DNA from: Spirochaetaceae bacterium
GTDB taxonomy: Bacteria; Spirochaetota; Spirochaetia; Treponematales; Breznakiellaceae
Direction of reading: 5' to 3'
Length of the DNA stretch: 41,096 nt
NCBI GenBank assembly: GCA_031265635.1
Contig: JAISCK010000033.1
Span: 1-41,096, forward strand
Shown: positions 1 to 41,096 of the stretch, piece after piece
How the letters are laid out: each line of letters begins with the position of its first letter
Position numbering within the stretch: position 1 is the stretch's first letter
Made by a program: the position numbers and the translations under genes
The notes under the pieces: generated by a model
The model's input: the letters and a program-made list of their open reading frames with translations, nothing else
Database searches by the model: none
What the model was told of the DNA's origin: nothing

Positions 1-45
1 TCGGGGCGGTAAAGCCCCGATACGACTTCAACAGAGGAGGACAAG

Positions 46-1065
46 ATGAGAGCTGCGATTATGGGTGTCGGCTCGCTGGGTACAATTCTTGGCGCCTACA
101 TTTCAAAAGCCGGAAAGCAAATTGATTTGATTGATGTCTATGAGGATCATGTAAAGGCCCTGAATGAAAAAGGGGCCCATGTAACGGGGCCCGTTGACTT
201 TACCGCCCCGGTTACGGCGTTGACCCCAAGCCAGATGGAAGGGAACTATGACCTTGTTTTCTTTATGGTTAAGCAGACCTACAATGATTCCGCTATCGCG
301 GCGTTAAAACCCCATGTTCATGATGCCACGATTATCGCGACCCTTCAGAACGGCCTCCCCGAGCCGGCCATAGTTGACGTGTTTGGAGCCGATAGGGTCA
401 TGGGCTGTACCGTGGGCTGGGGCGCCACCTTTAAGGGTCCGGGGCTTTCGGAACTTACCACCACGCCAGACAAGCTGACCTTTGACCTTGGGCGGGTCGA
501 TAACCGTATTACCCCGGAACTGGATGTGGTAAAGGGCTATCTTGAATGTATGGGCCCCACGGTCATCGTTGATAATCTCATGGGAATCAGGCTGACCAAA
601 CTGCTGGCCAACGCGACCTTCAGCGGCATGTCCGCTGTCCTGGGCTGCGCCTTTGGGGATGTTCTTGACAATGATCAGGCTCTTTTGTGTATAAAGTTTC
701 TTGCCAATGAATGTATCTCCGTGGCCAAAGCCGCCAATATCAGGATGGAACCCATCCAGGGCAATGATATGGGTAAGCTCCTGGCTTTTACAACCAAGGC
801 GGAACAGGACGCCACGACGCCGGTTTACCACAAGATGTGGGGCGCCCACCGGGCAACAAGGGCCAGCATGCTGCAGGACCTGGAAAAGGGCCGGAAATGC
901 GAGATTGGCGCCATAAACGGGGCGGTATGCGCCATGGGCGATAAATACGGGGTGGATACCCCGGTAAACGATCAGGTTGTGGAGATAGTCAGGAGCATAG
1001 AAAACGGCAGCCGGAAGCCGGTCTTTGACAACCTGAAACTGCTTAAACTCCCTGAAATCCGTTGA
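46..1065 (+). CDS. Ketopantoate reductase (PanE/ApbA) family NAD(P)H-dependent 2-oxo/2-hydroxy-acid oxidoreductase
   Basis: N-terminal Rossmann motif IMGVGSLGTILG. Length (339 aa) and overall pattern are typical of the ApbA/PanE family. GAGGAGG lies 5 nt upstream of the ATG. Confidence 0.8.
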   Translation: MRAAIMGVGSLGTILGAYISKAGKQIDLIDVYEDHVKALNEKGAHVTGPVDFTAPVTALTPSQMEGNYDLVFFMVKQTYNDSAIAALKPHVHDATIIATLQNGLPEPAIVDVFGADRVMGCTVGWGATFKGPGLSELTTTPDKLTFDLGRVDNRITPELDVVKGYLECMGPTVIVDNLMGIRLTKLLANATFSGMSAVLGCAFGDVLDNDQALLCIKFLANECISVAKAANIRMEPIQGNDMGKLLAFTTKAEQDATTPVYHKMWGAHRATRASMLQDLEKGRKCEIGAINGAVCAMGDKYGVDTPVNDQVVEIVRSIENGSRKPVFDNLKLLKLPEIR

Positions 1066-1116
1066 GCGTAAGGGCCGCTTGCGAATCTATAACTTCGCCC
1101 TGAAAGGAGAACATAC

Positions 1117-2457
1117 ATGGAATTTATTGGTATTCTTGGAATGTTGATTGCGATTGCCATAATGATAATTGGCGCATACCGGGGCCTTCAGGCCATCCCC
1201 CTTACCATACTGGCGGCACTGGCGGTTATTTTTACCAACGGCCTTCCCCTCTGGGACACCTTTGCCAAAATCTATGCATCGGGATTCGGAGGGACCATCA
1301 CGGCCTATTTCTTTATCTTTGTGTCATCCGCGGTATATGCCCTCATTATGGAAAAAACCGGATGCGCCGCGGCTATAGGGTACAAGTTCATTGACTGGTT
1401 CGGTACCAAATATGTCATGCTGGTCAGCCTGTTGTTTGTATCGGTCCTTACCTACGGCGGGGTCAGCCTCTTTGTGGTGATCTTTGCCACCATGCCCATA
1501 CTCTTCCTTTTATTTAAGGAAGCGGGGCTTCCCCGGCACGCGATCTTTGCCCCCTTGGTGGCGGGTTCTTCGGCCTATACCATGACCACGTTGCCGGGTA
1601 CCCCGGCGCTGACCAATGTTATCCCCTCCCAGTTTCTGGGAACCCCAATGACCGCCGCGCCTGTATTCAGTATTATTCTCGGGATTGTGTTCTTTCTTCT
1701 CTGCTACGGGTACTGTCTGCTTGCCGAAAAGCAATGTAGAAAAAAGGGGGAAGTCTGGTCCTACCCGGAGAGTTACGATGCGGCCGCCCTGGAAGTTGAC
1801 CGGAGCAAACTGCCCAAAGCGGGAATCGCCTTTACCCCGATTGTGGTACTGATTGTATTTATCGTTGGAAGTTCCCTGTTAAAACTTCCCTATGCCGCCG
1901 ACGCCGCCCTGCTTACCACCCTGGCCATGCTCATCGCCACCATACTCTGCATCGTGATGAACCTTGGCAGGCTCTCGGTGAAGGGGGTCAAGGATATGAT
2001 AGGCAAGGGTTCCCTTAACGGCATTTCCGCCATCGTCGGCCTTGCCGCGGTAGTGGCCTTTGGGGGAGTGGTGTCTTCTTCCCCGGCCTTCAAGAGCATT
2101 GTGTCCTGGGTGCTGGGCCTTAACATGAGCGCCTACTTTAAGGGAGTATTTTCCACTGGGGTTATTGCCGGTATCACCGGTTCTTCTTCCGGCGGCGTGC
2201 GTATCATGCTCCAGAGTATCGGGGACTATCTTATCCAGTCCGGGGCTAATCTGGAAGTTATGCACCGGCTGGTCGCCGTAGCCGCCGGGTCCCTGGATAC
2301 CCTGCCCCATTCGCCGGGTATCTTCCTGACGATGGCCATGCTGGGTTTGACCCACAAAGAAGCGTACAAGCATATTTTCTGGACCACTGTAGGAATACCC
2401 ACAGTGCTGGTTATTGTCGCGACGGCTATAGCTACTGTAGTGTGGCCTGTAGCGTAA
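1117..2457 (+). CDS. Polytopic ion-transporter-superfamily permease (GntP/CitMHS-like organic acid transporter)
   Basis: 446 aa, hydrophobic throughout with about 12 predicted helices and a central hydrophilic loop (QCRKKGEVWSYPESYD). AAAGGAGA RBS. Family assignment is by resemblance only. Confidence 0.6.
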   Translation: MEFIGILGMLIAIAIMIIGAYRGLQAIPLTILAALAVIFTNGLPLWDTFAKIYASGFGGTITAYFFIFVSSAVYALIMEKTGCAAAIGYKFIDWFGTKYVMLVSLLFVSVLTYGGVSLFVVIFATMPILFLLFKEAGLPRHAIFAPLVAGSSAYTMTTLPGTPALTNVIPSQFLGTPMTAAPVFSIILGIVFFLLCYGYCLLAEKQCRKKGEVWSYPESYDAAALEVDRSKLPKAGIAFTPIVVLIVFIVGSSLLKLPYAADAALLTTLAMLIATILCIVMNLGRLSVKGVKDMIGKGSLNGISAIVGLAAVVAFGGVVSSSPAFKSIVSWVLGLNMSAYFKGVFSTGVIAGITGSSSGGVRIMLQSIGDYLIQSGANLEVMHRLVAVAAGSLDTLPHSPGIFLTMAMLGLTHKEAYKHIFWTTVGIPTVLVIVATAIATVVWPVA

Positions 2458-2479
2458 AAAGGACACGTTGTGTTCCCAG

Positions 2480-2508
2480 GGGTGCGCATAACGATATTAC
2501 GCGCACCC
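2480..2508 (+). other. Intercistronic stem-loop (8 bp GC-rich stem, 13 nt loop) between the permease and BKACE genes
   Basis: gggtgcgc (2480-2487) pairs with gcgcaccc (2501-2508). No U-run follows, so it is more likely an mRNA processing or stability element than a terminator. Confidence 0.4.
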
Positions 2509-2539
2509 GCTTATCAACAATATTTAGAGAGGAATCAAA

Positions 2540-3367
2540 ATGCCTAAAACTATTATTTCCGTGGCCACGACCGGCGCATGGCCGACTAAAAAAGACAACC
2601 CCAATGTCCCCCTGACTCCCAAGGAGATAGCGGAGGATGTGTTTGCGTGTTACGAGGCGGGCGCCGCCATTGCCCACCTGCATATGCGGGATGACAACGG
2701 CGCCGGTACCATGGACATCAATAAATTCAGGGAAACCGTCAAATTGATCAAAGCCCGCAAGGATATTCCCATTGTGCTGAACCTGACCACTTCCGGGGCG
2801 GCAAACGCCTCCGACGAAGTCCGTATGGCCCACATTAAAGAACTGGAACCCGAACTTGCCTCCTATGACTGCGGCTCCATGAACTGGATGCACGTGGCGG
2901 TCTTCCTGAATACTCCACCGTTTCTGGAGCAGTTGGGAAATGTTATGCAGGAACACAATATCAAACCGGAGATAGAAATCTTTGACGCCGGTATGGTATA
3001 CAACGCCCTCTATTATCTCAAAAAAGGAGTGCTAAAGGCGCCGCTGCATTTCCAGTTTGTATTGGGCGCTGCCGGAGGAATGGCCGCTACCATAGAGAAT
3101 CTGGTATTCCTCAAGAGCCTTATTCCCTCTGACTGTACCTGGGCCGCTCTGGGTATAGGAAAAGGCCATATCCCCATTCTGATGGCCACCCTGGCGCTGG
3201 GAGGGCATCTGCGGGTCGGGATGGAAGACAATGTTATGTACGGTCCCGGCCAATTGGCGGAATCCAATGCCCAACTGGTCAAAAGGGCCGCGGACTTTAT
3301 CCGCCTTGCGGGTAACGAAGTCGCTACCCCCGCTGAGGCAAAACAGATTCTGAGTATTACCCGTTAA
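2540..3367 (+). CDS. Beta-keto acid cleavage enzyme (BKACE / 3-keto-5-aminohexanoate cleavage enzyme family, DUF849)
   Basis: 275 aa TIM-barrel-sized protein. N-terminus IISVATTGAWPTK. Metal ligands H46-x-H48 (AHLHMRD) and a Glu in HLRVGMEDN sit as in characterised Kce. Confidence 0.85.
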   Translation: MPKTIISVATTGAWPTKKDNPNVPLTPKEIAEDVFACYEAGAAIAHLHMRDDNGAGTMDINKFRETVKLIKARKDIPIVLNLTTSGAANASDEVRMAHIKELEPELASYDCGSMNWMHVAVFLNTPPFLEQLGNVMQEHNIKPEIEIFDAGMVYNALYYLKKGVLKAPLHFQFVLGAAGGMAATIENLVFLKSLIPSDCTWAALGIGKGHIPILMATLALGGHLRVGMEDNVMYGPGQLAESNAQLVKRAADFIRLAGNEVATPAEAKQILSITR

Positions 3368-3401
3368 AGCAGTCTTTTGCAGCCGTTAGACGAAAGATGT
3401 A

Positions 3402-3474
3402 GTGGCCGGCCGCAGAGCGAGCGACTTTGCGGTCGGCCGCTAATTAGAAAGCCCGGACATTCTCAAGATGTCCG
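3402..3474 (+). other. Two adjacent stem-loops in the 150 nt BKACE-SDR spacer
   Basis: An imperfect ~16 bp hairpin at 3402-3440 (gtggccggccgcagag / ctttgcggtcggccgc) and a 7 bp hairpin at 3454-3474 (cggacat / atgtccg). Confidence 0.4.
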
Positions 3475-3517
3475 AAAACAACCGGGTTTGAAACCGGCTT
3501 ACAAGGGAGAAAATTCT

Positions 3518-4258
3518 ATGGGGAATCTGGCCGGCAGGTACGCGGTAGTTACCGGAGGAGCTAAAGGCATAGGCAGGAAGGTCGCGGAACGCTTTTTGCG
3601 GGATGGCTGCGCGGGAATAGCCATCCTCGATTATGACAGGGAAACAGCGGAAAAAACCTCGGCTGAATTGGGGTCTTTGGTGATTCCGGTCCATTGCGAT
3701 GTAAGCAGCAAAGAAATGGTTGAAAAAGCCTTTCAAACGGTATACGAAAAATTTCCCCGCGTTGATATCCTGGTGAATAACGCGGGGCTTACCAGGGATG
3801 CCATGCTGCACAAGATGAGCCTTGAACAGTGGCTTACCGTTATCAATGCCGACCTGACCGGCATATTTCTCTGCATGCAGCAGGTGGTAAAAGCTATGCG
3901 GGAACAGTGTTATGGAAAAATTGTCAATGTTTCTTCTACTTCGGCCTACGGTAATCCGGGGCAGGCCAATTATTCCGCGGCCAAGGCGGGCATACTTGGG
4001 CTGACCGCTACCACAGCCAAAGAGCTGGGGCGGAGGAATATCACTGTTAATGCCGTTGCCCCTGGTTTTATTGATACCGATATTATTAAAACCGTTCCCC
4101 CGGAAACCCTGGAGCAGTGGAAGCAGAACATTCCCATGCAGCGTCTTGGCCGACCTGAGGAAATCGCCGATGTGATTGCTTTTTTGTCCAGTGATCAATC
4201 GAGTTATGTTACCGGCTGCTGCATCCCCTGCTGCGGGGGCGGCATCATAGAATTCTAG
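3518..4258 (+). CDS. Short-chain dehydrogenase/reductase (FabG-like 3-oxoacyl / 3-hydroxyacyl oxidoreductase)
   Basis: TGGAKGIG cofactor motif, NNAG, and catalytic YSAAK. I chose the ATG at 3518 (AAGGGAGA RBS) over the track start at 3377, whose 47 aa extension is Arg-rich and covers the hairpins. Confidence 0.85.
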   Translation: MGNLAGRYAVVTGGAKGIGRKVAERFLRDGCAGIAILDYDRETAEKTSAELGSLVIPVHCDVSSKEMVEKAFQTVYEKFPRVDILVNNAGLTRDAMLHKMSLEQWLTVINADLTGIFLCMQQVVKAMREQCYGKIVNVSSTSAYGNPGQANYSAAKAGILGLTATTAKELGRRNITVNAVAPGFIDTDIIKTVPPETLEQWKQNIPMQRLGRPEEIADVIAFLSSDQSSYVTGCCIPCCGGGIIEF

Positions 4259-4276
4259 AGGAGAATAATAAACATC

Positions 4277-5389
4277 ATGCAGGAATTTACAGTACTGGCA
4301 CTGAATCCCGGTTCCACTTCCAGTAAGATAGCGGTTTTCCGGGAACAACAGGCATTGCTTGTCGAAAATGTCAGTCATGACGGCCGTTCAGTTGATTTGC
4401 GGGATTTTGAAGACCAGGTAAAGACCCGTAAGGGTTGGATAATGAAAGCCCTGGAAGAAAAAAACATAAGTCTTTCTGATATTGACGCCTTTGTGGGCCG
4501 GGGCGGGGGGATGAGACCCTGCCTCTCCGGTACCTATGAAATCACCCCTAAAATGCTGGAACAGGTTCAGGCCAACCCGTTGATCCATCCCGCAAAATTT
4601 GCCCCCAGGATAGCCTATGAATTTGCCCAGAGCAGCGGCAAGAAGGCGTATACGGTCAATTCCGCCCATACCGATGAATTTGAACCTGAGTCCCGGATAT
4701 CGGGTATTGCGGGGATTGAGCGCACCTCTATCGTACACACGCTGAACCAAAAGGAAGTGGCCATCCGGGCTGCCGGGGAACTGGGCAAAAAATATCAGGA
4801 AGCGAATTTTGTGGTAGCCCACCTCGGGGGAGGTATTTCCGTTGCCGCCCACAAAAAGGGCAGAATGATAGACGGTACTAACACCATGACCGGGGACGGG
4901 CCCATGAGTCCCAATAGATGCGGGCAGGTAGACGCCCTCGATATGATTGATCTGTGTTTTTCAGGCAAATATTCAAAACAGGAGATGCGGGAACTTGTGA
5001 TGACCCAGGGGGGCTTTATGAGCCTTCTGGGTACCGCCGACGGTAAATTGATAGAAGAAAAGATAAAAGAAGGGGATGCCTATGTAAAACTGATTTTTGA
5101 CGCCATGTGTCATCAGATCGCCAAAGCCATTGGGTCCATGGCGGCGGTACTGGAGGGGGATGTCCAGGGAGTGATCCTCACCGGGGGTACTGTCCGGAAT
5201 CCCTACGCGGTGGAAGCAGTAACCCGTAAGGTTAAATTTATCGCTCCGGTATTTGTTTATCCCGGAGAGTTTGAGATGGAGGCCCTTGTTAATGGGGTTC
5301 TCAGGGTGCTTCATGGTGAGGAGCAATCCATGGTTTATACCGGGATTCCCATCTGGGGTGGTCTGCCTCCACGGAAGCCGTTAAAATAA
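4277..5389 (+). CDS. buk: Butyrate kinase family (short-chain acyl kinase, ASKHA fold)
   Basis: N-terminus VLALNPGSTSSKIAVF, internal VVAHLGGGISVAAH and ILTGG motifs. 370 aa, typical for Buk. Confidence 0.85.
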   Translation: MQEFTVLALNPGSTSSKIAVFREQQALLVENVSHDGRSVDLRDFEDQVKTRKGWIMKALEEKNISLSDIDAFVGRGGGMRPCLSGTYEITPKMLEQVQANPLIHPAKFAPRIAYEFAQSSGKKAYTVNSAHTDEFEPESRISGIAGIERTSIVHTLNQKEVAIRAAGELGKKYQEANFVVAHLGGGISVAAHKKGRMIDGTNTMTGDGPMSPNRCGQVDALDMIDLCFSGKYSKQEMRELVMTQGGFMSLLGTADGKLIEEKIKEGDAYVKLIFDAMCHQIAKAIGSMAAVLEGDVQGVILTGGTVRNPYAVEAVTRKVKFIAPVFVYPGEFEMEALVNGVLRVLHGEEQSMVYTGIPIWGGLPPRKPLK

Positions 5390-5407
5390 AAGCGAAGGAG
5401 TATTGAC

Positions 5408-6574
5408 ATGAAACAGGAATTGCGAGATGTGGTTTTGGTCGCCTATGGCAGGGCTCCCATAGCCAAGGCCAAAAAAGGCAGTTTTGCGGATATTCATCCC
5501 GCTACATATGGGGCTGAAACCCTGAAAGGAGTTTTAGCCAGAGTACCTTCCCTTAATCCTTTGAAAATTGATGATGTGATTGTAGGCTGCGCCATGACCC
5601 AGGGCGTACAGAGCGGTAACTTTGCCAAAACCATCGTACTCCGGGCCGGTCTGCCCGATTCAGTACCGGCCATGACGATTAACCGGTATTGTTCCTCAGG
5701 GCTCCAGGTTATTGCCCTGGCGGCAAACGGTATTGCCACGGGGCAGCATGATGTGGTAGTGGCCGGCGGAGTTGAAAGCATGAGCAGGGTTTCCATGCTG
5801 GAACAACCGGAAGACCGGGATACGGAACTGGAGGCGGCCCGGCCTGGCGCTTATTTTAATATGGGGATCACCGCGGAAAATGTGGCGGAGAAATACAACA
5901 TCAGCCGGCTTGAGATGGAGCAAATGGCGGTGGAAAGCCATGCCAAAGCTGATGCCGCCCAAAAAGCCGGTGTCTTTAAGCGTGAAATCATCCCCGTTAC
6001 GGTAAAAGCCCCTGGCGGTACCCGGCGGACTGTTGCCGCGGACGAGGGGATCAGGGCCGGGACAAACCTGGCGGCCCTTGCGGAACTGAAACCCGCGTTC
6101 CGGGAAGATGGGCGGGTTACCGCCGCGACTTCCTCCCAGATGAGCGACGGCGCCGCTTTTGTGGTACTCATGTCCGCGGAAAAAGCGGCGGACCTGAAGC
6201 TGAAGCCTCTTGCCCGGCTGGCAGGTTTTGCCGTAACAGGGGTTGCCTGCGAAATCATGGGTATCGGCCCTATTGCGGCGGTGCCCAAAGTATTGGCCCT
6301 GACAGGGATGAAACTGGATGATATTGATGTGATTGAACTGAATGAAGCCTTTGCCGCCCAGGCCATCCCCTGCATCCGGGAACTGGGACTGGACCCCAAA
6401 AAGGTGAATCCCCGGGGCGGAGCCCTGGCTCTTGGGCATCCTCTGGGCGCGACCGGTACGATACTCACCTGTAAGGCCCTGTCATATCTGGAAGATACGG
6501 GCGGAAAATACGCCCTGGTAACCATGTGTATCGGAGGGGGCATGGGCGCCGCCGGTATTATCGAAAAACTGTAA
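5408..6574 (+). CDS. Acetyl-CoA C-acetyltransferase (thiolase II)
   Basis: Nucleophile Cys in NRYCSSGLQ, His in GHPLGATG, C-terminal CIGGGMG. 388 aa. Confidence 0.9.
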   Translation: MKQELRDVVLVAYGRAPIAKAKKGSFADIHPATYGAETLKGVLARVPSLNPLKIDDVIVGCAMTQGVQSGNFAKTIVLRAGLPDSVPAMTINRYCSSGLQVIALAANGIATGQHDVVVAGGVESMSRVSMLEQPEDRDTELEAARPGAYFNMGITAENVAEKYNISRLEMEQMAVESHAKADAAQKAGVFKREIIPVTVKAPGGTRRTVAADEGIRAGTNLAALAELKPAFREDGRVTAATSSQMSDGAAFVVLMSAEKAADLKLKPLARLAGFAVTGVACEIMGIGPIAAVPKVLALTGMKLDDIDVIELNEAFAAQAIPCIRELGLDPKKVNPRGGALALGHPLGATGTILTCKALSYLEDTGGKYALVTMCIGGGMGAAGIIEKL

Positions 6575-6586
6575 AGACGCATACGA

Positions 6587-6616
6587 AAACAACATGGCTC
6601 TTTAGTCATGTTGTTT
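6587..6616 (+). terminator. Probable terminator of the BKACE operon
   Basis: 10 bp stem aaacaacatg / catgttgttt with a 10 nt loop, followed by the T-rich cttgttg. It lies 13 nt after the thiolase stop. Confidence 0.45.
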
Positions 6617-6643
6617 CTTGTTGCAAAATGTTTTGCGGTTTTC

Positions 6644-6687
6644 AGCGGAAGTTGTTTTGAAATCGAAGTTTTCGCGCAACTTCCGCT
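6644..6687 (+). other. 11 bp stem-loop immediately upstream of the MBL gene RBS
   Basis: agcggaagttg (6644-6654) pairs with caacttccgct (6677-6687), with a 22 nt loop. The AGGAGA RBS follows at 6693-6698. Confidence 0.4.
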
Positions 6688-6705
6688 AATACAGGAGAAT
6701 TTTCT

Positions 6706-7530
6706 ATGGCGTCATGGACAATTAAATCTTTATATTATGGAAAGATTACTGTTCCTAAAGGTAATTTAGCTTCTGGTCTTGATCCAGATTTAATTATTGA
6801 TTTTCCATATATGGGGTATTTACTGCAAAATGGAAAACAAAATATTCTGGTTGATACCGGTATTCATGAAGACAATATTATTGACGGAAAAGCCTGGGGC
6901 GGGTGCCCTGCCCAGGGCGGCAGGAAATATGTCATTGAGGCATTGGAAAAAGAGGGGTTAAAACCTCAGGATATTGATACGGTTCTGTATACCCATTTAC
7001 ACAATGACCATGCAGGCGGCGCCTCTCTTTTCCCAGAAGCCAGGACCTGGTTTCAAAAAGACGAATTAACAAATCTGCTTAATCCGCTTCCGACGCAGAA
7101 GATACGATCTGATTTTGACAAACGAACTCCTGATGACTTAAAGTTGCTCAAAGATGTCTATATAATCGATGGTGATATGGTTTTGCCAAATGGACTTGAG
7201 CTTTATAAACTCCCTGGCCATACATCCGGCTCTATGGCGATTGTGGTTCCAACGGCCAAAGGCAGATATGTTTTGACCGGAGATATCCCTCACTTGGGAA
7301 TCTCACTTTTCCCAAAACTCGATAGAATGGAATTACTGGGAGGCTCGGTCATAGATATAACGCCCGCCCCTGATATTATGATGCCGTATCTTTTTAATAG
7401 TGTCATTTATGATCATTATGCGGCTTTTGACAGCTACAATAAACTCAAGGCCCTTGCCGAGGAATTTACGCCCCAATGGTATCTTACCGGTCATGACTGT
7501 TGGATTATTAATAGGAACTTCTTTGGGTAG
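6706..7530 (+). CDS. Metallo-beta-lactamase-fold hydrolase (lactonase-like)
   Basis: HxHxDH zinc motif as HLHNDHAGG, and a downstream PGHTSG. 274 aa. The gene is conspicuously AT-rich. Confidence 0.8.
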   Translation: MASWTIKSLYYGKITVPKGNLASGLDPDLIIDFPYMGYLLQNGKQNILVDTGIHEDNIIDGKAWGGCPAQGGRKYVIEALEKEGLKPQDIDTVLYTHLHNDHAGGASLFPEARTWFQKDELTNLLNPLPTQKIRSDFDKRTPDDLKLLKDVYIIDGDMVLPNGLELYKLPGHTSGSMAIVVPTAKGRYVLTGDIPHLGISLFPKLDRMELLGGSVIDITPAPDIMMPYLFNSVIYDHYAAFDSYNKLKALAEEFTPQWYLTGHDCWIINRNFFG

Positions 7531-7575
7531 CGCAAGCTCCATCTCGATGAAACCGGCTTAATTACGGAGGTTTTT

Positions 7576-8484
7576 ATGAAATTGGCGACTATACGATACA
7601 AAGGTACAGTATATGCCGGTGTTATCAGGGATAATGATTTTATCGCCCTTTCAGCGCTTGACCGGCAGCTTCCAGGTACCATGCTGGAATTAATAGAAGG
7701 GTGGATCGGGTATAAGCCCCTAATCGAGAAAAACATCGGCAGTGCGGAGACGTTATGCGCCATGGAAGAAGCCGAGTATCTTCCTCCCCTGCCGAATCCC
7801 CGTTCCTTTCGGGACTTTATGGGATTTGAAGAACACTTTGTAACGGTAAAAAAGAAGGCGGGAAGAAAAATCGTTGATGAATATTACCAGATGCCGGTTT
7901 TTTATTTTTCAAATCACCAGGCCCTGAGAGCTTCGGGCGAACCTGTCGCGGCGCAGCCGGACACGGAACAATGGGATTTTGAATTTGAAATCGGATTTAT
8001 TATTGGGAAACAGGGGATAAATATTCCGGCTTCACGGGCAATGGAATATATTTTTGGCTATACGATTCTTAACGACTGGTCCGCCCGGGACATACAGGTA
8101 AAGGAACAAAAGGTCGGCCTTGGCCCCGCCAAAGGCAAGGACTATGCCACATCTATCGGTCCGGTTATTGTAACCCGCGATGAACTGGACGCCTGTCTCC
8201 GCAAAGATGATCCGTCCAGATATGATCTGGCGACCAAACTTACCCTGAACGGCAGGGTTCTTAGGGAAAACAACATCAAATCAATCTTGCACCCTTTTTC
8301 TTCCATGATTGAACGGGCTTCCAAAAATGTCTCCCTGTTTCCCGGCGAACTCTTTGGCTCAGGAACCCTCGGCGGAGGCACAATCCTCGAATATTCCAAT
8401 GAGGAGGTTCCCTTTTTAAAATCAGGCGATACCATTCTGATGGAAGTTCAGGGTATCGGTGTTTTAAGGAACATTGTCGCGTGA
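7576..8484 (+). CDS. Fumarylacetoacetate hydrolase (FAH) family enzyme (hydrolase / decarboxylase / isomerase)
   Basis: 302 aa. The pattern FEFEIGFIIGK ... GYTILNDWSARD ... GPAKGKD is typical of the FAA_hydrolase C-terminal domain. GGAGG RBS. Confidence 0.8.
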   Translation: MKLATIRYKGTVYAGVIRDNDFIALSALDRQLPGTMLELIEGWIGYKPLIEKNIGSAETLCAMEEAEYLPPLPNPRSFRDFMGFEEHFVTVKKKAGRKIVDEYYQMPVFYFSNHQALRASGEPVAAQPDTEQWDFEFEIGFIIGKQGINIPASRAMEYIFGYTILNDWSARDIQVKEQKVGLGPAKGKDYATSIGPVIVTRDELDACLRKDDPSRYDLATKLTLNGRVLRENNIKSILHPFSSMIERASKNVSLFPGELFGSGTLGGGTILEYSNEEVPFLKSGDTILMEVQGIGVLRNIVA

Positions 8485-8489
8485 AGCCC

Positions 8490-9839
8490 TTAATCCCCTG
8501 TATCCAGGTTTCGCAGATATTCAAGATACTCATTTACTGTTCTTCTTTCGAAGTCAAAAACCAGCGCCGCAAGATCATCCCTCCTTTTCTTATCAAGGCC
8601 CGCCTGTGATAAAGAGTTGAATTTCCAAACCAATTCTTCATCGTCAGGCCGCTCCCATTGGGTAAGTTCATGCTTCAGGTGGCTGCCGTTTTTAAGATAA
8701 ATTTCGACTACGGCCCCCCTTGTTCCCCAGGGGCCGTCTCCGTAGGCTTCGTTTTTTTCAACGTGTATCTTTTTACGCAGGGAAAGGTATTTTTCGTTTG
8801 TCAGGTTCTCCATGAAGAAAGCCTGGGGCATAAGATGGCCTTCCGTCAGGGCAAAGGCCGCCGTATACGAAAGAGAGAGCCGGGCGGAAGAAGGGTTAAG
8901 ATTCTCTCCGGCGCCCTGGTGAAGGGAATACGCATACGGATAGGTAGAGATGGTTAGCGATGCAATGTCCTCCGTCATTATGGGTGATTGGCGCCGCAGT
9001 TCAAGTATGGCGCTTACGGCAGGATGGACTGACTGGCAGGCGGAAAAGCGCTTGAAAGCCGCGCTGTCGATTAAATAGGGCTTTCCAAAGTCCGTATCAT
9101 CCTTGCCGCAAAAAATACCGGATAATGATTTTACCCCGTCCAGAATATGAGATGGTCCGGTGATTCCCCTTTTGGCGCTCTCGACAGCCAGCATGGCAAG
9201 ATATACGCCCCAGCCGCCGTAAAAATCTTTGGCGTCGCTGCCTTCAATAAAACTGATAAAAGGGCAGAGCGGAAGCAGCGCCCCGGTGATGCCAAAGACA
9301 TTGCATAACTGGTCAACGGAAAGCCCCGCAACAAGGCCGGCGGAAGCGGCGGCGCCAAACCCGCCTACAAGGCCGGGTCCATGGAGCCCCAGTTCCCGCG
9401 CTTTGAATGCCGCCATTGCCCCCAGCCTTGAAACAACATCGTAGCCAAAGATGATGCCGCGAAGCAGGCTGGCAGGGCCGCTGTTGTTTTCTTCCGCGGC
9501 AGCCAGCGCCGCCGAGATAACATATACTCCGGGATGGGCGGTCCCTGCGGGAAAATAGTCGTCCATTTCAATATTTGAAGTGCGGAGTGAATTGGCAAAG
9601 GCGGCCAGCGCGGGAGAAGTTTTGTTTTTGGAACCCCAGATGCTTGCACGGCCTCCTGTTCCTCCAAGACTTTCTATAAGATCAATGATTTTTGGCGTGA
9701 GTCTGCCGGCGGCGGAAAAGACCGCGCATCCTGTATAATCAAGAAGGCATCGTTTGGCCTGATGAAGCGTTTCCCGGTCAAAATCGCTCAATTCCAGGGA
9801 ATAGAAATGCTCCGAAATATTTCTGAAAAAGTTTTTCAC
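8490..9839 (-). CDS. MmgE/PrpD family protein (2-methylcitrate dehydratase superfamily), copy 1
   Basis: 449 aa. N-terminal LLDYTGCAVFSA-type motif and overall PrpD-like pattern. GTG start at 9839. Last gene of the minus-strand operon. Confidence 0.8.
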   Translation of the reverse strand: MKNFFRNISEHFYSLELSDFDRETLHQAKRCLLDYTGCAVFSAAGRLTPKIIDLIESLGGTGGRASIWGSKNKTSPALAAFANSLRTSNIEMDDYFPAGTAHPGVYVISAALAAAEENNSGPASLLRGIIFGYDVVSRLGAMAAFKARELGLHGPGLVGGFGAAASAGLVAGLSVDQLCNVFGITGALLPLCPFISFIEGSDAKDFYGGWGVYLAMLAVESAKRGITGPSHILDGVKSLSGIFCGKDDTDFGKPYLIDSAAFKRFSACQSVHPAVSAILELRRQSPIMTEDIASLTISTYPYAYSLHQGAGENLNPSSARLSLSYTAAFALTEGHLMPQAFFMENLTNEKYLSLRKKIHVEKNEAYGDGPWGTRGAVVEIYLKNGSHLKHELTQWERPDDEELVWKFNSLSQAGLDKKRRDDLAALVFDFERRTVNEYLEYLRNLDTGD

Positions 9840-9860
9840 CCGTTCTCTCTCAGGACTCTT

Positions 9861-10820
9861 TCAGGCGAGCCCGTTAATTTCCCGCACATAATGACACGCC
9901 GCAAAGTGGGCGGGAAATATTTCTTCGAGTACGGGGTATTCGGCGAAACATTTGTCCGTCGCGTAATCACAGCGGGCGGCGAAACGGCAGCCGGGCTTTG
10001 GCTCGATAGGGGAGGTAAGTTCCCCTTTAAGCAGTATCCGCCTCCTGCCGCTGTGGACGACCGGTTCTGGAATGGCGGCCAGCAGGGCCTTTGAATACGG
10101 ATGAAGCGTCTTTTCAAAGAGTTCGTCAGAGCCGCTTATTTCGGCGGTCATGCCAAGGTACATAACCATAATATCATCGGAGATATGCTTGACCACCGAA
10201 AGATTATGGGTGATAAACATATAGGTAAGTCCCTTGGCGTCCTGGAGATCCTGCATTAAATTTAATATCTGGGCCTGTATTGACACGTCAAGGGCCGAGA
10301 CAGGTTCATCACAAACAATAAATTTGGGCTGGAGAACCAGGGCCCTGGCTATGCCGATGCGCTGTCTCCTCCCTCCGTCAAGTTCATGGGGATAGGAATT
10401 TTCAAAGCGCTGCGCCAGCCCCACGGTATCCATAATTTCCGAGAGCTTATTGAGGACCTCCTTGCCGCTCCGGTACATATTATGAATTATCATCGGCTCT
10501 ATGATGGTTTCCTTGACGGTCATCCTGGGATTCAAGGATGAATAGGGGTCCTGAAAAATGATCTGCATGCGGCGTTTAAGATCATTGCTGTGTTTTTTAT
10601 TTGTTATTTCTTCTCCTTCAAAAAAGATGCTTCCTTCAGTGGCGTCAAGGAGACGTATAACAAGCCTGCCCAGGGTTGATTTTCCGCATCCTGATTCGCC
10701 TACCACGCCGAGGGTTTTTCCCTGGTTAATGGAAAACGAAAGTCCGTCAACCGCGTGCAGCATCCCGTGGGGAGTGCGAAAATATTTTTTTAGGTTTTTT
10801 ACTTCAAGAAAAGCTCCCAT
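9861..10820 (-). CDS. Opp/Dpp-type ABC transporter ATP-binding protein (OppF-like)
   Basis: Walker A GESGCGKST, signature ELDGGRRQR, Walker B FIVCDEP, and a C-terminal Cys-rich oligopeptide_C tail (GCRFAARC..DKC). Confidence 0.9.
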   Translation of the reverse strand: MGAFLEVKNLKKYFRTPHGMLHAVDGLSFSINQGKTLGVVGESGCGKSTLGRLVIRLLDATEGSIFFEGEEITNKKHSNDLKRRMQIIFQDPYSSLNPRMTVKETIIEPMIIHNMYRSGKEVLNKLSEIMDTVGLAQRFENSYPHELDGGRRQRIGIARALVLQPKFIVCDEPVSALDVSIQAQILNLMQDLQDAKGLTYMFITHNLSVVKHISDDIMVMYLGMTAEISGSDELFEKTLHPYSKALLAAIPEPVVHSGRRRILLKGELTSPIEPKPGCRFAARCDYATDKCFAEYPVLEEIFPAHFAACHYVREINGLA

Positions 10821-10835
10821 AATAATCCCTCCAGG

Positions 10836-11795
10836 CTAGTAAAGCAGACAGCGGACAAAATGTCCCTGAGAGACTTCCCGGTTTTCCGGTATGACAGTTT
10901 CACATTCAGGTTTTTTATCCTTGCAGCGGGTATGAAAGGCGCAGCCTGAAGGCAGATTGACAGGATCGGGCATGAGGCCGTATATGGGATTGAGACGGTG
11001 GATTTTCCCGGTCAGTTTCGGCAGTGAACCGAACAGGCCCTTTGTATAGGGATGACAGGTGTTGTTGTAAATATTTTCGAGGCTGCCCTTTTCGACAATG
11101 TGGCCCGCATACATGATGGCCACTTCATCGCATATTTCAGCGACTATGCCAAGGTCATGGGTAATAAGGATCATGGCGGTCTTGTATGTCTCCTGGAGTT
11201 GTCTCATCAATTCCAGTATCTGGGCCTGAATCGTAACATCAAGGGCCGTCGTCGGTTCATCGGCGATTATCATCTGCGGGTTACAGGCCAGGGCGATTGC
11301 TATCACGACCCGCTGTTTCATTCCTCCTGAAAACTGATGCGGGTATTCCCCCATGCGGTCGGAAGGGATTCCGACTATCTCAAGCATCCGGGCGGATTTC
11401 TTTTCGGCTTCCAGCCTGGAAGCCTTGTCATGGAGCCGTATTGCTTCGGCAATCTGTTCCCCTACGGTAATGACGGGGTTAAGCGAAGTCATGGGATCCT
11501 GAAAGATCATGGATGAATTTTTACCCCGGTGAAAGCGCATCTGCATCTTGTTGTATTTTAGAAGATTTTTTCCGTTAAAATAAATTTGTCCTGATACGAT
11601 TTTTCCGGGAGGGTCAGGAATAAGGCGCATCAGGCCCAGGGCAGTGGTGGTTTTTCCGGCGCCTGTCTCTCCCACAAGGCCGAGGGTTTTACCTTTTTCC
11701 AGGTCAAGGCTGATGCCGTTGACCGCCTTGACAGTTCCGTCGTCGGTAAAGTAGTGAATGACAAGATCTTTGACTGTCAAAAGTTTGGTATCCAT
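10836..11795 (-). CDS. Opp/Dpp-type ABC transporter ATP-binding protein (OppD-like)
   Basis: Walker A GETGAGKTT, signature FSGGMKQR, Walker B MIIADEP. I chose the start at MDTKLLTVKDL (11795); the track extension to 12107 overlaps the upstream permease gene. Confidence 0.9.
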   Translation of the reverse strand: MDTKLLTVKDLVIHYFTDDGTVKAVNGISLDLEKGKTLGLVGETGAGKTTTALGLMRLIPDPPGKIVSGQIYFNGKNLLKYNKMQMRFHRGKNSSMIFQDPMTSLNPVITVGEQIAEAIRLHDKASRLEAEKKSARMLEIVGIPSDRMGEYPHQFSGGMKQRVVIAIALACNPQMIIADEPTTALDVTIQAQILELMRQLQETYKTAMILITHDLGIVAEICDEVAIMYAGHIVEKGSLENIYNNTCHPYTKGLFGSLPKLTGKIHRLNPIYGLMPDPVNLPSGCAFHTRCKDKKPECETVIPENREVSQGHFVRCLLY

Positions 11796-11803
11796 GGCGT
11801 ATC

Positions 11804-12682
11804 CTATTTCTTGAGTTTTGGATCCAGCGCGTCGCGCAGTCCGTCGCCAAAGAGATTCAGCGCCAGAACCGTTATCATTATCGCCAGTCCGGGAAAGGCG
11901 ACCATGTACCACTGATCCCTGATAAAGGTCCGGGCCGATGAAAGCATGGCGCCCCATTCCGGCGTGGGAGGCTGAATGCCCAGGCCGAGAAAACTCAGCG
12001 AGGCGGCAAGTATTATGGCGGTTCCCACTCCCAGCGTCGCCTGTACGATAATGGGCGCCATGACATTGGGAAATATATACCGGATGATTATACGGGCATG
12101 GCTGCATCCTATGGCGCGGGCGGCCTCAACATATTCCTGGTCTTTTACCGTAAGGGTCGAAGCCCTGACCACCCGGGCGAAATTTGGTATTGAACTTACG
12201 GCTACGGCTATCATGGCATTGGCAAGGCCGGGGCCGAGGGTTGTGGCTATGGCTATGGCAAAGATCGTACGGGGAATGGACATAAGTATGTCCGTTATCC
12301 GCATGATAATAGTATCCGCAAGACCTCCGAAAAACCCCGCGATGGCGCCGAGTATGCTGCCTGAGAGGGCTCCAACGGAAAGGGAAATAAACCCTATGAG
12401 CAGCGAGATCCTTGTGCCGTATATTACGCGGCTCAGTATGTCCCTGCCAAAATTATCGGTCCCCATGGGATGTTTAAAAGAAGGAAACTGGGAAGTGCTG
12501 GAATAGTCCTGGAGATCATAGGGATAGGGGGCGATAAAGCCGGCGAAAACAGCGAGGAGTATCAAAAGAGCGAGCATGACAAGGCCCCATACGGCAAGTT
12601 TGTTGCGGCAGAGCCTGCGCCAGATGTCGCGGAATTGGCCGTGTTTTCTGAGAACGGTCCCCGGAGAGGTTTCCTTACGCAT
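11804..12682 (-). CDS. Opp/Dpp-type ABC transporter permease (OppC-like)
   Basis: 292 aa, six predicted TM segments, BPD_transp_1-type pattern. Overlaps the upstream permease gene by 8 nt. Confidence 0.9.
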   Translation of the reverse strand: MRKETSPGTVLRKHGQFRDIWRRLCRNKLAVWGLVMLALLILLAVFAGFIAPYPYDLQDYSSTSQFPSFKHPMGTDNFGRDILSRVIYGTRISLLIGFISLSVGALSGSILGAIAGFFGGLADTIIMRITDILMSIPRTIFAIAIATTLGPGLANAMIAVAVSSIPNFARVVRASTLTVKDQEYVEAARAIGCSHARIIIRYIFPNVMAPIIVQATLGVGTAIILAASLSFLGLGIQPPTPEWGAMLSSARTFIRDQWYMVAFPGLAIMITVLALNLFGDGLRDALDPKLKK

Positions 12683-13661
12683 TGTTTGGCGCCTCCTTCT
12701 CCGTTTCGGTCAGGGAAGTCTTGTGTTCCCTGCGGCGCGCGTACAGGGATCTGATACGGGGATCGACAAACGCGTATAAAAGGTCTATGAACAGGTTGAG
12801 AAAACTGAACATAAACGCTATGACGAGAACGCCGCCCCTGATGATGGGATAGTTCCGCGCTTTAATCGCGTCTACCATGAGCTTTCCGAGACCAGGAATC
12901 GCGAATATCTGTTCGTTCACAACAGCGCCGCTTAAAGCGCTGGCGAACTGTATGCCGATAACGGTGATGATGGGTATGAGTGCGTTTTTCAGGGCGTGCT
13001 TGAAAATTATCGAAGTTTCGCTCTTGCCTTTTGCCCTGGCTGTCCGTATGTAATCCTGGCGTATAACTTCCAGCATGCTTGAACGGGTCATGCGGGTTAT
13101 TGTCGCGATGGATACGGCGCTTATGCTGATAACCGGCATTATGTAATACAGGGCCCCGTACAATCCCGACGCCGGCAGCAGTCCCAGGCTTACCGAAAAA
13201 AACAGAATCAGTATGAGGGCCAGCCAGAAGTTGGGCATGGAAATGCCCAGCAGGGCCAGGACCATGGCGATATTGTCAAGAAATGAATACTGCCTGACCG
13301 CCGAAAGTATACCGAAGGGGATTCCTATAAGCATGGCAAAGATCATGCAAAAAACCGAAAGTTTGATGGTTACAGGCAGCCTGTTTTGTATCTCGGTGAG
13401 TACGGGCAGGCCGTTGGTAAAGGAGGTCCCCAAGTCTCCGCGGAAAAGGCCTTTAAGATACCGGAAATACTGGGTAAAGAAAGGATCGTCCAGGCCCATC
13501 TCGGCCCTCAGCGCGATTACTTCTTCCTGGGTTGCAAAATCGCCCAGCATAAGCTGCGCCGGGTCTCCCGGAGTAAAGAACATCATCGCAAAGATAATAA
13601 AGGTTACTCCCAGCAGTACCGGAATGGTGATGAGTATACGCTTAACTATATACCGCAACAT
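12675..13661 (-). CDS. Opp/Dpp-type ABC transporter permease (OppB-like)
   Basis: Classic N-terminus MLRYIVKRILITIP and an EAA-like loop (YIRTARAKG). Start set at 13661 because AGGAGAGG lies 6 nt upstream. Confidence 0.9.
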   Translation of the reverse strand: MLRYIVKRILITIPVLLGVTFIIFAMMFFTPGDPAQLMLGDFATQEEVIALRAEMGLDDPFFTQYFRYLKGLFRGDLGTSFTNGLPVLTEIQNRLPVTIKLSVFCMIFAMLIGIPFGILSAVRQYSFLDNIAMVLALLGISMPNFWLALILILFFSVSLGLLPASGLYGALYYIMPVISISAVSIATITRMTRSSMLEVIRQDYIRTARAKGKSETSIIFKHALKNALIPIITVIGIQFASALSGAVVNEQIFAIPGLGKLMVDAIKARNYPIIRGGVLVIAFMFSFLNLFIDLLYAFVDPRIRSLYARRREHKTSLTETEKEAPNNA

Positions 13662-13706
13662 GATTGACCTCTCCTTACACAACAAATCGGCAATTTTTTA
13701 CTTAAA

Positions 13707-13741
13707 GCCGGACGCCGGGAGGCCGCTCCCGGACATCCGGC
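13707..13741 (-). other. Intercistronic GC-rich stem-loop between the binding-protein and permease genes
   Basis: gccggacgccggga / tcccggacatccggc form a ~13 bp stem with one bulge and a 6 nt loop. No U-run follows on the transcribed strand. Confidence 0.5.
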
Positions 13742-13752
13742 ATAGAAAGACC

Positions 13753-15273
13753 TCAGTTTGTAAAACGTATTTTGGTGAGGTCGGGAACTCCCGACGGATT
13801 AAATTCAAAACCCGTAATATTCGCGTTAAGTCCGTACGCGAACTCGGGGAACGCTCCGGGAATAGCGTAGCATTTCTCATAGAGGTAATCCATCATATCC
13901 TCATACACTTTTGCCCGCCTGGCGGTATCGTATTCCCTTGCGCCGGCGTCAAGAAAATCCTGTATCTTCTGGTCTCCGTGGCGCAGGGATATGGTACGGG
14001 TAATGGGCCAGATATAGAGGGCCGCCGAAGGATCGGCCATGGCGGTACTGGGATTCATGTACGCGACGGGGATCTGGCCGGTATTGTTCATCGAGGTATA
14101 CGATGCAAGGTCGATGATGTTTACATGGGCTTTGATTCCGGCCTGGGACCACATGCTCTCCAGCACTTCGGCAACAGCCATGTATATCTGGTTCTCGTAG
14201 GTGTAGTACTGGAATTCGATGCCGTTGGGATAACCCGCTTCGGCAAGAAGCTGTTTTGCCTTTTCAGGATCGTAGGGCCTGGGGCCGACTTTCTTGTACC
14301 CCAGGAGGCCGGGAACCATAAAGGAATCGGCGACCTGGGCGGTTCCCTGGTACACTGTTTGTACCAGGGCGTCGAGGTTCAGGGCGTAGGCCATAGCCTC
14401 CCGGACCCTGATATCTTTGAACAGGTCAAATGAAGAGTTCATAAAGATTGTTGAGGTCTGCAGGGAAACCCCTTTTACAAGCTGGGTGTTTTTGCCGTTG
14501 GCAATCCTGTCCCAGTCCGAGGGGGACATATCAAAGGCATAGTCAATGCCGCCTGTTTCAAGCTCTATGGTCCTTGACGCGGCCTCGACAATAACACGGG
14601 CATTAACATTCTTAAAGGGAAGTTGTTCGCCCCAATAGCCGTCATAAGCGCTGAACTCGATGCGGTCGCCTGAAACCCACTGGACAAATTTCATGGGGCC
14701 TGTTCCCACGGGAGCCCTGCCGAAGGCTTCGGGCGTAGTCGCTTCGTACAGTTTTTTGCTGACTATGACCGCCCGGTAAGAGGCCAGCGCCTCAAAGAGC
14801 GGCGAGTAGGGATACTTGAGTTTTATCTGAATAGTATAATCGTCAATAACCCTGGTGGCGTCTCCGTCAATGGCGCCGAAGATAACGCTGTTAAAGGTAC
14901 TTGTGGCAAGCTGGGTAAGGGAGAATTTGACATCCTCGGCGGTCATCTTGCTGCCGTCATGAAAGGTAACATCATCCCTGAGCTTGAAGTCGAAAGTTGT
15001 GGGATCAATCTGGGTCCACTCTTTGGCAAGCCGGGGAAGGAAGGTCTCATTGGGCCCTTTGGTAATGAGGGTTTCAAAGATAAGGGTCGCAACGGTAAAT
15101 CCATACATGTGGGAATGGGAATAAGGCGCCAGTGTCTGGGGCTCATTCGTCATTGCCACTACCAGGGTTTCTTTCTGCGCCGGCTGTGGTTTTTTTGACC
15201 CGCCGCAGGCGCTAAATACCAAAAGCACACATCCTGCCAGTATTGCCGCCTGAATAAATCGTTTACTCAACAT
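13753..15273 (-). CDS. ABC transporter substrate-binding lipoprotein, family 5 (OppA/DppA/NikA class)
   Basis: Signal peptide with lipobox MLSKRFIQAAILAGCVLLVFSAC. About 500 aa mature, SBP_bac_5-like. Start at 15273 has AAGGAGG 6 nt upstream. Confidence 0.9.
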   Translation of the reverse strand: MLSKRFIQAAILAGCVLLVFSACGGSKKPQPAQKETLVVAMTNEPQTLAPYSHSHMYGFTVATLIFETLITKGPNETFLPRLAKEWTQIDPTTFDFKLRDDVTFHDGSKMTAEDVKFSLTQLATSTFNSVIFGAIDGDATRVIDDYTIQIKLKYPYSPLFEALASYRAVIVSKKLYEATTPEAFGRAPVGTGPMKFVQWVSGDRIEFSAYDGYWGEQLPFKNVNARVIVEAASRTIELETGGIDYAFDMSPSDWDRIANGKNTQLVKGVSLQTSTIFMNSSFDLFKDIRVREAMAYALNLDALVQTVYQGTAQVADSFMVPGLLGYKKVGPRPYDPEKAKQLLAEAGYPNGIEFQYYTYENQIYMAVAEVLESMWSQAGIKAHVNIIDLASYTSMNNTGQIPVAYMNPSTAMADPSAALYIWPITRTISLRHGDQKIQDFLDAGAREYDTARRAKVYEDMMDYLYEKCYAIPGAFPEFAYGLNANITGFEFNPSGVPDLTKIRFTN

Positions 15274-15301
15274 ATACATCCTCCTTAAAAATTGCATATA
15301 T

Positions 15302-16381
15302 TTAAACGGAACGTGTCCGGTAATTTTTCGCCGCTGTGGAATTTCTGACAATGAGCGTCATGTCAAGTTTTATGTCGCCGGGATTAACGCCGTTTATCAG
15401 ACTGATGACCGTTTTAATGACGCGCTGTCCTATCTGGTACGAAGGCTGCCTTACCGAGGTAAGGGTAGGCCGGGCAATATTGGTGATGGCGCCGTCATCA
15501 AAACCAACTACCGATACCTGGTCGGGGACCAAAATATTCTGTTCCCTCAGGGACTGCAAAACTCCGGCGGCTACCCAGTCGTTGGCGCAGATTACCGCGT
15601 CAAAATCAATAAGGCTCGCCAAAAAAGCCTTCATGCTTTCATAACCGCTTTCGTAGTTATAGGCGGTAATGCGCAGAAGGCTCTTTTGTACATCAAGGTT
15701 GAATTCTTTCAGCGCGTCAATATAGCCCTGGAGACGGTCAAGGGACGAATAGACGCCCCTGGTTTTACCTTCCAGGAGCGTCATAAGGTAATCCGCGTCA
15801 TAACCGGGAGTTTCCCAGAAACCCGCGAAAAAGGCGATTCTGCGATGCCCCTGCTGCAGGAGATATTTTGTCGCCGTATAGCAGCCGCTTATGTTGTCAG
15901 GATAGACATGGGGCACATTTTCAATGAGGCCCCGGCGGGACGCGATAACGGTGGGCGTTTTTTGACTGACGGCGGATTTAAAATACTCAAGGCTGTCCGG
16001 GGAAACAGGGCAGTATATCAGGCCGCCTGAAAAAGAAGCCCTTACCATATCGATACATCTGATGTCGTTTTCGATATTTCCGTTGCTTTGATACACGGAA
16101 AGGCGGAGATTATGCTCCATGCAGGTATCGGCCGCTCCCTGGAGCAGCCCGGTAAAGAGGTTGGTCTCAAAGGTCGGCAGTATGATGCTGATGATATCGT
16201 TGGTTCCTGTACGGGTATACCGGGCGTTTAAGTTGGGAGCGTAGTTTGTCTCGGCTATAGCCTCTTCAACCTTTTTTTTGAGGACCTTGTTTACATTCTG
16301 GCGCTTGTTAAGAACCCGTGAGACGGTAGGAACTGAAACCCCGGCAATGCGGGCGACATCAACAATAGTCACCTTTTCCAA
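15302..16381 (-). CDS. LacI/GalR family transcriptional regulator
   Basis: N-terminal HTH VTIVDVARIAGVSVPTVSRVLN followed by a periplasmic-binding-protein-like effector domain. TTG (16381) or GTG (16372) start. Confidence 0.9.
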   Translation of the reverse strand: MEKVTIVDVARIAGVSVPTVSRVLNKRQNVNKVLKKKVEEAIAETNYAPNLNARYTRTGTNDIISIILPTFETNLFTGLLQGAADTCMEHNLRLSVYQSNGNIENDIRCIDMVRASFSGGLIYCPVSPDSLEYFKSAVSQKTPTVIASRRGLIENVPHVYPDNISGCYTATKYLLQQGHRRIAFFAGFWETPGYDADYLMTLLEGKTRGVYSSLDRLQGYIDALKEFNLDVQKSLLRITAYNYESGYESMKAFLASLIDFDAVICANDWVAAGVLQSLREQNILVPDQVSVVGFDDGAITNIARPTLTSVRQPSYQIGQRVIKTVISLINGVNPGDIKLDMTLIVRNSTAAKNYRTRSV

Positions 16382-16386
16382 AATTC

Positions 16387-17676
16387 TTATTCCTTTTTAA
16401 GGGATGCCCCCAGTCCTTCCATGGCTTCAAAAAAGCCGGGAAAAGAAACAGACGCGCACCCGGCGTCTTTGACCGAGGTCGTGCCGTCGGAGGCAAGGCC
16501 GCAGATCAGCATCGCCATGGCCACGCGGTGATCGTTATGGCTTTCGATTACCGTTCCGCGGGGCCGTCTGCCCCCGTAAACCGTCATCGTATCCGCGTTA
16601 CTTTCAACGCGGACGCCCGTTTTGGTTAATTCACAGCACATGACCTTTACCCGGTCGGTTTCCTTTAATCTGACCGCGGCAAGGCCGGTAAACACCGTAT
16701 CGCCTTCGGCAAACGCGGCTGCCACGGCAAGGGCGGGGAGGGCGTCGGGCGTATCGCGGAGATCAATGCGTATGCCCGACTTCATGGTTCTGCCTCCCCG
16801 GACTATAAGGCGTTTATTGGCAAAGTCTTTTTCTATATCGGCGCCCATCTGAATAAGAAAGTCAATGACCGCCTTGTCGCCGTGGGTGTCATTAAAGTCA
16901 ATTGAATCAACGGTGATCTCCGAATCGGAGACAAGCGCGGCTACCGCCGGGAAAGCCACGCCGGACCAGTCGCTGGCTATGGTTGTGTCGCATGGAGTAT
17001 AACGCTGTCCGCCCTTGACAAAAAAACGTTTGTAATCGGCGGATTTCTCCACGGAAACTCCGTATTTTTTCATCCAGTCCAGGGTCATGTCAAGATAGGG
17101 CTTTTCCCCCGGATCTTTTAAAAGAATTTCCGTGTCATTTTCCAGCAGGGGCGCGCTCATCAAAATCGACGTAACATACTGGGAGAGCAGTCCGTCAAGA
17201 CGGGCTGTCCCGCCCTTCATGGGACCCCGGATGATAACCGGGCAGGCGTCAACGCCGGGACGGGAGGTAAAGGCTTCGGCGCCAAGTTCAGTAAGGGCCG
17301 CAAGCAGGGCTTTAACCGGGCGCCTTCGTATTTGCTCATCACCGGTGATAAAGGTATAGCCGTCAACCAGGGCGGCCATCGAAGCGATAAAATAGGCGGT
17401 GGAACCGGAATTTCCGCAGTCAATGTAATTGTCCGGCAGTTTCAGGCCCGGAAGGGGCCCGGTAACAGTCCACAGTCCCGGCGCCCTGCTGACTATAGAG
17501 CCAAACATCTCCGCCGCGTCCAGGGCGCTGAGGGCGTCAAGACTGGGCACGGGATTGCGTATAACAGAGGTGCCCCTGCTTAGGGCAGAAAGAAGAACGG
17601 CCCTGATGGTATGGCTTTTTGACCCCGGAACCATAATACTGCCCCTGAGGGAAGATCGTACCGAGCTGACTGTCAT
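16387..17676 (-). CDS. aroA: EPSP-synthase-fold enolpyruvyl transferase (3-phosphoshikimate 1-carboxyvinyltransferase-like, class II type)
   Basis: Motifs VPGSKSHTIR, RRRPV, LSQYVTSILM, DTPDALPALAV, RLKETDR and NDHRVAMA are present. The GNSGTTxR loop reads GNSGSTAYF, with no Arg. The start overlaps the upstream stop as TAATG. Confidence 0.8.
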   Translation of the reverse strand: MTVSSVRSSLRGSIMVPGSKSHTIRAVLLSALSRGTSVIRNPVPSLDALSALDAAEMFGSIVSRAPGLWTVTGPLPGLKLPDNYIDCGNSGSTAYFIASMAALVDGYTFITGDEQIRRRPVKALLAALTELGAEAFTSRPGVDACPVIIRGPMKGGTARLDGLLSQYVTSILMSAPLLENDTEILLKDPGEKPYLDMTLDWMKKYGVSVEKSADYKRFFVKGGQRYTPCDTTIASDWSGVAFPAVAALVSDSEITVDSIDFNDTHGDKAVIDFLIQMGADIEKDFANKRLIVRGGRTMKSGIRIDLRDTPDALPALAVAAAFAEGDTVFTGLAAVRLKETDRVKVMCCELTKTGVRVESNADTMTVYGGRRPRGTVIESHNDHRVAMAMLICGLASDGTTSVKDAGCASVSFPGFFEAMEGLGASLKKE

Positions 17677-19052
17677 TACACGCGCTCCTTCAACAAGTCC
17701 GTAAGGGTCTTGTAAACATCATCGTTATAAAAACCGCTTTTATAACAGCTAATCCATTTTTCCACCGCAGAGTCAGGAAGAACAGAGGCGGTCAGATAGC
17801 GGAATTTTTCGATTAATTCATCCCTGGAAGGCGGCGATTCAGGGGACCAGGGCTGCGTCCGGCACGCGGTACATTTTTGCCCGTTTTGCAGCACGGCTTC
17901 GACCTCCACCGAATAGGGCGAAGGCGCCTTGTCCGCGCCGGGCCTCACCTGTATCCGTGACACCAGTTCCCCAAGGTCCTTTCTGGAACGCATACTAACG
18001 CCGTATTCCTCAAGGGTAAGTTTTCCCGCGATAAGCGCCGCGCCCAGGGTGTACGGGAGGCTGTACTGACAGGCCGTCTTTGCGTCAAAGCCCTCATGGG
18101 TATTGTACATGGCGAGGAAGGACGGGCCGTAAACAGTGATCTCCCTTACACTGCCGGGGGAGAATCCGTATTGTTCCCGTAAAGCGAGAAGCGCCGCCAC
18201 AGGCGCGTGAAACCAGCGATTGCAGGGATAGGGCTTAAAATAAGTCTCCATTATCGAAAAACGGCGGCCAAGACCGTCAAGCATAGCGTTACAGTCAGCG
18301 GCGCCGGGGGGCGGCAGTCCCAGCGCTGCGGCGAAACCGCAGGGGTCTTCAAGAACGCCGGAATCGCCCCGCAGATTAAGAAGCGAAAACCTGACGGCGT
18401 TTATGCCGAGATAGTTGGGCCATCCCGAATAAAGGGATTTCCCCCCGGCCCCCGAAATGCCTGTTGAATAAGTCCCCTGGGGAAAGAGCCCCGCGAGGGA
18501 CAGCGCGCCGGCGATTACCCCGGCATCAAGACCCGCCGCCTTGCCGTAGGCGGTAACAGCGGCGAAGGCTCCCATAACGCAGGGAAAATGTACGCTTCTG
18601 TTCAAAAGGCGGGGAGAAAAAAAACGGCTGATTCTGGTGCCTGTCTCATAGGCGGCGACGATAGCGCATATCAGTGTTTTGCCGTTACCGTTGTGCATGA
18701 CATTAGAAAAGTACGCCGCCGGTATGGAAGCGCTGCCCCAATGCCCGGCCAGGGAAACGCCGTCATCATATTCAAGCTCATAACCCAGGCAGCCGGTGAG
18801 CAGCGCCGCTTCGGCAACGCCGCATTGTATGCCAAGCCCCCAGACCGTTACATCGGGACTGGGATTTATCGCCGCGAGTTTAGCGGGGAAGGCGGGATCG
18901 TCAAGGTATTTGAGGGCGCCAAAATAACAACCCGCGAAATCAAAAAAACAGTCGCATGCCTTTTGGACAAGCTCTCCGGGGAGAGCGGAAAAATCGAGCT
19001 TCTCCGCAAAAAGAGCCAGCCGGTCAAGTACCGTATTTCCTGAATCCTTCAC
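17676..19052 (-). CDS. MmgE/PrpD family protein, copy 2
   Basis: 458 aa, with the same family pattern as 8490-9839 (FDFAGCYFGA near the N-terminus). GTG start at 19052. First gene of the operon. Confidence 0.8.
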   Translation of the reverse strand: MKDSGNTVLDRLALFAEKLDFSALPGELVQKACDCFFDFAGCYFGALKYLDDPAFPAKLAAINPSPDVTVWGLGIQCGVAEAALLTGCLGYELEYDDGVSLAGHWGSASIPAAYFSNVMHNGNGKTLICAIVAAYETGTRISRFFSPRLLNRSVHFPCVMGAFAAVTAYGKAAGLDAGVIAGALSLAGLFPQGTYSTGISGAGGKSLYSGWPNYLGINAVRFSLLNLRGDSGVLEDPCGFAAALGLPPPGAADCNAMLDGLGRRFSIMETYFKPYPCNRWFHAPVAALLALREQYGFSPGSVREITVYGPSFLAMYNTHEGFDAKTACQYSLPYTLGAALIAGKLTLEEYGVSMRSRKDLGELVSRIQVRPGADKAPSPYSVEVEAVLQNGQKCTACRTQPWSPESPPSRDELIEKFRYLTASVLPDSAVEKWISCYKSGFYNDDVYKTLTDLLKERV

Positions 19053-19066
19053 CCTGTTCCCCGCAA

Positions 19067-19082
19067 TGATATAACGTTTTCA
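19067..19082. promoter_or_regulatory. Operator-like site 1 (tgatATAACGTTTTCa, reverse complement of the GAAAACGTTAT core)
   Basis: One of three exact copies of an 11 nt core with a central CG. It lies about +8 to +23 relative to the predicted minus-strand promoter. Confidence 0.55.
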
Positions 19083-19096
19083 AAAAAGCAGATAAA

Positions 19097-19125
19097 AGTA
19101 TATAGCGCGCAGATTTTTTTGTCAA
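19097..19125 (-). promoter_or_regulatory. Sigma70-like promoter of the nine-gene minus-strand operon
   Basis: On the minus strand: TTGACA (19125-19120), 17 nt spacer, TATACT (19102-19097). Confidence 0.55.
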
Positions 19126-19150
19126 CGGCATGATATTTTTTTATAAAATA

Positions 19151-19166
19151 AGAAAACGTTATATTG
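19151..19166. promoter_or_regulatory. Operator-like site 2 (aGAAAACGTTATattg)
   Basis: Second exact copy of the core, located between the two divergent -35 elements. Confidence 0.55.
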
Positions 19167-19207
19167 ATGAAAAAATCGAAAAAAAGATAATAACGCAAAA
19201 TTTGTCA

Positions 19208-19236
19208 TTGATATACGGTAATAATACCTGTATACT
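19208..19236 (+). promoter_or_regulatory. Sigma70-like promoter of the divergent permease gene
   Basis: TTGATA (19208-19213), 17 nt spacer, TATACT (19231-19236). Confidence 0.5.
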
Positions 19237-19265
19237 GGGATAAAATATGATTATTCAAATAGTAA

Positions 19266-19281
19266 AGAAAACGTTATCACA
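19266..19281. promoter_or_regulatory. Operator-like site 3 (aGAAAACGTTATcaca)
   Basis: Third exact copy of the core, about +23 to +38 of the plus-strand promoter and upstream of the 19306 start. Confidence 0.55.
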
Positions 19282-19305
19282 TTTCGTTGTACAGGCGGGA
19301 AAACA

Positions 19306-20682
19306 GTGGCGCATAGCAAGGACATGCTAAGACGGCGGGGGTTCAGGTTTTTTTTAAGCCTGGTTTTTCCCTGCCTGATACTGATCGTGAGGCCGTTTCA
19401 TATACGCTTTGACCAGGCAATGGTGCTGGCCTCCCTTGTGCTTGTCGTTACCTGGTGGTCCTCCGGAATTACCGGGAAAATACCCGCTTCCTGTTTCCTG
19501 CTTGGCGCATTTGCCTGTTTTGGTTCAGCCCCCCTCAGAACGGTTTTTTCCTTTCCATTATCTGAGAATTTCTATCTTATCTGTTTTTCGTATCTCTTTT
19601 CCCAGGGCATAAAAAAATCAGGTTTTGCCGAAAAAACCCTGGAACCCCTTTTGCTCCGTTATGTAAATACTTCCTTTAAGGTTCTTGTTTCGGTCTTCCT
19701 TGTTTTAGCGGTAACTATACCGGTGATCCCCCAGCCCCTGGCCCGGCTCATCATTGTCGCCGAAATATACCGTAATTATCTTGAAAAAACCGGCGCGTCA
19801 GGACCGCAGAAGGATTTTTTGCTTTTTGCCGTTTTTCAGGTATACGCGATTGTCAACGGCGTTTCCATAAACGCGGATATAATATTGAATACATCTGCCG
19901 TGGGATTCTCCGGCCTTGCGCTCACCAACGCGCAATGGATACGCGGCATGGCCCTCCCTACGGCGGTTTTCTGCGTTCTTACCATAGCCATGCTTGGCCT
20001 GTTTGAGCGTTTCATGGTGCGCGGGCCCGTTCTCCGCGTCAGGGAAGAAAAGAAAACAGCGACAGCGCCTTTAGGAAAAAAAGACCGCGCCGCTTTTCTC
20101 CTGATAGGCATAACGGTGCTTTTCTGGATAAGCGGTCCCCTTCACCATATAAACCACACGCTGATAACCATTACCGGAGTTTTGCTGATGTTTGTTTTCG
20201 GTATTTTGAAATTTGAAGATCTCAAAGCCATAGATATCAGTACCATGGTCTTTCTTAGCGCCGCCTTCGCCATAGGCGGCGTTATGAAGTCAAGCGGCAT
20301 AGCCGACGTGGTTTTTTCCCGCGTCGAAAGCGTATTCCCGCCTGAATATTCGGCCCTGTATATCCTGGTCATAATCTTCGTTACCATGGGCATGCATATA
20401 TTTCTGGGAAGCAATACCACAACCATGTCGGTGGTTCTTCCGCCGCTCCTGATGATATGCGGAAAAAAGCTGCCCGGAGAAGCCGTACTGTATATTGTGT
20501 ATGTAAGCCTCATGGCCCATTATCTTTTGCCCTTTCATTCCGTGGCCATGATGATAGGCGCGGGAAATAATTACTTTCCCGCCAGACTGGTGAGCCGTAT
20601 GGGAATACCCGCCATGCTGCTCATATTTTTTGTTATTTTCTTTGTCTTTCTGCCCTGGTGGCGTTTCATCGGGCTCCTCTAA
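19306..20682 (+). CDS. DASS/ArsB-like anion permease (ion-transporter superfamily; di/tricarboxylate or similar)
   Basis: 458 aa polytopic protein with a central charged loop. It has a GSNTTTM hairpin-tip motif (SNT-type, as in DASS carriers) and a degenerate first copy (LNTSA). GTG start at 19306; an ATG at 19324 is an alternative. Confidence 0.7.
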   Translation: MAHSKDMLRRRGFRFFLSLVFPCLILIVRPFHIRFDQAMVLASLVLVVTWWSSGITGKIPASCFLLGAFACFGSAPLRTVFSFPLSENFYLICFSYLFSQGIKKSGFAEKTLEPLLLRYVNTSFKVLVSVFLVLAVTIPVIPQPLARLIIVAEIYRNYLEKTGASGPQKDFLLFAVFQVYAIVNGVSINADIILNTSAVGFSGLALTNAQWIRGMALPTAVFCVLTIAMLGLFERFMVRGPVLRVREEKKTATAPLGKKDRAAFLLIGITVLFWISGPLHHINHTLITITGVLLMFVFGILKFEDLKAIDISTMVFLSAAFAIGGVMKSSGIADVVFSRVESVFPPEYSALYILVIIFVTMGMHIFLGSNTTTMSVVLPPLLMICGKKLPGEAVLYIVYVSLMAHYLLPFHSVAMMIGAGNNYFPARLVSRMGIPAMLLIFFVIFFVFLPWWRFIGLL

Positions 20683-20713
20683 AATCCTGTGGCAGCAATT
20701 CTCTGTCTCAACC

Positions 20714-20753
20714 AAAAAATCCGTCAAATTAGAGATAATTTGACGGATTTTTT
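20714..20753. terminator. Bidirectional rho-independent terminator
   Basis: Perfect 17 bp inverted repeat aaaaaatccgtcaaatt / aatttgacggatttttt with a 6 nt loop. The A-run and T-run give a U-tail on either strand. It lies 31 nt after the permease stop. Confidence 0.7.
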
Positions 20754-20772
20754 CTTCTGATTTCCCCTGGTT

Positions 20773-20947
20773 AGCCAGTAATGCTCTGTTTTTGCTCACC
20801 TTGCGAAAGGACGCTAAACGATTGCAGAGAGGGGTGGCAGGGGGAAAAGCGCCCTCCGCAAGGAGGGCCTTTACCCCCTGACAGGACCCCTGAAACGTTC
20901 CTGTGGTGTCCTTTCGCTTTGTTGGGGTAAACTGAGAATTACTGGCT
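20773..20947. ncRNA. Candidate structured RNA: 175 nt imperfect rod-like hairpin (6S-RNA-like architecture; identity unproven)
   Basis: Five nested helices: 20773-82/20938-47, 20803-12/20908-17, 20830-35/20886-91, 20838-44/20874-80, and 20851-57/20862-68 capped by a GCAA tetraloop. The intervening segments pair partially. No credible ORF. Confidence 0.4.
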
Positions 20948-20960
20948 TTGTTCGGCCGCA

Positions 20961-20990
20961 TTTACTTTCCGGCTCCCTCCGGTGTATACT
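20961..20990 (+). promoter_or_regulatory. Possible plsC promoter
   Basis: TTTACT, 18 nt spacer, TATACT. If real, it excludes the track start at 20995. Confidence 0.3.
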
Positions 20991-21084
20991 GGATGTGTTC
21001 ACGTGTTCGGCAGCCCGGTTGGTTGTCAAACATGTCCTGTTCTGCAATGTGAAATCGGCTCTGCTGAAAGCCGGGGAGCGTATT

Positions 21085-21837
21085 GTGTGTAAGACCGTAC
21101 TGGTGTTTATCTATGTTGTCCTCTCCATGATCGCGGTAACGCCCATAGGAATAGCCGCGGCCATTTTAAGCCTTCCGGGACTCAAGAAGCCCATGTCCGT
21201 TATTGTCAGCCTCACGGCCCGCGCCTGGGCCTGGTCCATCATCGCGTTAAGCGGCTGCAAACTCAGCGTACAGGGCCGGGAGAACATCCCCGCCTCAGGA
21301 GGCGTCTGTTTTGTAAGCAACCATGTGGGAATTTTCGACATAGTCCTGGCCCTGGCCCTGTTTAAGCGGCCCTTCGGCTTTATCGCCAAAAGGGAACTGT
21401 TCTTTATACCCCTGCTGAATATGTGGATATGGCTTTTGGGCGGCCTTTTCATCGACAGGAAAAACATACGCAAGGCGGTCCGTACCATTACTACCGGCAT
21501 CAGCCGGATCAAAGACGGCAGCGCCATGATCATTTTCCCCGAAGGAACCAGGAGCAAGGGCAGGGGGCTCCAGCCCTTCAAGGCCGGCTCCTTCAAACTC
21601 GCCACCCAGTCAGGCGCGGTCATAGTCCCCGTAGCCATAAGCGGCAGCTACGACGTATTTGAAAAAAACTACCGCGTCGCTTCGGTCCCGGTACAGGTGG
21701 TCTTTTCTCCGGTGATCGAAACCGCCGGCCTCTCCCCTGAAGAAAGAAAGCAGCGGCTTTCCGCCCAGGTCTACGCGGTCATCGAAAACGCGTTGCGGCA
21801 GCCCCGCCCGGAACCTCTTCCAAACCCCGCCCGATAA
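21085..21837 (+). CDS. plsC: 1-acyl-sn-glycerol-3-phosphate acyltransferase
   Basis: Acyltransferase motifs NHVGIFD (HX4D) and FPEGTRS, plus an N-terminal TM helix. The start is uncertain: GTG 21085 with GGGGAG upstream, ATG 21127, or the track start 20995. Confidence 0.8.
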   Translation: MCKTVLVFIYVVLSMIAVTPIGIAAAILSLPGLKKPMSVIVSLTARAWAWSIIALSGCKLSVQGRENIPASGGVCFVSNHVGIFDIVLALALFKRPFGFIAKRELFFIPLLNMWIWLLGGLFIDRKNIRKAVRTITTGISRIKDGSAMIIFPEGTRSKGRGLQPFKAGSFKLATQSGAVIVPVAISGSYDVFEKNYRVASVPVQVVFSPVIETAGLSPEERKQRLSAQVYAVIENALRQPRPEPLPNPAR

Positions 21838-22006
21838 AGGCATGCGAGCAGGTGCGAAGCATGTCCCGGCGCTAATGCGGCAACTCTCTCGCGCAAGTGA
21901 GTTCTTGGAGTTACATAAAATCCCCTGTATGCCATTGTGCCTCGAAGGGCCGCCCCTCCGGTGCAGCCTGAGGTCTGCGCCTATCCCCTGTAGAAGACCC
22001 CCGGCC

Positions 22007-22036
22007 TTGACAAGCTCCCTGAGAGCCGGATAAGGT
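22007..22036 (+). promoter_or_regulatory. Possible tRNA-Val promoter
   Basis: TTGACA (22007-22012), 18 nt spacer, TAAGGT (22031-22036). It ends 8 nt before the mature tRNA 5' end. Confidence 0.4.
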
Positions 22037-22044
22037 ATACGGAC

Positions 22045-22118
22045 GGGCGCGTAGCTCAGCTGGTTAGAGCGCCACGTTTACACCGTGGATGTCCGGGGTT
22101 CGAATCCCTGCGCGCCCA
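22045..22118 (+). tRNA. tRNA-Val (anticodon UAC)
   Basis: The cloverleaf folds by hand. Acceptor GGGCGCG/CGCGCCC, D-arm GCTC/GAGC, anticodon stem CCACG/CGTGG with loop TTTACAC, T-arm CGGGG-TTCGAAT-CCCTG, discriminator A. CCA is not encoded. Confidence 0.95.
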
Positions 22119-22144
22119 GAAAATTTATTCCCAAACATTAAATG

Positions 22145-22166
22145 CAGGGATTCGAACCGGAGTGCC
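22145..22166 (-). repeat. Inverted tRNA T-arm-like fragment, copy A (cagggattcgaaccggagtgcc)
   Basis: Its reverse complement ccggttcgaatccctg resembles the tRNA-Val T-arm with two G deleted. It is identical to 22342-22363. Confidence 0.7.
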
Positions 22167-22260
22167 GTGCCCGAGCAGGGCGAGGGATGCGGCGCACGGA
22201 CGCGCCGCAAGGCACGAAGGCGGGCTGGAGGAAGCGGACAGGAAGTCCGCGCCCGGAAGC

Positions 22261-22278
22261 CGAATCCCTGCGCGCCCA
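22261..22278 (+). repeat. Direct 18 nt duplicate of the tRNA-Val 3' end (cgaatccctgcgcgccca)
   Basis: Exact match to 22101-22118, lying 160 bp downstream. This is att-site-like. Confidence 0.8.
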
Positions 22279-22341
22279 AAGCGATCATGCACAGCCGCAT
22301 ATTTCTTAAAACAAGAATGAGTTCTTGGAAAGCCGCCAATA

Positions 22342-22363
22342 CAGGGATTCGAACCGGAGTGCC
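22342..22363 (-). repeat. Inverted tRNA T-arm-like fragment, copy B
   Basis: Exact 22 nt repeat of 22145-22166, with the preceding aat also shared. Confidence 0.7.
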
Positions 22364-22448
22364 AATCCCCATGGTTGGGCATTAGACAGTTCGGTTCGAA
22401 TGAAACCTGGGGCAGATCTAAAATTTTTGTGTTTTTCCTCGTGTTGTA

Positions 22449-22478
22449 TTGACAGGTAAAAAGCTCTGGGGGTAAACT
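22449..22478 (+). promoter_or_regulatory. Possible promoter of the first flavin reductase gene
   Basis: TTGACA (22449-22454), 18 nt spacer, TAAACT (22473-22478). Confidence 0.3.
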
Positions 22479-22545
22479 TTTTCCCACAGTAACTTTTCGG
22501 TCAGTCTTAAGACTTGTGGGGCTGAAAAAAACAGGAGGCGAGGTG

Positions 22546-24444
22546 ATGAAGCGTGTATTTAATATCTTGGTAATAACTCTTATTCTTGCGGAGTTGTTGT
22601 TTTCTTGTACTTCTTCTCAATCGACGCAGCCGGGAAAGAATTCTTTTAAGGCCGGCGCCTATATGGCTACTGCTAATGGGCATAACGGACCCTTGACAGT
22701 GGAAACAACCTTTAGCGATACCGCTATTCTGGATGTTAAAATTGTGAGTCAAATGGAAACCCCCGGAGTACAGCAGGTTATCAATATAGTTCCTCAGGCC
22801 ATTGTGGCCCAGCAATCCTTGGCTGTGGATACTGTTACTGGGGCGTCCTTTTGTGGCCGGGCGGTTATTGCCGCGGTAACTGATTGTGTTATCCAGGCTG
22901 GCGGTGATGTGGAGTTACTGAACCGGAAGCTAGAAAAACAGCCGGCAAGAGATCAAAGCTATGAAGCGGATGTTGTTATCATCGGTGCCGGAGGTGCAGG
23001 TCTGGCGGCGGCTGTCTCGGCCCATCAGAATGGAGCCTCGGTAATAGTCCTTGAAAAACTAGGTTTGGTCGGCGGTAGTACTATCTTCTCAGGAGGAGCC
23101 TATAACGCGGCCGATCCTGAACAGGAAGCCCAAATCAGGATGACTGCCAATAACAGGGCGGCTGTTCAGGAACTTCTTAATAAACAACCCTACGACGGGT
23201 TCGAGGCGGATCTGCAGAAAAACGTTTCGGAACAATTTGCCGCACACCAGGCTTCGGGGGCAACAGGGTTATTTGACAGCCCTGAATGGCATATGCTCCA
23301 GACTTATAATGGCGGTGATTATGAGGGGATACCTGAACTTATTCAGGTGCTTTGCCAAAATTCCCTGGACAATTATCGGTGGATGGCCAGTTTGGGGGCC
23401 GGCTGGTCCGAAACCTTGGGGGCCGCTACGGGTTCTCTCTGGCAGCGTAGTCATTATGGGACCAATGATTTTCCCGAAGGAGCCCACTCGGTGATACCCT
23501 ATAAAAATTATATTGATAACAACAATGGAGTGGATATTCACTTTGATACAAGGGCAACCGATCTTATCACCAGAAACGGCCGGGTTGTGGGGGTCAAGGC
23601 TGTGCGGAATGGGGCTGTTATGACATATACTGCCCGGAAGGGGCTTGTCATGGCCACGGGTGGTTTCGGTGCCAATATAGAGATGCGTCAACAATACAAT
23701 ATTCTCTGGGATAATTTGGACAGTAATATAGGGAGTTCCGGCCAACGGCCTGCCGCCCAAGGCGATGGGATTATTATGGGCCAGGCAGTGGGCGCTCAAT
23801 TGGAAGATATGGGACTTATTCAATTGCATCCTAGTGGCGAACTTGGTACAGGGCTGATGAACGGCGACCCCCGGACTTCCGGTCTGAATCGGATTTTTGT
23901 AAATAACGAAGGAAATCGTTTTGTCGCCGAAGATGCCCGCCGGGACGATATGATCAGGGCTATTTATAGGCAACCCGGCAGTTTCATGTGGGTAGTGGCC
24001 GACGCGACCAGATATGACCCCGACAAAGACCCCATGAAACGGGAGGTGGAGATGGGTAAGACCTTGCAGGGCGCTACTATTGAGGAATTAGCTCAGAAAA
24101 TGGGCGCTGATCCGGCGAATCTTCAAAAAGCCTTTGATGATTATAATGCCGGAGTTGACGGCGCCCCTGATCCTCTGGGACTGCGTACTTATGGTAGAAA
24201 AATGGGTAACCCGCCGTTCTATGCGGCCAAGCGGGCTCCCACAGTACATCATACTATGGGCGGCCTTAGGATAGACGCTCAGGCACGGGTACTTGGCGTG
24301 GATAATAGACCCATACCGGGATTTTATGCTGCCGGAGAAGTAACCGGCGGAGTCCATGGGGCGAATCGTCTTGGTGGAAATGCTTTGGCTGACATCAGTG
24401 TATATGGCAAAATTGCTGGACAGAACGCGGCACAGTCAAATTAA
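22546..24444 (+). CDS. Periplasmic lipoprotein flavin reductase, paralog 1: FMN_bind domain plus flavocytochrome-c / soluble fumarate-reductase-type FAD domain (UrdA-like)
   Basis: Lipobox LLFSC. Flavinylation-type motif DTVTGAS (Thr codon 22837-22839). FAD motif VVIIGAGGAGLAAA. C-terminal HHTMGGLRID and GANRLGGNA. AGGAGG lies 7 nt before the ATG at 22546. Confidence 0.85.
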   Translation: MKRVFNILVITLILAELLFSCTSSQSTQPGKNSFKAGAYMATANGHNGPLTVETTFSDTAILDVKIVSQMETPGVQQVINIVPQAIVAQQSLAVDTVTGASFCGRAVIAAVTDCVIQAGGDVELLNRKLEKQPARDQSYEADVVIIGAGGAGLAAAVSAHQNGASVIVLEKLGLVGGSTIFSGGAYNAADPEQEAQIRMTANNRAAVQELLNKQPYDGFEADLQKNVSEQFAAHQASGATGLFDSPEWHMLQTYNGGDYEGIPELIQVLCQNSLDNYRWMASLGAGWSETLGAATGSLWQRSHYGTNDFPEGAHSVIPYKNYIDNNNGVDIHFDTRATDLITRNGRVVGVKAVRNGAVMTYTARKGLVMATGGFGANIEMRQQYNILWDNLDSNIGSSGQRPAAQGDGIIMGQAVGAQLEDMGLIQLHPSGELGTGLMNGDPRTSGLNRIFVNNEGNRFVAEDARRDDMIRAIYRQPGSFMWVVADATRYDPDKDPMKREVEMGKTLQGATIEELAQKMGADPANLQKAFDDYNAGVDGAPDPLGLRTYGRKMGNPPFYAAKRAPTVHHTMGGLRIDAQARVLGVDNRPIPGFYAAGEVTGGVHGANRLGGNALADISVYGKIAGQNAAQSN

Positions 24445-24452
24445 AGATCAGC

Positions 24453-24490
24453 GTGGAAATAACATGATCGGAAGGTCATGTTATTTCCAC
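24453..24490 (+). terminator. Long hairpin after reductase paralog 1 (possible terminator or processing site)
   Basis: 15 bp perfect stem gtggaaataacatga / tcatgttatttccac, extendable to 17 bp, with a GGAA loop. No U-run follows. Confidence 0.4.
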
Positions 24491-24624
24491 ATCGTGCGAA
24501 ATAGCCTCTCCGATCAGTGTTTTTAGTGCTTCCATAATAAGTCTTTTCGAAATCCCTGTTTCTTACTGTCATCTAAAGTTGTTCTCTCAAAACTGAAATT
24601 TTAAAAAGCCTCTTATTGATAAAT

Positions 24625-24652
24625 TTGATAAATTTTGGGTTTCTATTATAGT
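24625..24652 (+). promoter_or_regulatory. Possible promoter of reductase paralog 2
   Basis: TTGATA (24625-24630, the second unit of a tandem ttgataaat repeat), 16 nt spacer, TATAGT (24647-24652). An alternative TATAAT lies at 24667-24672. Confidence 0.3.
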
Positions 24653-24738
24653 TAATACAGGAATTTTATAATTTCTTTTGGTACATTCGCCATAAATTGG
24701 TACAAAGTACCGGAGAAGGTTATTTTCAGGAGGAAGGA

Positions 24739-26661
24739 ATGACGAAGAAAATTGTAGGAGGCGGATTGGCTCTTTTTCTGCTGGCCGCTGTGTTTGGGTG
24801 CAATAGTTCAGCCAGGACGAAAACGCCGATGCGGGCCGGGACCTATACGGCCACGGAAACCGGTATGCATGGTACCCTCACAGTAGAGGTGAGTGTGAGC
24901 GCCAGTGAAATAACCGGGGTAAGGGTTACAGATAATGTAGAAACTCCCGGAGTAGGCGCATGGGCCATAGAGTTTATCCCTCAGCGTATCATTGCTCAAC
25001 AGTCGGTGAATGTAGATGTGGTAACAGGTGTTTCTCTTACCAGTAAAGCCATTATGCGGGGAGTGGAGCATTGTCTTTCCCAAGCTGGAGCCAATATCGA
25101 AGCTTTTAATAAAGCTTCCCAAAAGACCAGGGTTTCTGATGAAACCCGCTTGGCGGACGTTGTTATTGTAGGTGGCGGCGGCGCTGGACTTGCCGCCGCG
25201 GTTTCTGCCGTAAATGCAGGAGTCTCTGTAATTCTTATTGAAAAAACAGGCTTTTTGGGAGGTAACTCAATAGTTTCAGGAGGTATTTACAATGCGGCTA
25301 ATCCTGAGATGCAGGATCACTGGCCTGCTCTGCCCGGCTATGAAAAACTTGTAACTGATGCTCTGGCAGAAAGACCTGTAAGCGAAGAGCATCGGGTCTT
25401 GATCGAAAGAGTGCGTTCCGAATTTGACGCTTTTAAACGAACTGATAAGACTCTGTTCGATAGTCCCAGTTGGCATGCCCTACAGACATGGAATGGCGGT
25501 GACAAGATCGCTGAGCTAAAGATAGTTCAGACCTTGACTGGTAATGCCCTCTCTGGTTACCAGTGGTACAAAAGTATGGGAACTGAGTGGAAAAATTTGC
25601 TCATTCAGGGGACCGGGGCCATGTATCAGCGAACCTATTGGGCAGCGTTGCCTAACGGTACAGGGTTTATTAAGGCCTTCCGGGATACTCTGACAGGAAA
25701 GGGTAACTATACTCAGCTGATGGAGACATCAGGAAAGAGCCTCATTGTTGAAGGCGGTAGGGTAGTAGGGGTGAATGCTGAGGCTAAGGATGGCCACAAG
25801 ATCACTATCAGGGCAAACAAGGGGGTCATCCTTGCTACTGGTGGTTTTGCCGGCAATATAGATCTCAGACAGCAATATTGTGAAGGTGAAAAATGGCCTG
25901 ATCTTGGCCCAACGCTAAAGACCACCAATATGCCAGGGGTTACCGGTGACGGTATATTTATGGCACAGACTATAGGCGCCCAATTGGTGAATATGCAACA
26001 TATTCAACTCCTCCAGGTCTGTAATCCTCAAAATGGTACGGTAGGGGGTAACAGTTATCCCAATGATGTTGCGGGTTATACTTTTATTAATAAAAATGGA
26101 CAGCGTTTTGTCCGGGAAGATGGTCGGCGGGATGAAATCTCAACAGCCATTATCTCTCAGCCTGACGGGATGACCTGGCTTGTGCAAAGTGCCGATACAA
26201 TTACCGATCCTGATACAAATACCACCCTTGACGGTAGATCAATTACCTATATGTTAGATAACAAACTCCATGGCTGGGTAAAAGGTGATACCCTTGAAGA
26301 ATTTGCCCGGATGATAGGTGTTCCGGCTGATAATCTAAAAAGGTCTATTGATGCCTTTAATATCCATGTGGATTCTCAGTCTCCCGATGAATTTGGCCGG
26401 GTATTGTTCTCTTATAAGCATACCAGAGGACCCTGGTACGCCTTCCCCTGTAAGCCCGCGGCTCACCATACTATGGGAGGTGTTCGTATTGACGAAAACA
26501 CTCATGCCCTCAGGACCGATGGCTCAGTCATTCCCGGGCTTTATTGTGCTGGGGAAATCACCGGAGTCGTTCACGGCGCTAACCGTCTGGGTGGTAACGC
26601 CATTGTTGATTTTACGGTTTTTGGCCGCATCGCCGGAACCAACGCCGCGGCCGGCAAGTAA
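24739..26661 (+). CDS. Periplasmic lipoprotein flavin reductase, paralog 2 (FMN_bind plus FAD domain)
   Basis: Lipobox AVFGC. Variant motif DVVTGVS (Thr codon 25024-25026). VVIVGGGGAGLAAA, HHTMGGVRID, GANRLGGNA. GGAGGAAGG RBS. Confidence 0.85.
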   Translation: MTKKIVGGGLALFLLAAVFGCNSSARTKTPMRAGTYTATETGMHGTLTVEVSVSASEITGVRVTDNVETPGVGAWAIEFIPQRIIAQQSVNVDVVTGVSLTSKAIMRGVEHCLSQAGANIEAFNKASQKTRVSDETRLADVVIVGGGGAGLAAAVSAVNAGVSVILIEKTGFLGGNSIVSGGIYNAANPEMQDHWPALPGYEKLVTDALAERPVSEEHRVLIERVRSEFDAFKRTDKTLFDSPSWHALQTWNGGDKIAELKIVQTLTGNALSGYQWYKSMGTEWKNLLIQGTGAMYQRTYWAALPNGTGFIKAFRDTLTGKGNYTQLMETSGKSLIVEGGRVVGVNAEAKDGHKITIRANKGVILATGGFAGNIDLRQQYCEGEKWPDLGPTLKTTNMPGVTGDGIFMAQTIGAQLVNMQHIQLLQVCNPQNGTVGGNSYPNDVAGYTFINKNGQRFVREDGRRDEISTAIISQPDGMTWLVQSADTITDPDTNTTLDGRSITYMLDNKLHGWVKGDTLEEFARMIGVPADNLKRSIDAFNIHVDSQSPDEFGRVLFSYKHTRGPWYAFPCKPAAHHTMGGVRIDENTHALRTDGSVIPGLYCAGEITGVVHGANRLGGNAIVDFTVFGRIAGTNAAAGK

Positions 26662-26691
26662 AACCGTTTCAGGCTACGGTTGATATGTTTG

Positions 26692-26718
26692 GGCCCCGTC
26701 ATCAGGCGGGGCCTTTTT
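26692..26718 (+). terminator. Rho-independent terminator after reductase paralog 2
   Basis: ggccccg / cggggcc stem, 8 nt loop, then TTTTT. Confidence 0.7.
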
Positions 26719-26769
26719 GATGGGATCATTACAAACAGCCTCTTTTTTCAAAATTTTTTATATTACCGC

Positions 26770-26798
26770 TTGACAAAAATGTCAAAAAGCGCTATTGT
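26770..26798 (+). promoter_or_regulatory. Orphan sigma70-like promoter
   Basis: TTGACA (26770-26775), 17 nt spacer, TATTGT (26793-26798). A TATAAT also lies at 26800-26805. Confidence 0.45.
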
Positions 26799-26849
26799 AT
26801 ATAATATATCTATTCTCTCGCAGGATAGGGTCTTAAAAACCAAAGTTTT

Positions 26850-26917
26850 ATGGCGGCGGGGGGATTTCGCGTTTTTCGCATCCAGCCTGACAACATCATC
26901 CCTACCGCCATTTTTTT
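26850..26917 (+). terminator. Intrinsic-terminator-like structure about 45-110 nt downstream of the orphan promoter
   Basis: atggcgg (26850-56) pairs with ccgccat (26905-11). An inner helix gggat/atccc and a small gcg-ttttt-cgc hairpin lie inside. A run of seven T follows. Confidence 0.4.
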
Positions 26918-27034
26918 CTTTTCCTGCCGTTTTTCAACAGGCAAAAACCAGCCCCCGCCGCGCGGTTTCCGGGGTCACGCATAGCGGGCGGATACTTGTT
27001 CCTCCCCCTTTCCCCGGGTTATGCTTGGCCTGTT

Positions 27035-29869
27035 ATGGATAAACTCATCATAAAGGGAGCCAGGGAGCATAATTTAAAGAATATTGACCTTGAGCTTCCC
27101 AGGGATAAACTTATTGTTATTTCCGGCCTTTCGGGGTCAGGGAAAAGTTCTCTTGCCTTTGACACCATCTTTGCCGAGGGGCAGCGCCGTTATGTGGAAA
27201 GCCTTTCGGCCTATGCCAGGCAGTTTCTGGGCCGCATGGACAAGCCCGATCTGGACTATATTGAAGGGCTTTCCCCGGCTATTTCAATAGAACAAAAAAC
27301 CACCCACCGTAATCCGCGTTCCACCGTGGGGACGGTAACGGAAATTTACGACTATTACCGCCTGCTCTTTGCCCGCATAGGGATTCCCCATTGTCCCCGC
27401 TGCGGCAGGGAAATACAGGAACAGTCGGTGGATTCAATCATCGAGACCATTATGGCCCTGGGGCAGGGGGACAAGGTGCAGCTTCTGGCCCCGGTTATCA
27501 GGGGGAAAAAAGGCGAGCATCAGAAGATCATCGAGGACGCCAAAAAGGCCGGGTTTGTCCGGGCTCGTATTGACGGCGTGCCGGTGAATCTGGACGAGAA
27601 GATACGCCTGGACAAGCAGAAAAAACATACCATCGAAATCATCGTTGACCGGCTTGTGGTCGGGCCGGACATACGCACACGCCTTGCCGATTCGGTTGAA
27701 ACCACCCTTCAAATCGCCGACGGGATCATGCTCATCCTGGCCCAGAAACAGGGAGAGTCCAGGGTAAACGAATATTTCATGTCCCAGAAAAACGCCTGTC
27801 CTGACTGCGGCATTTCCATACCCGAACTCCAGCCAAGGCTTTTTTCGTTTAACAATCCTTTCGGCGCCTGTCCTTCCTGTTCGGGCCTGGGGATCAAGAT
27901 GGAGTTTGATCCTGATCTTATCATTCCGGACTGGGATCTTTCGTTTAACGAGCGGGGCATTGCGCCTTACAATCCTGATTCCGCCTGGTACCGCAGCCGT
28001 TTTGAGAGTCTGGCCAAACACTTCAAATTCAAACTGAATACGCCCCTCAAGGAGCTGCCCAAAAAAGTTAAAGACATACTCCTTTACGGCAGCCGGGAGG
28101 ACATAGAGATTCATTACAAGAACAAGGAAGGAACCAACCATTTTGATTACAATACCAAATTCCCCGGCATCCTTGAGGACATGAAACGGCGTTACATGGA
28201 GACCCAGTCTCCGGGCATGAGGGAATGGTTTGAAAGTTTTATGAGCCAGAGGGTCTGCGAGGAATGCGGCGGCAAGAGGCTCAAGAGCGAGGCCCTGGGA
28301 GTTACCGTCGGAGGGCGGAATATCTGGGAGCTTTCCAGTCTCAGCGTTCAGGATTCCCTTACATTTTTTGAGACTCTCAAACTCAAAAAGAGCGACAAAC
28401 AGATAGCCCGGCAGATACTCAAGGAGATTAACGCCAGGCTCGGCTTTATGCAGAATGTGGGCCTTGACTACCTTTCCCTTGAGAGAAAGTCGGCGACACT
28501 CTCGGGCGGCGAAGCCCAGCGCATAAGGCTGGCCACACAGATAGGTTCAAGTCTTGTGGGAGTGCTCTATATTCTTGATGAACCGTCCATAGGTCTCCAT
28601 CAGCGGGATAACCAGCGGCTTATTGACACGCTGCTCTACCTCCGCGATCTGGGGAACACCCTCATCGTGGTTGAGCATGACGAGCAGACCTTGAGAACCG
28701 CCGACCATATTGTCGATCTCGGGCCCGGCGCCGGCGTACACGGCGGCAAGGTGATTGCCCAGGGTTCTCCTTCCGAAGTGATGAAGGTCAGGGAGAGCCT
28801 TACCGGCCGCTATCTTGCCGGGACCCTTACCATGGACATTCCCAAAAAACGGCGCAGGGGCAACGGGAGTGTTCTCAGGCTTAACGGGGTGAGGGAACAC
28901 AACCTTAAAAATATTGATGTTGAAATCCCCCTGGGGATTTTTACCTGCATCACCGGCGTTTCCGGTTCGGGCAAGTCAACCCTCCTTTCCGACGTGCTCT
29001 ATCCCGCCCTTGCCAACACGCTGTACAATTCGGCCCATACCGAGGGCGATTACGACAGCCTTGAGGGAAGCGAATTTATAGACAAGGTAATCAACATAGA
29101 CCAGAGCCCCATAGGCCGCACGCCCCGTTCAAACCCGGCAACCTATGTGGGGATGTTCCAGGGTATACGGGATCTTTTTGCCAGCCTCCCTGACGCCAGG
29201 GCCAGGGGCTACAAGCCGGGCCGGTTTTCGTTTAACGTGCGGGGCGGCAGATGCGAAAACTGCCAGGGGGACGGAACCATCAGGATAGAAATGAATTTTC
29301 TTCCCGATGTGTATATCACCTGCGATGTCTGCCACGGTAAGCGTTTCAACCACGAAACACTGGAGATACGCTATAAGGGCAAGAACATAGCCGAGGTGCT
29401 GGATATGACCATTGAGGAAGCGGCGGAATTCTTTGCCTATATTCCCCATGTGGCAAAGAAACTCGACACCCTCCTTTCGGTGGGGCTCGGCTATGTCAAG
29501 CTCGGCCAGTCCGCGCTGACCCTGTCGGGAGGCGAGGCCCAGCGGGTAAAACTCGCGCTGGAACTTTCCAAACGTTCAACAGGAAAGACCGTATACATTC
29601 TTGACGAGCCTACCACGGGACTTCACTTTGCCGATGTCAAGCAGCTCATGGAAGTTATTCAGCGCCTGGTTGACCAGGGCAATACGGTGATCATGATAGA
29701 ACATAACCTTGACGTGCTGCTCCAGGCTGACCTCCTTATTGACCTCGGCCCCGGGGGAGGGGACAAGGGAGGAAACCTTGTAACTTCAGGAACGCCCGAG
29801 GCCGTGGCAAATCATGCCAAAAGCTATACGGGTTTTTATATAAAGAAGATGCTGGACCGGAGGAAATGA
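27035..29869 (+). CDS. uvrA: Excinuclease ABC subunit A
   Basis: N-terminus [19 protein letters not shown], two ABC modules (GLSGSGKSS and GVSGSGKST), zinc-finger Cys clusters, two LSGGEAQR signatures. I chose ATG 27035 over the track start 26996. Confidence 0.97.
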
Positions 29870-32800
29870 AAAAACTATCTGCCGGGTTCCTGCTTTGTGT
29901 TATGCTTGCCTTTCTGTATGTTCCCGGAATTGTTCTTTCAGCCCAGGAAGACCCTGCCGGGGAGCCGGCGGATGTTTTGGAAAATGCCGAGCTTGAAGCC
30001 GGGACAGAGGGCGTAGCGGCAGAAGGCATAGCGGTGGATACGGCGGCGAGCGCGGATACGGAAGCCATGACAGGGGACGCGGAGGCGGAAGACGCGGAAG
30101 GCCAGGCCGCCGCGCCTGTCCTGAGCCAGGAACAGCGCCGCATCAAGATGGAAATAGACACCGGCACCCTTACCGAGCTTGCCGGGTGGGCAGGGGAACT
30201 GGGGCTTGGGGAAGGGGGAACCAGGGACGATATTGCCCGGAGGCTGTACACGCATTTCGGCCTTCCCTTTTCGGGAGCCGGGGATTCCGGGGAGAACCAA
30301 AAAGTTATAACCATAGAAGCGGCGCGGAATACCGAATACTTTACCCTGGAAGTGGTGAATGAGGAATACGCCAGGCTTTCGGGAAATGTGCGCATAAGTC
30401 TTAAAGATGGGGAAGCGGTATACGAGATTGAAGCCGGAGAAATACTTTTCAACCGTACCCGCAATCTGCTTTCGGCCTCCGGCGGAGTGTCGTACAGAAA
30501 ACAGGAGGGCGACACCGTTGAGACATTCCGGGGCCAGTCAATAGTCATAGACCTGGACAACTGGGCGGGAACCTTTATGGACGGCATTTCCGAGCGTTCC
30601 CTTACGGGGGATGATCAGGCTTACCGCTTTGAGGGTGAGGTTATTTCCCGTACCGGCGAGGATGTAACCGTACTGCGCAGGGCGAGGATAACCAACGCGA
30701 AGAACAAGGATTCCTACTGGTCCATCAACGCCTCAAAGCTGTGGCTTCTTCCCGGTTCCGATTTTGCCGTCTTTAACGCCGTACTCAAGGTAGGTGAAAT
30801 TCCGCTGTTGTATTTTCCCTTTTTCTTCTATCCCGCCGATAAACTTATCTTTCATCCTGTACTGGGCTACCGTTCACGGGAAGGGAGCTTTCTCCAGACG
30901 ACGACCTATCTTCTCGGCCGTCCGACCGCGACTTCAAGCGAGGAGAATTCCATCACGAAAATCCTCGGCAATAACGACGACATGGAAAGAAAGCGGGAAG
31001 GTTTGTTTTTGCGGAGTACGGGAAAGAAAGTAAGCGACCCCAATGACACCCGCCTTTCCCTGATCTTTGACGCCTATACAAACCTCGGCGTGTATCTGGG
31101 AAGTAATCTTGCCCTGCCGGCAAGGGGCGCTTTCGGCGCCCAGGAACTGTCCTTTGGCCTGGGTCTTACCAGGGACATATACCAGATGAGAGGCGTATAC
31201 ACTCCCTACGATTCCAACGGCACAAGCAACTGGAACCAGGGGAGGTTTTTTTCCGCTACCGTACCCCTGCGTTACCGCTTCATCTACACCGGTTCCGTTT
31301 CCGGGGCGGCGGGCAGTTTCAACTGGTCCCTGCCGTTTTATTCCGACCCTTATGTAAACAGGGACTTCCTTGACCGTTCCGAAGATATGGACCTCTTCAA
31401 TATAATGAAGCAGGGCGTTACCACCGACAGCGACCTTAGCTCAAACCTGCTGGGAAGTTATGAATGGCGGGTAAATTACTCGGTTACGCCCTCGCTGCCC
31501 GCCCTGCGCCCCTATGTGTCGGCCCTTTCCATATCCAGCCTGAGCAGTTTTATTTCGTTTAGAACAAGAACAAGCGGGGGCATGTATAATGCCTATTCGC
31601 CTAATCACAGCTTTTTCTTCCCGGATAAATTTACCCTTTTTTCCCTCAGCGCCTCGGTCTCGGGCCAGCCGGTGAATACCGCCTCAGGAACAGTATCCCC
31701 GGCATCAGCCGGCGTGGAGAGTAACGCCATGACCGAGTGGGGCCTGCCCCGTTCTCCCTGGGACGGAGCGGAAGACCATGCGGAGGCCGCCCCGTCTTCT
31801 TCCACCGCGGCGCCTCCGGGCGCCGGGAGTACCGGCGGCGTTCTGGTTCCTCCCGCCCTTGCCCAGAATTTCAACATCAAGGGCGGCATAGGCGGGCCGC
31901 GCCTTTCCCTTGATTACCGCCTGAGCCCGTCGGCTTCCTCGGAAATGCAGTTCCGTTCATCATCCGCCAACTGGAAAGAAGCGGATGATGTAGGCTGGAC
32001 GGAAATTTCCTCCATACTGACCAGCGCCCGTACATCGGGTTCCCTTACCCTGACCGCGGGCGAGGCGTCGGGCTTCTATACAAACGCCCTCACCTTTTCG
32101 GGAAATACCGCCTGGCAGGGTTACACCTACATGAATGAGGAAGCCGAAGAATACACCTCGTCCGGCGCTCCTGATCCTGTAAAGATAAACGCCGCCAAAC
32201 TCCGCAACTATCAGGCGACGTATTTTACCACTTCGGCTGAACTCTCTTCCACGGTCAGGCCCCTTGTAGGCAGCGATGTATGGAGCGCAAGCAGCCTCAA
32301 CTATTCAATCAGAAACCTTGTGGCAAAATCGGTTTTTGACGGCACGGGCCAGGACCCTTCCTGGCATATAGACTGGGGCAGGTGGAGCAAGGATACCATT
32401 GAAGCCCACCGGCTTAACGCCAATCTTGACGCCAATGTGATGGACTACAGGCAGCATGTCTCGCTCAGCGCCGAACTCCCGCCCAGGGATTCTTCCATGA
32501 CCGGAAACGGGACTTTCAATGTATGGAGATCGACCACAACCGTGTCGGGCAGAGTCGACGATCCCTTTGAGACTTCCCTCTGGCGTCCGGTAACCGTTAC
32601 CGAAACCGTTAGGCTTTCGGATAACAGCAATATGCGCTATTCCATGATATACGAACCTGAGGAGGAAGAAGTAACGAGCCTTACCGCCGGCCTTACCTAC
32701 AAAAACCTTGACGCCTCATTTTCAGCGGCCAAATTTGTTCCCTATATTCTTAATCCAACTAACGGCTGGGAATTGGACCCTTCGGGGGAAGCGGCTCTCC

Positions 32801-33360
32801 ATCCCCGGGATTTCCGGCTCCAGTACCGGCACAATCTCAAAAACGATTCCCTTTTTGAAAGCCGTCTTGGTTATTCCGTAGACGCCGCCACAAACCTTAC
32901 CCTGGATTTGCAGCGCTATACCTATTCGGCCCTGACGTTTTCCCTGAGTACCACCTTGCGGATAAGCGATTTTATGGACGCGACTTTTACCACCAGGGCG
33001 GAGAACAACCAGATAATCAGATACATGCAGGACATTCCCTATTTCAATCTTCCCAGCCTTAACACCAGCGGTTTTGAGAACAATCCCTTCCTCGACCTCC
33101 TTAACTCCTTCCGCTTTGACGATCCTGAACTGAGAAGGAGGTCGGGGTATAAGCTCAAGGATTTTTCCCTGGTATTGACCCATTATCTCGGCGACTGGAA
33201 CGCCAAACTGGGCGTCCGTCTCGCGCCGTATCTGGACCAGACCGTTGTCCCCTTTACCTACAAATTCAATACCGAAATATCCTTCCTCATACAGTGGATA
33301 CCGGTCAGCGAATTCAAAACGGAAGTAAAATACGACAAGAATGTATTTGACCTATTGTAA
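29866..33360 (+). CDS. Large secreted outer-membrane protein, OstA/LptD-like
   Basis: Signal peptide [26 protein letters not shown], an acidic low-complexity linker, an OstA_N-like beta-jellyroll region ([42 protein letters not shown]) and a long beta-rich, aromatic-rich C-terminus. As I recall, it sits directly after uvrA as in T. pallidum (TP0514/TP0515). The ATGA start overlaps the uvrA stop. Confidence 0.6.
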
Positions 33361-33455
33361 AGCATTGAGCCCTATTGACTACCTGATTACAGGGGCTTTA
33401 GACTTTTATAAATCCCGGAGTCCCGGTTTCGGGAATCTACGGGTTTGAGGTTTTT

Positions 33456-34454
33456 TTGGACGAAAGCATAACTATCGTACTGGATGATCAGAAGATACTG
33501 TCCGCCGTCTGCGGGGCAAATGACGGAAATCTCCGGGTTATCGAGCATTCCCTGGGAGGCAGAATCGCCACCAGGGGCAACCAGCTGCGCATGGAAGGCC
33601 TTGACGAGTCAGGTTCCCGGCGTTTCCGGGTTATGATGGAAAGGCTGATTAATTCGGTTGAACAGGGGGAAAGCCCTTCTCCCGATTTTGTTAAGGCCCT
33701 GGCAAAGACAGCCGGAGAGGGCGGGGAAGAAGACCCCCTGCGGGAAGCGATGATATACATTCCCCACGGGTTTGGCAGGGTGTTTCCCCGGAGCCTCAAC
33801 CAGGCCGCGTATATCAGGGGCATGCGGAGCTGTGATATCTGTTTCTGCGTGGGACCCGCCGGAACCGGAAAAACCTATCTTGCCATCGCCGAAGCCCTGC
33901 GCCTCGTGCTTTCCAAAAAGCTCCGCAAGCTGGTGCTTACAAGGCCCGTCGTGGAGGCCGGAGAAAGCCTCGGCTATCTTCCCGGCGACCTCGCGCAAAA
34001 AATAAGCCCCTACCTCAGGCCCCTGTATGACGCCATGGAAGCCCTTGTTCCCTATGAGATAATACACCGCATGGAAGAAACCGGAACCCTGGAAATCGCC
34101 CCCCTGGCCTATATGCGGGGGAGAAGCCTCAACGACTGCGTGGTCATACTGGACGAGGCCCAGAACACCACCAGGGAACAGATGAAGATGTTCCTCACCC
34201 GTATAGGCGAGGGCGCGAGAGCGGTCGTTACCGGAGACGCCACCCAGATAGACCTTCCCCGGCACATTGATTCGGGACTGCTCCACGCGGTCTCCATACT
34301 CAATCCGGTAGAAGGCGTTCACTTTTCCTGCCTTTCAACCGCCGATGTGGTGAGGAACCCGCTGATAAAAAAAATCATCCGGGCCTATGCCGAAGCGGCC
34401 TCTGAATCAATGCCCGCCATGCCCAAAGGGATATATAATGAAGAAAGACCCTGA
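33456..34454 (+). CDS. phoH: PhoH-like ATPase (YbeZ)
   Basis: Walker A GPAGTGKTYLA, Walker B VILDEAQN, and GDATQIDLP. TTG start, so the exact start is uncertain. Confidence 0.9.
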   Translation: MDESITIVLDDQKILSAVCGANDGNLRVIEHSLGGRIATRGNQLRMEGLDESGSRRFRVMMERLINSVEQGESPSPDFVKALAKTAGEGGEEDPLREAMIYIPHGFGRVFPRSLNQAAYIRGMRSCDICFCVGPAGTGKTYLAIAEALRLVLSKKLRKLVLTRPVVEAGESLGYLPGDLAQKISPYLRPLYDAMEALVPYEIIHRMEETGTLEIAPLAYMRGRSLNDCVVILDEAQNTTREQMKMFLTRIGEGARAVVTGDATQIDLPRHIDSGLLHAVSILNPVEGVHFSCLSTADVVRNPLIKKIIRAYAEAASESMPAMPKGIYNEERP

Positions 34455-36720
34455 CAGTCCCAAAAAGGACCTGTTTCTTAAATTCTTCGGATTTTCAAAA
34501 CCCCGGAAAGAAACCCTGACCGCCTTTTTGGGCGCCTTTGTCCTCCCGGCCTTTGTGGTCTGCAGCGGCATAGGCGGGAGGTCCCTCATGGAATCCCGTC
34601 TCCATGATTTTGAGGCGGGAAGGGTGGCCCCCAGGGACATCATCGCCGAAAAGACCATGTACTATACAGACGAGGAAGCCACAAAACTTAAAATCGAAGA
34701 CGCCGGGCGCGGCGTTCCGGCGGTTTTTAGATACTCCCGTGAAGACACGGCTCTGATTCTTTCCTCATACAAGCGCTTCATGGATATATCGGCGGACATC
34801 TTTCTCAAAGGCGATGCCTCAGGCGGCTATCAGGAAGCCGTACAGCGCGGCTTTCCCGGCGCCTTCACTCCTGAAATACTGGACGCGCTTTTCCGGGACC
34901 CCCTGCGGGAAAAGCTCCTTGAAGACGGCGGCGCTGTGCTGGCCCGTATTCTTGAGCGGGGAATTTTTGCCCTGCCCCGTACCGGGCTTGAGCTGTACAA
35001 CGCCGCTGAGGCCGAAGTCCTCTACGAAAACAACGGTGATGTTATCCGGGAACAGGTCCGCTATGACGATATCGCTACCGCCGCCACTATAACGGAACAG
35101 CTTGCCGCGCTTATCGCCGGGGGTTCCTATACGTCGGCCTTTGTTTCCGTGGCCCCGGAACTCATAAAACCTTTTATCGCCGAAAACGTGTTTTTCTCCG
35201 CCGGGGATACGGCGGAAAAAATTAACGCCCTGCGTTCCCAGGTGGAGCCGGTTACCGCCGTGATAGAGAAGGGCGAACACATTGTCCGCGAAGGTTTTAT
35301 CATAAGCGCCCGGGACATGGTAAAGCTCAATGTGCTTGATACCGTGATGACAAAAAATAACCTGGGCCGTTCAATAGGTTATTTTATCGCCCTGGCGGTC
35401 GCCGCCGCTCTGTGCGTATTCTTCCTGTGTCCGGGGAATTTCGGCAGACCCCTTAATGTAAGCGAACTGTACCTCCTCGCCATACTCTGCGCCGCCTATG
35501 TTACCGGCGCGGTATTTACCGCGGCTGCTGCGGTGCGGTTCCCCTATTATCCGGCGTCGCTCTTTTTCCCCACGGCCCTGACCGTGATGCTTCCGGCCAT
35601 TCTCATAGGCGCCCGCGCGGCGCTGTCCCTGACCGTGCTTCTTCCCCTTGCCGCCCTTGTTACCGGTTCCTTTGACGGCCAGGCTTTTGTCTTTGCCCTG
35701 GTATCGGGATTTTCCGCGGTGTTCACCATTCAGGGCGTGGAACGCCGCATGGACCTGTTCAAGGCGGGTTTCTTTGTGGCGGCCGCGAACACGGTGGTCA
35801 TGGCGGCCCTGCTCCTTACCGGGCAGGCGCCCCTCCTTGAGTTTCCCGGCATACTGCTCTGGGCCGCCGCGAACGGCCTTGTCCAGGGCATGCTGGTCAT
35901 GGGTTTTCTTCCTCCCCTGGAACAACTGCTCAATACCGCTACGGTATTCAGGCTCATTGAACTTTCGGATCTTAACGCGCCGGTACTCAAACGCCTTCTT
36001 ACCGTCGCGCCGGGGACCTACAGCCATTCGGTAATGGTGGCCAATCTCGCCGAATCGGCCTGCCAGGACATAGGGGCCAACGGCCTTCTTGCCAGGGTGG
36101 GAGCCTATTACCACGACATAGGCAAGATGGACCAGAGCGATTATTTTATCGAGAACCAGGCCGCGTACAACAAGCATGTGGAACTTGCCCCGAGGCTTTC
36201 TGCAACCGTTATACGCAGCCATGTAAAGATAGGGGTAGAAAAAGCCCGGCGTATGGCGCTTCCCCGGGAGGTCATTGATATCATCAGGGAACACCACGGC
36301 AATTCGGTGATTACCTGGTTTTACAATGAAGCGCTGAAACGGGAATCCCAGGTGAACATCGAGGACTTCACCTATCCGGGAAACCCGCCCCGCTCGCGGG
36401 AATCGGCCGTGGTCATGCTCGCCGACATAGTGGAAGCCGCCGTGCGCACCCTGAAAAAACCGACCGTAACGCGGCTTGAGAAATTCATACAGGAACTCTT
36501 CATGTCCAAACTTGAAAACGACCAGCTTTCCCAATCCGATCTGAGCTTTCATGACCTGGAAATTATTAAGATGGCCTTTATCAGGGTTCTTGCCGGGCAC
36601 TATCATTCACGCATTGAATATCCCAAGCTGAACAGGGAAGCGTCCCCGGGCGCGCCCCCGGGCGGCGTTGTTTCCCGAGGCCGCGCCGGAACCGGCGCGC
36701 GTTCCGATGAACAAGGTTGA
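34438..36720 (+). CDS. 7TM-receptor HD-domain phosphohydrolase (PgpH/YqfF-like HDIG protein)
   Basis: Extracellular N-domain, seven TM helices, and a C-terminal HD domain with YSHSVMVANL and YYHDIGK (HDIG). ATG 34438 overlaps the end of phoH by 17 nt. Confidence 0.85.
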   Translation: MKKDPDSPKKDLFLKFFGFSKPRKETLTAFLGAFVLPAFVVCSGIGGRSLMESRLHDFEAGRVAPRDIIAEKTMYYTDEEATKLKIEDAGRGVPAVFRYSREDTALILSSYKRFMDISADIFLKGDASGGYQEAVQRGFPGAFTPEILDALFRDPLREKLLEDGGAVLARILERGIFALPRTGLELYNAAEAEVLYENNGDVIREQVRYDDIATAATITEQLAALIAGGSYTSAFVSVAPELIKPFIAENVFFSAGDTAEKINALRSQVEPVTAVIEKGEHIVREGFIISARDMVKLNVLDTVMTKNNLGRSIGYFIALAVAAALCVFFLCPGNFGRPLNVSELYLLAILCAAYVTGAVFTAAAAVRFPYYPASLFFPTALTVMLPAILIGARAALSLTVLLPLAALVTGSFDGQAFVFALVSGFSAVFTIQGVERRMDLFKAGFFVAAANTVVMAALLLTGQAPLLEFPGILLWAAANGLVQGMLVMGFLPPLEQLLNTATVFRLIELSDLNAPVLKRLLTVAPGTYSHSVMVANLAESACQDIGANGLLARVGAYYHDIGKMDQSDYFIENQAAYNKHVELAPRLSATVIRSHVKIGVEKARRMALPREVIDIIREHHGNSVITWFYNEALKRESQVNIEDFTYPGNPPRSRESAVVMLADIVEAAVRTLKKPTVTRLEKFIQELFMSKLENDQLSQSDLSFHDLEIIKMAFIRVLAGHYHSRIEYPKLNREASPGAPPGGVVSRGRAGTGARSDEQG

Positions 36721-37162
36721 AGTGCGGGCCGAGGGGCTTCCCCTGCCTCTCTGGTCCGGCCGGCTTGAGGCTTTTGCCCTCAGGGTACTCAGGCGGCTTG
36801 AGGTAAAAAAATGGGACCTTTCGGTGCTGCTCTGCGACGGAAAAACCATGGCGGAACTTAACGGGCGCTACCGGGGCCTCTGTGAACCCACCGATGTGCT
36901 TTCCTTTGAACTGGGCGAAACATACAGGGCCGGCGGGGAAGAACGCTTTCTTCCCGGCGATGTGGTCATTTCCCTTCCCAGCCTCAGCGAAAACGCCGCG
37001 TATTTTAACGTAAGCGAAGACGAGGAATTGCGCCGCCTTGTGGTTCACGGTATTCTGCACCTTGACGGAATGGACCACCGGGGAAACGGCGCGGAGGAGC
37101 CTATGCTTGATCTTCAGGAAACCATACTTTCCGAACTTGACGGGGAGCGTATACTGCCATGA
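36707..37162 (+). CDS. ybeY: rRNA maturation endoribonuclease YbeY
   Basis: Zinc motif HGILHLDGMDH. About 150 aa. Its position follows phoH/HD as in many bacteria. Confidence 0.9.
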   Translation: MNKVEVRAEGLPLPLWSGRLEAFALRVLRRLEVKKWDLSVLLCDGKTMAELNGRYRGLCEPTDVLSFELGETYRAGGEERFLPGDVVISLPSLSENAAYFNVSEDEELRRLVVHGILHLDGMDHRGNGAEEPMLDLQETILSELDGERILP

Positions 37163-37929
37163 AAACGCCTTTGTTTTTTTCAGCATTGTTGAAGAAAGGG
37201 AAGAAGGGCTACCACGGCCTTGAATCCGACCAAAAGGAAATGATACGGGGCGTGGTGGAACTTTCCGAAACCACGGTCAAGGAAGTGATGGTCTCCCGTA
37301 TTGATACGGTCTTTCTGTCCGTTGACTCAAGTCCCGGTGAAATACTGGAGCGTATTTCCGCGAGCGGCCATTCACGCTTTCCCGTATACCGGGAAACCAT
37401 AGATAATGTCATCGGCGTACTCTATGTAAAAGACGTACTCCATACCCTGGTCCAGAAGGAAGAACTGCTCATAGAAAAGCTCCTTAAAAAACCCTTCTTT
37501 GTTCCCGGTTCAAAACATATCGACGACCTCCTGCGGGAACTGCGCCGCCGCAGGGTGCATATAGCGGTAGTGGTAGACGAATACGGCGGCGTATCGGGCA
37601 TAGTCTGTATGGAAGATATCATTGAGGAAATAGTCGGGGACATACAGGACGAGTTTGACAATGAGAAGGAAGATATATTGAAGCTGGGCCAGGGCAGCTA
37701 TCTCTGTGATGCCAGGGTAAACCTTGAGGACCTTTCCGAAGAGTTGGGCGTCAAACTGCCGGTAAACGAATTCGATACCCTTGGGGGCTTTGTATTTGAT
37801 CTTTTCGGCAAAATACCGGTAAAATACGAGAAGGTTGTTTTCGAGGGAAACGATTTTATCATCCAGGACGTGGATGGTCATAAAATAAATACCGTTAAGG
37901 TGGTGCTGAACCAGCAATCCCGTACCTGA
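37159..37929 (+). CDS. CBS-pair plus CorC_HlyC domain protein (CorC/YbeX/TlyC-like)
   Basis: Tandem CBS region (VKEVMVSRIDT ... VVDEYGGVSGIVCMEDIIEEIVGDIQDE) and a C-terminal transporter-associated domain. ATGA overlap with ybeY. Confidence 0.85.
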   Translation: MKTPLFFSALLKKGKKGYHGLESDQKEMIRGVVELSETTVKEVMVSRIDTVFLSVDSSPGEILERISASGHSRFPVYRETIDNVIGVLYVKDVLHTLVQKEELLIEKLLKKPFFVPGSKHIDDLLRELRRRRVHIAVVVDEYGGVSGIVCMEDIIEEIVGDIQDEFDNEKEDILKLGQGSYLCDARVNLEDLSEELGVKLPVNEFDTLGGFVFDLFGKIPVKYEKVVFEGNDFIIQDVDGHKINTVKVVLNQQSRT

Positions 37930-37970
37930 ATGGCGGGCGTGTGCGGGGGTTACTGTAAAGGGGCGGTCCA

Positions 37971-39980
37971 ATGAAACACCGGAATAGCCTTTCGGGGCGC
38001 GGCGTTAAAAGAACTGTATTCATATTTTTCCTGTTGTTTCTTGCCGCAAGGCCCTTTGCCCAGAGCGGAAGGAGCGCCGCTTCCCTGTATGAACAGGGAC
38101 AGAGCGCCATGCTCAACGAGGACTGGTATGCCGCGGCCGAGGCTTTTCAGGAAGTCTTGAGAATCAACCCCGCCCACGCCGGAGCCGCCGGGGCCCTTGC
38201 CGAGTCATATTATGAACTGGGGGAATACGATCAGGCCCTGAGCTGGACGCGCCAGGCCCGGCTTCTTGCCAGGGGCCGTTCCGACATCGCGAACCTGGAA
38301 GCCTTTACCCTCATAGCCCTGGGGCATCTTGACGCGGCCGCTTCGATAATCGGCGAGGTTCTTGCCAGGGAGCCGTACAACAGGGAAGCCCTTTTTGCCG
38401 CCGCGGAACTGGATATAGCCAGGGGCCATACCGGAGACGCGGTGCGGCGCTACCGTGAGGCAGCCCGCCGTTATCCTGATGACAGGCGGGTGCTCATTTC
38501 GCTGGCCCTGGTACTCGGTTCCATGGGGGACGCGGAGAATGCCCGCATCTATATCGCCAGGGCGGTAAACCAGCATCCTGATGATTACCGGGTGCATTAC
38601 TACGCCGCCTATCTTGACGCGGCTTCGGACCTGCTGCCCGGCGCCATACGCTACGCCGAAAAAGCCCTCAGTCTCAGGCCGGGTTTCGCTCCGGCCCGCT
38701 CCCTCCTGGCCAGCCTCCGTTACCGTTCCGGCCAGTACCAGGAAGCGGCCAGGCTTGCCGACGAAATCATTGCCTCGGACAGGCAGAATGTTTCAGCGTG
38801 GTATCTCAAGGGAATGTCCTATATGCGCATGGGCAGGTATCCCGATGCCATAGCCATACTCCAGGCGGCGCTCGGCATAGATACTGATGATGAATTTGTG
38901 CGGGCGGCCCTGGAAGACCTGGTCATAGCCCATACAAGCCTTGAGGACAGCCAGAGGGGCCGCTGGGCCCAGTGGCATTTTAACCGGGCCAGGGACTACA
39001 GAAGGGAAAACCTTCTTGACCAGGCCCTCTTTGAATACCGCCGGGGCCTCCGCATTTACCCCTATGCCCCCGACCGCAGGGAATATGCCGAACTGCTCCG
39101 CATCCAGGGCTATCCTTCCCGTTATGTGGACGAACTCCGTTTCCTCCAGAACCTGGGTCTTGCCGACCGTACCATAAACGACGCTGTCGAAACCTATGAT
39201 TCCCTGCTTTCCGACGCCATATTCCGCCAGTGGGCGGTTGATCCCGTGGAACTTGCCGCCCGGCACTGGAAGATTGCCGTTTTTTCCCTGGCCTCCCAGT
39301 CCGCGTTTTACCATCCTGACGCCGGTTCCGTGGGTTCGGCGTATATCAGGGATATACTGGTCCATGACCGTAACATACTTCCCCTTGATCTGGAACTCCG
39401 CCAGGCAAGCTATTCCCAGGCTTTCAGGAGCGCCCGGGAAGCGGGTGCGGATTATTTTCTTATTGTCAGCGTTTCCGAAAACGAAAGGGATCTGTCCGTC
39501 AGGGGAGAGCTTTTTGTCGGCCGTACAGGGTCCCGGGCGGCGTCTTTGTACGCTTTCAGAACCGGGCCTGACCGGCTCAGAAACGCGTCAAGAAACATCG
39601 TGGAGCAGCTTGCGGCGGCACTGCCGTTCAGGGCTGAACTGATACGCCGCAGGGGTTCCCAGGCCCTCATTGACAAGGGCAGGGCGGACGGCCTTACAGG
39701 CGGCGGCGTATACGAGATCATAAAAAAGGGCAGGGCGGGGCTTCTCAATGAAGGCATAGGCATACGCTATTATCCTGAAGATCTCCTGGGTACTCTGGTA
39801 ATTGAAAATATAGGGGATGAAATCACCTCGGGCACGCTCAGCAGGAGCGGTTTCTTTGACCTTATTTCCACAGGCGACGAGGTCTTCCTCCGCGCCGAGG
39901 GCGAAACAGGAACGGCCCACCCGGTAGGAGAAGATCCGGTCAATCCCGAACTCCGTTCACTCCTGCGGAGTATACGCTGA
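37971..39980 (+). CDS. Secreted TPR-repeat protein
   Basis: Signal peptide and multiple TPR-like Ala/Tyr/Leu repeats (AAEAFQEVLRINPAHA, YDQALSWTRQA and others) in the first ~350 aa. Confidence 0.75.
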   Translation: MKHRNSLSGRGVKRTVFIFFLLFLAARPFAQSGRSAASLYEQGQSAMLNEDWYAAAEAFQEVLRINPAHAGAAGALAESYYELGEYDQALSWTRQARLLARGRSDIANLEAFTLIALGHLDAAASIIGEVLAREPYNREALFAAAELDIARGHTGDAVRRYREAARRYPDDRRVLISLALVLGSMGDAENARIYIARAVNQHPDDYRVHYYAAYLDAASDLLPGAIRYAEKALSLRPGFAPARSLLASLRYRSGQYQEAARLADEIIASDRQNVSAWYLKGMSYMRMGRYPDAIAILQAALGIDTDDEFVRAALEDLVIAHTSLEDSQRGRWAQWHFNRARDYRRENLLDQALFEYRRGLRIYPYAPDRREYAELLRIQGYPSRYVDELRFLQNLGLADRTINDAVETYDSLLSDAIFRQWAVDPVELAARHWKIAVFSLASQSAFYHPDAGSVGSAYIRDILVHDRNILPLDLELRQASYSQAFRSAREAGADYFLIVSVSENERDLSVRGELFVGRTGSRAASLYAFRTGPDRLRNASRNIVEQLAAALPFRAELIRRRGSQALIDKGRADGLTGGGVYEIIKKGRAGLLNEGIGIRYYPEDLLGTLVIENIGDEITSGTLSRSGFFDLISTGDEVFLRAEGETGTAHPVGEDPVNPELRSLLRSIR

Positions 39981-41096
39981 GATCCCGGCCAGTATCGCGT
40001 CAATCCATACGGATGCCTCGGCGTCCTCATAGGGCCTGACAAGGAGAAATTCAAAAAGGGCTTCCCGGTATTTGTTCAGGAAATAACAGGACTGGCCAAG
40101 GTAGAAATGGGCCCGGTATTCAATATCGGCGCTTCTGGGAAGGGAGAGGAACTGTATGAGTTCGTTTCTGGCCTGTTCCCACTGCCCCCGGCTGAACGAA
40201 TTCCGCACTATGGCGCCCAGGGCGTAATCGGCCCCGCCCGCGTTCTCGTCCAGGTCCCGTAAAAAGGCCCTGGGCCTCTTCCGCTCCGGCACCGGGGCCG
40301 TTTCGGTTTTTCCGAGAAGGGCGCCGACAGCCTGTTCCGCCTCGGCGCTGAGGGTCCGGGGGGAAGGCGTTTCCGCAAAACCCTGGGAACGGGGGACGGC
40401 ATTGCCCACCGAAACAAGCGGAAGGGGCATGGCGCGGATATCCCTTCCTTCCCGGGGCTCGGCGGAAAGCCGCGCCGCCTGGGTGGTGGCGTTCCGTCCG
40501 GGCGTTATGGAAACCCTGCCCTGGGCGAGATCTTCCTCAAGAATAACCGCGTAGAAGTAATCTATGTCCTGAACCGGATAATCGGTGAAAGGCGATCTTA
40601 CCGCTGTCTGCACAATCACCGCGCTCAAAAGGTCCTGCACGTTCCGTATGGGCCGTACGCTCCGGTAGAGTACCGGGGTTTTCCCTTCCCCCTGAACGGT
40701 AAACCGTATGACCACCGAATTACCCTGAACCGAAGTTTCCACAAAGGCCGTGCCGTCCAGTATACCCGGACCGCCCGACAGGGCTTCGCCCCCGGAAAAG
40801 GCATCCCCGATGCTGACACTGACGGTATTGTTAAGGGGTATGGGAATATCGTATAGTTTGCCCTGGCTGTCGCTTGCCGCGACAAAATAGTAAAAGGTCC
40901 CGGTGTTTTCGGGCTCGTCTATATACGATTCGCTGCCGTAGGGTATTTCCTCCGGCCTTTCCGGCCTGTCCGCCCCCGCCTCGATGGGCCGGTCCGAGCG
41001 GTACACATACACAGGGCCCCTGACATCCGGGGAATCCCGCCAGGTCAGGCGCACCAGGTTGTTCTTTACCTCTACCGTAAGCCTGGACACAAAGGG
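39957..41096 (-). CDS. Hypothetical protein, 5'-truncated by the window edge: two FN3-like repeats plus a C-terminal TPR-like segment
   Basis: The frame stays open to the window end. Internal repeat LVRLTWRDS..PVYVYRSDRPI..YYFVAA versus VVIRFTVQG..PVLYRSVRPI..YFYAVI. The 3' end overlaps the convergent TPR gene by 24 nt. Confidence 0.6.
   Translation of the reverse strand, partial: PFVSRLTVEVKNNLVRLTWRDSPDVRGPVYVYRSDRPIEAGADRPERPEEIPYGSESYIDEPENTGTFYYFVAASDSQGKLYDIPIPLNNTVSVSIGDAFSGGEALSGGPGILDGTAFVETSVQGNSVVIRFTVQGEGKTPVLYRSVRPIRNVQDLLSAVIVQTAVRSPFTDYPVQDIDYFYAVILEEDLAQGRVSITPGRNATTQAARLSAEPREGRDIRAMPLPLVSVGNAVPRSQGFAETPSPRTLSAEAEQAVGALLGKTETAPVPERKRPRAFLRDLDENAGGADYALGAIVRNSFSRGQWEQARNELIQFLSLPRSADIEYRAHFYLGQSCYFLNKYREALFEFLLVRPYEDAEASVWIDAILAGISAYTPQE

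Follow-up and report, generated by a model that had tools for sequence, protein, structure and literature searches.

Among the described systems closest to this locus is the phloroglucinol pathway of Clostridium scatologenes, in which the triacetate acetoacetate-lyase CsTAL cleaves triacetate, the sole substrate given for it, with acetyl-CoA, and carries Trp16 in place of the amine-binding Glu14 of Kce (Zhou 2023, PMC10470551). The phloroglucinol-induced protein set reported there includes a thiolase and a butyrate kinase (PMC10470551). Transporter-fed modules that combine TfD and TAL are known from their genes in Sedimentibacter, Fusibacter, Sporomusa, Treponema and others. PGR, TfD and DPGC occur together at 13 loci. 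In about 35 of the 80 loci compared, a BKACE is accompanied by a sigma-54 activator and a TfD-like gene, and neither PGR nor DPGC lies within 10 kb; an AtoE-type transporter comes next in both annotated loci of this second type. The transporter of the TfD-TAL modules belongs to PF02667, not to GntP or SSF, and their dehydrogenase to the 3HCDH family, at 56–72% identity to the TfD-like gene of one complete phloroglucinol cluster. A further arrangement, the cyclase-fed module, occurs in L084, L111 and 19 genome loci and consists of a sigma-54 activator, a BKACE, a 256-residue PF04199 hydrolase and an SSF symporter, with a thiolase in most cases and Ptb and butyrate kinase in L084 and L111. It has no dehydrogenase at the entry, and its cyclase-family hydrolase is 26–29% identical to DPGC.

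Here we describe a gene cluster in a window of 41,096 nt (C254:1–41096), the whole stretch of DNA analysed, from a termite-gut spirochaete whose genome is 72% complete. The cluster shares with the phloroglucinol pathway a TAL-type BKACE in which the catalytic columns are kept, a thiolase and a butyrate kinase alongside, and the logic by which a C6 beta-keto acid would give acetoacetate and a C4 acyl-CoA, and from these acetyl-CoA and ATP. It differs in that searches of the genome, 72% complete, turned up no PGR, DPGC (PF04199), TfD or CtfAB; the best match there to PGR is 27–28% identical and that to TfD 36%. A KPR-family dehydrogenase of NAD type and a probable GntP-family permease would feed the BKACE instead, and genes for a FabG-like SDR of NAD type, an MBL-fold protein and a FAH protein are additional; in relatives, the regulator is a sigma-54 activator. 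It is like the TfD-TAL modules in its BKACE clade and in pairing the BKACE with an importer and a hydroxy-acid dehydrogenase but no ring-opening genes, whereas its dehydrogenase is of the KPR family. The nearest relatives of its BKACE (83–92%), butyrate kinase, thiolase, MBL and FAH proteins are held by the cyclase-fed modules.

Gene content and extent of the cluster

The first-pass annotation had described a six-gene operon closed by a terminator. Its gene content is borne out, with all six genes, from the PanE-like dehydrogenase to the thiolase, confirmed on the plus strand (Table 1), and a hairpin does lie 3' of the thiolase gene, followed by UUUCUUGUUG, although it is missing from the output of a consensus terminator scan. 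The putative operon is nevertheless larger than six genes, and the contig end cuts it. The MBL-fold and FAH genes lie on the same strand 3' of the thiolase gene, and in relatives one or other of the two comes after the thiolase gene. The window begins with the first base of contig C254, which leaves the 5' end of the operon out of sight; no promoter is visible in the 45 bases before the first gene, which from base 21 onward align with the Ptb–PanE spacer of the relative L111. In close relatives, a sigma-54 activator, a cyclase-family hydrolase, an SSF symporter and Ptb are encoded upstream, and MBL, FAH or both downstream. We read the six genes as the middle section, visible here, of a larger catabolic cluster that has at least eight genes and probably eleven or twelve.

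Table 1. Features of the cluster, with positions in the window
Feature	Position	Strand	Evidence
Contig end	1..45	+	Small hairpin (tcggggc..gccccga) and ribosome-binding site of the first visible gene
PanE/ApbA-family (ketopantoate-reductase fold) dehydrogenase, 339 aa	46..1065	+	PF02558, PF08546; TIGR00745 177 bits, cut-off 141
Probable divergent GntP-family organic-acid permease, 446 aa	1117..2457	+	Atlas feature score 0.98; structure matches up to TM 0.95; PF02447 matched by 37/46 aligned phmmer homologues
BKACE, TAL type, 275 aa	2540..3367	+	PF05853, 348 bits; 69% identical to CsTAL
Hairpin-rich spacer, 150 nt, no U-tract	3368..3517	+	MFE -60 kcal/mol, z -4.8
FabG/PhaB-like SDR, NAD type, 246 aa	3518..4258	+	Best PDB match 4nbu, 230 bits; beta2 end LDYD
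Butyrate kinase, 370 aa	4277..5389	+	TIGR02707 384.1 bits, equivalog cut-off 289.1
Thiolase (acetyl-CoA C-acyltransferase), 388 aa	5408..6574	+	PF00108, PF02803; TIGR01930 431 bits, cut-off 240
Terminator-like hairpin and U-rich tail	6579..6624	+	-21.1 kcal/mol, z -4.9
MBL-fold, lactonase-like hydrolase, 274 aa	6706..7530	+	PF00753; weak AiiA and pyridoxolactonase-like matches
FAH-superfamily protein, 302 aa	7576..8484	+	PF01557, 166 bits

The locus L086 is colinear with the window cluster at 92.7% nucleotide identity. In L111 (82–88% nucleotide identity), the order is sigma-54 activator / cyclase, SSF symporter, Ptb, a deleted PanE/permease remnant, BKACE, SDR, butyrate kinase, thiolase and FAH. 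Between the BKACE and SDR genes, L086 retains the stems of the spacer despite altered sequence; in L111 the spacer is not conserved, and it has no Rfam match. The first gene of L111, of L084 and of L003 is preceded by exact -24/-12 boxes; within the window, none of the cluster genes is.

The MBL gene has an 80% identical copy after the thiolase in L084 and a 79% identical copy adjoining the BKACE in L073, with other homologues in unrelated contexts. The FAH protein, for which PDB and NCBIfam matches are all distant, has an 86% identical copy encoded 3' of the thiolase gene in L111. On this synteny both are probable accessory genes of the cluster, and the FAH protein is possibly a beta-diketone hydrolase.

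The BKACE and its specificity group

The BKACE covers positions 1–273 of the 274 in PF05853 (347.8 bits, cut-off 24.8). Its H46, H48 and E229 align with His46, His48 and Glu230 of Kce (2y7d), and its E146 with Glu143; in Kce the first three are zinc ligands and Glu143 is catalytic. The metal ligands are thus intact, as had been noted from the sequence at first pass. They are invariant in 86 clade members, and E146 is kept in 85 of the 86; R225 and D230 are also conserved.

Aligned with CsTAL (A0A0E3M5J5, located by exact cluster look-up) across all of its 275 residues, the BKACE shows 69% identity and 84% similarity, and W14 occupies the Kce Glu14 column. It agrees at every invariant or near-invariant column of the 86 clade members, among them those of complete PGR-TfD-DPGC clusters: W14, P15, H46, H48, T83, T84, S85, S108, D110, N115, W116, E146, F148, D149, Q172, R225, E229, D230 and N231. 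It departs from the phloroglucinol-cluster consensus in a two-residue insert at 74–77 and at 87/88, where Ala-Ala replaces Asp-Leu and is closer to the Ala-Val of Kce. In a tree, it is nested in a tight clade with the BKACEs of the 13 complete PGR-DPGC-TfD-TAL clusters, and it falls in one clade with the 90%-cluster mates of CsTAL. Against NF053538, the equivalog for 3,5-dioxohexanoate:acetyl-CoA transferase, it scores 216 bits, below the 430-bit cut-off; the BKACEs of complete phloroglucinol clusters likewise fall short (221–222 bits), which indicates that this 310-position model describes a different BKACE lineage.

Judged by its identity to CsTAL and by these residues, the BKACE is assigned to the characterised TAL specificity group, whose reaction splits 3,5-dioxohexanoate with acetyl-CoA into acetoacetate and acetoacetyl-CoA. 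The substrate had been called open in the first-pass annotation; with 69% identity to CsTAL and Trp at the Kce Glu14 column, it appears not really open. The PF05853 assignment proposed there does lead to a characterised group, the known context of which is matched in part, with no PGR, DPGC, TfD or CtfAB found in the 72% of the genome at hand.

Dehydrogenases, permease and downstream enzymes

In the PanE-like protein, K185, N189, S274, D278 and E286 are invariant among six aligned sequences; these columns are the catalytic ones in the E. coli ketopantoate reductase. Identity as a true enzyme of that kind, with a cofactor loop for NADPH, was considered and rejected: no equivalog cut-off was reached among the NCBIfam profiles, and the end of beta2 carries Asp. 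This end reads LID in BKACE-linked copies, which are accordingly predicted to be of NAD type, against TR (Thr-Arg) in unlinked spirochaete homologues. Homologues at 42–48% in other spirochaetes have unrelated neighbours. The combination of BKACE, PanE-like gene and transporter recurs at a paralogous locus of the same genome (C189), in L004, in a Fusobacterium (L026) and in a deltaproteobacterial MAG (L065). The permease's own sequence gives no Pfam or NCBIfam match even at E ≤ 10; in the Fusobacterium locus, a 50% identical copy adjoins the PanE-like gene and the BKACE. Together, the PanE-like enzyme and the permease occupy the usual place of TfD, and we propose the former as a non-orthologous stand-in for TfD. 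We know of no KPR-family enzyme that oxidises a beta-hydroxy acid.

The SDR reading frame opens at TTG 3377, with the domain beginning about 50 residues in; the plausible start, in place of 3377, is ATG 3518, which AAGGGAG precedes as ribosome-binding site. Its homologues at 67–70% identity lie in CoA-transferase-SDR-Hbd-thiolase blocks, and none of the 80 genome loci holds an orthologue. Elsewhere, its role is taken by an Hbd-like gene (in the paralogous locus) and by a MaoC hydratase (in L026). We propose that the SDR is a 3-hydroxybutyryl-CoA / acetoacetyl-CoA oxidoreductase. Given that these homologues are flanked by CoA-transferase, Hbd and thiolase genes, it is probably not a second substrate-level dehydrogenase. 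As a candidate PGR the SDR was rejected, showing 27% identity to the PGR-like SDRs that complete phloroglucinol clusters encode and carrying the cofactor loop LDYD, not TR(S/N).

The butyrate kinase shows 85% identity to its counterpart in L111 and 60% to that in L084, two clusters that also hold a Ptb gene; for the thiolase, the corresponding values are 91% and 72%. Searches of the assembly gave no Ptb/Pta, no CoA-transferase and no second acetate kinase.

Proposed pathway and alternative readings

Gene content, homology, residue conservation and synteny were computed, and from them we infer every substrate and reaction direction. The reading that we favour, and regard as rather probable, is a lower phloroglucinol-type route that a transporter supplies with a C6 hydroxy acid, built around the TAL-type BKACE. 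The probable GntP-family permease would import the free acid, likeliest 3-hydroxy-5-oxohexanoate or alternatively 3,5-dihydroxyhexanoate, and the NAD-type PanE-like dehydrogenase, replacing the 3HCDH-family TfD, would oxidise the 3-hydroxyl to give the beta-keto acid. The BKACE would then move the C1-C2 unit of this acid onto acetyl-CoA, yielding acetoacetate and acetoacetyl-CoA, or 3-hydroxybutyryl-CoA as the acyl product if C5 is still hydroxylated. The SDR may interconvert 3-hydroxybutyryl-CoA and acetoacetyl-CoA, the thiolase would give two acetyl-CoA, and butyrate kinase, with a phosphotransacylase that relatives encode just upstream of the contig break point, would deliver ATP; the MBL lactonase-like and FAH-family genes may serve as accessory feeders or bypasses. 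The scheme first laid out for this locus, from import and oxidation through BKACE cleavage to thiolase and kinase, is supported in its general logic. The SDR would be unnecessary if acetoacetyl-CoA were the direct BKACE product, which counts against the scheme, as do the departures of the BKACE from the phloroglucinol-cluster consensus, the unrelated neighbours of the PanE-like homologues in other spirochaetes, the want of a known KPR-family enzyme with such a reaction, and the failure to find PGR, DPGC, TfD, Ptb/Pta or CoA-transferase genes in the 72% complete genome.

The cluster might instead break down 3-hydroxyalkanoates of short or medium chain length in general, such as (R)-3-hydroxyvalerate or (R)-3-hydroxyhexanoate set free from polyhydroxyalkanoates: the PanE-like enzyme would form the 3-oxo acid, the BKACE would convert this to acetoacetate and either propionyl- or butyryl-CoA, and Ptb with butyrate kinase would draw ATP from butyryl-CoA. 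Trp at the Glu14 column would then mean merely 'not an amine', simple acids fit GntP- and AtoE-type transporters, butyrate kinase is in the operon and ring-opening genes were not found in the genome, complete to 72%. We nevertheless hold this unlikely: every conserved pocket column of the phloroglucinol-cluster enzymes is present in the BKACE, which is 69% identical to CsTAL, and the FAH gene, the lactonase-like neighbour and the relatives' cyclase-family hydrolase would be left with no obvious role. Butyrate kinase, moreover, is also in the phloroglucinol-induced set (PMC10470551). Somewhat further down in our estimate stands a division into two adjacent modules, PanE-like gene, permease and BKACE on one side and SDR, butyrate kinase and thiolase, for ordinary butyrate or acetoacetyl-CoA metabolism, on the other. 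The 150-nt hairpin-rich spacer falls between them, the minimal unit that recurs elsewhere comprises transporter, PanE-like gene and BKACE only, and the SDR lacks an orthologue in the 80 genome loci; against a division, BKACE, SDR, butyrate kinase and thiolase stay together in L111, as do BKACE and SDR in L086 up to the contig limit, and in L084 the BKACE, Ptb, butyrate kinase and thiolase share a strand behind a single sigma-54 promoter-like box, and no -24/-12 promoter-like box occurs inside the window's cluster. A thiolase and an acyl-CoA dehydrogenase would also use exactly the BKACE products.

The window might also hold a complete phloroglucinol pathway of non-orthologous enzymes, with the SDR acting as PGR, the MBL protein substituting for DPGC in ring opening, the PanE-like enzyme taking the TfD step and the BKACE that of TAL. 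PGR is an SDR and DPGC a metal hydrolase (Zhou et al., PMC10470551), one strand offers a candidate gene for each of the four reaction types, and the sample comes from termite gut, which is polyphenol-rich. This is improbable, given the 27% identity of the SDR to PGR, its NAD-type Asp at beta2 against the TR(S/N) NADPH motif of Zhou et al. (PMC10470551) and the position of its close relatives among CoA-transferase, Hbd and thiolase genes; the MBL gene, for its part, occurs together with the cyclase-family hydrolase in L084 and L073, is absent from L111 and has homologues in unrelated contexts. That the BKACE is the Kce of lysine fermentation is hardly credible. The two share the TIM-barrel BKACE family, zinc ligands, catalytic Glu and reaction type, Kce is the best match both in the PDB (2y7d) and among NCBIfam profiles (Lys_ferment_KCE, 306 bits), and homologues carry the database name Kce. 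Yet the score against the Kce equivalog NF052387 is 305.6 bits where the cut-off is 382, the amine-binding Glu14 is replaced by Trp, and the window has no kamA, kamDE, kdd or kal; in the genome, LAM_C gives a sub-threshold match only, on another contig. The absence of lysine-fermentation and carnitine genes from the window, remarked on at first pass, was upheld.

For the preferred reading, a transporter-fed route around a TAL-type BKACE, an importer and an unrelated dehydrogenase would take the place of the ring-opening genes, which makes the cluster a putative variant of a known pathway and not the setting of an enzyme with an open substrate. The type of the central enzyme has already been published; the gene context, in which a PanE-like dehydrogenase and a permease would feed a TAL-type BKACE, is new.

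Layout of the gene cluster

The window starts at base 1 of its contig (C254), within a genome bin of 1.98 Mb in 257 contigs that is 72% complete, and one termite-gut metagenome run contains nearly all of its DNA. The sequencing runs listed as matching positions 1-8500 were all termite-gut metagenome DNA, with no RNA run among them. Eight genes at its 5′ end are considered here (see table), and the remainder of the window consists of unrelated units, including two PrpD-family genes, an Opp-type transporter, a LacI regulator, an EPSP-synthase gene, flavin reductases and UvrA, among others. The reading frame of the short-chain dehydrogenase (SDR) opens with a TTG at 3377, its domain setting in about 50 residues further in, and an ATG at 3518 is preceded by a good ribosome-binding site; with the ATG as the start, 150 nt separate the BKACE from the SDR. 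On the 3′ side of the thiolase gene, a hairpin (-21 kcal/mol) runs into a U-rich tail.

Both spacers that flank the BKACE gene hold very stable hairpins without U-tracts, which are unique within the genome. The stems of the BKACE-SDR spacer are retained with base changes in L086, a relative from another metagenome, and the corresponding spacer of a second relative, L111, is unrelated, which ruled out a conserved regulatory RNA. An Rfam scan of window positions 1-9000 at E ≤ 1 returned a chance snoRNA-like match only.

Coordinates of features in the window and at related loci
Locus	Feature	Position	Strand
Window	PanE/ApbA-family oxidoreductase	46-1065	+
Window	PanE-like residues 22-30, cofactor position at the end of strand β2	109-135	
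Window	Stretch colinear with L086	704-4067	
Window	Membrane protein, 446 aa	1117-2457	+
Window	Spacer 5′ of BKACE	2458-2539	
Window	BKACE	2540-3367	+
Window	BKACE-SDR spacer	3368-3517	
Window	FabG-like SDR	3518-4258	+
Window	Butyrate kinase (Buk)	4277-5389	+
Window	Thiolase (Thl)	5408-6574	+
Window	MBL-FAH pair	6706-8484	
Window	MBL-fold hydrolase	6706-7530	+
Window	FAH-family protein	7576-8484	+
C189 (L003), same genome	Paralogous module	4633-10831	
C189 (L003), same genome	-24/-12 box	8344-8329	-
L111	Deletion remnant	6243-6775	
L111	Cyclase-fed module	2382-12376	
L084	Cyclase-fed module	8543-16789	
L026	Adjoining PanE-fed and cyclase-fed modules	2721-16548	

Assignment of the BKACE

The phloroglucinol pathway of Clostridium scatologenes, characterised by Zhou et al. 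(mBio 2023, PMC10470551), proceeds through phloroglucinol reductase (PGR, an SDR), a ring-opening hydrolase (DPGC, Pfam Cyclase), a 3HCDH-family dehydrogenase (TfD) and triacetate acetoacetate-lyase (TAL), a BKACE that forms acetoacetate and acetoacetyl-CoA from acetyl-CoA and 3,5-dioxohexanoate (triacetate). According to the same authors, TAL is distinguished by Trp16 in place of Glu14, the residue with which Kce, the BKACE of lysine fermentation, binds the 5-amino group (PMC10470551). An exact cluster look-up identified the C. scatologenes enzyme (CsTAL) as A0A0E3M5J5, to which the window's BKACE shows 69% identity and 84% similarity over its full length, with W14 opposite W16 in the column of Kce Glu14. 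The zinc ligands (H46, H48 and E229) and the catalytic Glu (E146) are present as in Kce, in which Glu143, Arg226 and Asp231 are functional residues. The active-site columns are invariant or almost so in all 86 sequences, and the window's BKACE matches at each; the positions at which it departs from the consensus of the phloroglucinol clusters are 74-77 and 87/88. In the BKACE tree, the different genomic contexts are intermingled on short branches.

Because the active-site columns agree, the protein resembles CsTAL and the tree mixes contexts, we assign the window's BKACE by sequence to the TAL group. The first-pass annotation had left the substrate of a six-gene operon at 46-6574 open, a view to be given up if the BKACE fell into a characterised group with a matching context. 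For the enzyme such a group is now at hand, given the identity to CsTAL and the shared Trp; the context agrees only in part, since no PGR, TfD or PF04199 (DPGC-family) gene was found with it.

NCBIfam NF053538, a 310-position equivalog model named for 3,5-dioxohexanoate:acetyl-CoA transferase, scores about 205-222 bits on the BKACEs of L016, L061, L084 and the window (cut-off 430), and no tested CsTAL-like protein passes. Public records label the entire clade, CsTAL included, '3-keto-5-aminohexanoate cleavage protein', an annotation gap that wrongly implies lysine fermentation.

Genomic contexts of TAL-type BKACEs

Among 80 species-representative loci with BKACEs 64-75% identical to ours, PGR, TfD and DPGC are all there in 13, and five have two of the three. 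About 35 combine a sigma-54 activator, the BKACE and a TfD-like gene, with neither PGR nor DPGC within 10 kb; both annotated loci of this type carry an AtoE-type transporter 3′ of the TfD-like gene. A distinct 256-aa cyclase-family hydrolase accompanies an SSF symporter, mostly with a thiolase and without a dehydrogenase, in 19 of the 80. A PanE-like gene is found in three (L004, L026 and L065), as well as at both BKACE loci of the window's own genome.

The cyclase-fed module, present in L084, L111 and 19 of L004-L083 (for example, L006, L008, L009 and L020), is widespread and sigma-54-controlled, and comprises a TAL-type BKACE, the 256-aa hydrolase, an SSF symporter of about 655 aa and mostly a thiolase. 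Its hydrolase is only 26-29% identical to DPGC and, with no dehydrogenase at hand, would have to supply the β-keto acid directly; that it acts on phloroglucinol or a pyrone itself is a guess. In L026, a PanE-fed module (BKACE / PanE-like, GntP-like, MaoC, CtfA, CtfB) adjoins a cyclase-fed one (BKACE, SSF, sigma-54 activator, thiolase, cyclase), each with its own BKACE.

A PanE-like dehydrogenase with a transporter

Neither a PF04199 gene nor orthologues of PGR or TfD were found in the genome, whose incompleteness means that their absence is not demonstrated. The BKACE in the window is instead flanked by a PanE-like dehydrogenase and a transporter, a trio with four further occurrences: on C189, another contig of the same genome, in a Spirochaetaceae MAG (L004), in Fusobacterium sp. 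PH5-44 (L026), whose GntP-like protein is 50% identical to the window's, and in a deltaproteobacterial termite-gut MAG (L065). The 446-aa membrane protein is probably a divergent GntP-family permease; it has no Pfam or NCBIfam match of its own, scores 0.98 (Atlas feature score; TM 0.95) against GntP clusters, and PF02447 is matched by 37 of its 46 aligned phmmer homologues. The C189 copy has an SSF transporter, a BKACE 71% and a PanE-like protein 43% identical to those of the window.

The columns that we take to be the catalytic residues of ketopantoate reductases (KPR, PanE/ApbA) are retained in the PanE-like proteins. At the end of strand β2, all four aligned BKACE-linked proteins have Asp (Leu/Val-Ile/Val-Asp); unlinked spirochaete homologues have Thr-Arg-Asn. 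Asp at this position marks the NAD type and fits a catabolic dehydrogenase, and Thr-Arg marks the NADPH type to which biosynthetic ketopantoate reductases belong. Homologues at 42-48% identity in three other spirochaete genomes have unrelated neighbours (GATase, MFS, a glycyl-radical enzyme with its activase) and thus give no clue to the substrate.

On C189, the BKACE, PanE-like (6418-7437) and SSF symporter genes of the paralogous module lie on the minus strand behind an exact sigma-54 -24/-12 box, TGGCACAGTTCTTGCA. Its divergent genes encode a PAS-AAA+ activator and a near-threshold 3-hydroxybutyryl-CoA dehydrogenase (Hbd; 399.5 bits, cut-off 408).

Downstream genes and companions

The SDR is nearest to NADH-type FabG and acetoacetyl-CoA reductases (PDB 4nbu, 230 bits), has the cofactor loop LDYD and is only 27% identical to PGR. 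Its relatives at 67-70% identity sit within CoA-transferase-SDR-(Hbd)-thiolase blocks, and the best identity across the 80 loci is 40%. Judged from these likenesses, its most likely substrates are 3-hydroxybutyryl-CoA and acetoacetyl-CoA.

Two companions recur downstream: the MBL gene (80% identity in L084, 79% in L073) and the FAH gene (86% in L111). MBL homologues at 66-82% identity occur in varied contexts, one behind a sigma-54 activator with SSF symporter and Fe-ADH genes, and the linkage to the BKACE is local only. The G+C content of the MBL-FAH pair is lower (0.45, compared with about 0.52), and a termite-associated Ruminococcaceae genome encodes a protein 82% identical to the MBL protein. 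The latter likeness suggests that phyla in the gut have recently exchanged genes. The FAH-family protein would suit a 3,5-dioxo acid chemically, fumarylacetoacetate being one itself; the source of the acid could be a lactone or pyrone opened by a lactonase-like MBL enzyme.

Extent and control of the cluster

L086 is colinear with the window from within the PanE-like gene into the SDR gene, at 92.7% nucleotide identity. L111 reads sigma-54 activator / cyclase-SSF-Ptb-[PanE/permease remnant]-BKACE-SDR-Buk-Thl-FAH, Ptb being a phosphotransacylase, with identities to the window of 92% (BKACE), 84% (SDR), 85% (Buk), 91% (Thl) and 86% (FAH). The remnant, a deletion that fuses PanE residues 1-65 to permease residues 292-389, lies immediately 3′ of Ptb amid intact neighbours (Ptb, BKACE, SDR, Buk, Thl and FAH), and the ancestral cluster therefore held both cyclase-fed and PanE-fed entries. 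The order in L084 is BKACE-cyclase-SSF-Ptb-Buk-Thl-MBL.

An exact -24/-12 box precedes the first gene of L111, L084 and L003, and none was found 5′ of any of the eight window genes. Transcription thus probably starts beyond base 1, where the genes for Ptb, the SSF symporter, the cyclase-family hydrolase and the sigma-54 activator probably also lie. The contig end is the probable reason why the butyrate kinase has no Ptb partner here. These upstream genes were found on no other contig of the assembly, and a comparison of L111 upstream genes and DNA with the other contigs gave no more than sigma-54 activators that are unrelated and, in C113, a match of 68 nt without visible meaning.

Proposed route and alternatives

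The cluster is probably a transporter-fed, lower phloroglucinol-type route. The GntP-family permease would import a C6 hydroxy acid, which the PanE-like enzyme would oxidise with NAD; the BKACE would cleave the product with acetyl-CoA, SDR and thiolase would convert the resulting acyl-CoA to acetyl-CoA, and Ptb and Buk would form ATP. Oxidation of 3-hydroxy-5-oxohexanoate to triacetate is, tentatively, the likelier form of this scheme. A rather doubtful alternative is the oxidation of 3,5-dihydroxyhexanoate to 5-hydroxy-3-oxohexanoate, with 3-hydroxybutyryl-CoA as the BKACE product. It would explain the 3-hydroxyacyl-CoA enzyme of the window and three of the five other PanE-linked or remnant loci; such enzymes are the SDR (window, L111), an Hbd-like protein (C189, L004) and the MaoC hydratase (L026).

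Other readings carry less weight. A cluster for plain 3-hydroxyalkanoates is unlikely beside a TAL-type BKACE, and two independent modules, in spite of the recurrent trio, are less probable again. A complete phloroglucinol pathway built from non-orthologous enzymes is improbable. That the BKACE is a true Kce, whose metal and catalytic residues it shares, is scarcely credible; it scores 306 bits on the Kce equivalog (cut-off 382), and a search for kamA with PF12544 gave a sub-threshold match only, on another contig of the assembly.

Within the transporter-fed route, a more speculative and on the whole doubtful proposal is that a KPR-family enzyme was recruited as an NAD-dependent β-hydroxy-acid dehydrogenase, an undescribed entry to the triacetate/TAL node, with two paralogous modules that may divide a free, polyketide-like C6 acid between them by stereoisomer or by oxidation state. 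In the window, the GntP-family permease goes with an SDR of the (R) type; on C189, the SSF symporter goes with an Hbd of the (S) type. The acid may be 3-hydroxy-5-oxohexanoate, or 3,5-dihydroxyhexanoate freed from lactones by the MBL enzyme; with the latter, the BKACE product would be 3-hydroxybutyryl-CoA.

Discussion

The enzyme family, its reaction and the downstream genes are already known; for the replacement of TfD by a PanE-like enzyme, the GntP-type importer and the SDR, MBL and FAH companions, we found no description in the searchable literature. Anaerobic phloroglucinol breakdown funnels flavonoid and tannin carbon into fermentation in guts and peat, and its enzymes were first named in 2023. 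TAL, the last C-C cleaving enzyme, emerges as a hub with at least four upstream modules: PGR-DPGC-TfD; TfD, with an AtoE-type transporter where annotated; the distinct cyclase-family hydrolase with an SSF symporter; and the PanE-like dehydrogenase with a GntP or SSF transporter. Three of these four have no assigned substrate, which suggests that, in wood-feeding insects, ring-opened intermediates are cross-fed or additional substrates, pyrones and lactones for example, are used. If the KPR-family entry is real, members of the termite-gut community would exchange ring-opened polyphenol or pyrone intermediates.

What the first reader, a model, noticed from the sequence alone, without database searches (positions are those of the whole stretch)
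8490..20682. LacI-controlled nine-gene operon joining two MmgE/PrpD enzymes, an EPSP-synthase-fold enzyme and an Opp-type importer, with a divergent DASS-like permease
Nine minus-strand genes are packed with gaps of -8 to +28 nt. The order is PrpD-like, AroA-like, LacI, SBP5 lipoprotein, two permeases, two ATPases, PrpD-like. They face a DASS-like anion permease across one shared regulatory region.

MmgE/PrpD proteins act on hydroxy/amino polycarboxylates: 2-methylcitrate dehydratase, cis-aconitate decarboxylase, iminodisuccinate epimerase. EPSP-synthase-fold enzymes transfer enolpyruvyl groups. Family-5 binding proteins import peptides, opines, metallophores and, in Thermotogae, oligosaccharides. 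LacI regulators usually sense sugar-like effectors.

I know of no characterised pathway that uses this enzyme combination. The inference is an uptake and conversion route for an unknown carboxylated or sugar-acid-like compound.
Basis: partly seen in the sequence, partly recalled or inferred. Interest (0 to 1): 0.75.

Follow-up and report, generated by a model that had tools for sequence, protein, structure and literature searches.

The report
EPSP-synthase/PrpD uptake operon under LacI
A real nine-gene operon, shared between spirochaetes and gut clostridia, couples two organic-acid importers and two uncharacterised PrpD-family enzymes to an apparently genuine shikimate-pathway enzyme (EPSP synthase), so it probably feeds an imported plant-type acid into aromatic amino-acid synthesis, although no gene has been tested.

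Summary
Nine co-directional minus-strand genes (PrpD1, AroA, LacI, SBP5 lipoprotein, OppB, OppC, OppD, OppF, PrpD2) face a DASS permease across a 253-bp region. That region holds two strong promoter-like sites and three exact copies of GAAAACGTTAT, a LacI-type operator found nowhere else in the window.

The cluster recurs in termite-type spirochaete contigs and in Clostridia MAGs (Angelakisella, Hungatella and unnamed others), with the same operator motif in several.

The main correction concerns AroA. It is not an enolpyruvyl transferase of unknown acceptor:
- It passes NCBI's aroA equivalog model and keeps 13 of 17 E. coli EPSPS ligand or catalytic positions.
- It sits in an AroA clade whose members lie beside LacI regulators and anion importers (TctCBA, DASS, Opp), and often beside AroD, AroE, AroC or AroK.
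- One sister locus (L047) has the same DASS, Opp, AroA and LacI genes but carries AroE, AroD and AroC instead of PrpD.

Both PrpD subfamilies are small. PrpD1 lies beside AroA in every locus examined. PrpD2 travels with the Opp module.

My best reading is a LacI-repressed module that imports a hydroaromatic or shikimate-pathway precursor and passes it through EPSP synthase. What the PrpD enzymes do is unresolved. I found no paper describing this arrangement.

The parts
19306..20682 (+). DASS-like (IT-superfamily) anion permease, transcribed divergently from the operon
   Evidence: It matches Pfam PF00939 at 65 bits (cutoff 27) and PF03600. TIGR00785 scores 74.5, below its cutoff of 198.6. No PDB chain matches by sequence. 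Orthologues at 40-63% identity lie in L005, L047, L016, L017, L022 and L026-28, always next to AroA and LacI.
19053..19305 (.). Shared regulatory region holding two divergent promoter-like sites and three LacI-type operators
   Evidence: The minus-strand promoter-like site has -35 TTGACA at 19120-19125 and -10 TATACT at 19097-19102 (11 of 12 matches). The plus-strand site has -35 TTGATA at 19208-19213 and -10 TATACT at 19231-19236 (10 of 12). The operator GAAAACGTTAT occurs at 19071-19081(-), 19152-19162(+) and 19267-19277(+), and nowhere else in the window.
19071..19081 (-). Operator 1, just downstream of the -10 of the operon promoter
   Evidence: It is an exact 11-mer. The related palindrome GAAAACGTTTTC lies upstream of the equivalent operons in L005, L016 (twice), L017, L022 and L026 (twice).
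19152..19162 (+). Operator 2, central, between the two -35 boxes
19267..19277 (+). Operator 3, downstream of the -10 of the DASS promoter
17676..19052 (-). PrpD1: MmgE/PrpD-family enzyme of a small subfamily that lies beside EPSP synthase in every locus examined
   Evidence: Both Pfam domains match and there is no NCBIfam hit. The family has about 52 clusters at 39% identity or more, then drops to 29%. Members at 40-45% identity all lie in LacI-MFS-TctCBA-EPSPS-PrpD loci. The nearest solved structures are IDS epimerase and cis-aconitate decarboxylase.
16387..17676 (-). AroA: EPSP synthase (3-phosphoshikimate 1-carboxyvinyltransferase), with its start codon overlapping the PrpD1 stop
   Evidence: PF00275 matches at 3.8e-96. 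TIGR01356 scores 380 against a cutoff of 287. Identity to E. coli AroA is 32% in the alignment and 33% by tblastn, and solved EPSPS chains match at E 3e-57 or weaker. Thirteen of 17 ligand or catalytic positions are kept. It belongs to the Opp-linked clade in the NJ tree.
15302..16381 (-). LacI-family repressor, the presumed binder of the three operators
   Evidence: The HTH and periplasmic-binding-protein-like domains are present. No NCBIfam equivalog reaches its cutoff. Relatives at 30-67% identity lie next to AroA in more than 20 loci.
13753..15273 (-). Family-5 solute-binding lipoprotein of the ABC importer
   Evidence: PF00496 matches at 1e-83. A signal peptide and lipobox are present. 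The best solved relatives are 5u4o, YliB/GsiB, AgaA, AccA and NikA. All named equivalogs score below their cutoffs.
12675..13661 (-). OppB-type permease
   Evidence: It is 65-74% identical to the copies in the non-spirochaete (clostridial and unassigned) loci.
11804..12682 (-). OppC-type permease
   Evidence: It is 72-78% identical to the copies in the non-spirochaete loci.
10836..11795 (-). OppD-type ATPase
9861..10820 (-). OppF-type ATPase
8490..9839 (-). PrpD2: second MmgE/PrpD-family enzyme, from a subfamily that travels with the Opp module
   Evidence: Both Pfam domains match. The PrpD equivalogs score only 20-33 bits against cutoffs of 458-950. It is 24% identical to PrpD1. The family has about 42 clusters at 39% identity or more. 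Members lie next to SBP5 and Opp genes in L001, L016, L020-22, L105 and L106.
20714..20753 (.). Long hairpin with T and A runs after the DASS gene, a likely bidirectional terminator
   Evidence: It has an 18-bp stem and is the strongest terminator-like site in 8000-21500.

Best explanation
This is a LacI-repressed uptake and assimilation module tied to the lower shikimate pathway, and it has moved between phyla.

**Proposed mechanism**
- Without the effector, the LacI protein binds three GAAAACGTTAT operators. One lies just downstream of each divergent promoter and one lies between them. This shuts off both the nine-gene operon and the DASS permease.
- When the effector is present, two importers are made: a family-5 ABC system and a DASS permease. 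The effector is probably the imported acid or a derivative, a cyclitol-carboxylate type compound such as quinate, shikimate or a conjugate.
- The imported compound is converted to a trunk intermediate, and the operon's own EPSP synthase turns shikimate 3-phosphate plus PEP into EPSP on the way to chorismate.
- Co-inducing AroA with uptake would keep shikimate 3-phosphate from piling up when precursor is abundant.
- The two PrpD-family proteins are taken to be cofactor-independent dehydratases, isomerases or decarboxylases acting on carboxylates. PrpD2 would act on the Opp-imported compound, and PrpD1 directly before or after AroA.
- They may do the job that AroD and AroE do in sister clusters. 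One option is a dehydroquinate-type beta-elimination, which resembles the 2-methylcitrate dehydratase reaction.

**Shown versus inferred**
- Shown: gene content, conserved synteny, the operator motif, AroA family membership and residues, and the association of this AroA clade with aro genes and anion importers.
- Inferred: the direction of flux, the identity of the substrate, the effector and every PrpD activity.
For: 1. AroA is a bona fide-type EPSPS. It passes TIGR01356 and keeps 13 of 17 ligand or catalytic positions.
2. In an NJ tree the Opp-linked AroAs form one clade, nested among AroAs that lie beside TctCBA, DASS, LacI, AroD, AroE, AroC and AroK.
3. L047 reads LysR-AroE-AroD-DASS-SBP5-OppBCDF-AroA-LacI-AroC. 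Its SBP5, DASS and LacI are 52%, 51% and 51% identical to the window's. Among non-spirochaete loci this equals or exceeds every PrpD-type locus.
4. L023-25 read AroD-AroE-EamA-AroA-AroC-TctCBA. L008 and L009 (Lawsonibacter, Oscillospiraceae) carry TctCBA, AroA, AroD, AroE and AroC. L007 (Fusibacter ferrireducens) has two Tct systems, two AroD genes, AroA and a chorismate-mutase/shikimate-kinase fusion.
5. L105 places chorismate synthase directly upstream of an SBP5-OppBCDF-FADox-PrpD2 block.
6. A minimal unit, TctCBA-AroA-LacI-DASS, sits between housekeeping genes in L026 and carries the same operator twice.
7. The operator GAAAACGTT[AT]T(C) is shared by PrpD-type, AroD/E-type and minimal loci.
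8. PrpD1 relatives at 36-65% identity lie next to AroA in every locus examined. At least 15 PrpD1-family and 6 PrpD2-family clusters share a longest-contig length with an AroA hit.
9. Both PrpD subfamilies keep invariant Asp, His, Lys and Arg residues, so they are probably active enzymes.
10. No upper-pathway gene (AroB) appears in any of these loci, which fits entry below dehydroquinate synthase.
Against: - The window has no AroK, AroC, AroD, AroE or AroB, so the pathway cannot be closed from this sequence.
- Shikimate kinase lies between any imported hydroaromatic and AroA, yet it is almost never in these clusters.
- TTT, DASS and NikA/GsiB/AgaA-like binding proteins usually carry di- or tricarboxylates, peptides or opines. 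Quinate and shikimate are monocarboxylates.
- PrpD-type chemistry needs a proton alpha to a carboxylate. Direct dehydration of quinate to shikimate therefore does not fit, and a dehydroquinate-type reaction would still need a dehydrogenase that the operon lacks.
- The PrpD versus AroD/E exclusion is 15, 9 and 0 loci (PrpD only, AroD/E only, both). About 1.3 loci with both are expected over all AroA loci, so this is not significant alone, and the loci are not independent.
- The Hungatella version adds a PatB C-S lyase and a PepV-like dipeptidase. L106 has Opp and PrpD2 without AroA, near metal-homeostasis genes. Both point to a peptide-like or chelator-like Opp substrate.
- Whether the genome has a second aroA is unknown.
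Confidence: 0.5

Rival explanations
1. This is an aromatic amino-acid supply regulon with a biosynthetic logic. LacI would work with a co-repressor, as PurR does, and would switch on uptake systems and pathway enzymes when aromatic end products are scarce. The PrpD proteins would be non-homologous stand-ins for a step after chorismate, for example a prephenate dehydratase or decarboxylase. That reaction removes CO2 from a beta,gamma-unsaturated acid, as cis-aconitate decarboxylase does. The importers would bring in end products, keto-acid precursors or peptides.
For: - AroA and AroC link to the cluster.
- The nearest solved relatives of PrpD1 and PrpD2 include cis-aconitate decarboxylase.
- PurR and CcpA are among the closest solved LacI relatives.
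- The Opp components resemble peptide importers.
- L007 carries a chorismate-mutase/shikimate-kinase fusion in the same island.
Against: - No T-box or other amino-acid-sensing leader was found in 13 sources searched, which included eight loci carrying the Opp or PrpD modules plus sister aro-type loci.
- No PheA, TyrA or Trp genes were seen in the annotated neighbourhoods.
- AroD and AroE in sister loci point to entry upstream of AroA rather than to a downstream role.
- No evidence bears on co-repressor versus inducer.
Confidence: 0.15
2. The Opp and PrpD part is a catabolic or salvage system for an aminopolycarboxylate, opine, metallophore or succinated thiol. Examples are iminodisuccinate-like compounds, S-(2-succino)cysteine or glutathione conjugates. 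The PrpD enzymes would epimerise or cleave a C-N, C-S or C-O bond to a dicarboxyethyl group. DASS would handle the released dicarboxylate. AroA would be co-regulated for a reason unrelated to the imported compound.
For: - IDS epimerase is the best solved match for both PrpDs, followed by B. subtilis IRG1 (7bra). From memory, 7bra is YxeQ. YxeQ is encoded in the S-(2-succino)cysteine operon, and its function is listed as unknown (PMC9706529).
- The best named SBP5 relatives are GsiB, NikA, CntA, AgaA and AccA.
- Hungatella adds a PatB C-S lyase, a PepV-like dipeptidase and a DAO-type flavoprotein.
- L106 has Opp and PrpD2 alone, near cation-efflux, Fur and CsoR-type genes.
Against: - This reading does not explain why PrpD1 lies beside EPSP synthase in every locus examined, even with a TctCBA and MFS uptake set and no Opp.
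- It does not explain why the Opp, DASS and LacI scaffold occurs with AroE, AroD and AroC and no PrpD in L047.
- It does not explain why AroC abuts the Opp-PrpD2 block in L105.
- The accessory C-S lyase and dipeptidase are absent from the window.
Confidence: 0.17
3. EPSP synthase runs in reverse as a catabolic, energy-conserving step. An imported enolpyruvyl ether would be split with phosphate to give PEP and an alcohol. A PrpD enzyme would first create the enol ether, for example by an enolase-like dehydration of a 2-O-substituted glycerate. The second transporter would export the alcohol.
For: - Minimal units hold only transporters, AroA and LacI (L026-28), or transporters, AroA and PrpD (L102-104). 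These look like self-contained one- or two-enzyme pathways.
- Two transporters recur per locus.
- The EPSPS reaction is reversible (established enzymology).
Against: - Sister loci carry AroD, AroE, AroC, AroK and chorismate mutase, which only make sense in the biosynthetic direction.
- Thirteen of 17 EPSPS ligand or catalytic positions are unchanged, including five of the nine shikimate-3-phosphate contacts. The departures are clade-wide, so there is no sign of a new acceptor.
- I know of no abundant natural enolpyruvyl ether substrate.
Confidence: 0.08
4. The adjacency is a coincidence. An ordinary housekeeping aroA simply happens to lie inside an unrelated transporter operon.
For: - AroA looks like a normal EPSPS.
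- A 55%-identical Treponema AroA (L018) stands alone near dnaA.
Against: - The same neighbours recur across two phyla, in several gene orders and with three different transporter types.
- The AroA tree follows the cluster type rather than taxonomy.
- Start and stop codons overlap or lie within a few bases.
- The operator motif is shared across loci.
Confidence: 0.03

Closest known systems
Firmicute-type aro operons and EPSP synthase (AroA, TIGR01356)
   Same: AroA here is a full-length EPSPS. It passes the equivalog cutoff and keeps 13 of 17 E. coli ligand or catalytic positions. Relatives at 51-57% identity lie beside AroD, AroE and AroC.
   Different: No other aro gene lies in the 41-kb window. 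The gene is embedded between a PrpD-family gene and a LacI regulator, inside an ABC-importer operon. The whole clade differs from E. coli at four ligand positions: S169 is deleted, S197 is E, N336 is A, H or V, and K411 is V. Members inside aro clusters share these changes.
Quinate/shikimate utilisation clusters (qsuABCD with QsuR in Corynebacterium, qui/pca in Acinetobacter; recalled from the literature)
   Same: Both are inducible units that combine a dedicated transporter, a regulator and enzymes acting on hydroaromatic acids. Sister loci here contain type I dehydroquinase and a shikimate or quinate dehydrogenase.
   Different: Those clusters are aerobic, catabolic routes to protocatechuate with MFS transport and LysR or IclR control, and none includes AroA. 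Here the route points to EPSP and chorismate, with LacI control and Opp, DASS or TTT uptake. In this window PrpD-family enzymes stand where AroD and AroE do elsewhere.
MmgE/PrpD family: 2-methylcitrate dehydratase, cis-aconitate decarboxylase (IRG1/CAD), iminodisuccinate epimerase, B. subtilis YxeQ
   Same: Both Pfam domains are present. The Asp, His, Lys and Arg positions are invariant across both subfamilies. The best solved matches are IDS epimerase, B. subtilis IRG1 (7bra) and CAD.
   Different: Phmmer E-values to solved members are only 1e-8 to 1e-19. The PrpD equivalogs fail by a wide margin. There is no prpB or prpC context. The two subfamilies are discrete and small, and they are tied to AroA or to Opp. 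No member has a known activity.
Opp/Dpp/Nik-type (PepT family) ABC importers, including GsiABCD, NikABCDE, Cnt and the opine systems AgaA and AccA
   Same: The five-component architecture is present, with an SBP_bac_5 lipoprotein, OppB_N and OppC_N permease domains, and oligo_HPY ATPase tails.
   Different: No named equivalog reaches its cutoff. Control is by a LacI-type repressor. The genomic partners are shikimate-pathway genes rather than peptidases, ureases or opine oxidases.
TyrR-type aromatic regulons (E. coli; recalled from the literature)
   Same: One regulator would coordinate aromatic-pathway enzymes with transporters.
   Different: The regulator family differs (LacI rather than TyrR). 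The genes are clustered rather than dispersed. The transporter types and the PrpD enzymes have no counterpart.

Membership tests
EPSP synthase (AroA; TIGR01356 / PF00275) | Full-length match above the curated cutoffs of the family models | tested here: met
   PF00275 scores 322.8 bits against a cutoff of 22.8. The TIGR01356 equivalog scores 380.3 against 287.25. The MurA models score 60-71 bits against cutoffs of 297-393, so it is not MurA.
EPSP synthase (AroA; TIGR01356 / PF00275) | Residues that bind shikimate 3-phosphate and PEP and carry out catalysis (E. coli numbering, recalled from the UniProt/HAMAP annotation) | tested here: inconclusive
   K22, S23, R27, G96, R124, S170, Q171, D313, K340, E341, R344, H385 and R386 are kept. 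S169 is deleted, S197 is E, N336 is A and K411 is V. These four departures occur throughout the clade, including members inside aro gene clusters, so they do not argue against EPSPS.
EPSP synthase (AroA; TIGR01356 / PF00275) | Genomic association with other shikimate-pathway genes | tested here: inconclusive
   No AroB, AroD, AroE, AroK or AroC homologue lies in the window. Clade members in L007-9, L023-25, L029, L047 and L095 lie beside AroD, AroE, AroC or AroK.
EPSP synthase (AroA; TIGR01356 / PF00275) | Catalysis of shikimate 3-phosphate plus PEP to EPSP plus phosphate | not testable with these tools
   This needs an enzyme assay or aroA complementation.
MmgE/PrpD family | N- and C-terminal family domains above cutoff | tested here: met
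   PrpD1 scores 104.4 and 65.6 bits. PrpD2 scores 147.6 and 83.5 bits. The cutoff is 32.1 for both domains.
2-methylcitrate dehydratase PrpD (TIGR02330, NF006943, NF042438) | Equivalog-level match and a prpBC (methylcitrate cycle) context | tested here: not met
   PrpD1 has no NCBIfam hit. PrpD2 scores 20-33 bits against cutoffs of 458-950. No prpB or prpC-type gene lies in the window.
LacI/GalR family repressor | N-terminal LacI HTH, a periplasmic-binding-protein-like effector domain, and a cognate CG-centred palindromic operator near the regulated promoters | tested here: met
   PF00356, PF13377 and PF00532 all match. Three GAAAACGTTAT sites lie at the two promoter-like sites. The palindrome GAAAACGTTTTC occurs in orthologous loci. 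Binding itself was not tested.
Opp/Dpp/Nik (PepT-family) ABC importer | Family-5 binding protein, two permeases and two ATPases with the oligo_HPY tail | tested here: met
   One search shows all five components. A lipoprotein signal is present on the binding protein.
Named Opp-family systems (GsiB, NikA, DppA, OppA, CntA, SapA) | Equivalog score for the binding protein | tested here: not met
   The best hit is GsiB at 172 bits against a cutoff of 594. NikA scores 166 against 393. All others are lower relative to their cutoffs.
DASS (divalent anion:Na+ symporter) family | Family model match | tested here: inconclusive
   PF00939 scores 65.4 bits, above its cutoff of 27. The TIGR00785 subfamily model scores 74.5, below its cutoff of 198.6. 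No solved homologue is detectable by sequence.
Catabolic quinate/shikimate (qsu/qui) cluster | Quinate or shikimate dehydrogenase, dehydroquinate dehydratase and dehydroshikimate dehydratase | tested here: not met
   None of these lies in the window. AroD and AroE occur only in sister loci. AP_endonuc_2 proteins, which could be dehydroshikimate dehydratase-like, occur in L007, L047 and L103.

The most novel reading that the evidence does not exclude
PrpD1 and PrpD2 are new enzymes of a shikimate-pathway entry route. They would be cofactor-independent carboxylate dehydratases or isomerases, in effect a third kind of dehydroquinate-type dehydratase or a converter of a plant hydroaromatic conjugate.

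Together with a dedicated EPSP synthase, they would let gut and termite-gut anaerobes build chorismate from imported plant acids such as quinate, instead of making it de novo. That would supply the first gene handles for the long-observed but genetically unassigned gut microbial metabolism of quinic acid.
Probability: 0.2. Interest if true: 0.8.

Novelty: new variant of a known kind. Interest (0 to 1): 0.62.

Why it matters
Three points would matter if the main reading holds.

- **A new uptake-coupled shikimate module.** A whole clade of EPSP synthases in anaerobes (Clostridia, spirochaetes) is wired to organic-acid importers and a LacI repressor. I did not find this organisation described. 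It implies that many gut anaerobes top up or replace the upper shikimate pathway with imported precursors.
- **Two functionally empty enzyme subfamilies with a testable context.** The two PrpD subfamilies are small and discrete. One lies beside AroA in every locus examined and the other travels with the Opp module.
- **A link to gut quinic acid metabolism.** Relatives occur in Lawsonibacter and Oscillospiraceae. A 2024 cohort study linked Lawsonibacter to coffee and quinic acid and stated that the enzymes of gut quinic acid metabolism are mostly unknown (PMC11602726).

The result also bears on predictions of glyphosate sensitivity and of aromatic amino-acid auxotrophy from gut metagenomes. A transporter-linked aroA is not evidence of a complete de novo pathway.

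Tried and rejected
- **Diagnostic AroA substitutions.** I first read S197E, N336A, K411V and the S169 deletion as signs of a new acceptor. I rejected this because the same states occur across the clade, including AroAs next to AroC, AroK, AroD and AroE.
- **Direct quinate-to-shikimate dehydration by PrpD.** It is attractive because PrpD dehydrates a tertiary alpha-hydroxy acid. I set it aside on chemical grounds: the proton to be removed is not alpha to a carboxylate. A dehydroquinate-type substrate fits better.
- **PrpD versus AroD/E mutual exclusion as proof of displacement.** The counts are 15, 9 and 0 loci (PrpD only, AroD/E only, both). This is not significant, and the loci are not independent. 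An earlier impression that AroC never occurs with PrpD was overturned by L105.
- **MFS permease of L102-104 as a ShiA-type shikimate carrier.** It shows no similarity to E. coli ShiA (E 0.54). It gives only a weak PgtP-like hit of 43 bits against a cutoff of 408.
- **T-box or riboswitch control.** None was found in 13 sources.
- **P0162 (709 aa) as a PrpD-AroA fusion.** It is a PrpD1/PrpD2 chimera or deletion product, not a Rosetta-stone fusion.
- **Literature.** Seven full-text searches found no description of an AroA, PrpD and LacI arrangement. A succinamopine Ti-plasmid paper only mentions an mmgE gene in passing.
- **Exact-sequence lookup of the window's AroA.** It found no contig, so the source genome could not be recovered.

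Full report

Yes. The ORF map and Pfam scan give nine minus-strand genes. In transcription order they are:
- PrpD1 (17676-19052)
- AroA (16387-17676)
- LacI (15302-16381)
- a family-5 binding protein (13753-15273 after start refinement)
- OppB (12675-13661)
- OppC (11804-12682)
- OppD (10836-11795)
- OppF (9861-10820)
- PrpD2 (8490-9839)

A Na_sulph_symp/CitMHS permease (19306-20682) is transcribed the other way. The binding protein has a signal peptide ending in a lipobox. Junctions run from an 8-nt overlap to a 28-nt gap, except for a 67-91 nt spacer after the binding-protein gene. PrpD2 converges on an FAA-hydrolase gene with only 5 nt between the stop codons.

**2. The regulatory region**

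The 253-bp divergent region holds the two best sigma-70-like sites found in 8000-21500:
- Minus strand: TTGACA, 17 nt, TATACT (11 of 12 matches).
- Plus strand: TTGATA, 17 nt, TATACT (10 of 12 matches).

It also holds three exact copies of GAAAACGTTAT, at 19071(-), 19152(+) and 19267(+). These are the only matches in the 41-kb window even when one mismatch is allowed. About 0.6 such matches are expected by chance.

One copy lies just downstream of each -10 box, and the third lies between the two -35 boxes. The motif is a CG-centred imperfect palindrome of the LacI/cre type. This layout is what a LacI repressor controlling both transcription units would need. Binding was not tested. A long hairpin follows the DASS gene (20714-20753), and no convincing terminator lies inside the operon.

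**3. Is the arrangement conserved?**

Yes, and across phyla. The closest AroA relatives (75-76% identity) lie on a JGI contig (L005) and in a Spirochaetaceae MAG contig (L006). Both show the window's gene order as far as the contigs reach.

Clostridia MAGs and unassigned contigs carry the same parts in other orders:
- Angelakisella (L016) and L020-22: SBP5-OppBCDF-PrpD1-PrpD2-AroA, with a divergent LacI. DASS follows LacI in L016, L021 and L022. L020 ends before that point.
- L017: the same with only a PrpD1-type gene.
- Hungatella (L001): DASS, PatB C-S lyase, SBP5-OppBCDF, an FAD enzyme, PrpD2, AroA, LacI and a PepV-like dipeptidase.

The Opp membrane and ATPase subunits are 65-78% identical between this spirochaete-type window and the non-spirochaete loci. 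That is high for such distant lineages. AroA groups by cluster type rather than by taxonomy. I infer that the cluster has moved horizontally.

**4. What is the AroA copy?**

It passes NCBI's aroA equivalog model (380 bits, cutoff 287). It matches solved EPSP synthases at E-values of 3e-57 or weaker.

An alignment of about 95 homologues from the fetched loci shows that K22, S23, R27, G96, R124, S170, Q171, D313, K340, E341, R344, H385 and R386 (E. coli numbering) are all kept. Four differences from E. coli first looked interesting: S169 deleted, S197E, N336A and K411V. They are common to the whole clade, including members embedded among aro genes. I see no sequence sign of a changed acceptor.

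**5. The decisive context evidence**

I fetched about 100 loci around AroA relatives and screened them with the window's proteins and with AroB, AroD, AroE, AroK, AroC and TctABC queries. AroAs at 43-57% identity repeatedly lie beside a LacI regulator and an anion importer:
- TctCBA-AroA-LacI-DASS in L026, sitting between UvrD-type helicase, GAPDH and glycine-cleavage genes.
- TctCBA-AroA-DASS in L027 and L028.
- TctCBA-AroA-LacI in L037.
- An AroA-LacI pair in L033, L035, L039, L044 and L045.

Many also carry true shikimate genes:
- L023-25: AroD-AroE-EamA-AroA-AroC-TctCBA.
- L008 and L009 (Lawsonibacter, Oscillospiraceae): TctCBA, AroA, AroD, AroE and AroC.
- L007 (Fusibacter ferrireducens): two Tct systems, two AroD genes, AroA and a chorismate-mutase/shikimate-kinase fusion.

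The most telling locus is L047: LysR-AroE-AroD-DASS-SBP5-OppBCDF-AroA-LacI-AroC. Its binding protein, DASS and LacI are 52%, 51% and 51% identical to the window's. Among non-spirochaete loci this equals or exceeds every PrpD-type locus. Its AroA falls inside the Opp-linked clade.

The operator motif or close variants precede the operons in L005, L016, L017, L022, L026, L031 and L047. The same transport and regulator scaffold therefore occurs with AroE, AroD and AroC, with PrpD enzymes, or with AroA alone.

**6. The PrpD proteins**

The two are only 24% identical and belong to separate, small subfamilies.

PrpD1:
- About 52 database clusters at 39% identity or more, then a drop to 29%.
- Three distant members chosen for long contigs (40-45% identity) all lie in LacI, MFS, TctCBA, EPSPS, PrpD units.
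- L038 and L046 show the same AroA-PrpD pair.

PrpD2:
- About 42 clusters.
- It follows the Opp module, next to AroA in L001, L016 and L020-22.
- In L105 chorismate synthase lies just upstream of the Opp genes.
- In L106 it occurs with SBP5 and OppBC only.

Matching longest-contig lengths between the three homologue tables suggest at least 15 (PrpD1) and 6 (PrpD2) further co-occurrences with AroA. This is indirect evidence.

Neither protein reaches any PrpD equivalog. The nearest solved structures are iminodisuccinate epimerase, B. subtilis IRG1 (7bra) and cis-aconitate decarboxylase. From memory, 7bra is YxeQ. E94, D97, H104, Y135, R140, H155, K205, Y208, W211 and K273 are invariant across 24 sequences from both subfamilies. 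By recollection of the CAD literature, several of these match the family's active-site positions. Both proteins are therefore probably active on carboxylate substrates.

**7. Most likely mechanism**

The operon is a LacI-repressed unit. It imports an anionic precursor through the Opp-type system and the DASS permease, and passes it through a dedicated EPSP synthase towards chorismate. The precursor is most simply a hydroaromatic acid of the quinate or shikimate type, or a conjugate of one.

Co-inducing AroA with uptake makes physiological sense, because it would stop shikimate 3-phosphate from accumulating. The PrpD enzymes plausibly prepare the imported compound (PrpD2) and act next to AroA (PrpD1). 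They may replace AroD and AroE.

I give about 0.5 to the general statement and only about 0.2-0.3 to any specific PrpD role.

Weak points:
- No shikimate kinase is present.
- The transporter families usually carry di- or tricarboxylates, peptides or opines.
- PrpD chemistry needs a proton alpha to a carboxylate. This argues against direct quinate dehydration and only loosely fits dehydroquinate.
- The PrpD versus AroD/E exclusion (15, 9 and 0 loci) is not statistically significant.

**8. Rival readings**

- An aromatic supply regulon of biosynthetic logic, with PrpD standing in for a post-chorismate step such as prephenate dehydratase or decarboxylase (0.15).
- Catabolism or salvage of an aminopolycarboxylate, opine, metallophore or succinated thiol, with AroA only co-regulated (0.17). 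This is supported by the IDS-epimerase and B. subtilis IRG1 (7bra) relationship, the GsiB, NikA and AgaA-like binding protein, the Hungatella C-S lyase and dipeptidase, and L106. It does not explain the PrpD1-AroA pairing or L047 and L105.
- Reverse, PEP-yielding EPSPS on an enolpyruvyl ether (0.08). The aro genes in sister loci contradict it.
- Chance adjacency (0.03).

**9. Comparison with known systems**

The parts are ordinary members of known families: EPSPS, LacI, a PepT-type ABC importer, DASS and MmgE/PrpD. The combination is not ordinary. It resembles inducible quinate and shikimate clusters in logic, but it points into biosynthesis rather than to protocatechuate, and it uses different transporters and regulators.

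Full-text searches found no description of an AroA, PrpD and LacI arrangement, or of Tct, DASS or Opp importers linked to aroA. A 2024 paper on Lawsonibacter and coffee states that the enzymes of gut quinic acid metabolism are mostly unknown. I rate the finding a new variant of a known kind, with interest 0.62.

**10. Caveats**

- The tree is neighbour-joining on tblastn-derived segments, without bootstrap support.
- The locus sample is shaped by the search patterns, and most loci come from MAGs or metagenome contigs.
- The source genome of the window could not be recovered, so a second aroA, aroK and the upper pathway could not be checked.
- No expression or biochemical data exist.

Noticed in passing
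window 46-8484 (+): A plus-strand run of eight genes precedes the operon. They are a PanE/ApbA-like reductase, a 446-aa protein with no Pfam match, a BKACE beta-keto-acid cleavage enzyme, an SDR, an acetate/butyrate-kinase-like protein, a thiolase, a metallo-beta-lactamase-fold protein and an FAA-hydrolase-family protein. It looks like a separate fermentative or beta-keto-acid pathway. It converges on PrpD2 with only 5 nt between the stop codons.
   Followed up: partly
window 22516-24444 and 24697-26661 (+): Two tandem flavoproteins carry FMN_bind and FAD_binding_2 domains (fumarate or urocanate-reductase-like). They are about 40% identical to each other. A similar protein starts locus L104. 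These may be soluble ene-reductases. Any link to the operon is unknown.
   Followed up: no
window 22045-22118 (+): A tRNA gene lies between the acyltransferase gene and the first flavoprotein gene.
   Followed up: no
window 29866-33360 (+): A 1164-aa ORF has no Pfam match. It overlaps the end of uvrA and is followed by PhoH, a 7TM-HD protein, CorC and a TPR protein.
   Followed up: no
L001 722-1909 and 12391-13758 (Hungatella MAG): The Hungatella version of the cluster adds a PatB-family C-S lyase (TIGR04350, 473 bits against a cutoff of 340) and a Sapep/PepV-type dipeptidase. This pair of enzymes processes Cys-Gly S-conjugates in other bacteria. It hints that the Opp substrate may be peptide- or thiol-conjugate-like in that lineage.
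   Followed up: partly
L106 6666-11362: A unit of SBP5, OppB, OppC and PrpD2 has no AroA, LacI or ATPase genes. It lies near cation-efflux, Fur and CsoR-type genes. This shows that the Opp-PrpD2 pair can exist on its own, possibly in a metal-related setting.
   Followed up: partly
L023 15766-16593 and L047 13853-14686: A protein of about 275 aa with a 4Fe-4S domain recurs next to the Tct or AroC genes of two aro-type sister clusters. Its function is unknown.
   Followed up: no
L007 3977-4780, L047 16916-17737, L103 15058-15954: Xylose-isomerase-like TIM-barrel proteins (AP_endonuc_2) recur near these clusters. From memory, this fold includes dehydroshikimate dehydratases.
   Followed up: no
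P0162 (709 aa, metagenome protein): This protein joins the first two-thirds of a PrpD1-type protein to most of a PrpD2-type protein. It is probably a deletion or assembly join between adjacent genes, not a designed fusion.
   Followed up: partly
L003, L007, L018 AroA (E. coli position 171): Three AroAs of the clade have Pro in place of the conserved Gln171. They come from Geosporobacter, Fusibacter and a Treponema MAG. The consequence for activity is unknown.
   Followed up: no

Follow-up and report, generated by a model that had tools for sequence, protein, structure and literature searches.

The urocanate reductase UrdA (Shewanella oneidensis SO_4620, PDB 6T85-6T88; S. woodyi Swoo_3912) combines a Sec-type lipoprotein signal with an FMN_bind domain carrying an ApbE motif, and an FAD_binding_2 domain (10.1101/2025.08.13.670108), an architecture identical to that of the two proteins described here, P1 and P2. 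The catalytic FAD and clamp domains of P1 and P2 are also those of Fcc3 (1QJD/1D4C), Ifc3 (1QO8), and the FrdA of Listeria monocytogenes, although Fcc3 has a tetraheme domain in place of FMN_bind, while the FMN_bind domain of FrdA is described in the literature as flavinylated and fed by an extracytosolic electron-transfer chain. [quoted passage not shown] P1 and P2, by comparison, carry signal peptides and lack an NADH domain. As in P1 and P2, both active-site arginines are kept in “reductase clade 1” (UrdA, CirD) of the gut flavin reductases (CirA-D, CrdC/D, IrdA, and others), which are encoded as many extracytosolic paralogues per genome, and in which the variation of the pocket tracks the substrate (10.1101/2022.12.26.521950). 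The comparison with these enzymes is by description, and they come from human-gut Eggerthellaceae, Burkholderiaceae, and Erysipelotrichaceae, rather than a termite-gut spirochete. P1 and P2 are new members of this large, well-known family, of which thousands of proteins are known, most with no assigned substrate.

The window (the whole 41,096-nucleotide stretch of DNA that was analyzed) comes from a termite-gut member of the Spirochaetaceae. Two plus-strand open reading frames, with 40% identity over their full length, lie at exactly the positions given in the earlier note, 22546-26661 (Table 1). The likeliest reading is that they are transcribed separately and encode extracytoplasmic flavoenzymes of the UrdA/FrdA type, probably lipid-anchored in the periplasm, which act on 2-enoates other than fumarate and urocanate.

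Table 1. Features of the reductase locus, in window coordinates.
Feature	Positions	Strand	Details
tRNA-Val (anticodon TAC), intact	22045-22118	+	ARAGORN; Rfam tRNA 71 bits; conserved upstream edge of locus
Extra 142-nt segment	22119-22260		Between tRNA and 18-nt repeat; absent from L006
Segment with whole P1 and flanks	22438-24709	+	~2.27 kb; BLASTN vs. L006: ~61 nt in its place
Sigma-70-like promoter match upstream of P1	22449-22478	+	TTGACA-18-TAAACT; consensus match only
P1	22546-24444	+	632 aa; ATG start, AGGAGG upstream
P1 domains			Signal peptide, Cys21 codon 22606-22608; FMN_bind aa 45-115; FAD_binding_2 to aa 614
P1 flavinylation motif DTVTGAS	22828-22848	+	aa 95-101; Ser101, predicted FMN site
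P1 substrate loop IQLH428PSGELGTGLMNGDPRTSGLNR...RR466D	23818-23946	+	His365 equivalent (His428 codon 23827-23829) and proton-donor Arg kept; GDPRT aa 440-444; RRD aa 465-467
P1 HHTMGG and NRLGGNA	24247-24384	+	aa 568-573 and 607-613; supply carboxylate-binding His, Arg
Perfect 15-nt inverted repeat, 8-nt loop	24453-24490		Directly 3' of P1 stop; no T-run on + strand
Sigma-70-like promoter match upstream of P2	24625-24652	+	TTGATA-16-TATAGT; consensus match only
P2	24739-26661	+	640 aa; ATG start; longest ORF from TTG 24697
P2 domains			Lipobox VFGC, Cys21 codon 24799-24801; FMN_bind aa 42-113; FAD_binding_2 aa 140-621
P2 interior, putative foreign allele	24868-26570	+	~codons 41-610
P2 flavinylation motif DVVTGVS	25015-25035	+	aa 93-99; Ser99, predicted FMN site
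P2 substrate loop IQLL425QVCNPQNGTVGGNSYPNDVAGY...RR464D	26002-26133	+	Leu at His365 position (Leu425 codon 26011-26013); proton-donor Arg kept; RRD aa 463-465
P2 HHTMGG and NRLGGNA	26464-26601	+	aa 576-581 and 615-621
GC-rich hairpin, then T-run	26691-26714	+	3' of P2; resembles intrinsic terminator

The FMN_bind and flavocytochrome-c-type FAD domains proposed for both proteins were confirmed by PF04205/PF00890-type searches, with P1 and P2 scoring 43.8 and 51.2 bits, respectively, for FMN_bind (Pfam gathering cut-off 22), 230.9 and 216.2 bits for FAD_binding_2 (gathering cut-off 20.4), and 328.6 and 327.1 bits for TIGR01813, flavo_cyto_c (NCBIfam cut-off 285.45). The motifs and codon coordinates quoted in the earlier note were all correct on re-check, and the Cys-lipobox signal that it attributed to both proteins holds in part, with Cys21 being present in each, but the strict PROSITE-type lipobox rule being passed by P2 and failed by P1, which has Glu16 at position -5. 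The flavinylation motif is defined as D-x-x-[S/T]-G-A-[S/T], and in the sole reported mutational test of an alanine-to-valine change, in the FRD of K. pneumoniae, flavinylation was lowered, while still reaching ~50% (PMC12052999). The variant TGVS motif of P2 is present, as described, but most of its clade shares the Val (77 of the 119 sequences), and the motif is no defect.

Motif I of Fcc3 and Ifc3 (Arg402, His504, Arg545), an Arg/His/Arg triad common to all 2-enoate reductases according to the literature, is kept in P1 and P2, which share the carboxylate-binding and proton-donor set of UrdA, and the equivalents of Arg402, His504/505, and Arg545 show little or no variation in 36 sequences of the P1 clade, 119 of the P2 clade, and 18 of a third clade. 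By contrast, Motifs II (His365/Thr377) and III (Glu378/Arg381) are unconserved, Motif III being altered in ARD and Crd as well. The His365 position is occupied by His throughout the P1 clade (36/36) and by Leu in 116 of the 119 P2-clade sequences, an apolar replacement, as is the Met of ARD. The TE..R motif is absent from both clades, neither of which has Thr377, Glu378, or Arg381, in a loop (His365-Arg402) of ambiguous alignment, where HMMER and MAFFT differ on the residues that face these three positions. On the NF005064 equivalog, P1 and P2 score 257 and 242 bits, less than half of the cut-off, versus 401-529 bits for the fumarate-signature relatives from spirochete MAGs that served as the positive control. 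The profile searches, the alignment to the solved structures of Fcc3, Ifc3, and UrdA, and the clade-wide conservation agree in supporting the non-fumarate active sites described earlier. The His retained in P1, a clade-invariant Arg just ahead of the “IFVN” strand, and the top PDB sequence match of P1, the fumarate reductase Ifc3, might still point to fumarate reductases that bind the second carboxylate in an alternative manner, in P1 through His428 and the conserved Arg of “SGLNR”, but this is unlikely, given the missing signature, the low equivalog scores, the loss of His365 in P2, and the fumarate-signature paralogues that related genomes already encode.

It is also improbable that P1, P2, or both reduce urocanate or an imidazole-acrylate derivative, even though UrdA is the top structural match of both proteins and the top sequence match of P2, and Asp442 of P1 lies opposite Fcc3 Glu378, the UrdA Asp388 position, in the HMMER alignment. 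The imidazole is bound in UrdA by Glu177, Asp388, and Tyr373, and the literature has acidic residues at the first two positions, whereas Glu177 is replaced by Ala in P1 and Ile in P2, the Asp of P1 is Gln in most of its clade, the P2 loop has no acidic residue, and Tyr373 gives way to His in P1 and Leu in P2. The alignment with UrdA and Fcc3 retains the shared triad, with neither the fumarate nor the urocanate specificity set being conserved. Some homologues in the third clade are labeled “urocanate reductase” by their sources, although these labels are unverified.

The AF2 models of P1 (pLDDT 91.9, pTM 0.90) and P2 (pLDDT 91.4, pTM 0.90) are both closest to UrdA, followed by Fcc3. The best Foldseek match is 6t85 for P1 (TMt 0.89) and 6t86/6t85 for P2 (TMt 0.86-0.87), at 32-33% identity, while the PDB sequence matches are to Ifc3 (8.6e-72) and UrdA (6.6e-70) for P1, and best to UrdA (8.3e-69) for P2. 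A weaker likeness in sequence and fold to 3-ketosteroid dehydrogenases and cyclohexanone dehydrogenase would allow for an oxidative direction or non-carboxylate substrates, but these matches (E ~1e-30, TM ~0.5-0.6) are far below those to UrdA and Fcc3, the carboxylate-binding triad is fully kept, and an FMN_bind electron-input domain is typical of reductases, all of which makes dehydrogenases of this kind very unlikely.

The departures of P2 from the canonical His and the canonical G-A-[ST] could be taken as signs of a decaying, non-functional paralogue, and this would apply to P2 above all. Decay of either copy is highly improbable, however, because the pockets are conserved across each clade; both departures are clade-wide, the P2 frame is intact, its triad is invariant, its model is confident, and G-V-T motifs also occur in a PplA-like protein from related MAGs.

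The distal pockets of P1 and P2 are unlike each other, and unlike those of both the fumarate and urocanate reductases, and the substrates are therefore most likely two different 2-enoates, neither of them fumarate or urocanate. Two different acceptors, as proposed earlier, can reasonably be inferred from the sequences. The distal positions of P2 are apolar (Leu425, and the Ile and Tyr of “GGIYNAA”), and its pocket may, speculatively, accommodate a substituent that is apolar or aromatic, as in the cinnamate and hydroxycinnamate acids abundant in the wood-feeding termite gut, while the His retained in P1 may, just as speculatively, fit a polar substituent.

By analogy with the family, the proteins would be exported via Sec and lipidated at Cys21, and a periplasmic ApbE/Ftp, encoded outside the window, would link FMN covalently to Ser101 of P1 and Ser99 of P2. 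Electrons from a membrane electron-transfer chain would enter through this FMN and pass to the non-covalent FAD of the catalytic domain, from which a hydride would be transferred to the beta-carbon of an alpha,beta-unsaturated carboxylate held by Arg608 and His568 in P1, and Arg616 and His576 in P2. The alpha-carbon would then be protonated by the second Arg of RRD (Arg466 in P1, Arg464 in P2).

As reported earlier, no ApbE or cytochrome gene is found in the 41 kb window, nor are an electron-donor gene, further FMN_bind genes, or any quinone- or energy-coupling genes. In related Spirochaetia MAGs, P2-type genes adjoin those of a polyprenyl synthase, a 678-686-aa Pyr_redox_2 protein, and a 252-aa secreted protein with AGVT and TGVT motifs; L012 has the same cluster, with Tat genes, small FMN_bind proteins, and more reductases. 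In its composition, this cluster resembles the extracellular electron-transfer system of Listeria. At least five such reductase genes, along with MerR regulators, occur within 20 kb in related spirochete MAGs. The gene neighborhoods of the homologues are not conserved and offer no clue to the substrate.

Treponemes of the termite gut are seen chiefly as fermenters and acetogens, and it is possible, if rather doubtful, that the enzymes are as described but function in redox balancing or phenolic-acid detoxification, conserving no energy, rather than as respiratory terminal reductases. The window, with its lack of coupling genes, would fit this role, as would the proposal that the Crd of V. ruber serves for cinnamate detoxification (10.1101/2023.03.04.531086). 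Against this, the related reductases beside a polyprenyl synthase and an NDH-2-like flavoprotein resemble the chain that feeds the Listeria FrdA, and an extracytoplasmic location suits a membrane-linked chain.

The lower GC content ascribed to this segment is weak at the whole-gene level (0.506 in P1 and 0.487 in P2, versus 0.526 in the window), but clearer at third codon positions, where P1 has a GC3 of 0.477 and P2 one of 0.445, the mean over 27 genes being 0.587 (sd 0.072). The acquisition of the genes, also proposed earlier, is supported, and by better evidence than the note had. In a close relative, the MAG L006, with a 97.9% identical UvrA, a P2-type gene is the only one between tRNA-Val and uvrA, and P1 can be considered an indel because this gene stands alone there. 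The P1 segment is a presence/absence polymorphism, most likely created by insertion, and no repeats were found bracketing it. In comparison with this one relative, the interior of P2 has 60-70% nucleotide identity, a synonymous third-position identity of 0.49, near-saturated synonymous divergence, and a GC3 of 0.426, whereas its terminal stretches look native (first 40 codons, identity 0.89 and GC3 0.60; last 30 codons, identity 0.81 and GC3 0.58). Assembly chimerism is made less likely by an independent Logan contig that covers 24279-26918 at a uniform depth of ~10x. On this pattern, P2 appears to be a mosaic, in which a foreign, low-GC3 interior has recombined into a gene whose signal-peptide region and 3' end are native. 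Both coding sequences would be recent imports in this lineage, P1 having arrived as a whole inserted gene, and P2 having arisen when the part of a resident gene that encodes the mature protein was replaced. The two genes are not a local tandem duplication, each being a member of its own, widely distributed clade.

The adjacent tRNA had been called scarred. Its last 18 nt are indeed repeated exactly at 22261-22278, and there are two inverted T-arm-like 26-mers, one at 22141-22166, within the 142-nt segment, and one at 22338-22363, but the tRNA itself is intact and the repeats bracket neither gene. The 142-nt segment is a partial local duplication, and the same tRNA-Val lies upstream of the single reductase gene of L006. 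The P1 and P2 sequences were found in none of the RNA runs searched. Each gene has a promoter match of its own, and the inverted repeat 3' of P1 is possibly a transcript-end hairpin.

The span that an earlier note on this DNA had assigned to a pair of lipoprotein flavin reductases is filled exactly by two genes of the forward strand, P1 and P2, each preceded by an AGGAGG motif upstream of its ATG. The two proteins share 40% identity over their full length. The Pfam search proposed in that note recovered both domains above their cut-offs in each protein, with FMN_bind (PF04205; 43.8 bits in P1 and 51.2 in P2, cut-off 22) lying N-terminal to FAD_binding_2 (PF00890; 230.9 and 216.2 bits, cut-off 20.4). 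Both proteins also pass the curated cut-off of 285.45 bits of the NCBIfam model TIGR01813 ("flavocytochrome c"; 328.6 and 327.1 bits), and neither reaches an equivalog-level NCBIfam model. The top PDB matches by sequence are the Shewanella fumarate reductases Ifc3 and Fcc3, together with the urocanate reductase UrdA (E 1e-72 to 1e-55). The AlphaFold2 models built on the family alignments (pLDDT 91.9 for P1 and 91.4 for P2; pTM 0.90) retrieve UrdA as the best Foldseek match (6t85/6t86, TMt 0.86-0.89), followed by Fcc3 (TMt approximately 0.72). The motifs DTVTGAS (P1), DVVTGVS (P2), and HHTMGG and NRLGGNA (both proteins) were all found again, and the codons of His428 in P1 and Leu425 in P2 were re-derived at the positions given previously. 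The earlier description of the two proteins, and what was deduced from it, proved essentially right.

Coordinates of the features discussed (window positions unless a contig is named)
Feature	Position	Strand	Remarks
Open reading frame	1117-2457	+	446 aa; no Pfam family at E <= 1e-5
BKACE (beta-keto acid cleavage enzyme), SDR, acetate-kinase-like and thiolase genes	2540-6574		in a run
Metallo-beta-lactamase-fold gene	6706-7530		adjoins the 2540-6574 run; low GC (GC3 0.389)
MmgE/PrpD-family gene	8490-9839	-	
Opp-type ABC transporter	9861-15351		between the two MmgE/PrpD genes
LacI-family regulator	15302-16381		
EPSP-synthase-family gene	16387-17676		
MmgE/PrpD-family gene	17676-19052	-	
DASS-family transporter	19306-20682		after the MmgE/PrpD cluster
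Post-tRNA-Val segment	22097-22445		partly duplicated
Segment including P1	~22438-24709		2.27 kb; ~61 nt in L006
Promoter-like match of P1	22449-22478		consensus match only
P1	22546-24444	+	632 aa
P1 signal peptide	22546-22608	+	
His428 codon of P1	23827-23829	+	
Independent Logan contig	24279-26918		~10x depth
Perfect 15-bp hairpin after P1	24453-24490		
Promoter-like match of P2	24625-24652		consensus match only
TTG reached by the mechanical open reading frame of P2	24697	+	
P2	24739-26661	+	640 aa
P2 interior	24868-26570	+	compared with L006 2524-4227
Leu425 codon of P2	26011-26013	+	
GC-rich hairpin and T-run after P2	26691-26714		
1164-aa open reading frame	29866-33360	+	no Pfam match
Empty site of the L009 reductase	~33368/33369		
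Open reading frame	39957-41090	-	377 aa; no Pfam family at E <= 1e-4
Third reductase	L009 829-2616		MAG Gsp477_bin169
Reductase cluster	L012 3654-20353		Spirochaetia MAG GCA_025997595.1
Reductase cluster	L003 5929-13951		

The architecture of P1 and P2 (putative lipoprotein signal, FMN_bind, FAD_binding_2) is the same as that of UrdA. One survey recovered 3070 fumarate-reductase-like proteins with an FMN domain in 1236 genomes, most of them without an assigned substrate (PMC8238504), while gut bacteria possess large arsenals of paralogous reductases in which the variation of the pocket tracks the substrate, and in which cinnamate specificity arose repeatedly (10.1101/2022.12.26.521950). P1 and P2 thus belong to an already known kind of enzyme, and two more members with a non-fumarate pocket are unsurprising in a family that is so large and has mostly unassigned substrates. 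What is added here is modest and contextual, that is, the termite-gut habitat, a likely donor pathway, and the history of the locus, with its insertion and its mosaic gene.

In the active site, Motif I (Arg402, His504, Arg544/545; Fcc3 numbering) holds the carboxylate beside the double bond, with Arg402 as the proton donor, Motif II (His365, Thr377) holds the second carboxylate of fumarate, and Motif III (Glu378, Arg381, Arg402) forms the proton path (10.1101/2022.01.20.477176). The 2-enoate reductase set was taken as Arg402, His504, and Arg545 (Arg411, His520, and Arg560 in UrdA), and urocanate specificity as acidic residues at the positions of UrdA Glu177 and Asp388, plus Tyr373. The alignment comprised 36 sequences of the P1 clade, 119 of the P2 clade, and 18 of a third clade of homologues, together with PDB-derived fragments of Fcc3, Ifc3, and UrdA as the only characterised enzymes. 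Motif I shows little or no variation across the three clades, with its equivalents at Arg466, His568/569, and Arg608 in P1 and at Arg464, His576/577, and Arg616 in P2. The His365 position is occupied by His in all 36 P1-clade sequences and by Leu in 116 of the 119 sequences of the P2 clade, and the T-E-x-x-R pattern is absent from both clades in this alignment, which leaves P1 with only the His of the fumarate Motifs II and III, and P2 with Leu. At the positions of UrdA Glu177, Asp388, and Tyr373, P1 has Ala, Asp, and His (Ala, Gln, and His in the majority of its clade), and P2 has Ile, no acidic residue, and Leu. The Met236 position is Tyr in both proteins, although Phe prevails in the P1 clade. 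The residue signature of neither fumarate reductase nor urocanate reductase is found in P1 or P2, and the alignment to UrdA and Fcc3 that had been suggested earlier recovers the full residue set of neither of these two specificities. The loop between His365 and Arg402 (residues 429-450 of P1 and 426-448 of P2) is aligned differently by HMMER and MAFFT, and the residue equivalences proposed within it, such as that of P1 Asp442 with Glu378 or Asp388, are uncertain.

The equivalog model NF005064 (PRK06481) scores P1 at 257.0 and P2 at 242.5 bits, against a cut-off of 542, while the positive control, the fumarate-signature relatives on two related spirochaete MAG contigs ("QSHPT..MLTEGIRG..YRD" on L009 and "QTHPT..MIGEAVRG..TRD" on L012), reaches 401-529 bits. 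Both these scores and the lack of conserved Motifs II and III bear out the non-fumarate active sites proposed earlier. Given that Motif I is kept and the fumarate and urocanate residues are missing, P1 and P2 are predicted to carry 2-enoate reductase chemistry in a pocket that fits neither of these substrates, and, judging from the aligned residues, their distal pockets are unlike each other. It may be speculated, with low confidence, that the apolar pocket of P2 accepts cinnamate-type acids, and that P1 acts on an enoate with a polar substituent, guesses that would fit a lignocellulose-rich habitat. The likeness of pocket residues can mislead, as in the Crd of V. ruber, where the catalytic efficiency was off by three orders of magnitude (10.1101/2023.03.04.531086), and the substrates of P1 and P2 are not assignable from sequence.

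The N-terminus of P2 (MTKKIVGGGLALFLLAAVFG/C), with K3K4, an apolar core, and VFGC21, fits the PROSITE PS51257-type rule. That of P1 (MKRVFNILVITLILAELLFS/C) has a basic MKR start, a 12-residue apolar core, and LFSC21, but departs from this rule at position -5, which is Glu16 in P1 and Gly in the closest homologue. In the AlphaFold2 models of both proteins, an N-terminal helix is followed, directly after Cys21, by a low-confidence or disordered linker, as would be expected of a lipid-tethered protein. Relative to the flavinylation motif D-x-x-[S/T]-G-A-[S/T], P1 is canonical, and P2 has Val in place of the Ala. The TGVS variant pointed out in the earlier note is present, but it is the majority form of the P2 clade (Val in 77 and Ala in 42 of the 119 sequences) rather than a departure from it. 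An A-to-V mutant of the K. pneumoniae FRD retained approximately 50% flavinylation (PMC12052999), and a PplA-like secreted protein encoded beside P2-type genes in related MAGs carries two G-V-T motifs (AGVT and TGVT). On these grounds, the TGVS of P2 is very probably no sign of decay.

The promoter-like matches ahead of each gene and the hairpins that follow them would fit separate, monocistronic transcription of P1 and P2, in keeping with the solo genes found elsewhere. No RNA runs containing the P1 or P2 sequence were found.

The sequence of the window is present in termite-gut metagenome runs. In its close relative, the MAG Gx485_bin116 (contig L006), the gene order is plsC, tRNA-Val, a single P2-type reductase, and uvrA, and the 3' end of a P2-type gene also lies ahead of uvrA in a second MAG (L008). 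The P1 segment is thus missing from L006, and no bracketing repeats were found around it. Between the window and L006, the amino acid and synonymous third-position identities are 97.9% and 0.89 in UvrA, 91% and 0.90 in PlsC, and 69.8% and 0.54 in P2 as a whole, and in P2 the synonymous identity falls from 0.89 in codons 1-40 to 0.49 in codons 41-610, and returns to 0.81 in codons 611-640. The GC3 follows the same division, with 0.426 in the interior of P2, 0.60 and 0.58 at its ends, and a mean of 0.587 for the genes of the window, while the interior of the L006 orthologue has a GC3 of 0.60, as in its L006 neighbours; that of P1 is 0.477. Chimeric assembly, which might produce a mosaic of this type, was ruled out by an independent Logan contig that spans P2 at a depth equal to that of the flanks. 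The simplest reading of these comparisons is that P1 was gained as a whole gene in this lineage, and that, in a P2-type gene already resident there, the region encoding the mature protein was swapped for a foreign allele through intragenic recombination.

The acquired origin put forward in the earlier note is thus supported, but its tandem paralogous pair, understood as a local duplication, was rejected, given that P1 and P2 each fall within a broad clade of their own that extends over the Spirochaetia and Firmicutes; the nearest relatives share 74% identity with P1 and 73-76% with P2. A third lipoprotein FMN_bind reductase, the fumarate-signature gene of L009, is inserted between the gene of a 1164-aa protein and phoH, at a site that is empty in the window, which indicates that the gain of single reductase genes recurs in this group.

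The note had also linked this acquisition to a scarred tRNA. Relative to L006, the window carries 142 extra nucleotides after the tRNA-Val, terminating in 18 nt that repeat the tRNA 3' end exactly. The duplicated part is single in L006, and each of its two copies in the window contains this 3' end together with a 26-mer that resembles an inverted T-arm (GGCACTCCGGTTCGAATCCCTG, minus strand). These repeats are restricted to 22.1-22.4 kb, and the extra segment is a partial local duplication. The sole repeat of the tRNA-Val 3' end lies 160 nt downstream, ahead of P1, with no copy after either P1 or P2. A tRNA-integrated island, and with it the proposed link, was rejected because the repeats bracket neither gene, the window encodes no integrase, and the P1 segment is without bracketing repeats. 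Rfam identified no RNA element beyond the tRNA between 21.5 and 27.2 kb.

The domain searches of the window found no ApbE, cytochrome, or quinol dehydrogenase, as the note had reported, and no further FMN_bind protein. In two related Spirochaetia MAGs (L003 and L012), the P2-type genes adjoin a long-chain polyprenyl diphosphate synthase, a Pyr_redox_2 flavoprotein of 678-686 aa, and the secreted G-V-T protein (252 aa). The L012 cluster contains five FMN_bind/FAD_binding_2 reductases with differing pocket loops, four or more of them in addition to the P2-type gene, as well as TatABC, small FMN_bind proteins, and MerR regulators. On a comparison of the parts at the domain level only, we take the composition of these clusters to resemble the flavin-based extracellular electron-transfer locus of Listeria (Ndh2, DmkB, PplA), which powers FrdA. 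A chain of this type would be the likeliest electron donor pathway for P1 and P2, to judge from their relatives.

The ten homologue neighbourhoods inspected contain mostly solo genes among housekeeping genes, or arrays of paralogues, and no conserved lyase, esterase, or transporter that might hint at a substrate. The DASS transporter and the two MmgE/PrpD genes upstream were considered as partners of P1 and P2, and rejected, given that plsC and the tRNA lie between them; the partnership is further weakened by the insertion of P1 and by the predicted action of the reductases outside the cytoplasm.

Termite-gut Spirochaetaceae host enzymes of this kind, with multi-gene reductase clusters beside a Listeria-like cluster in related MAGs, and a whole-gene gain and a within-gene allele swap appear at one locus in genomes with UvrA proteins that are 98% identical; such a locus would exemplify the reshuffling of the respiratory substrate range. 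If the substrates are cinnamates derived from lignin or hemicellulose, the metabolism of the termite hindgut would gain a previously unrecognised electron sink. A wider reading, which we consider improbable, is that termite-gut spirochaetes possess a Listeria-type chain, formed by an NDH-2-like enzyme, a polyprenyl quinone, and a PplA-like G-V-T flavoprotein, which would supply exchangeable periplasmic lipoprotein enoate reductases. On this reading, such bacteria would acquire new specificities either by the insertion of a single gene or by "cassette" recombination, in which the mature catalytic part is swapped while the signal peptide and the 3' end of the resident gene stay in place; P2 at the tRNA-Val/uvrA locus would exemplify the second route. 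Phenylpropenoic acids derived from lignocellulose would serve as substrates, and would offer these spirochaetes, which are usually seen as fermenters and acetogens, an electron sink for respiration as wood is digested.

Elsewhere in the window, the genes at 8490-19052, together with the DASS gene, may represent an organic-acid utilisation cluster, and a dicarboxylate or itaconate link is possible for its DASS and MmgE/PrpD genes. The start of the lineage-specific 1164-aa open reading frame downstream of uvrA overlaps the uvrA stop, and its relatives are found on only five contigs, from termite-gut-type Spirochaetaceae and Treponema MAGs.
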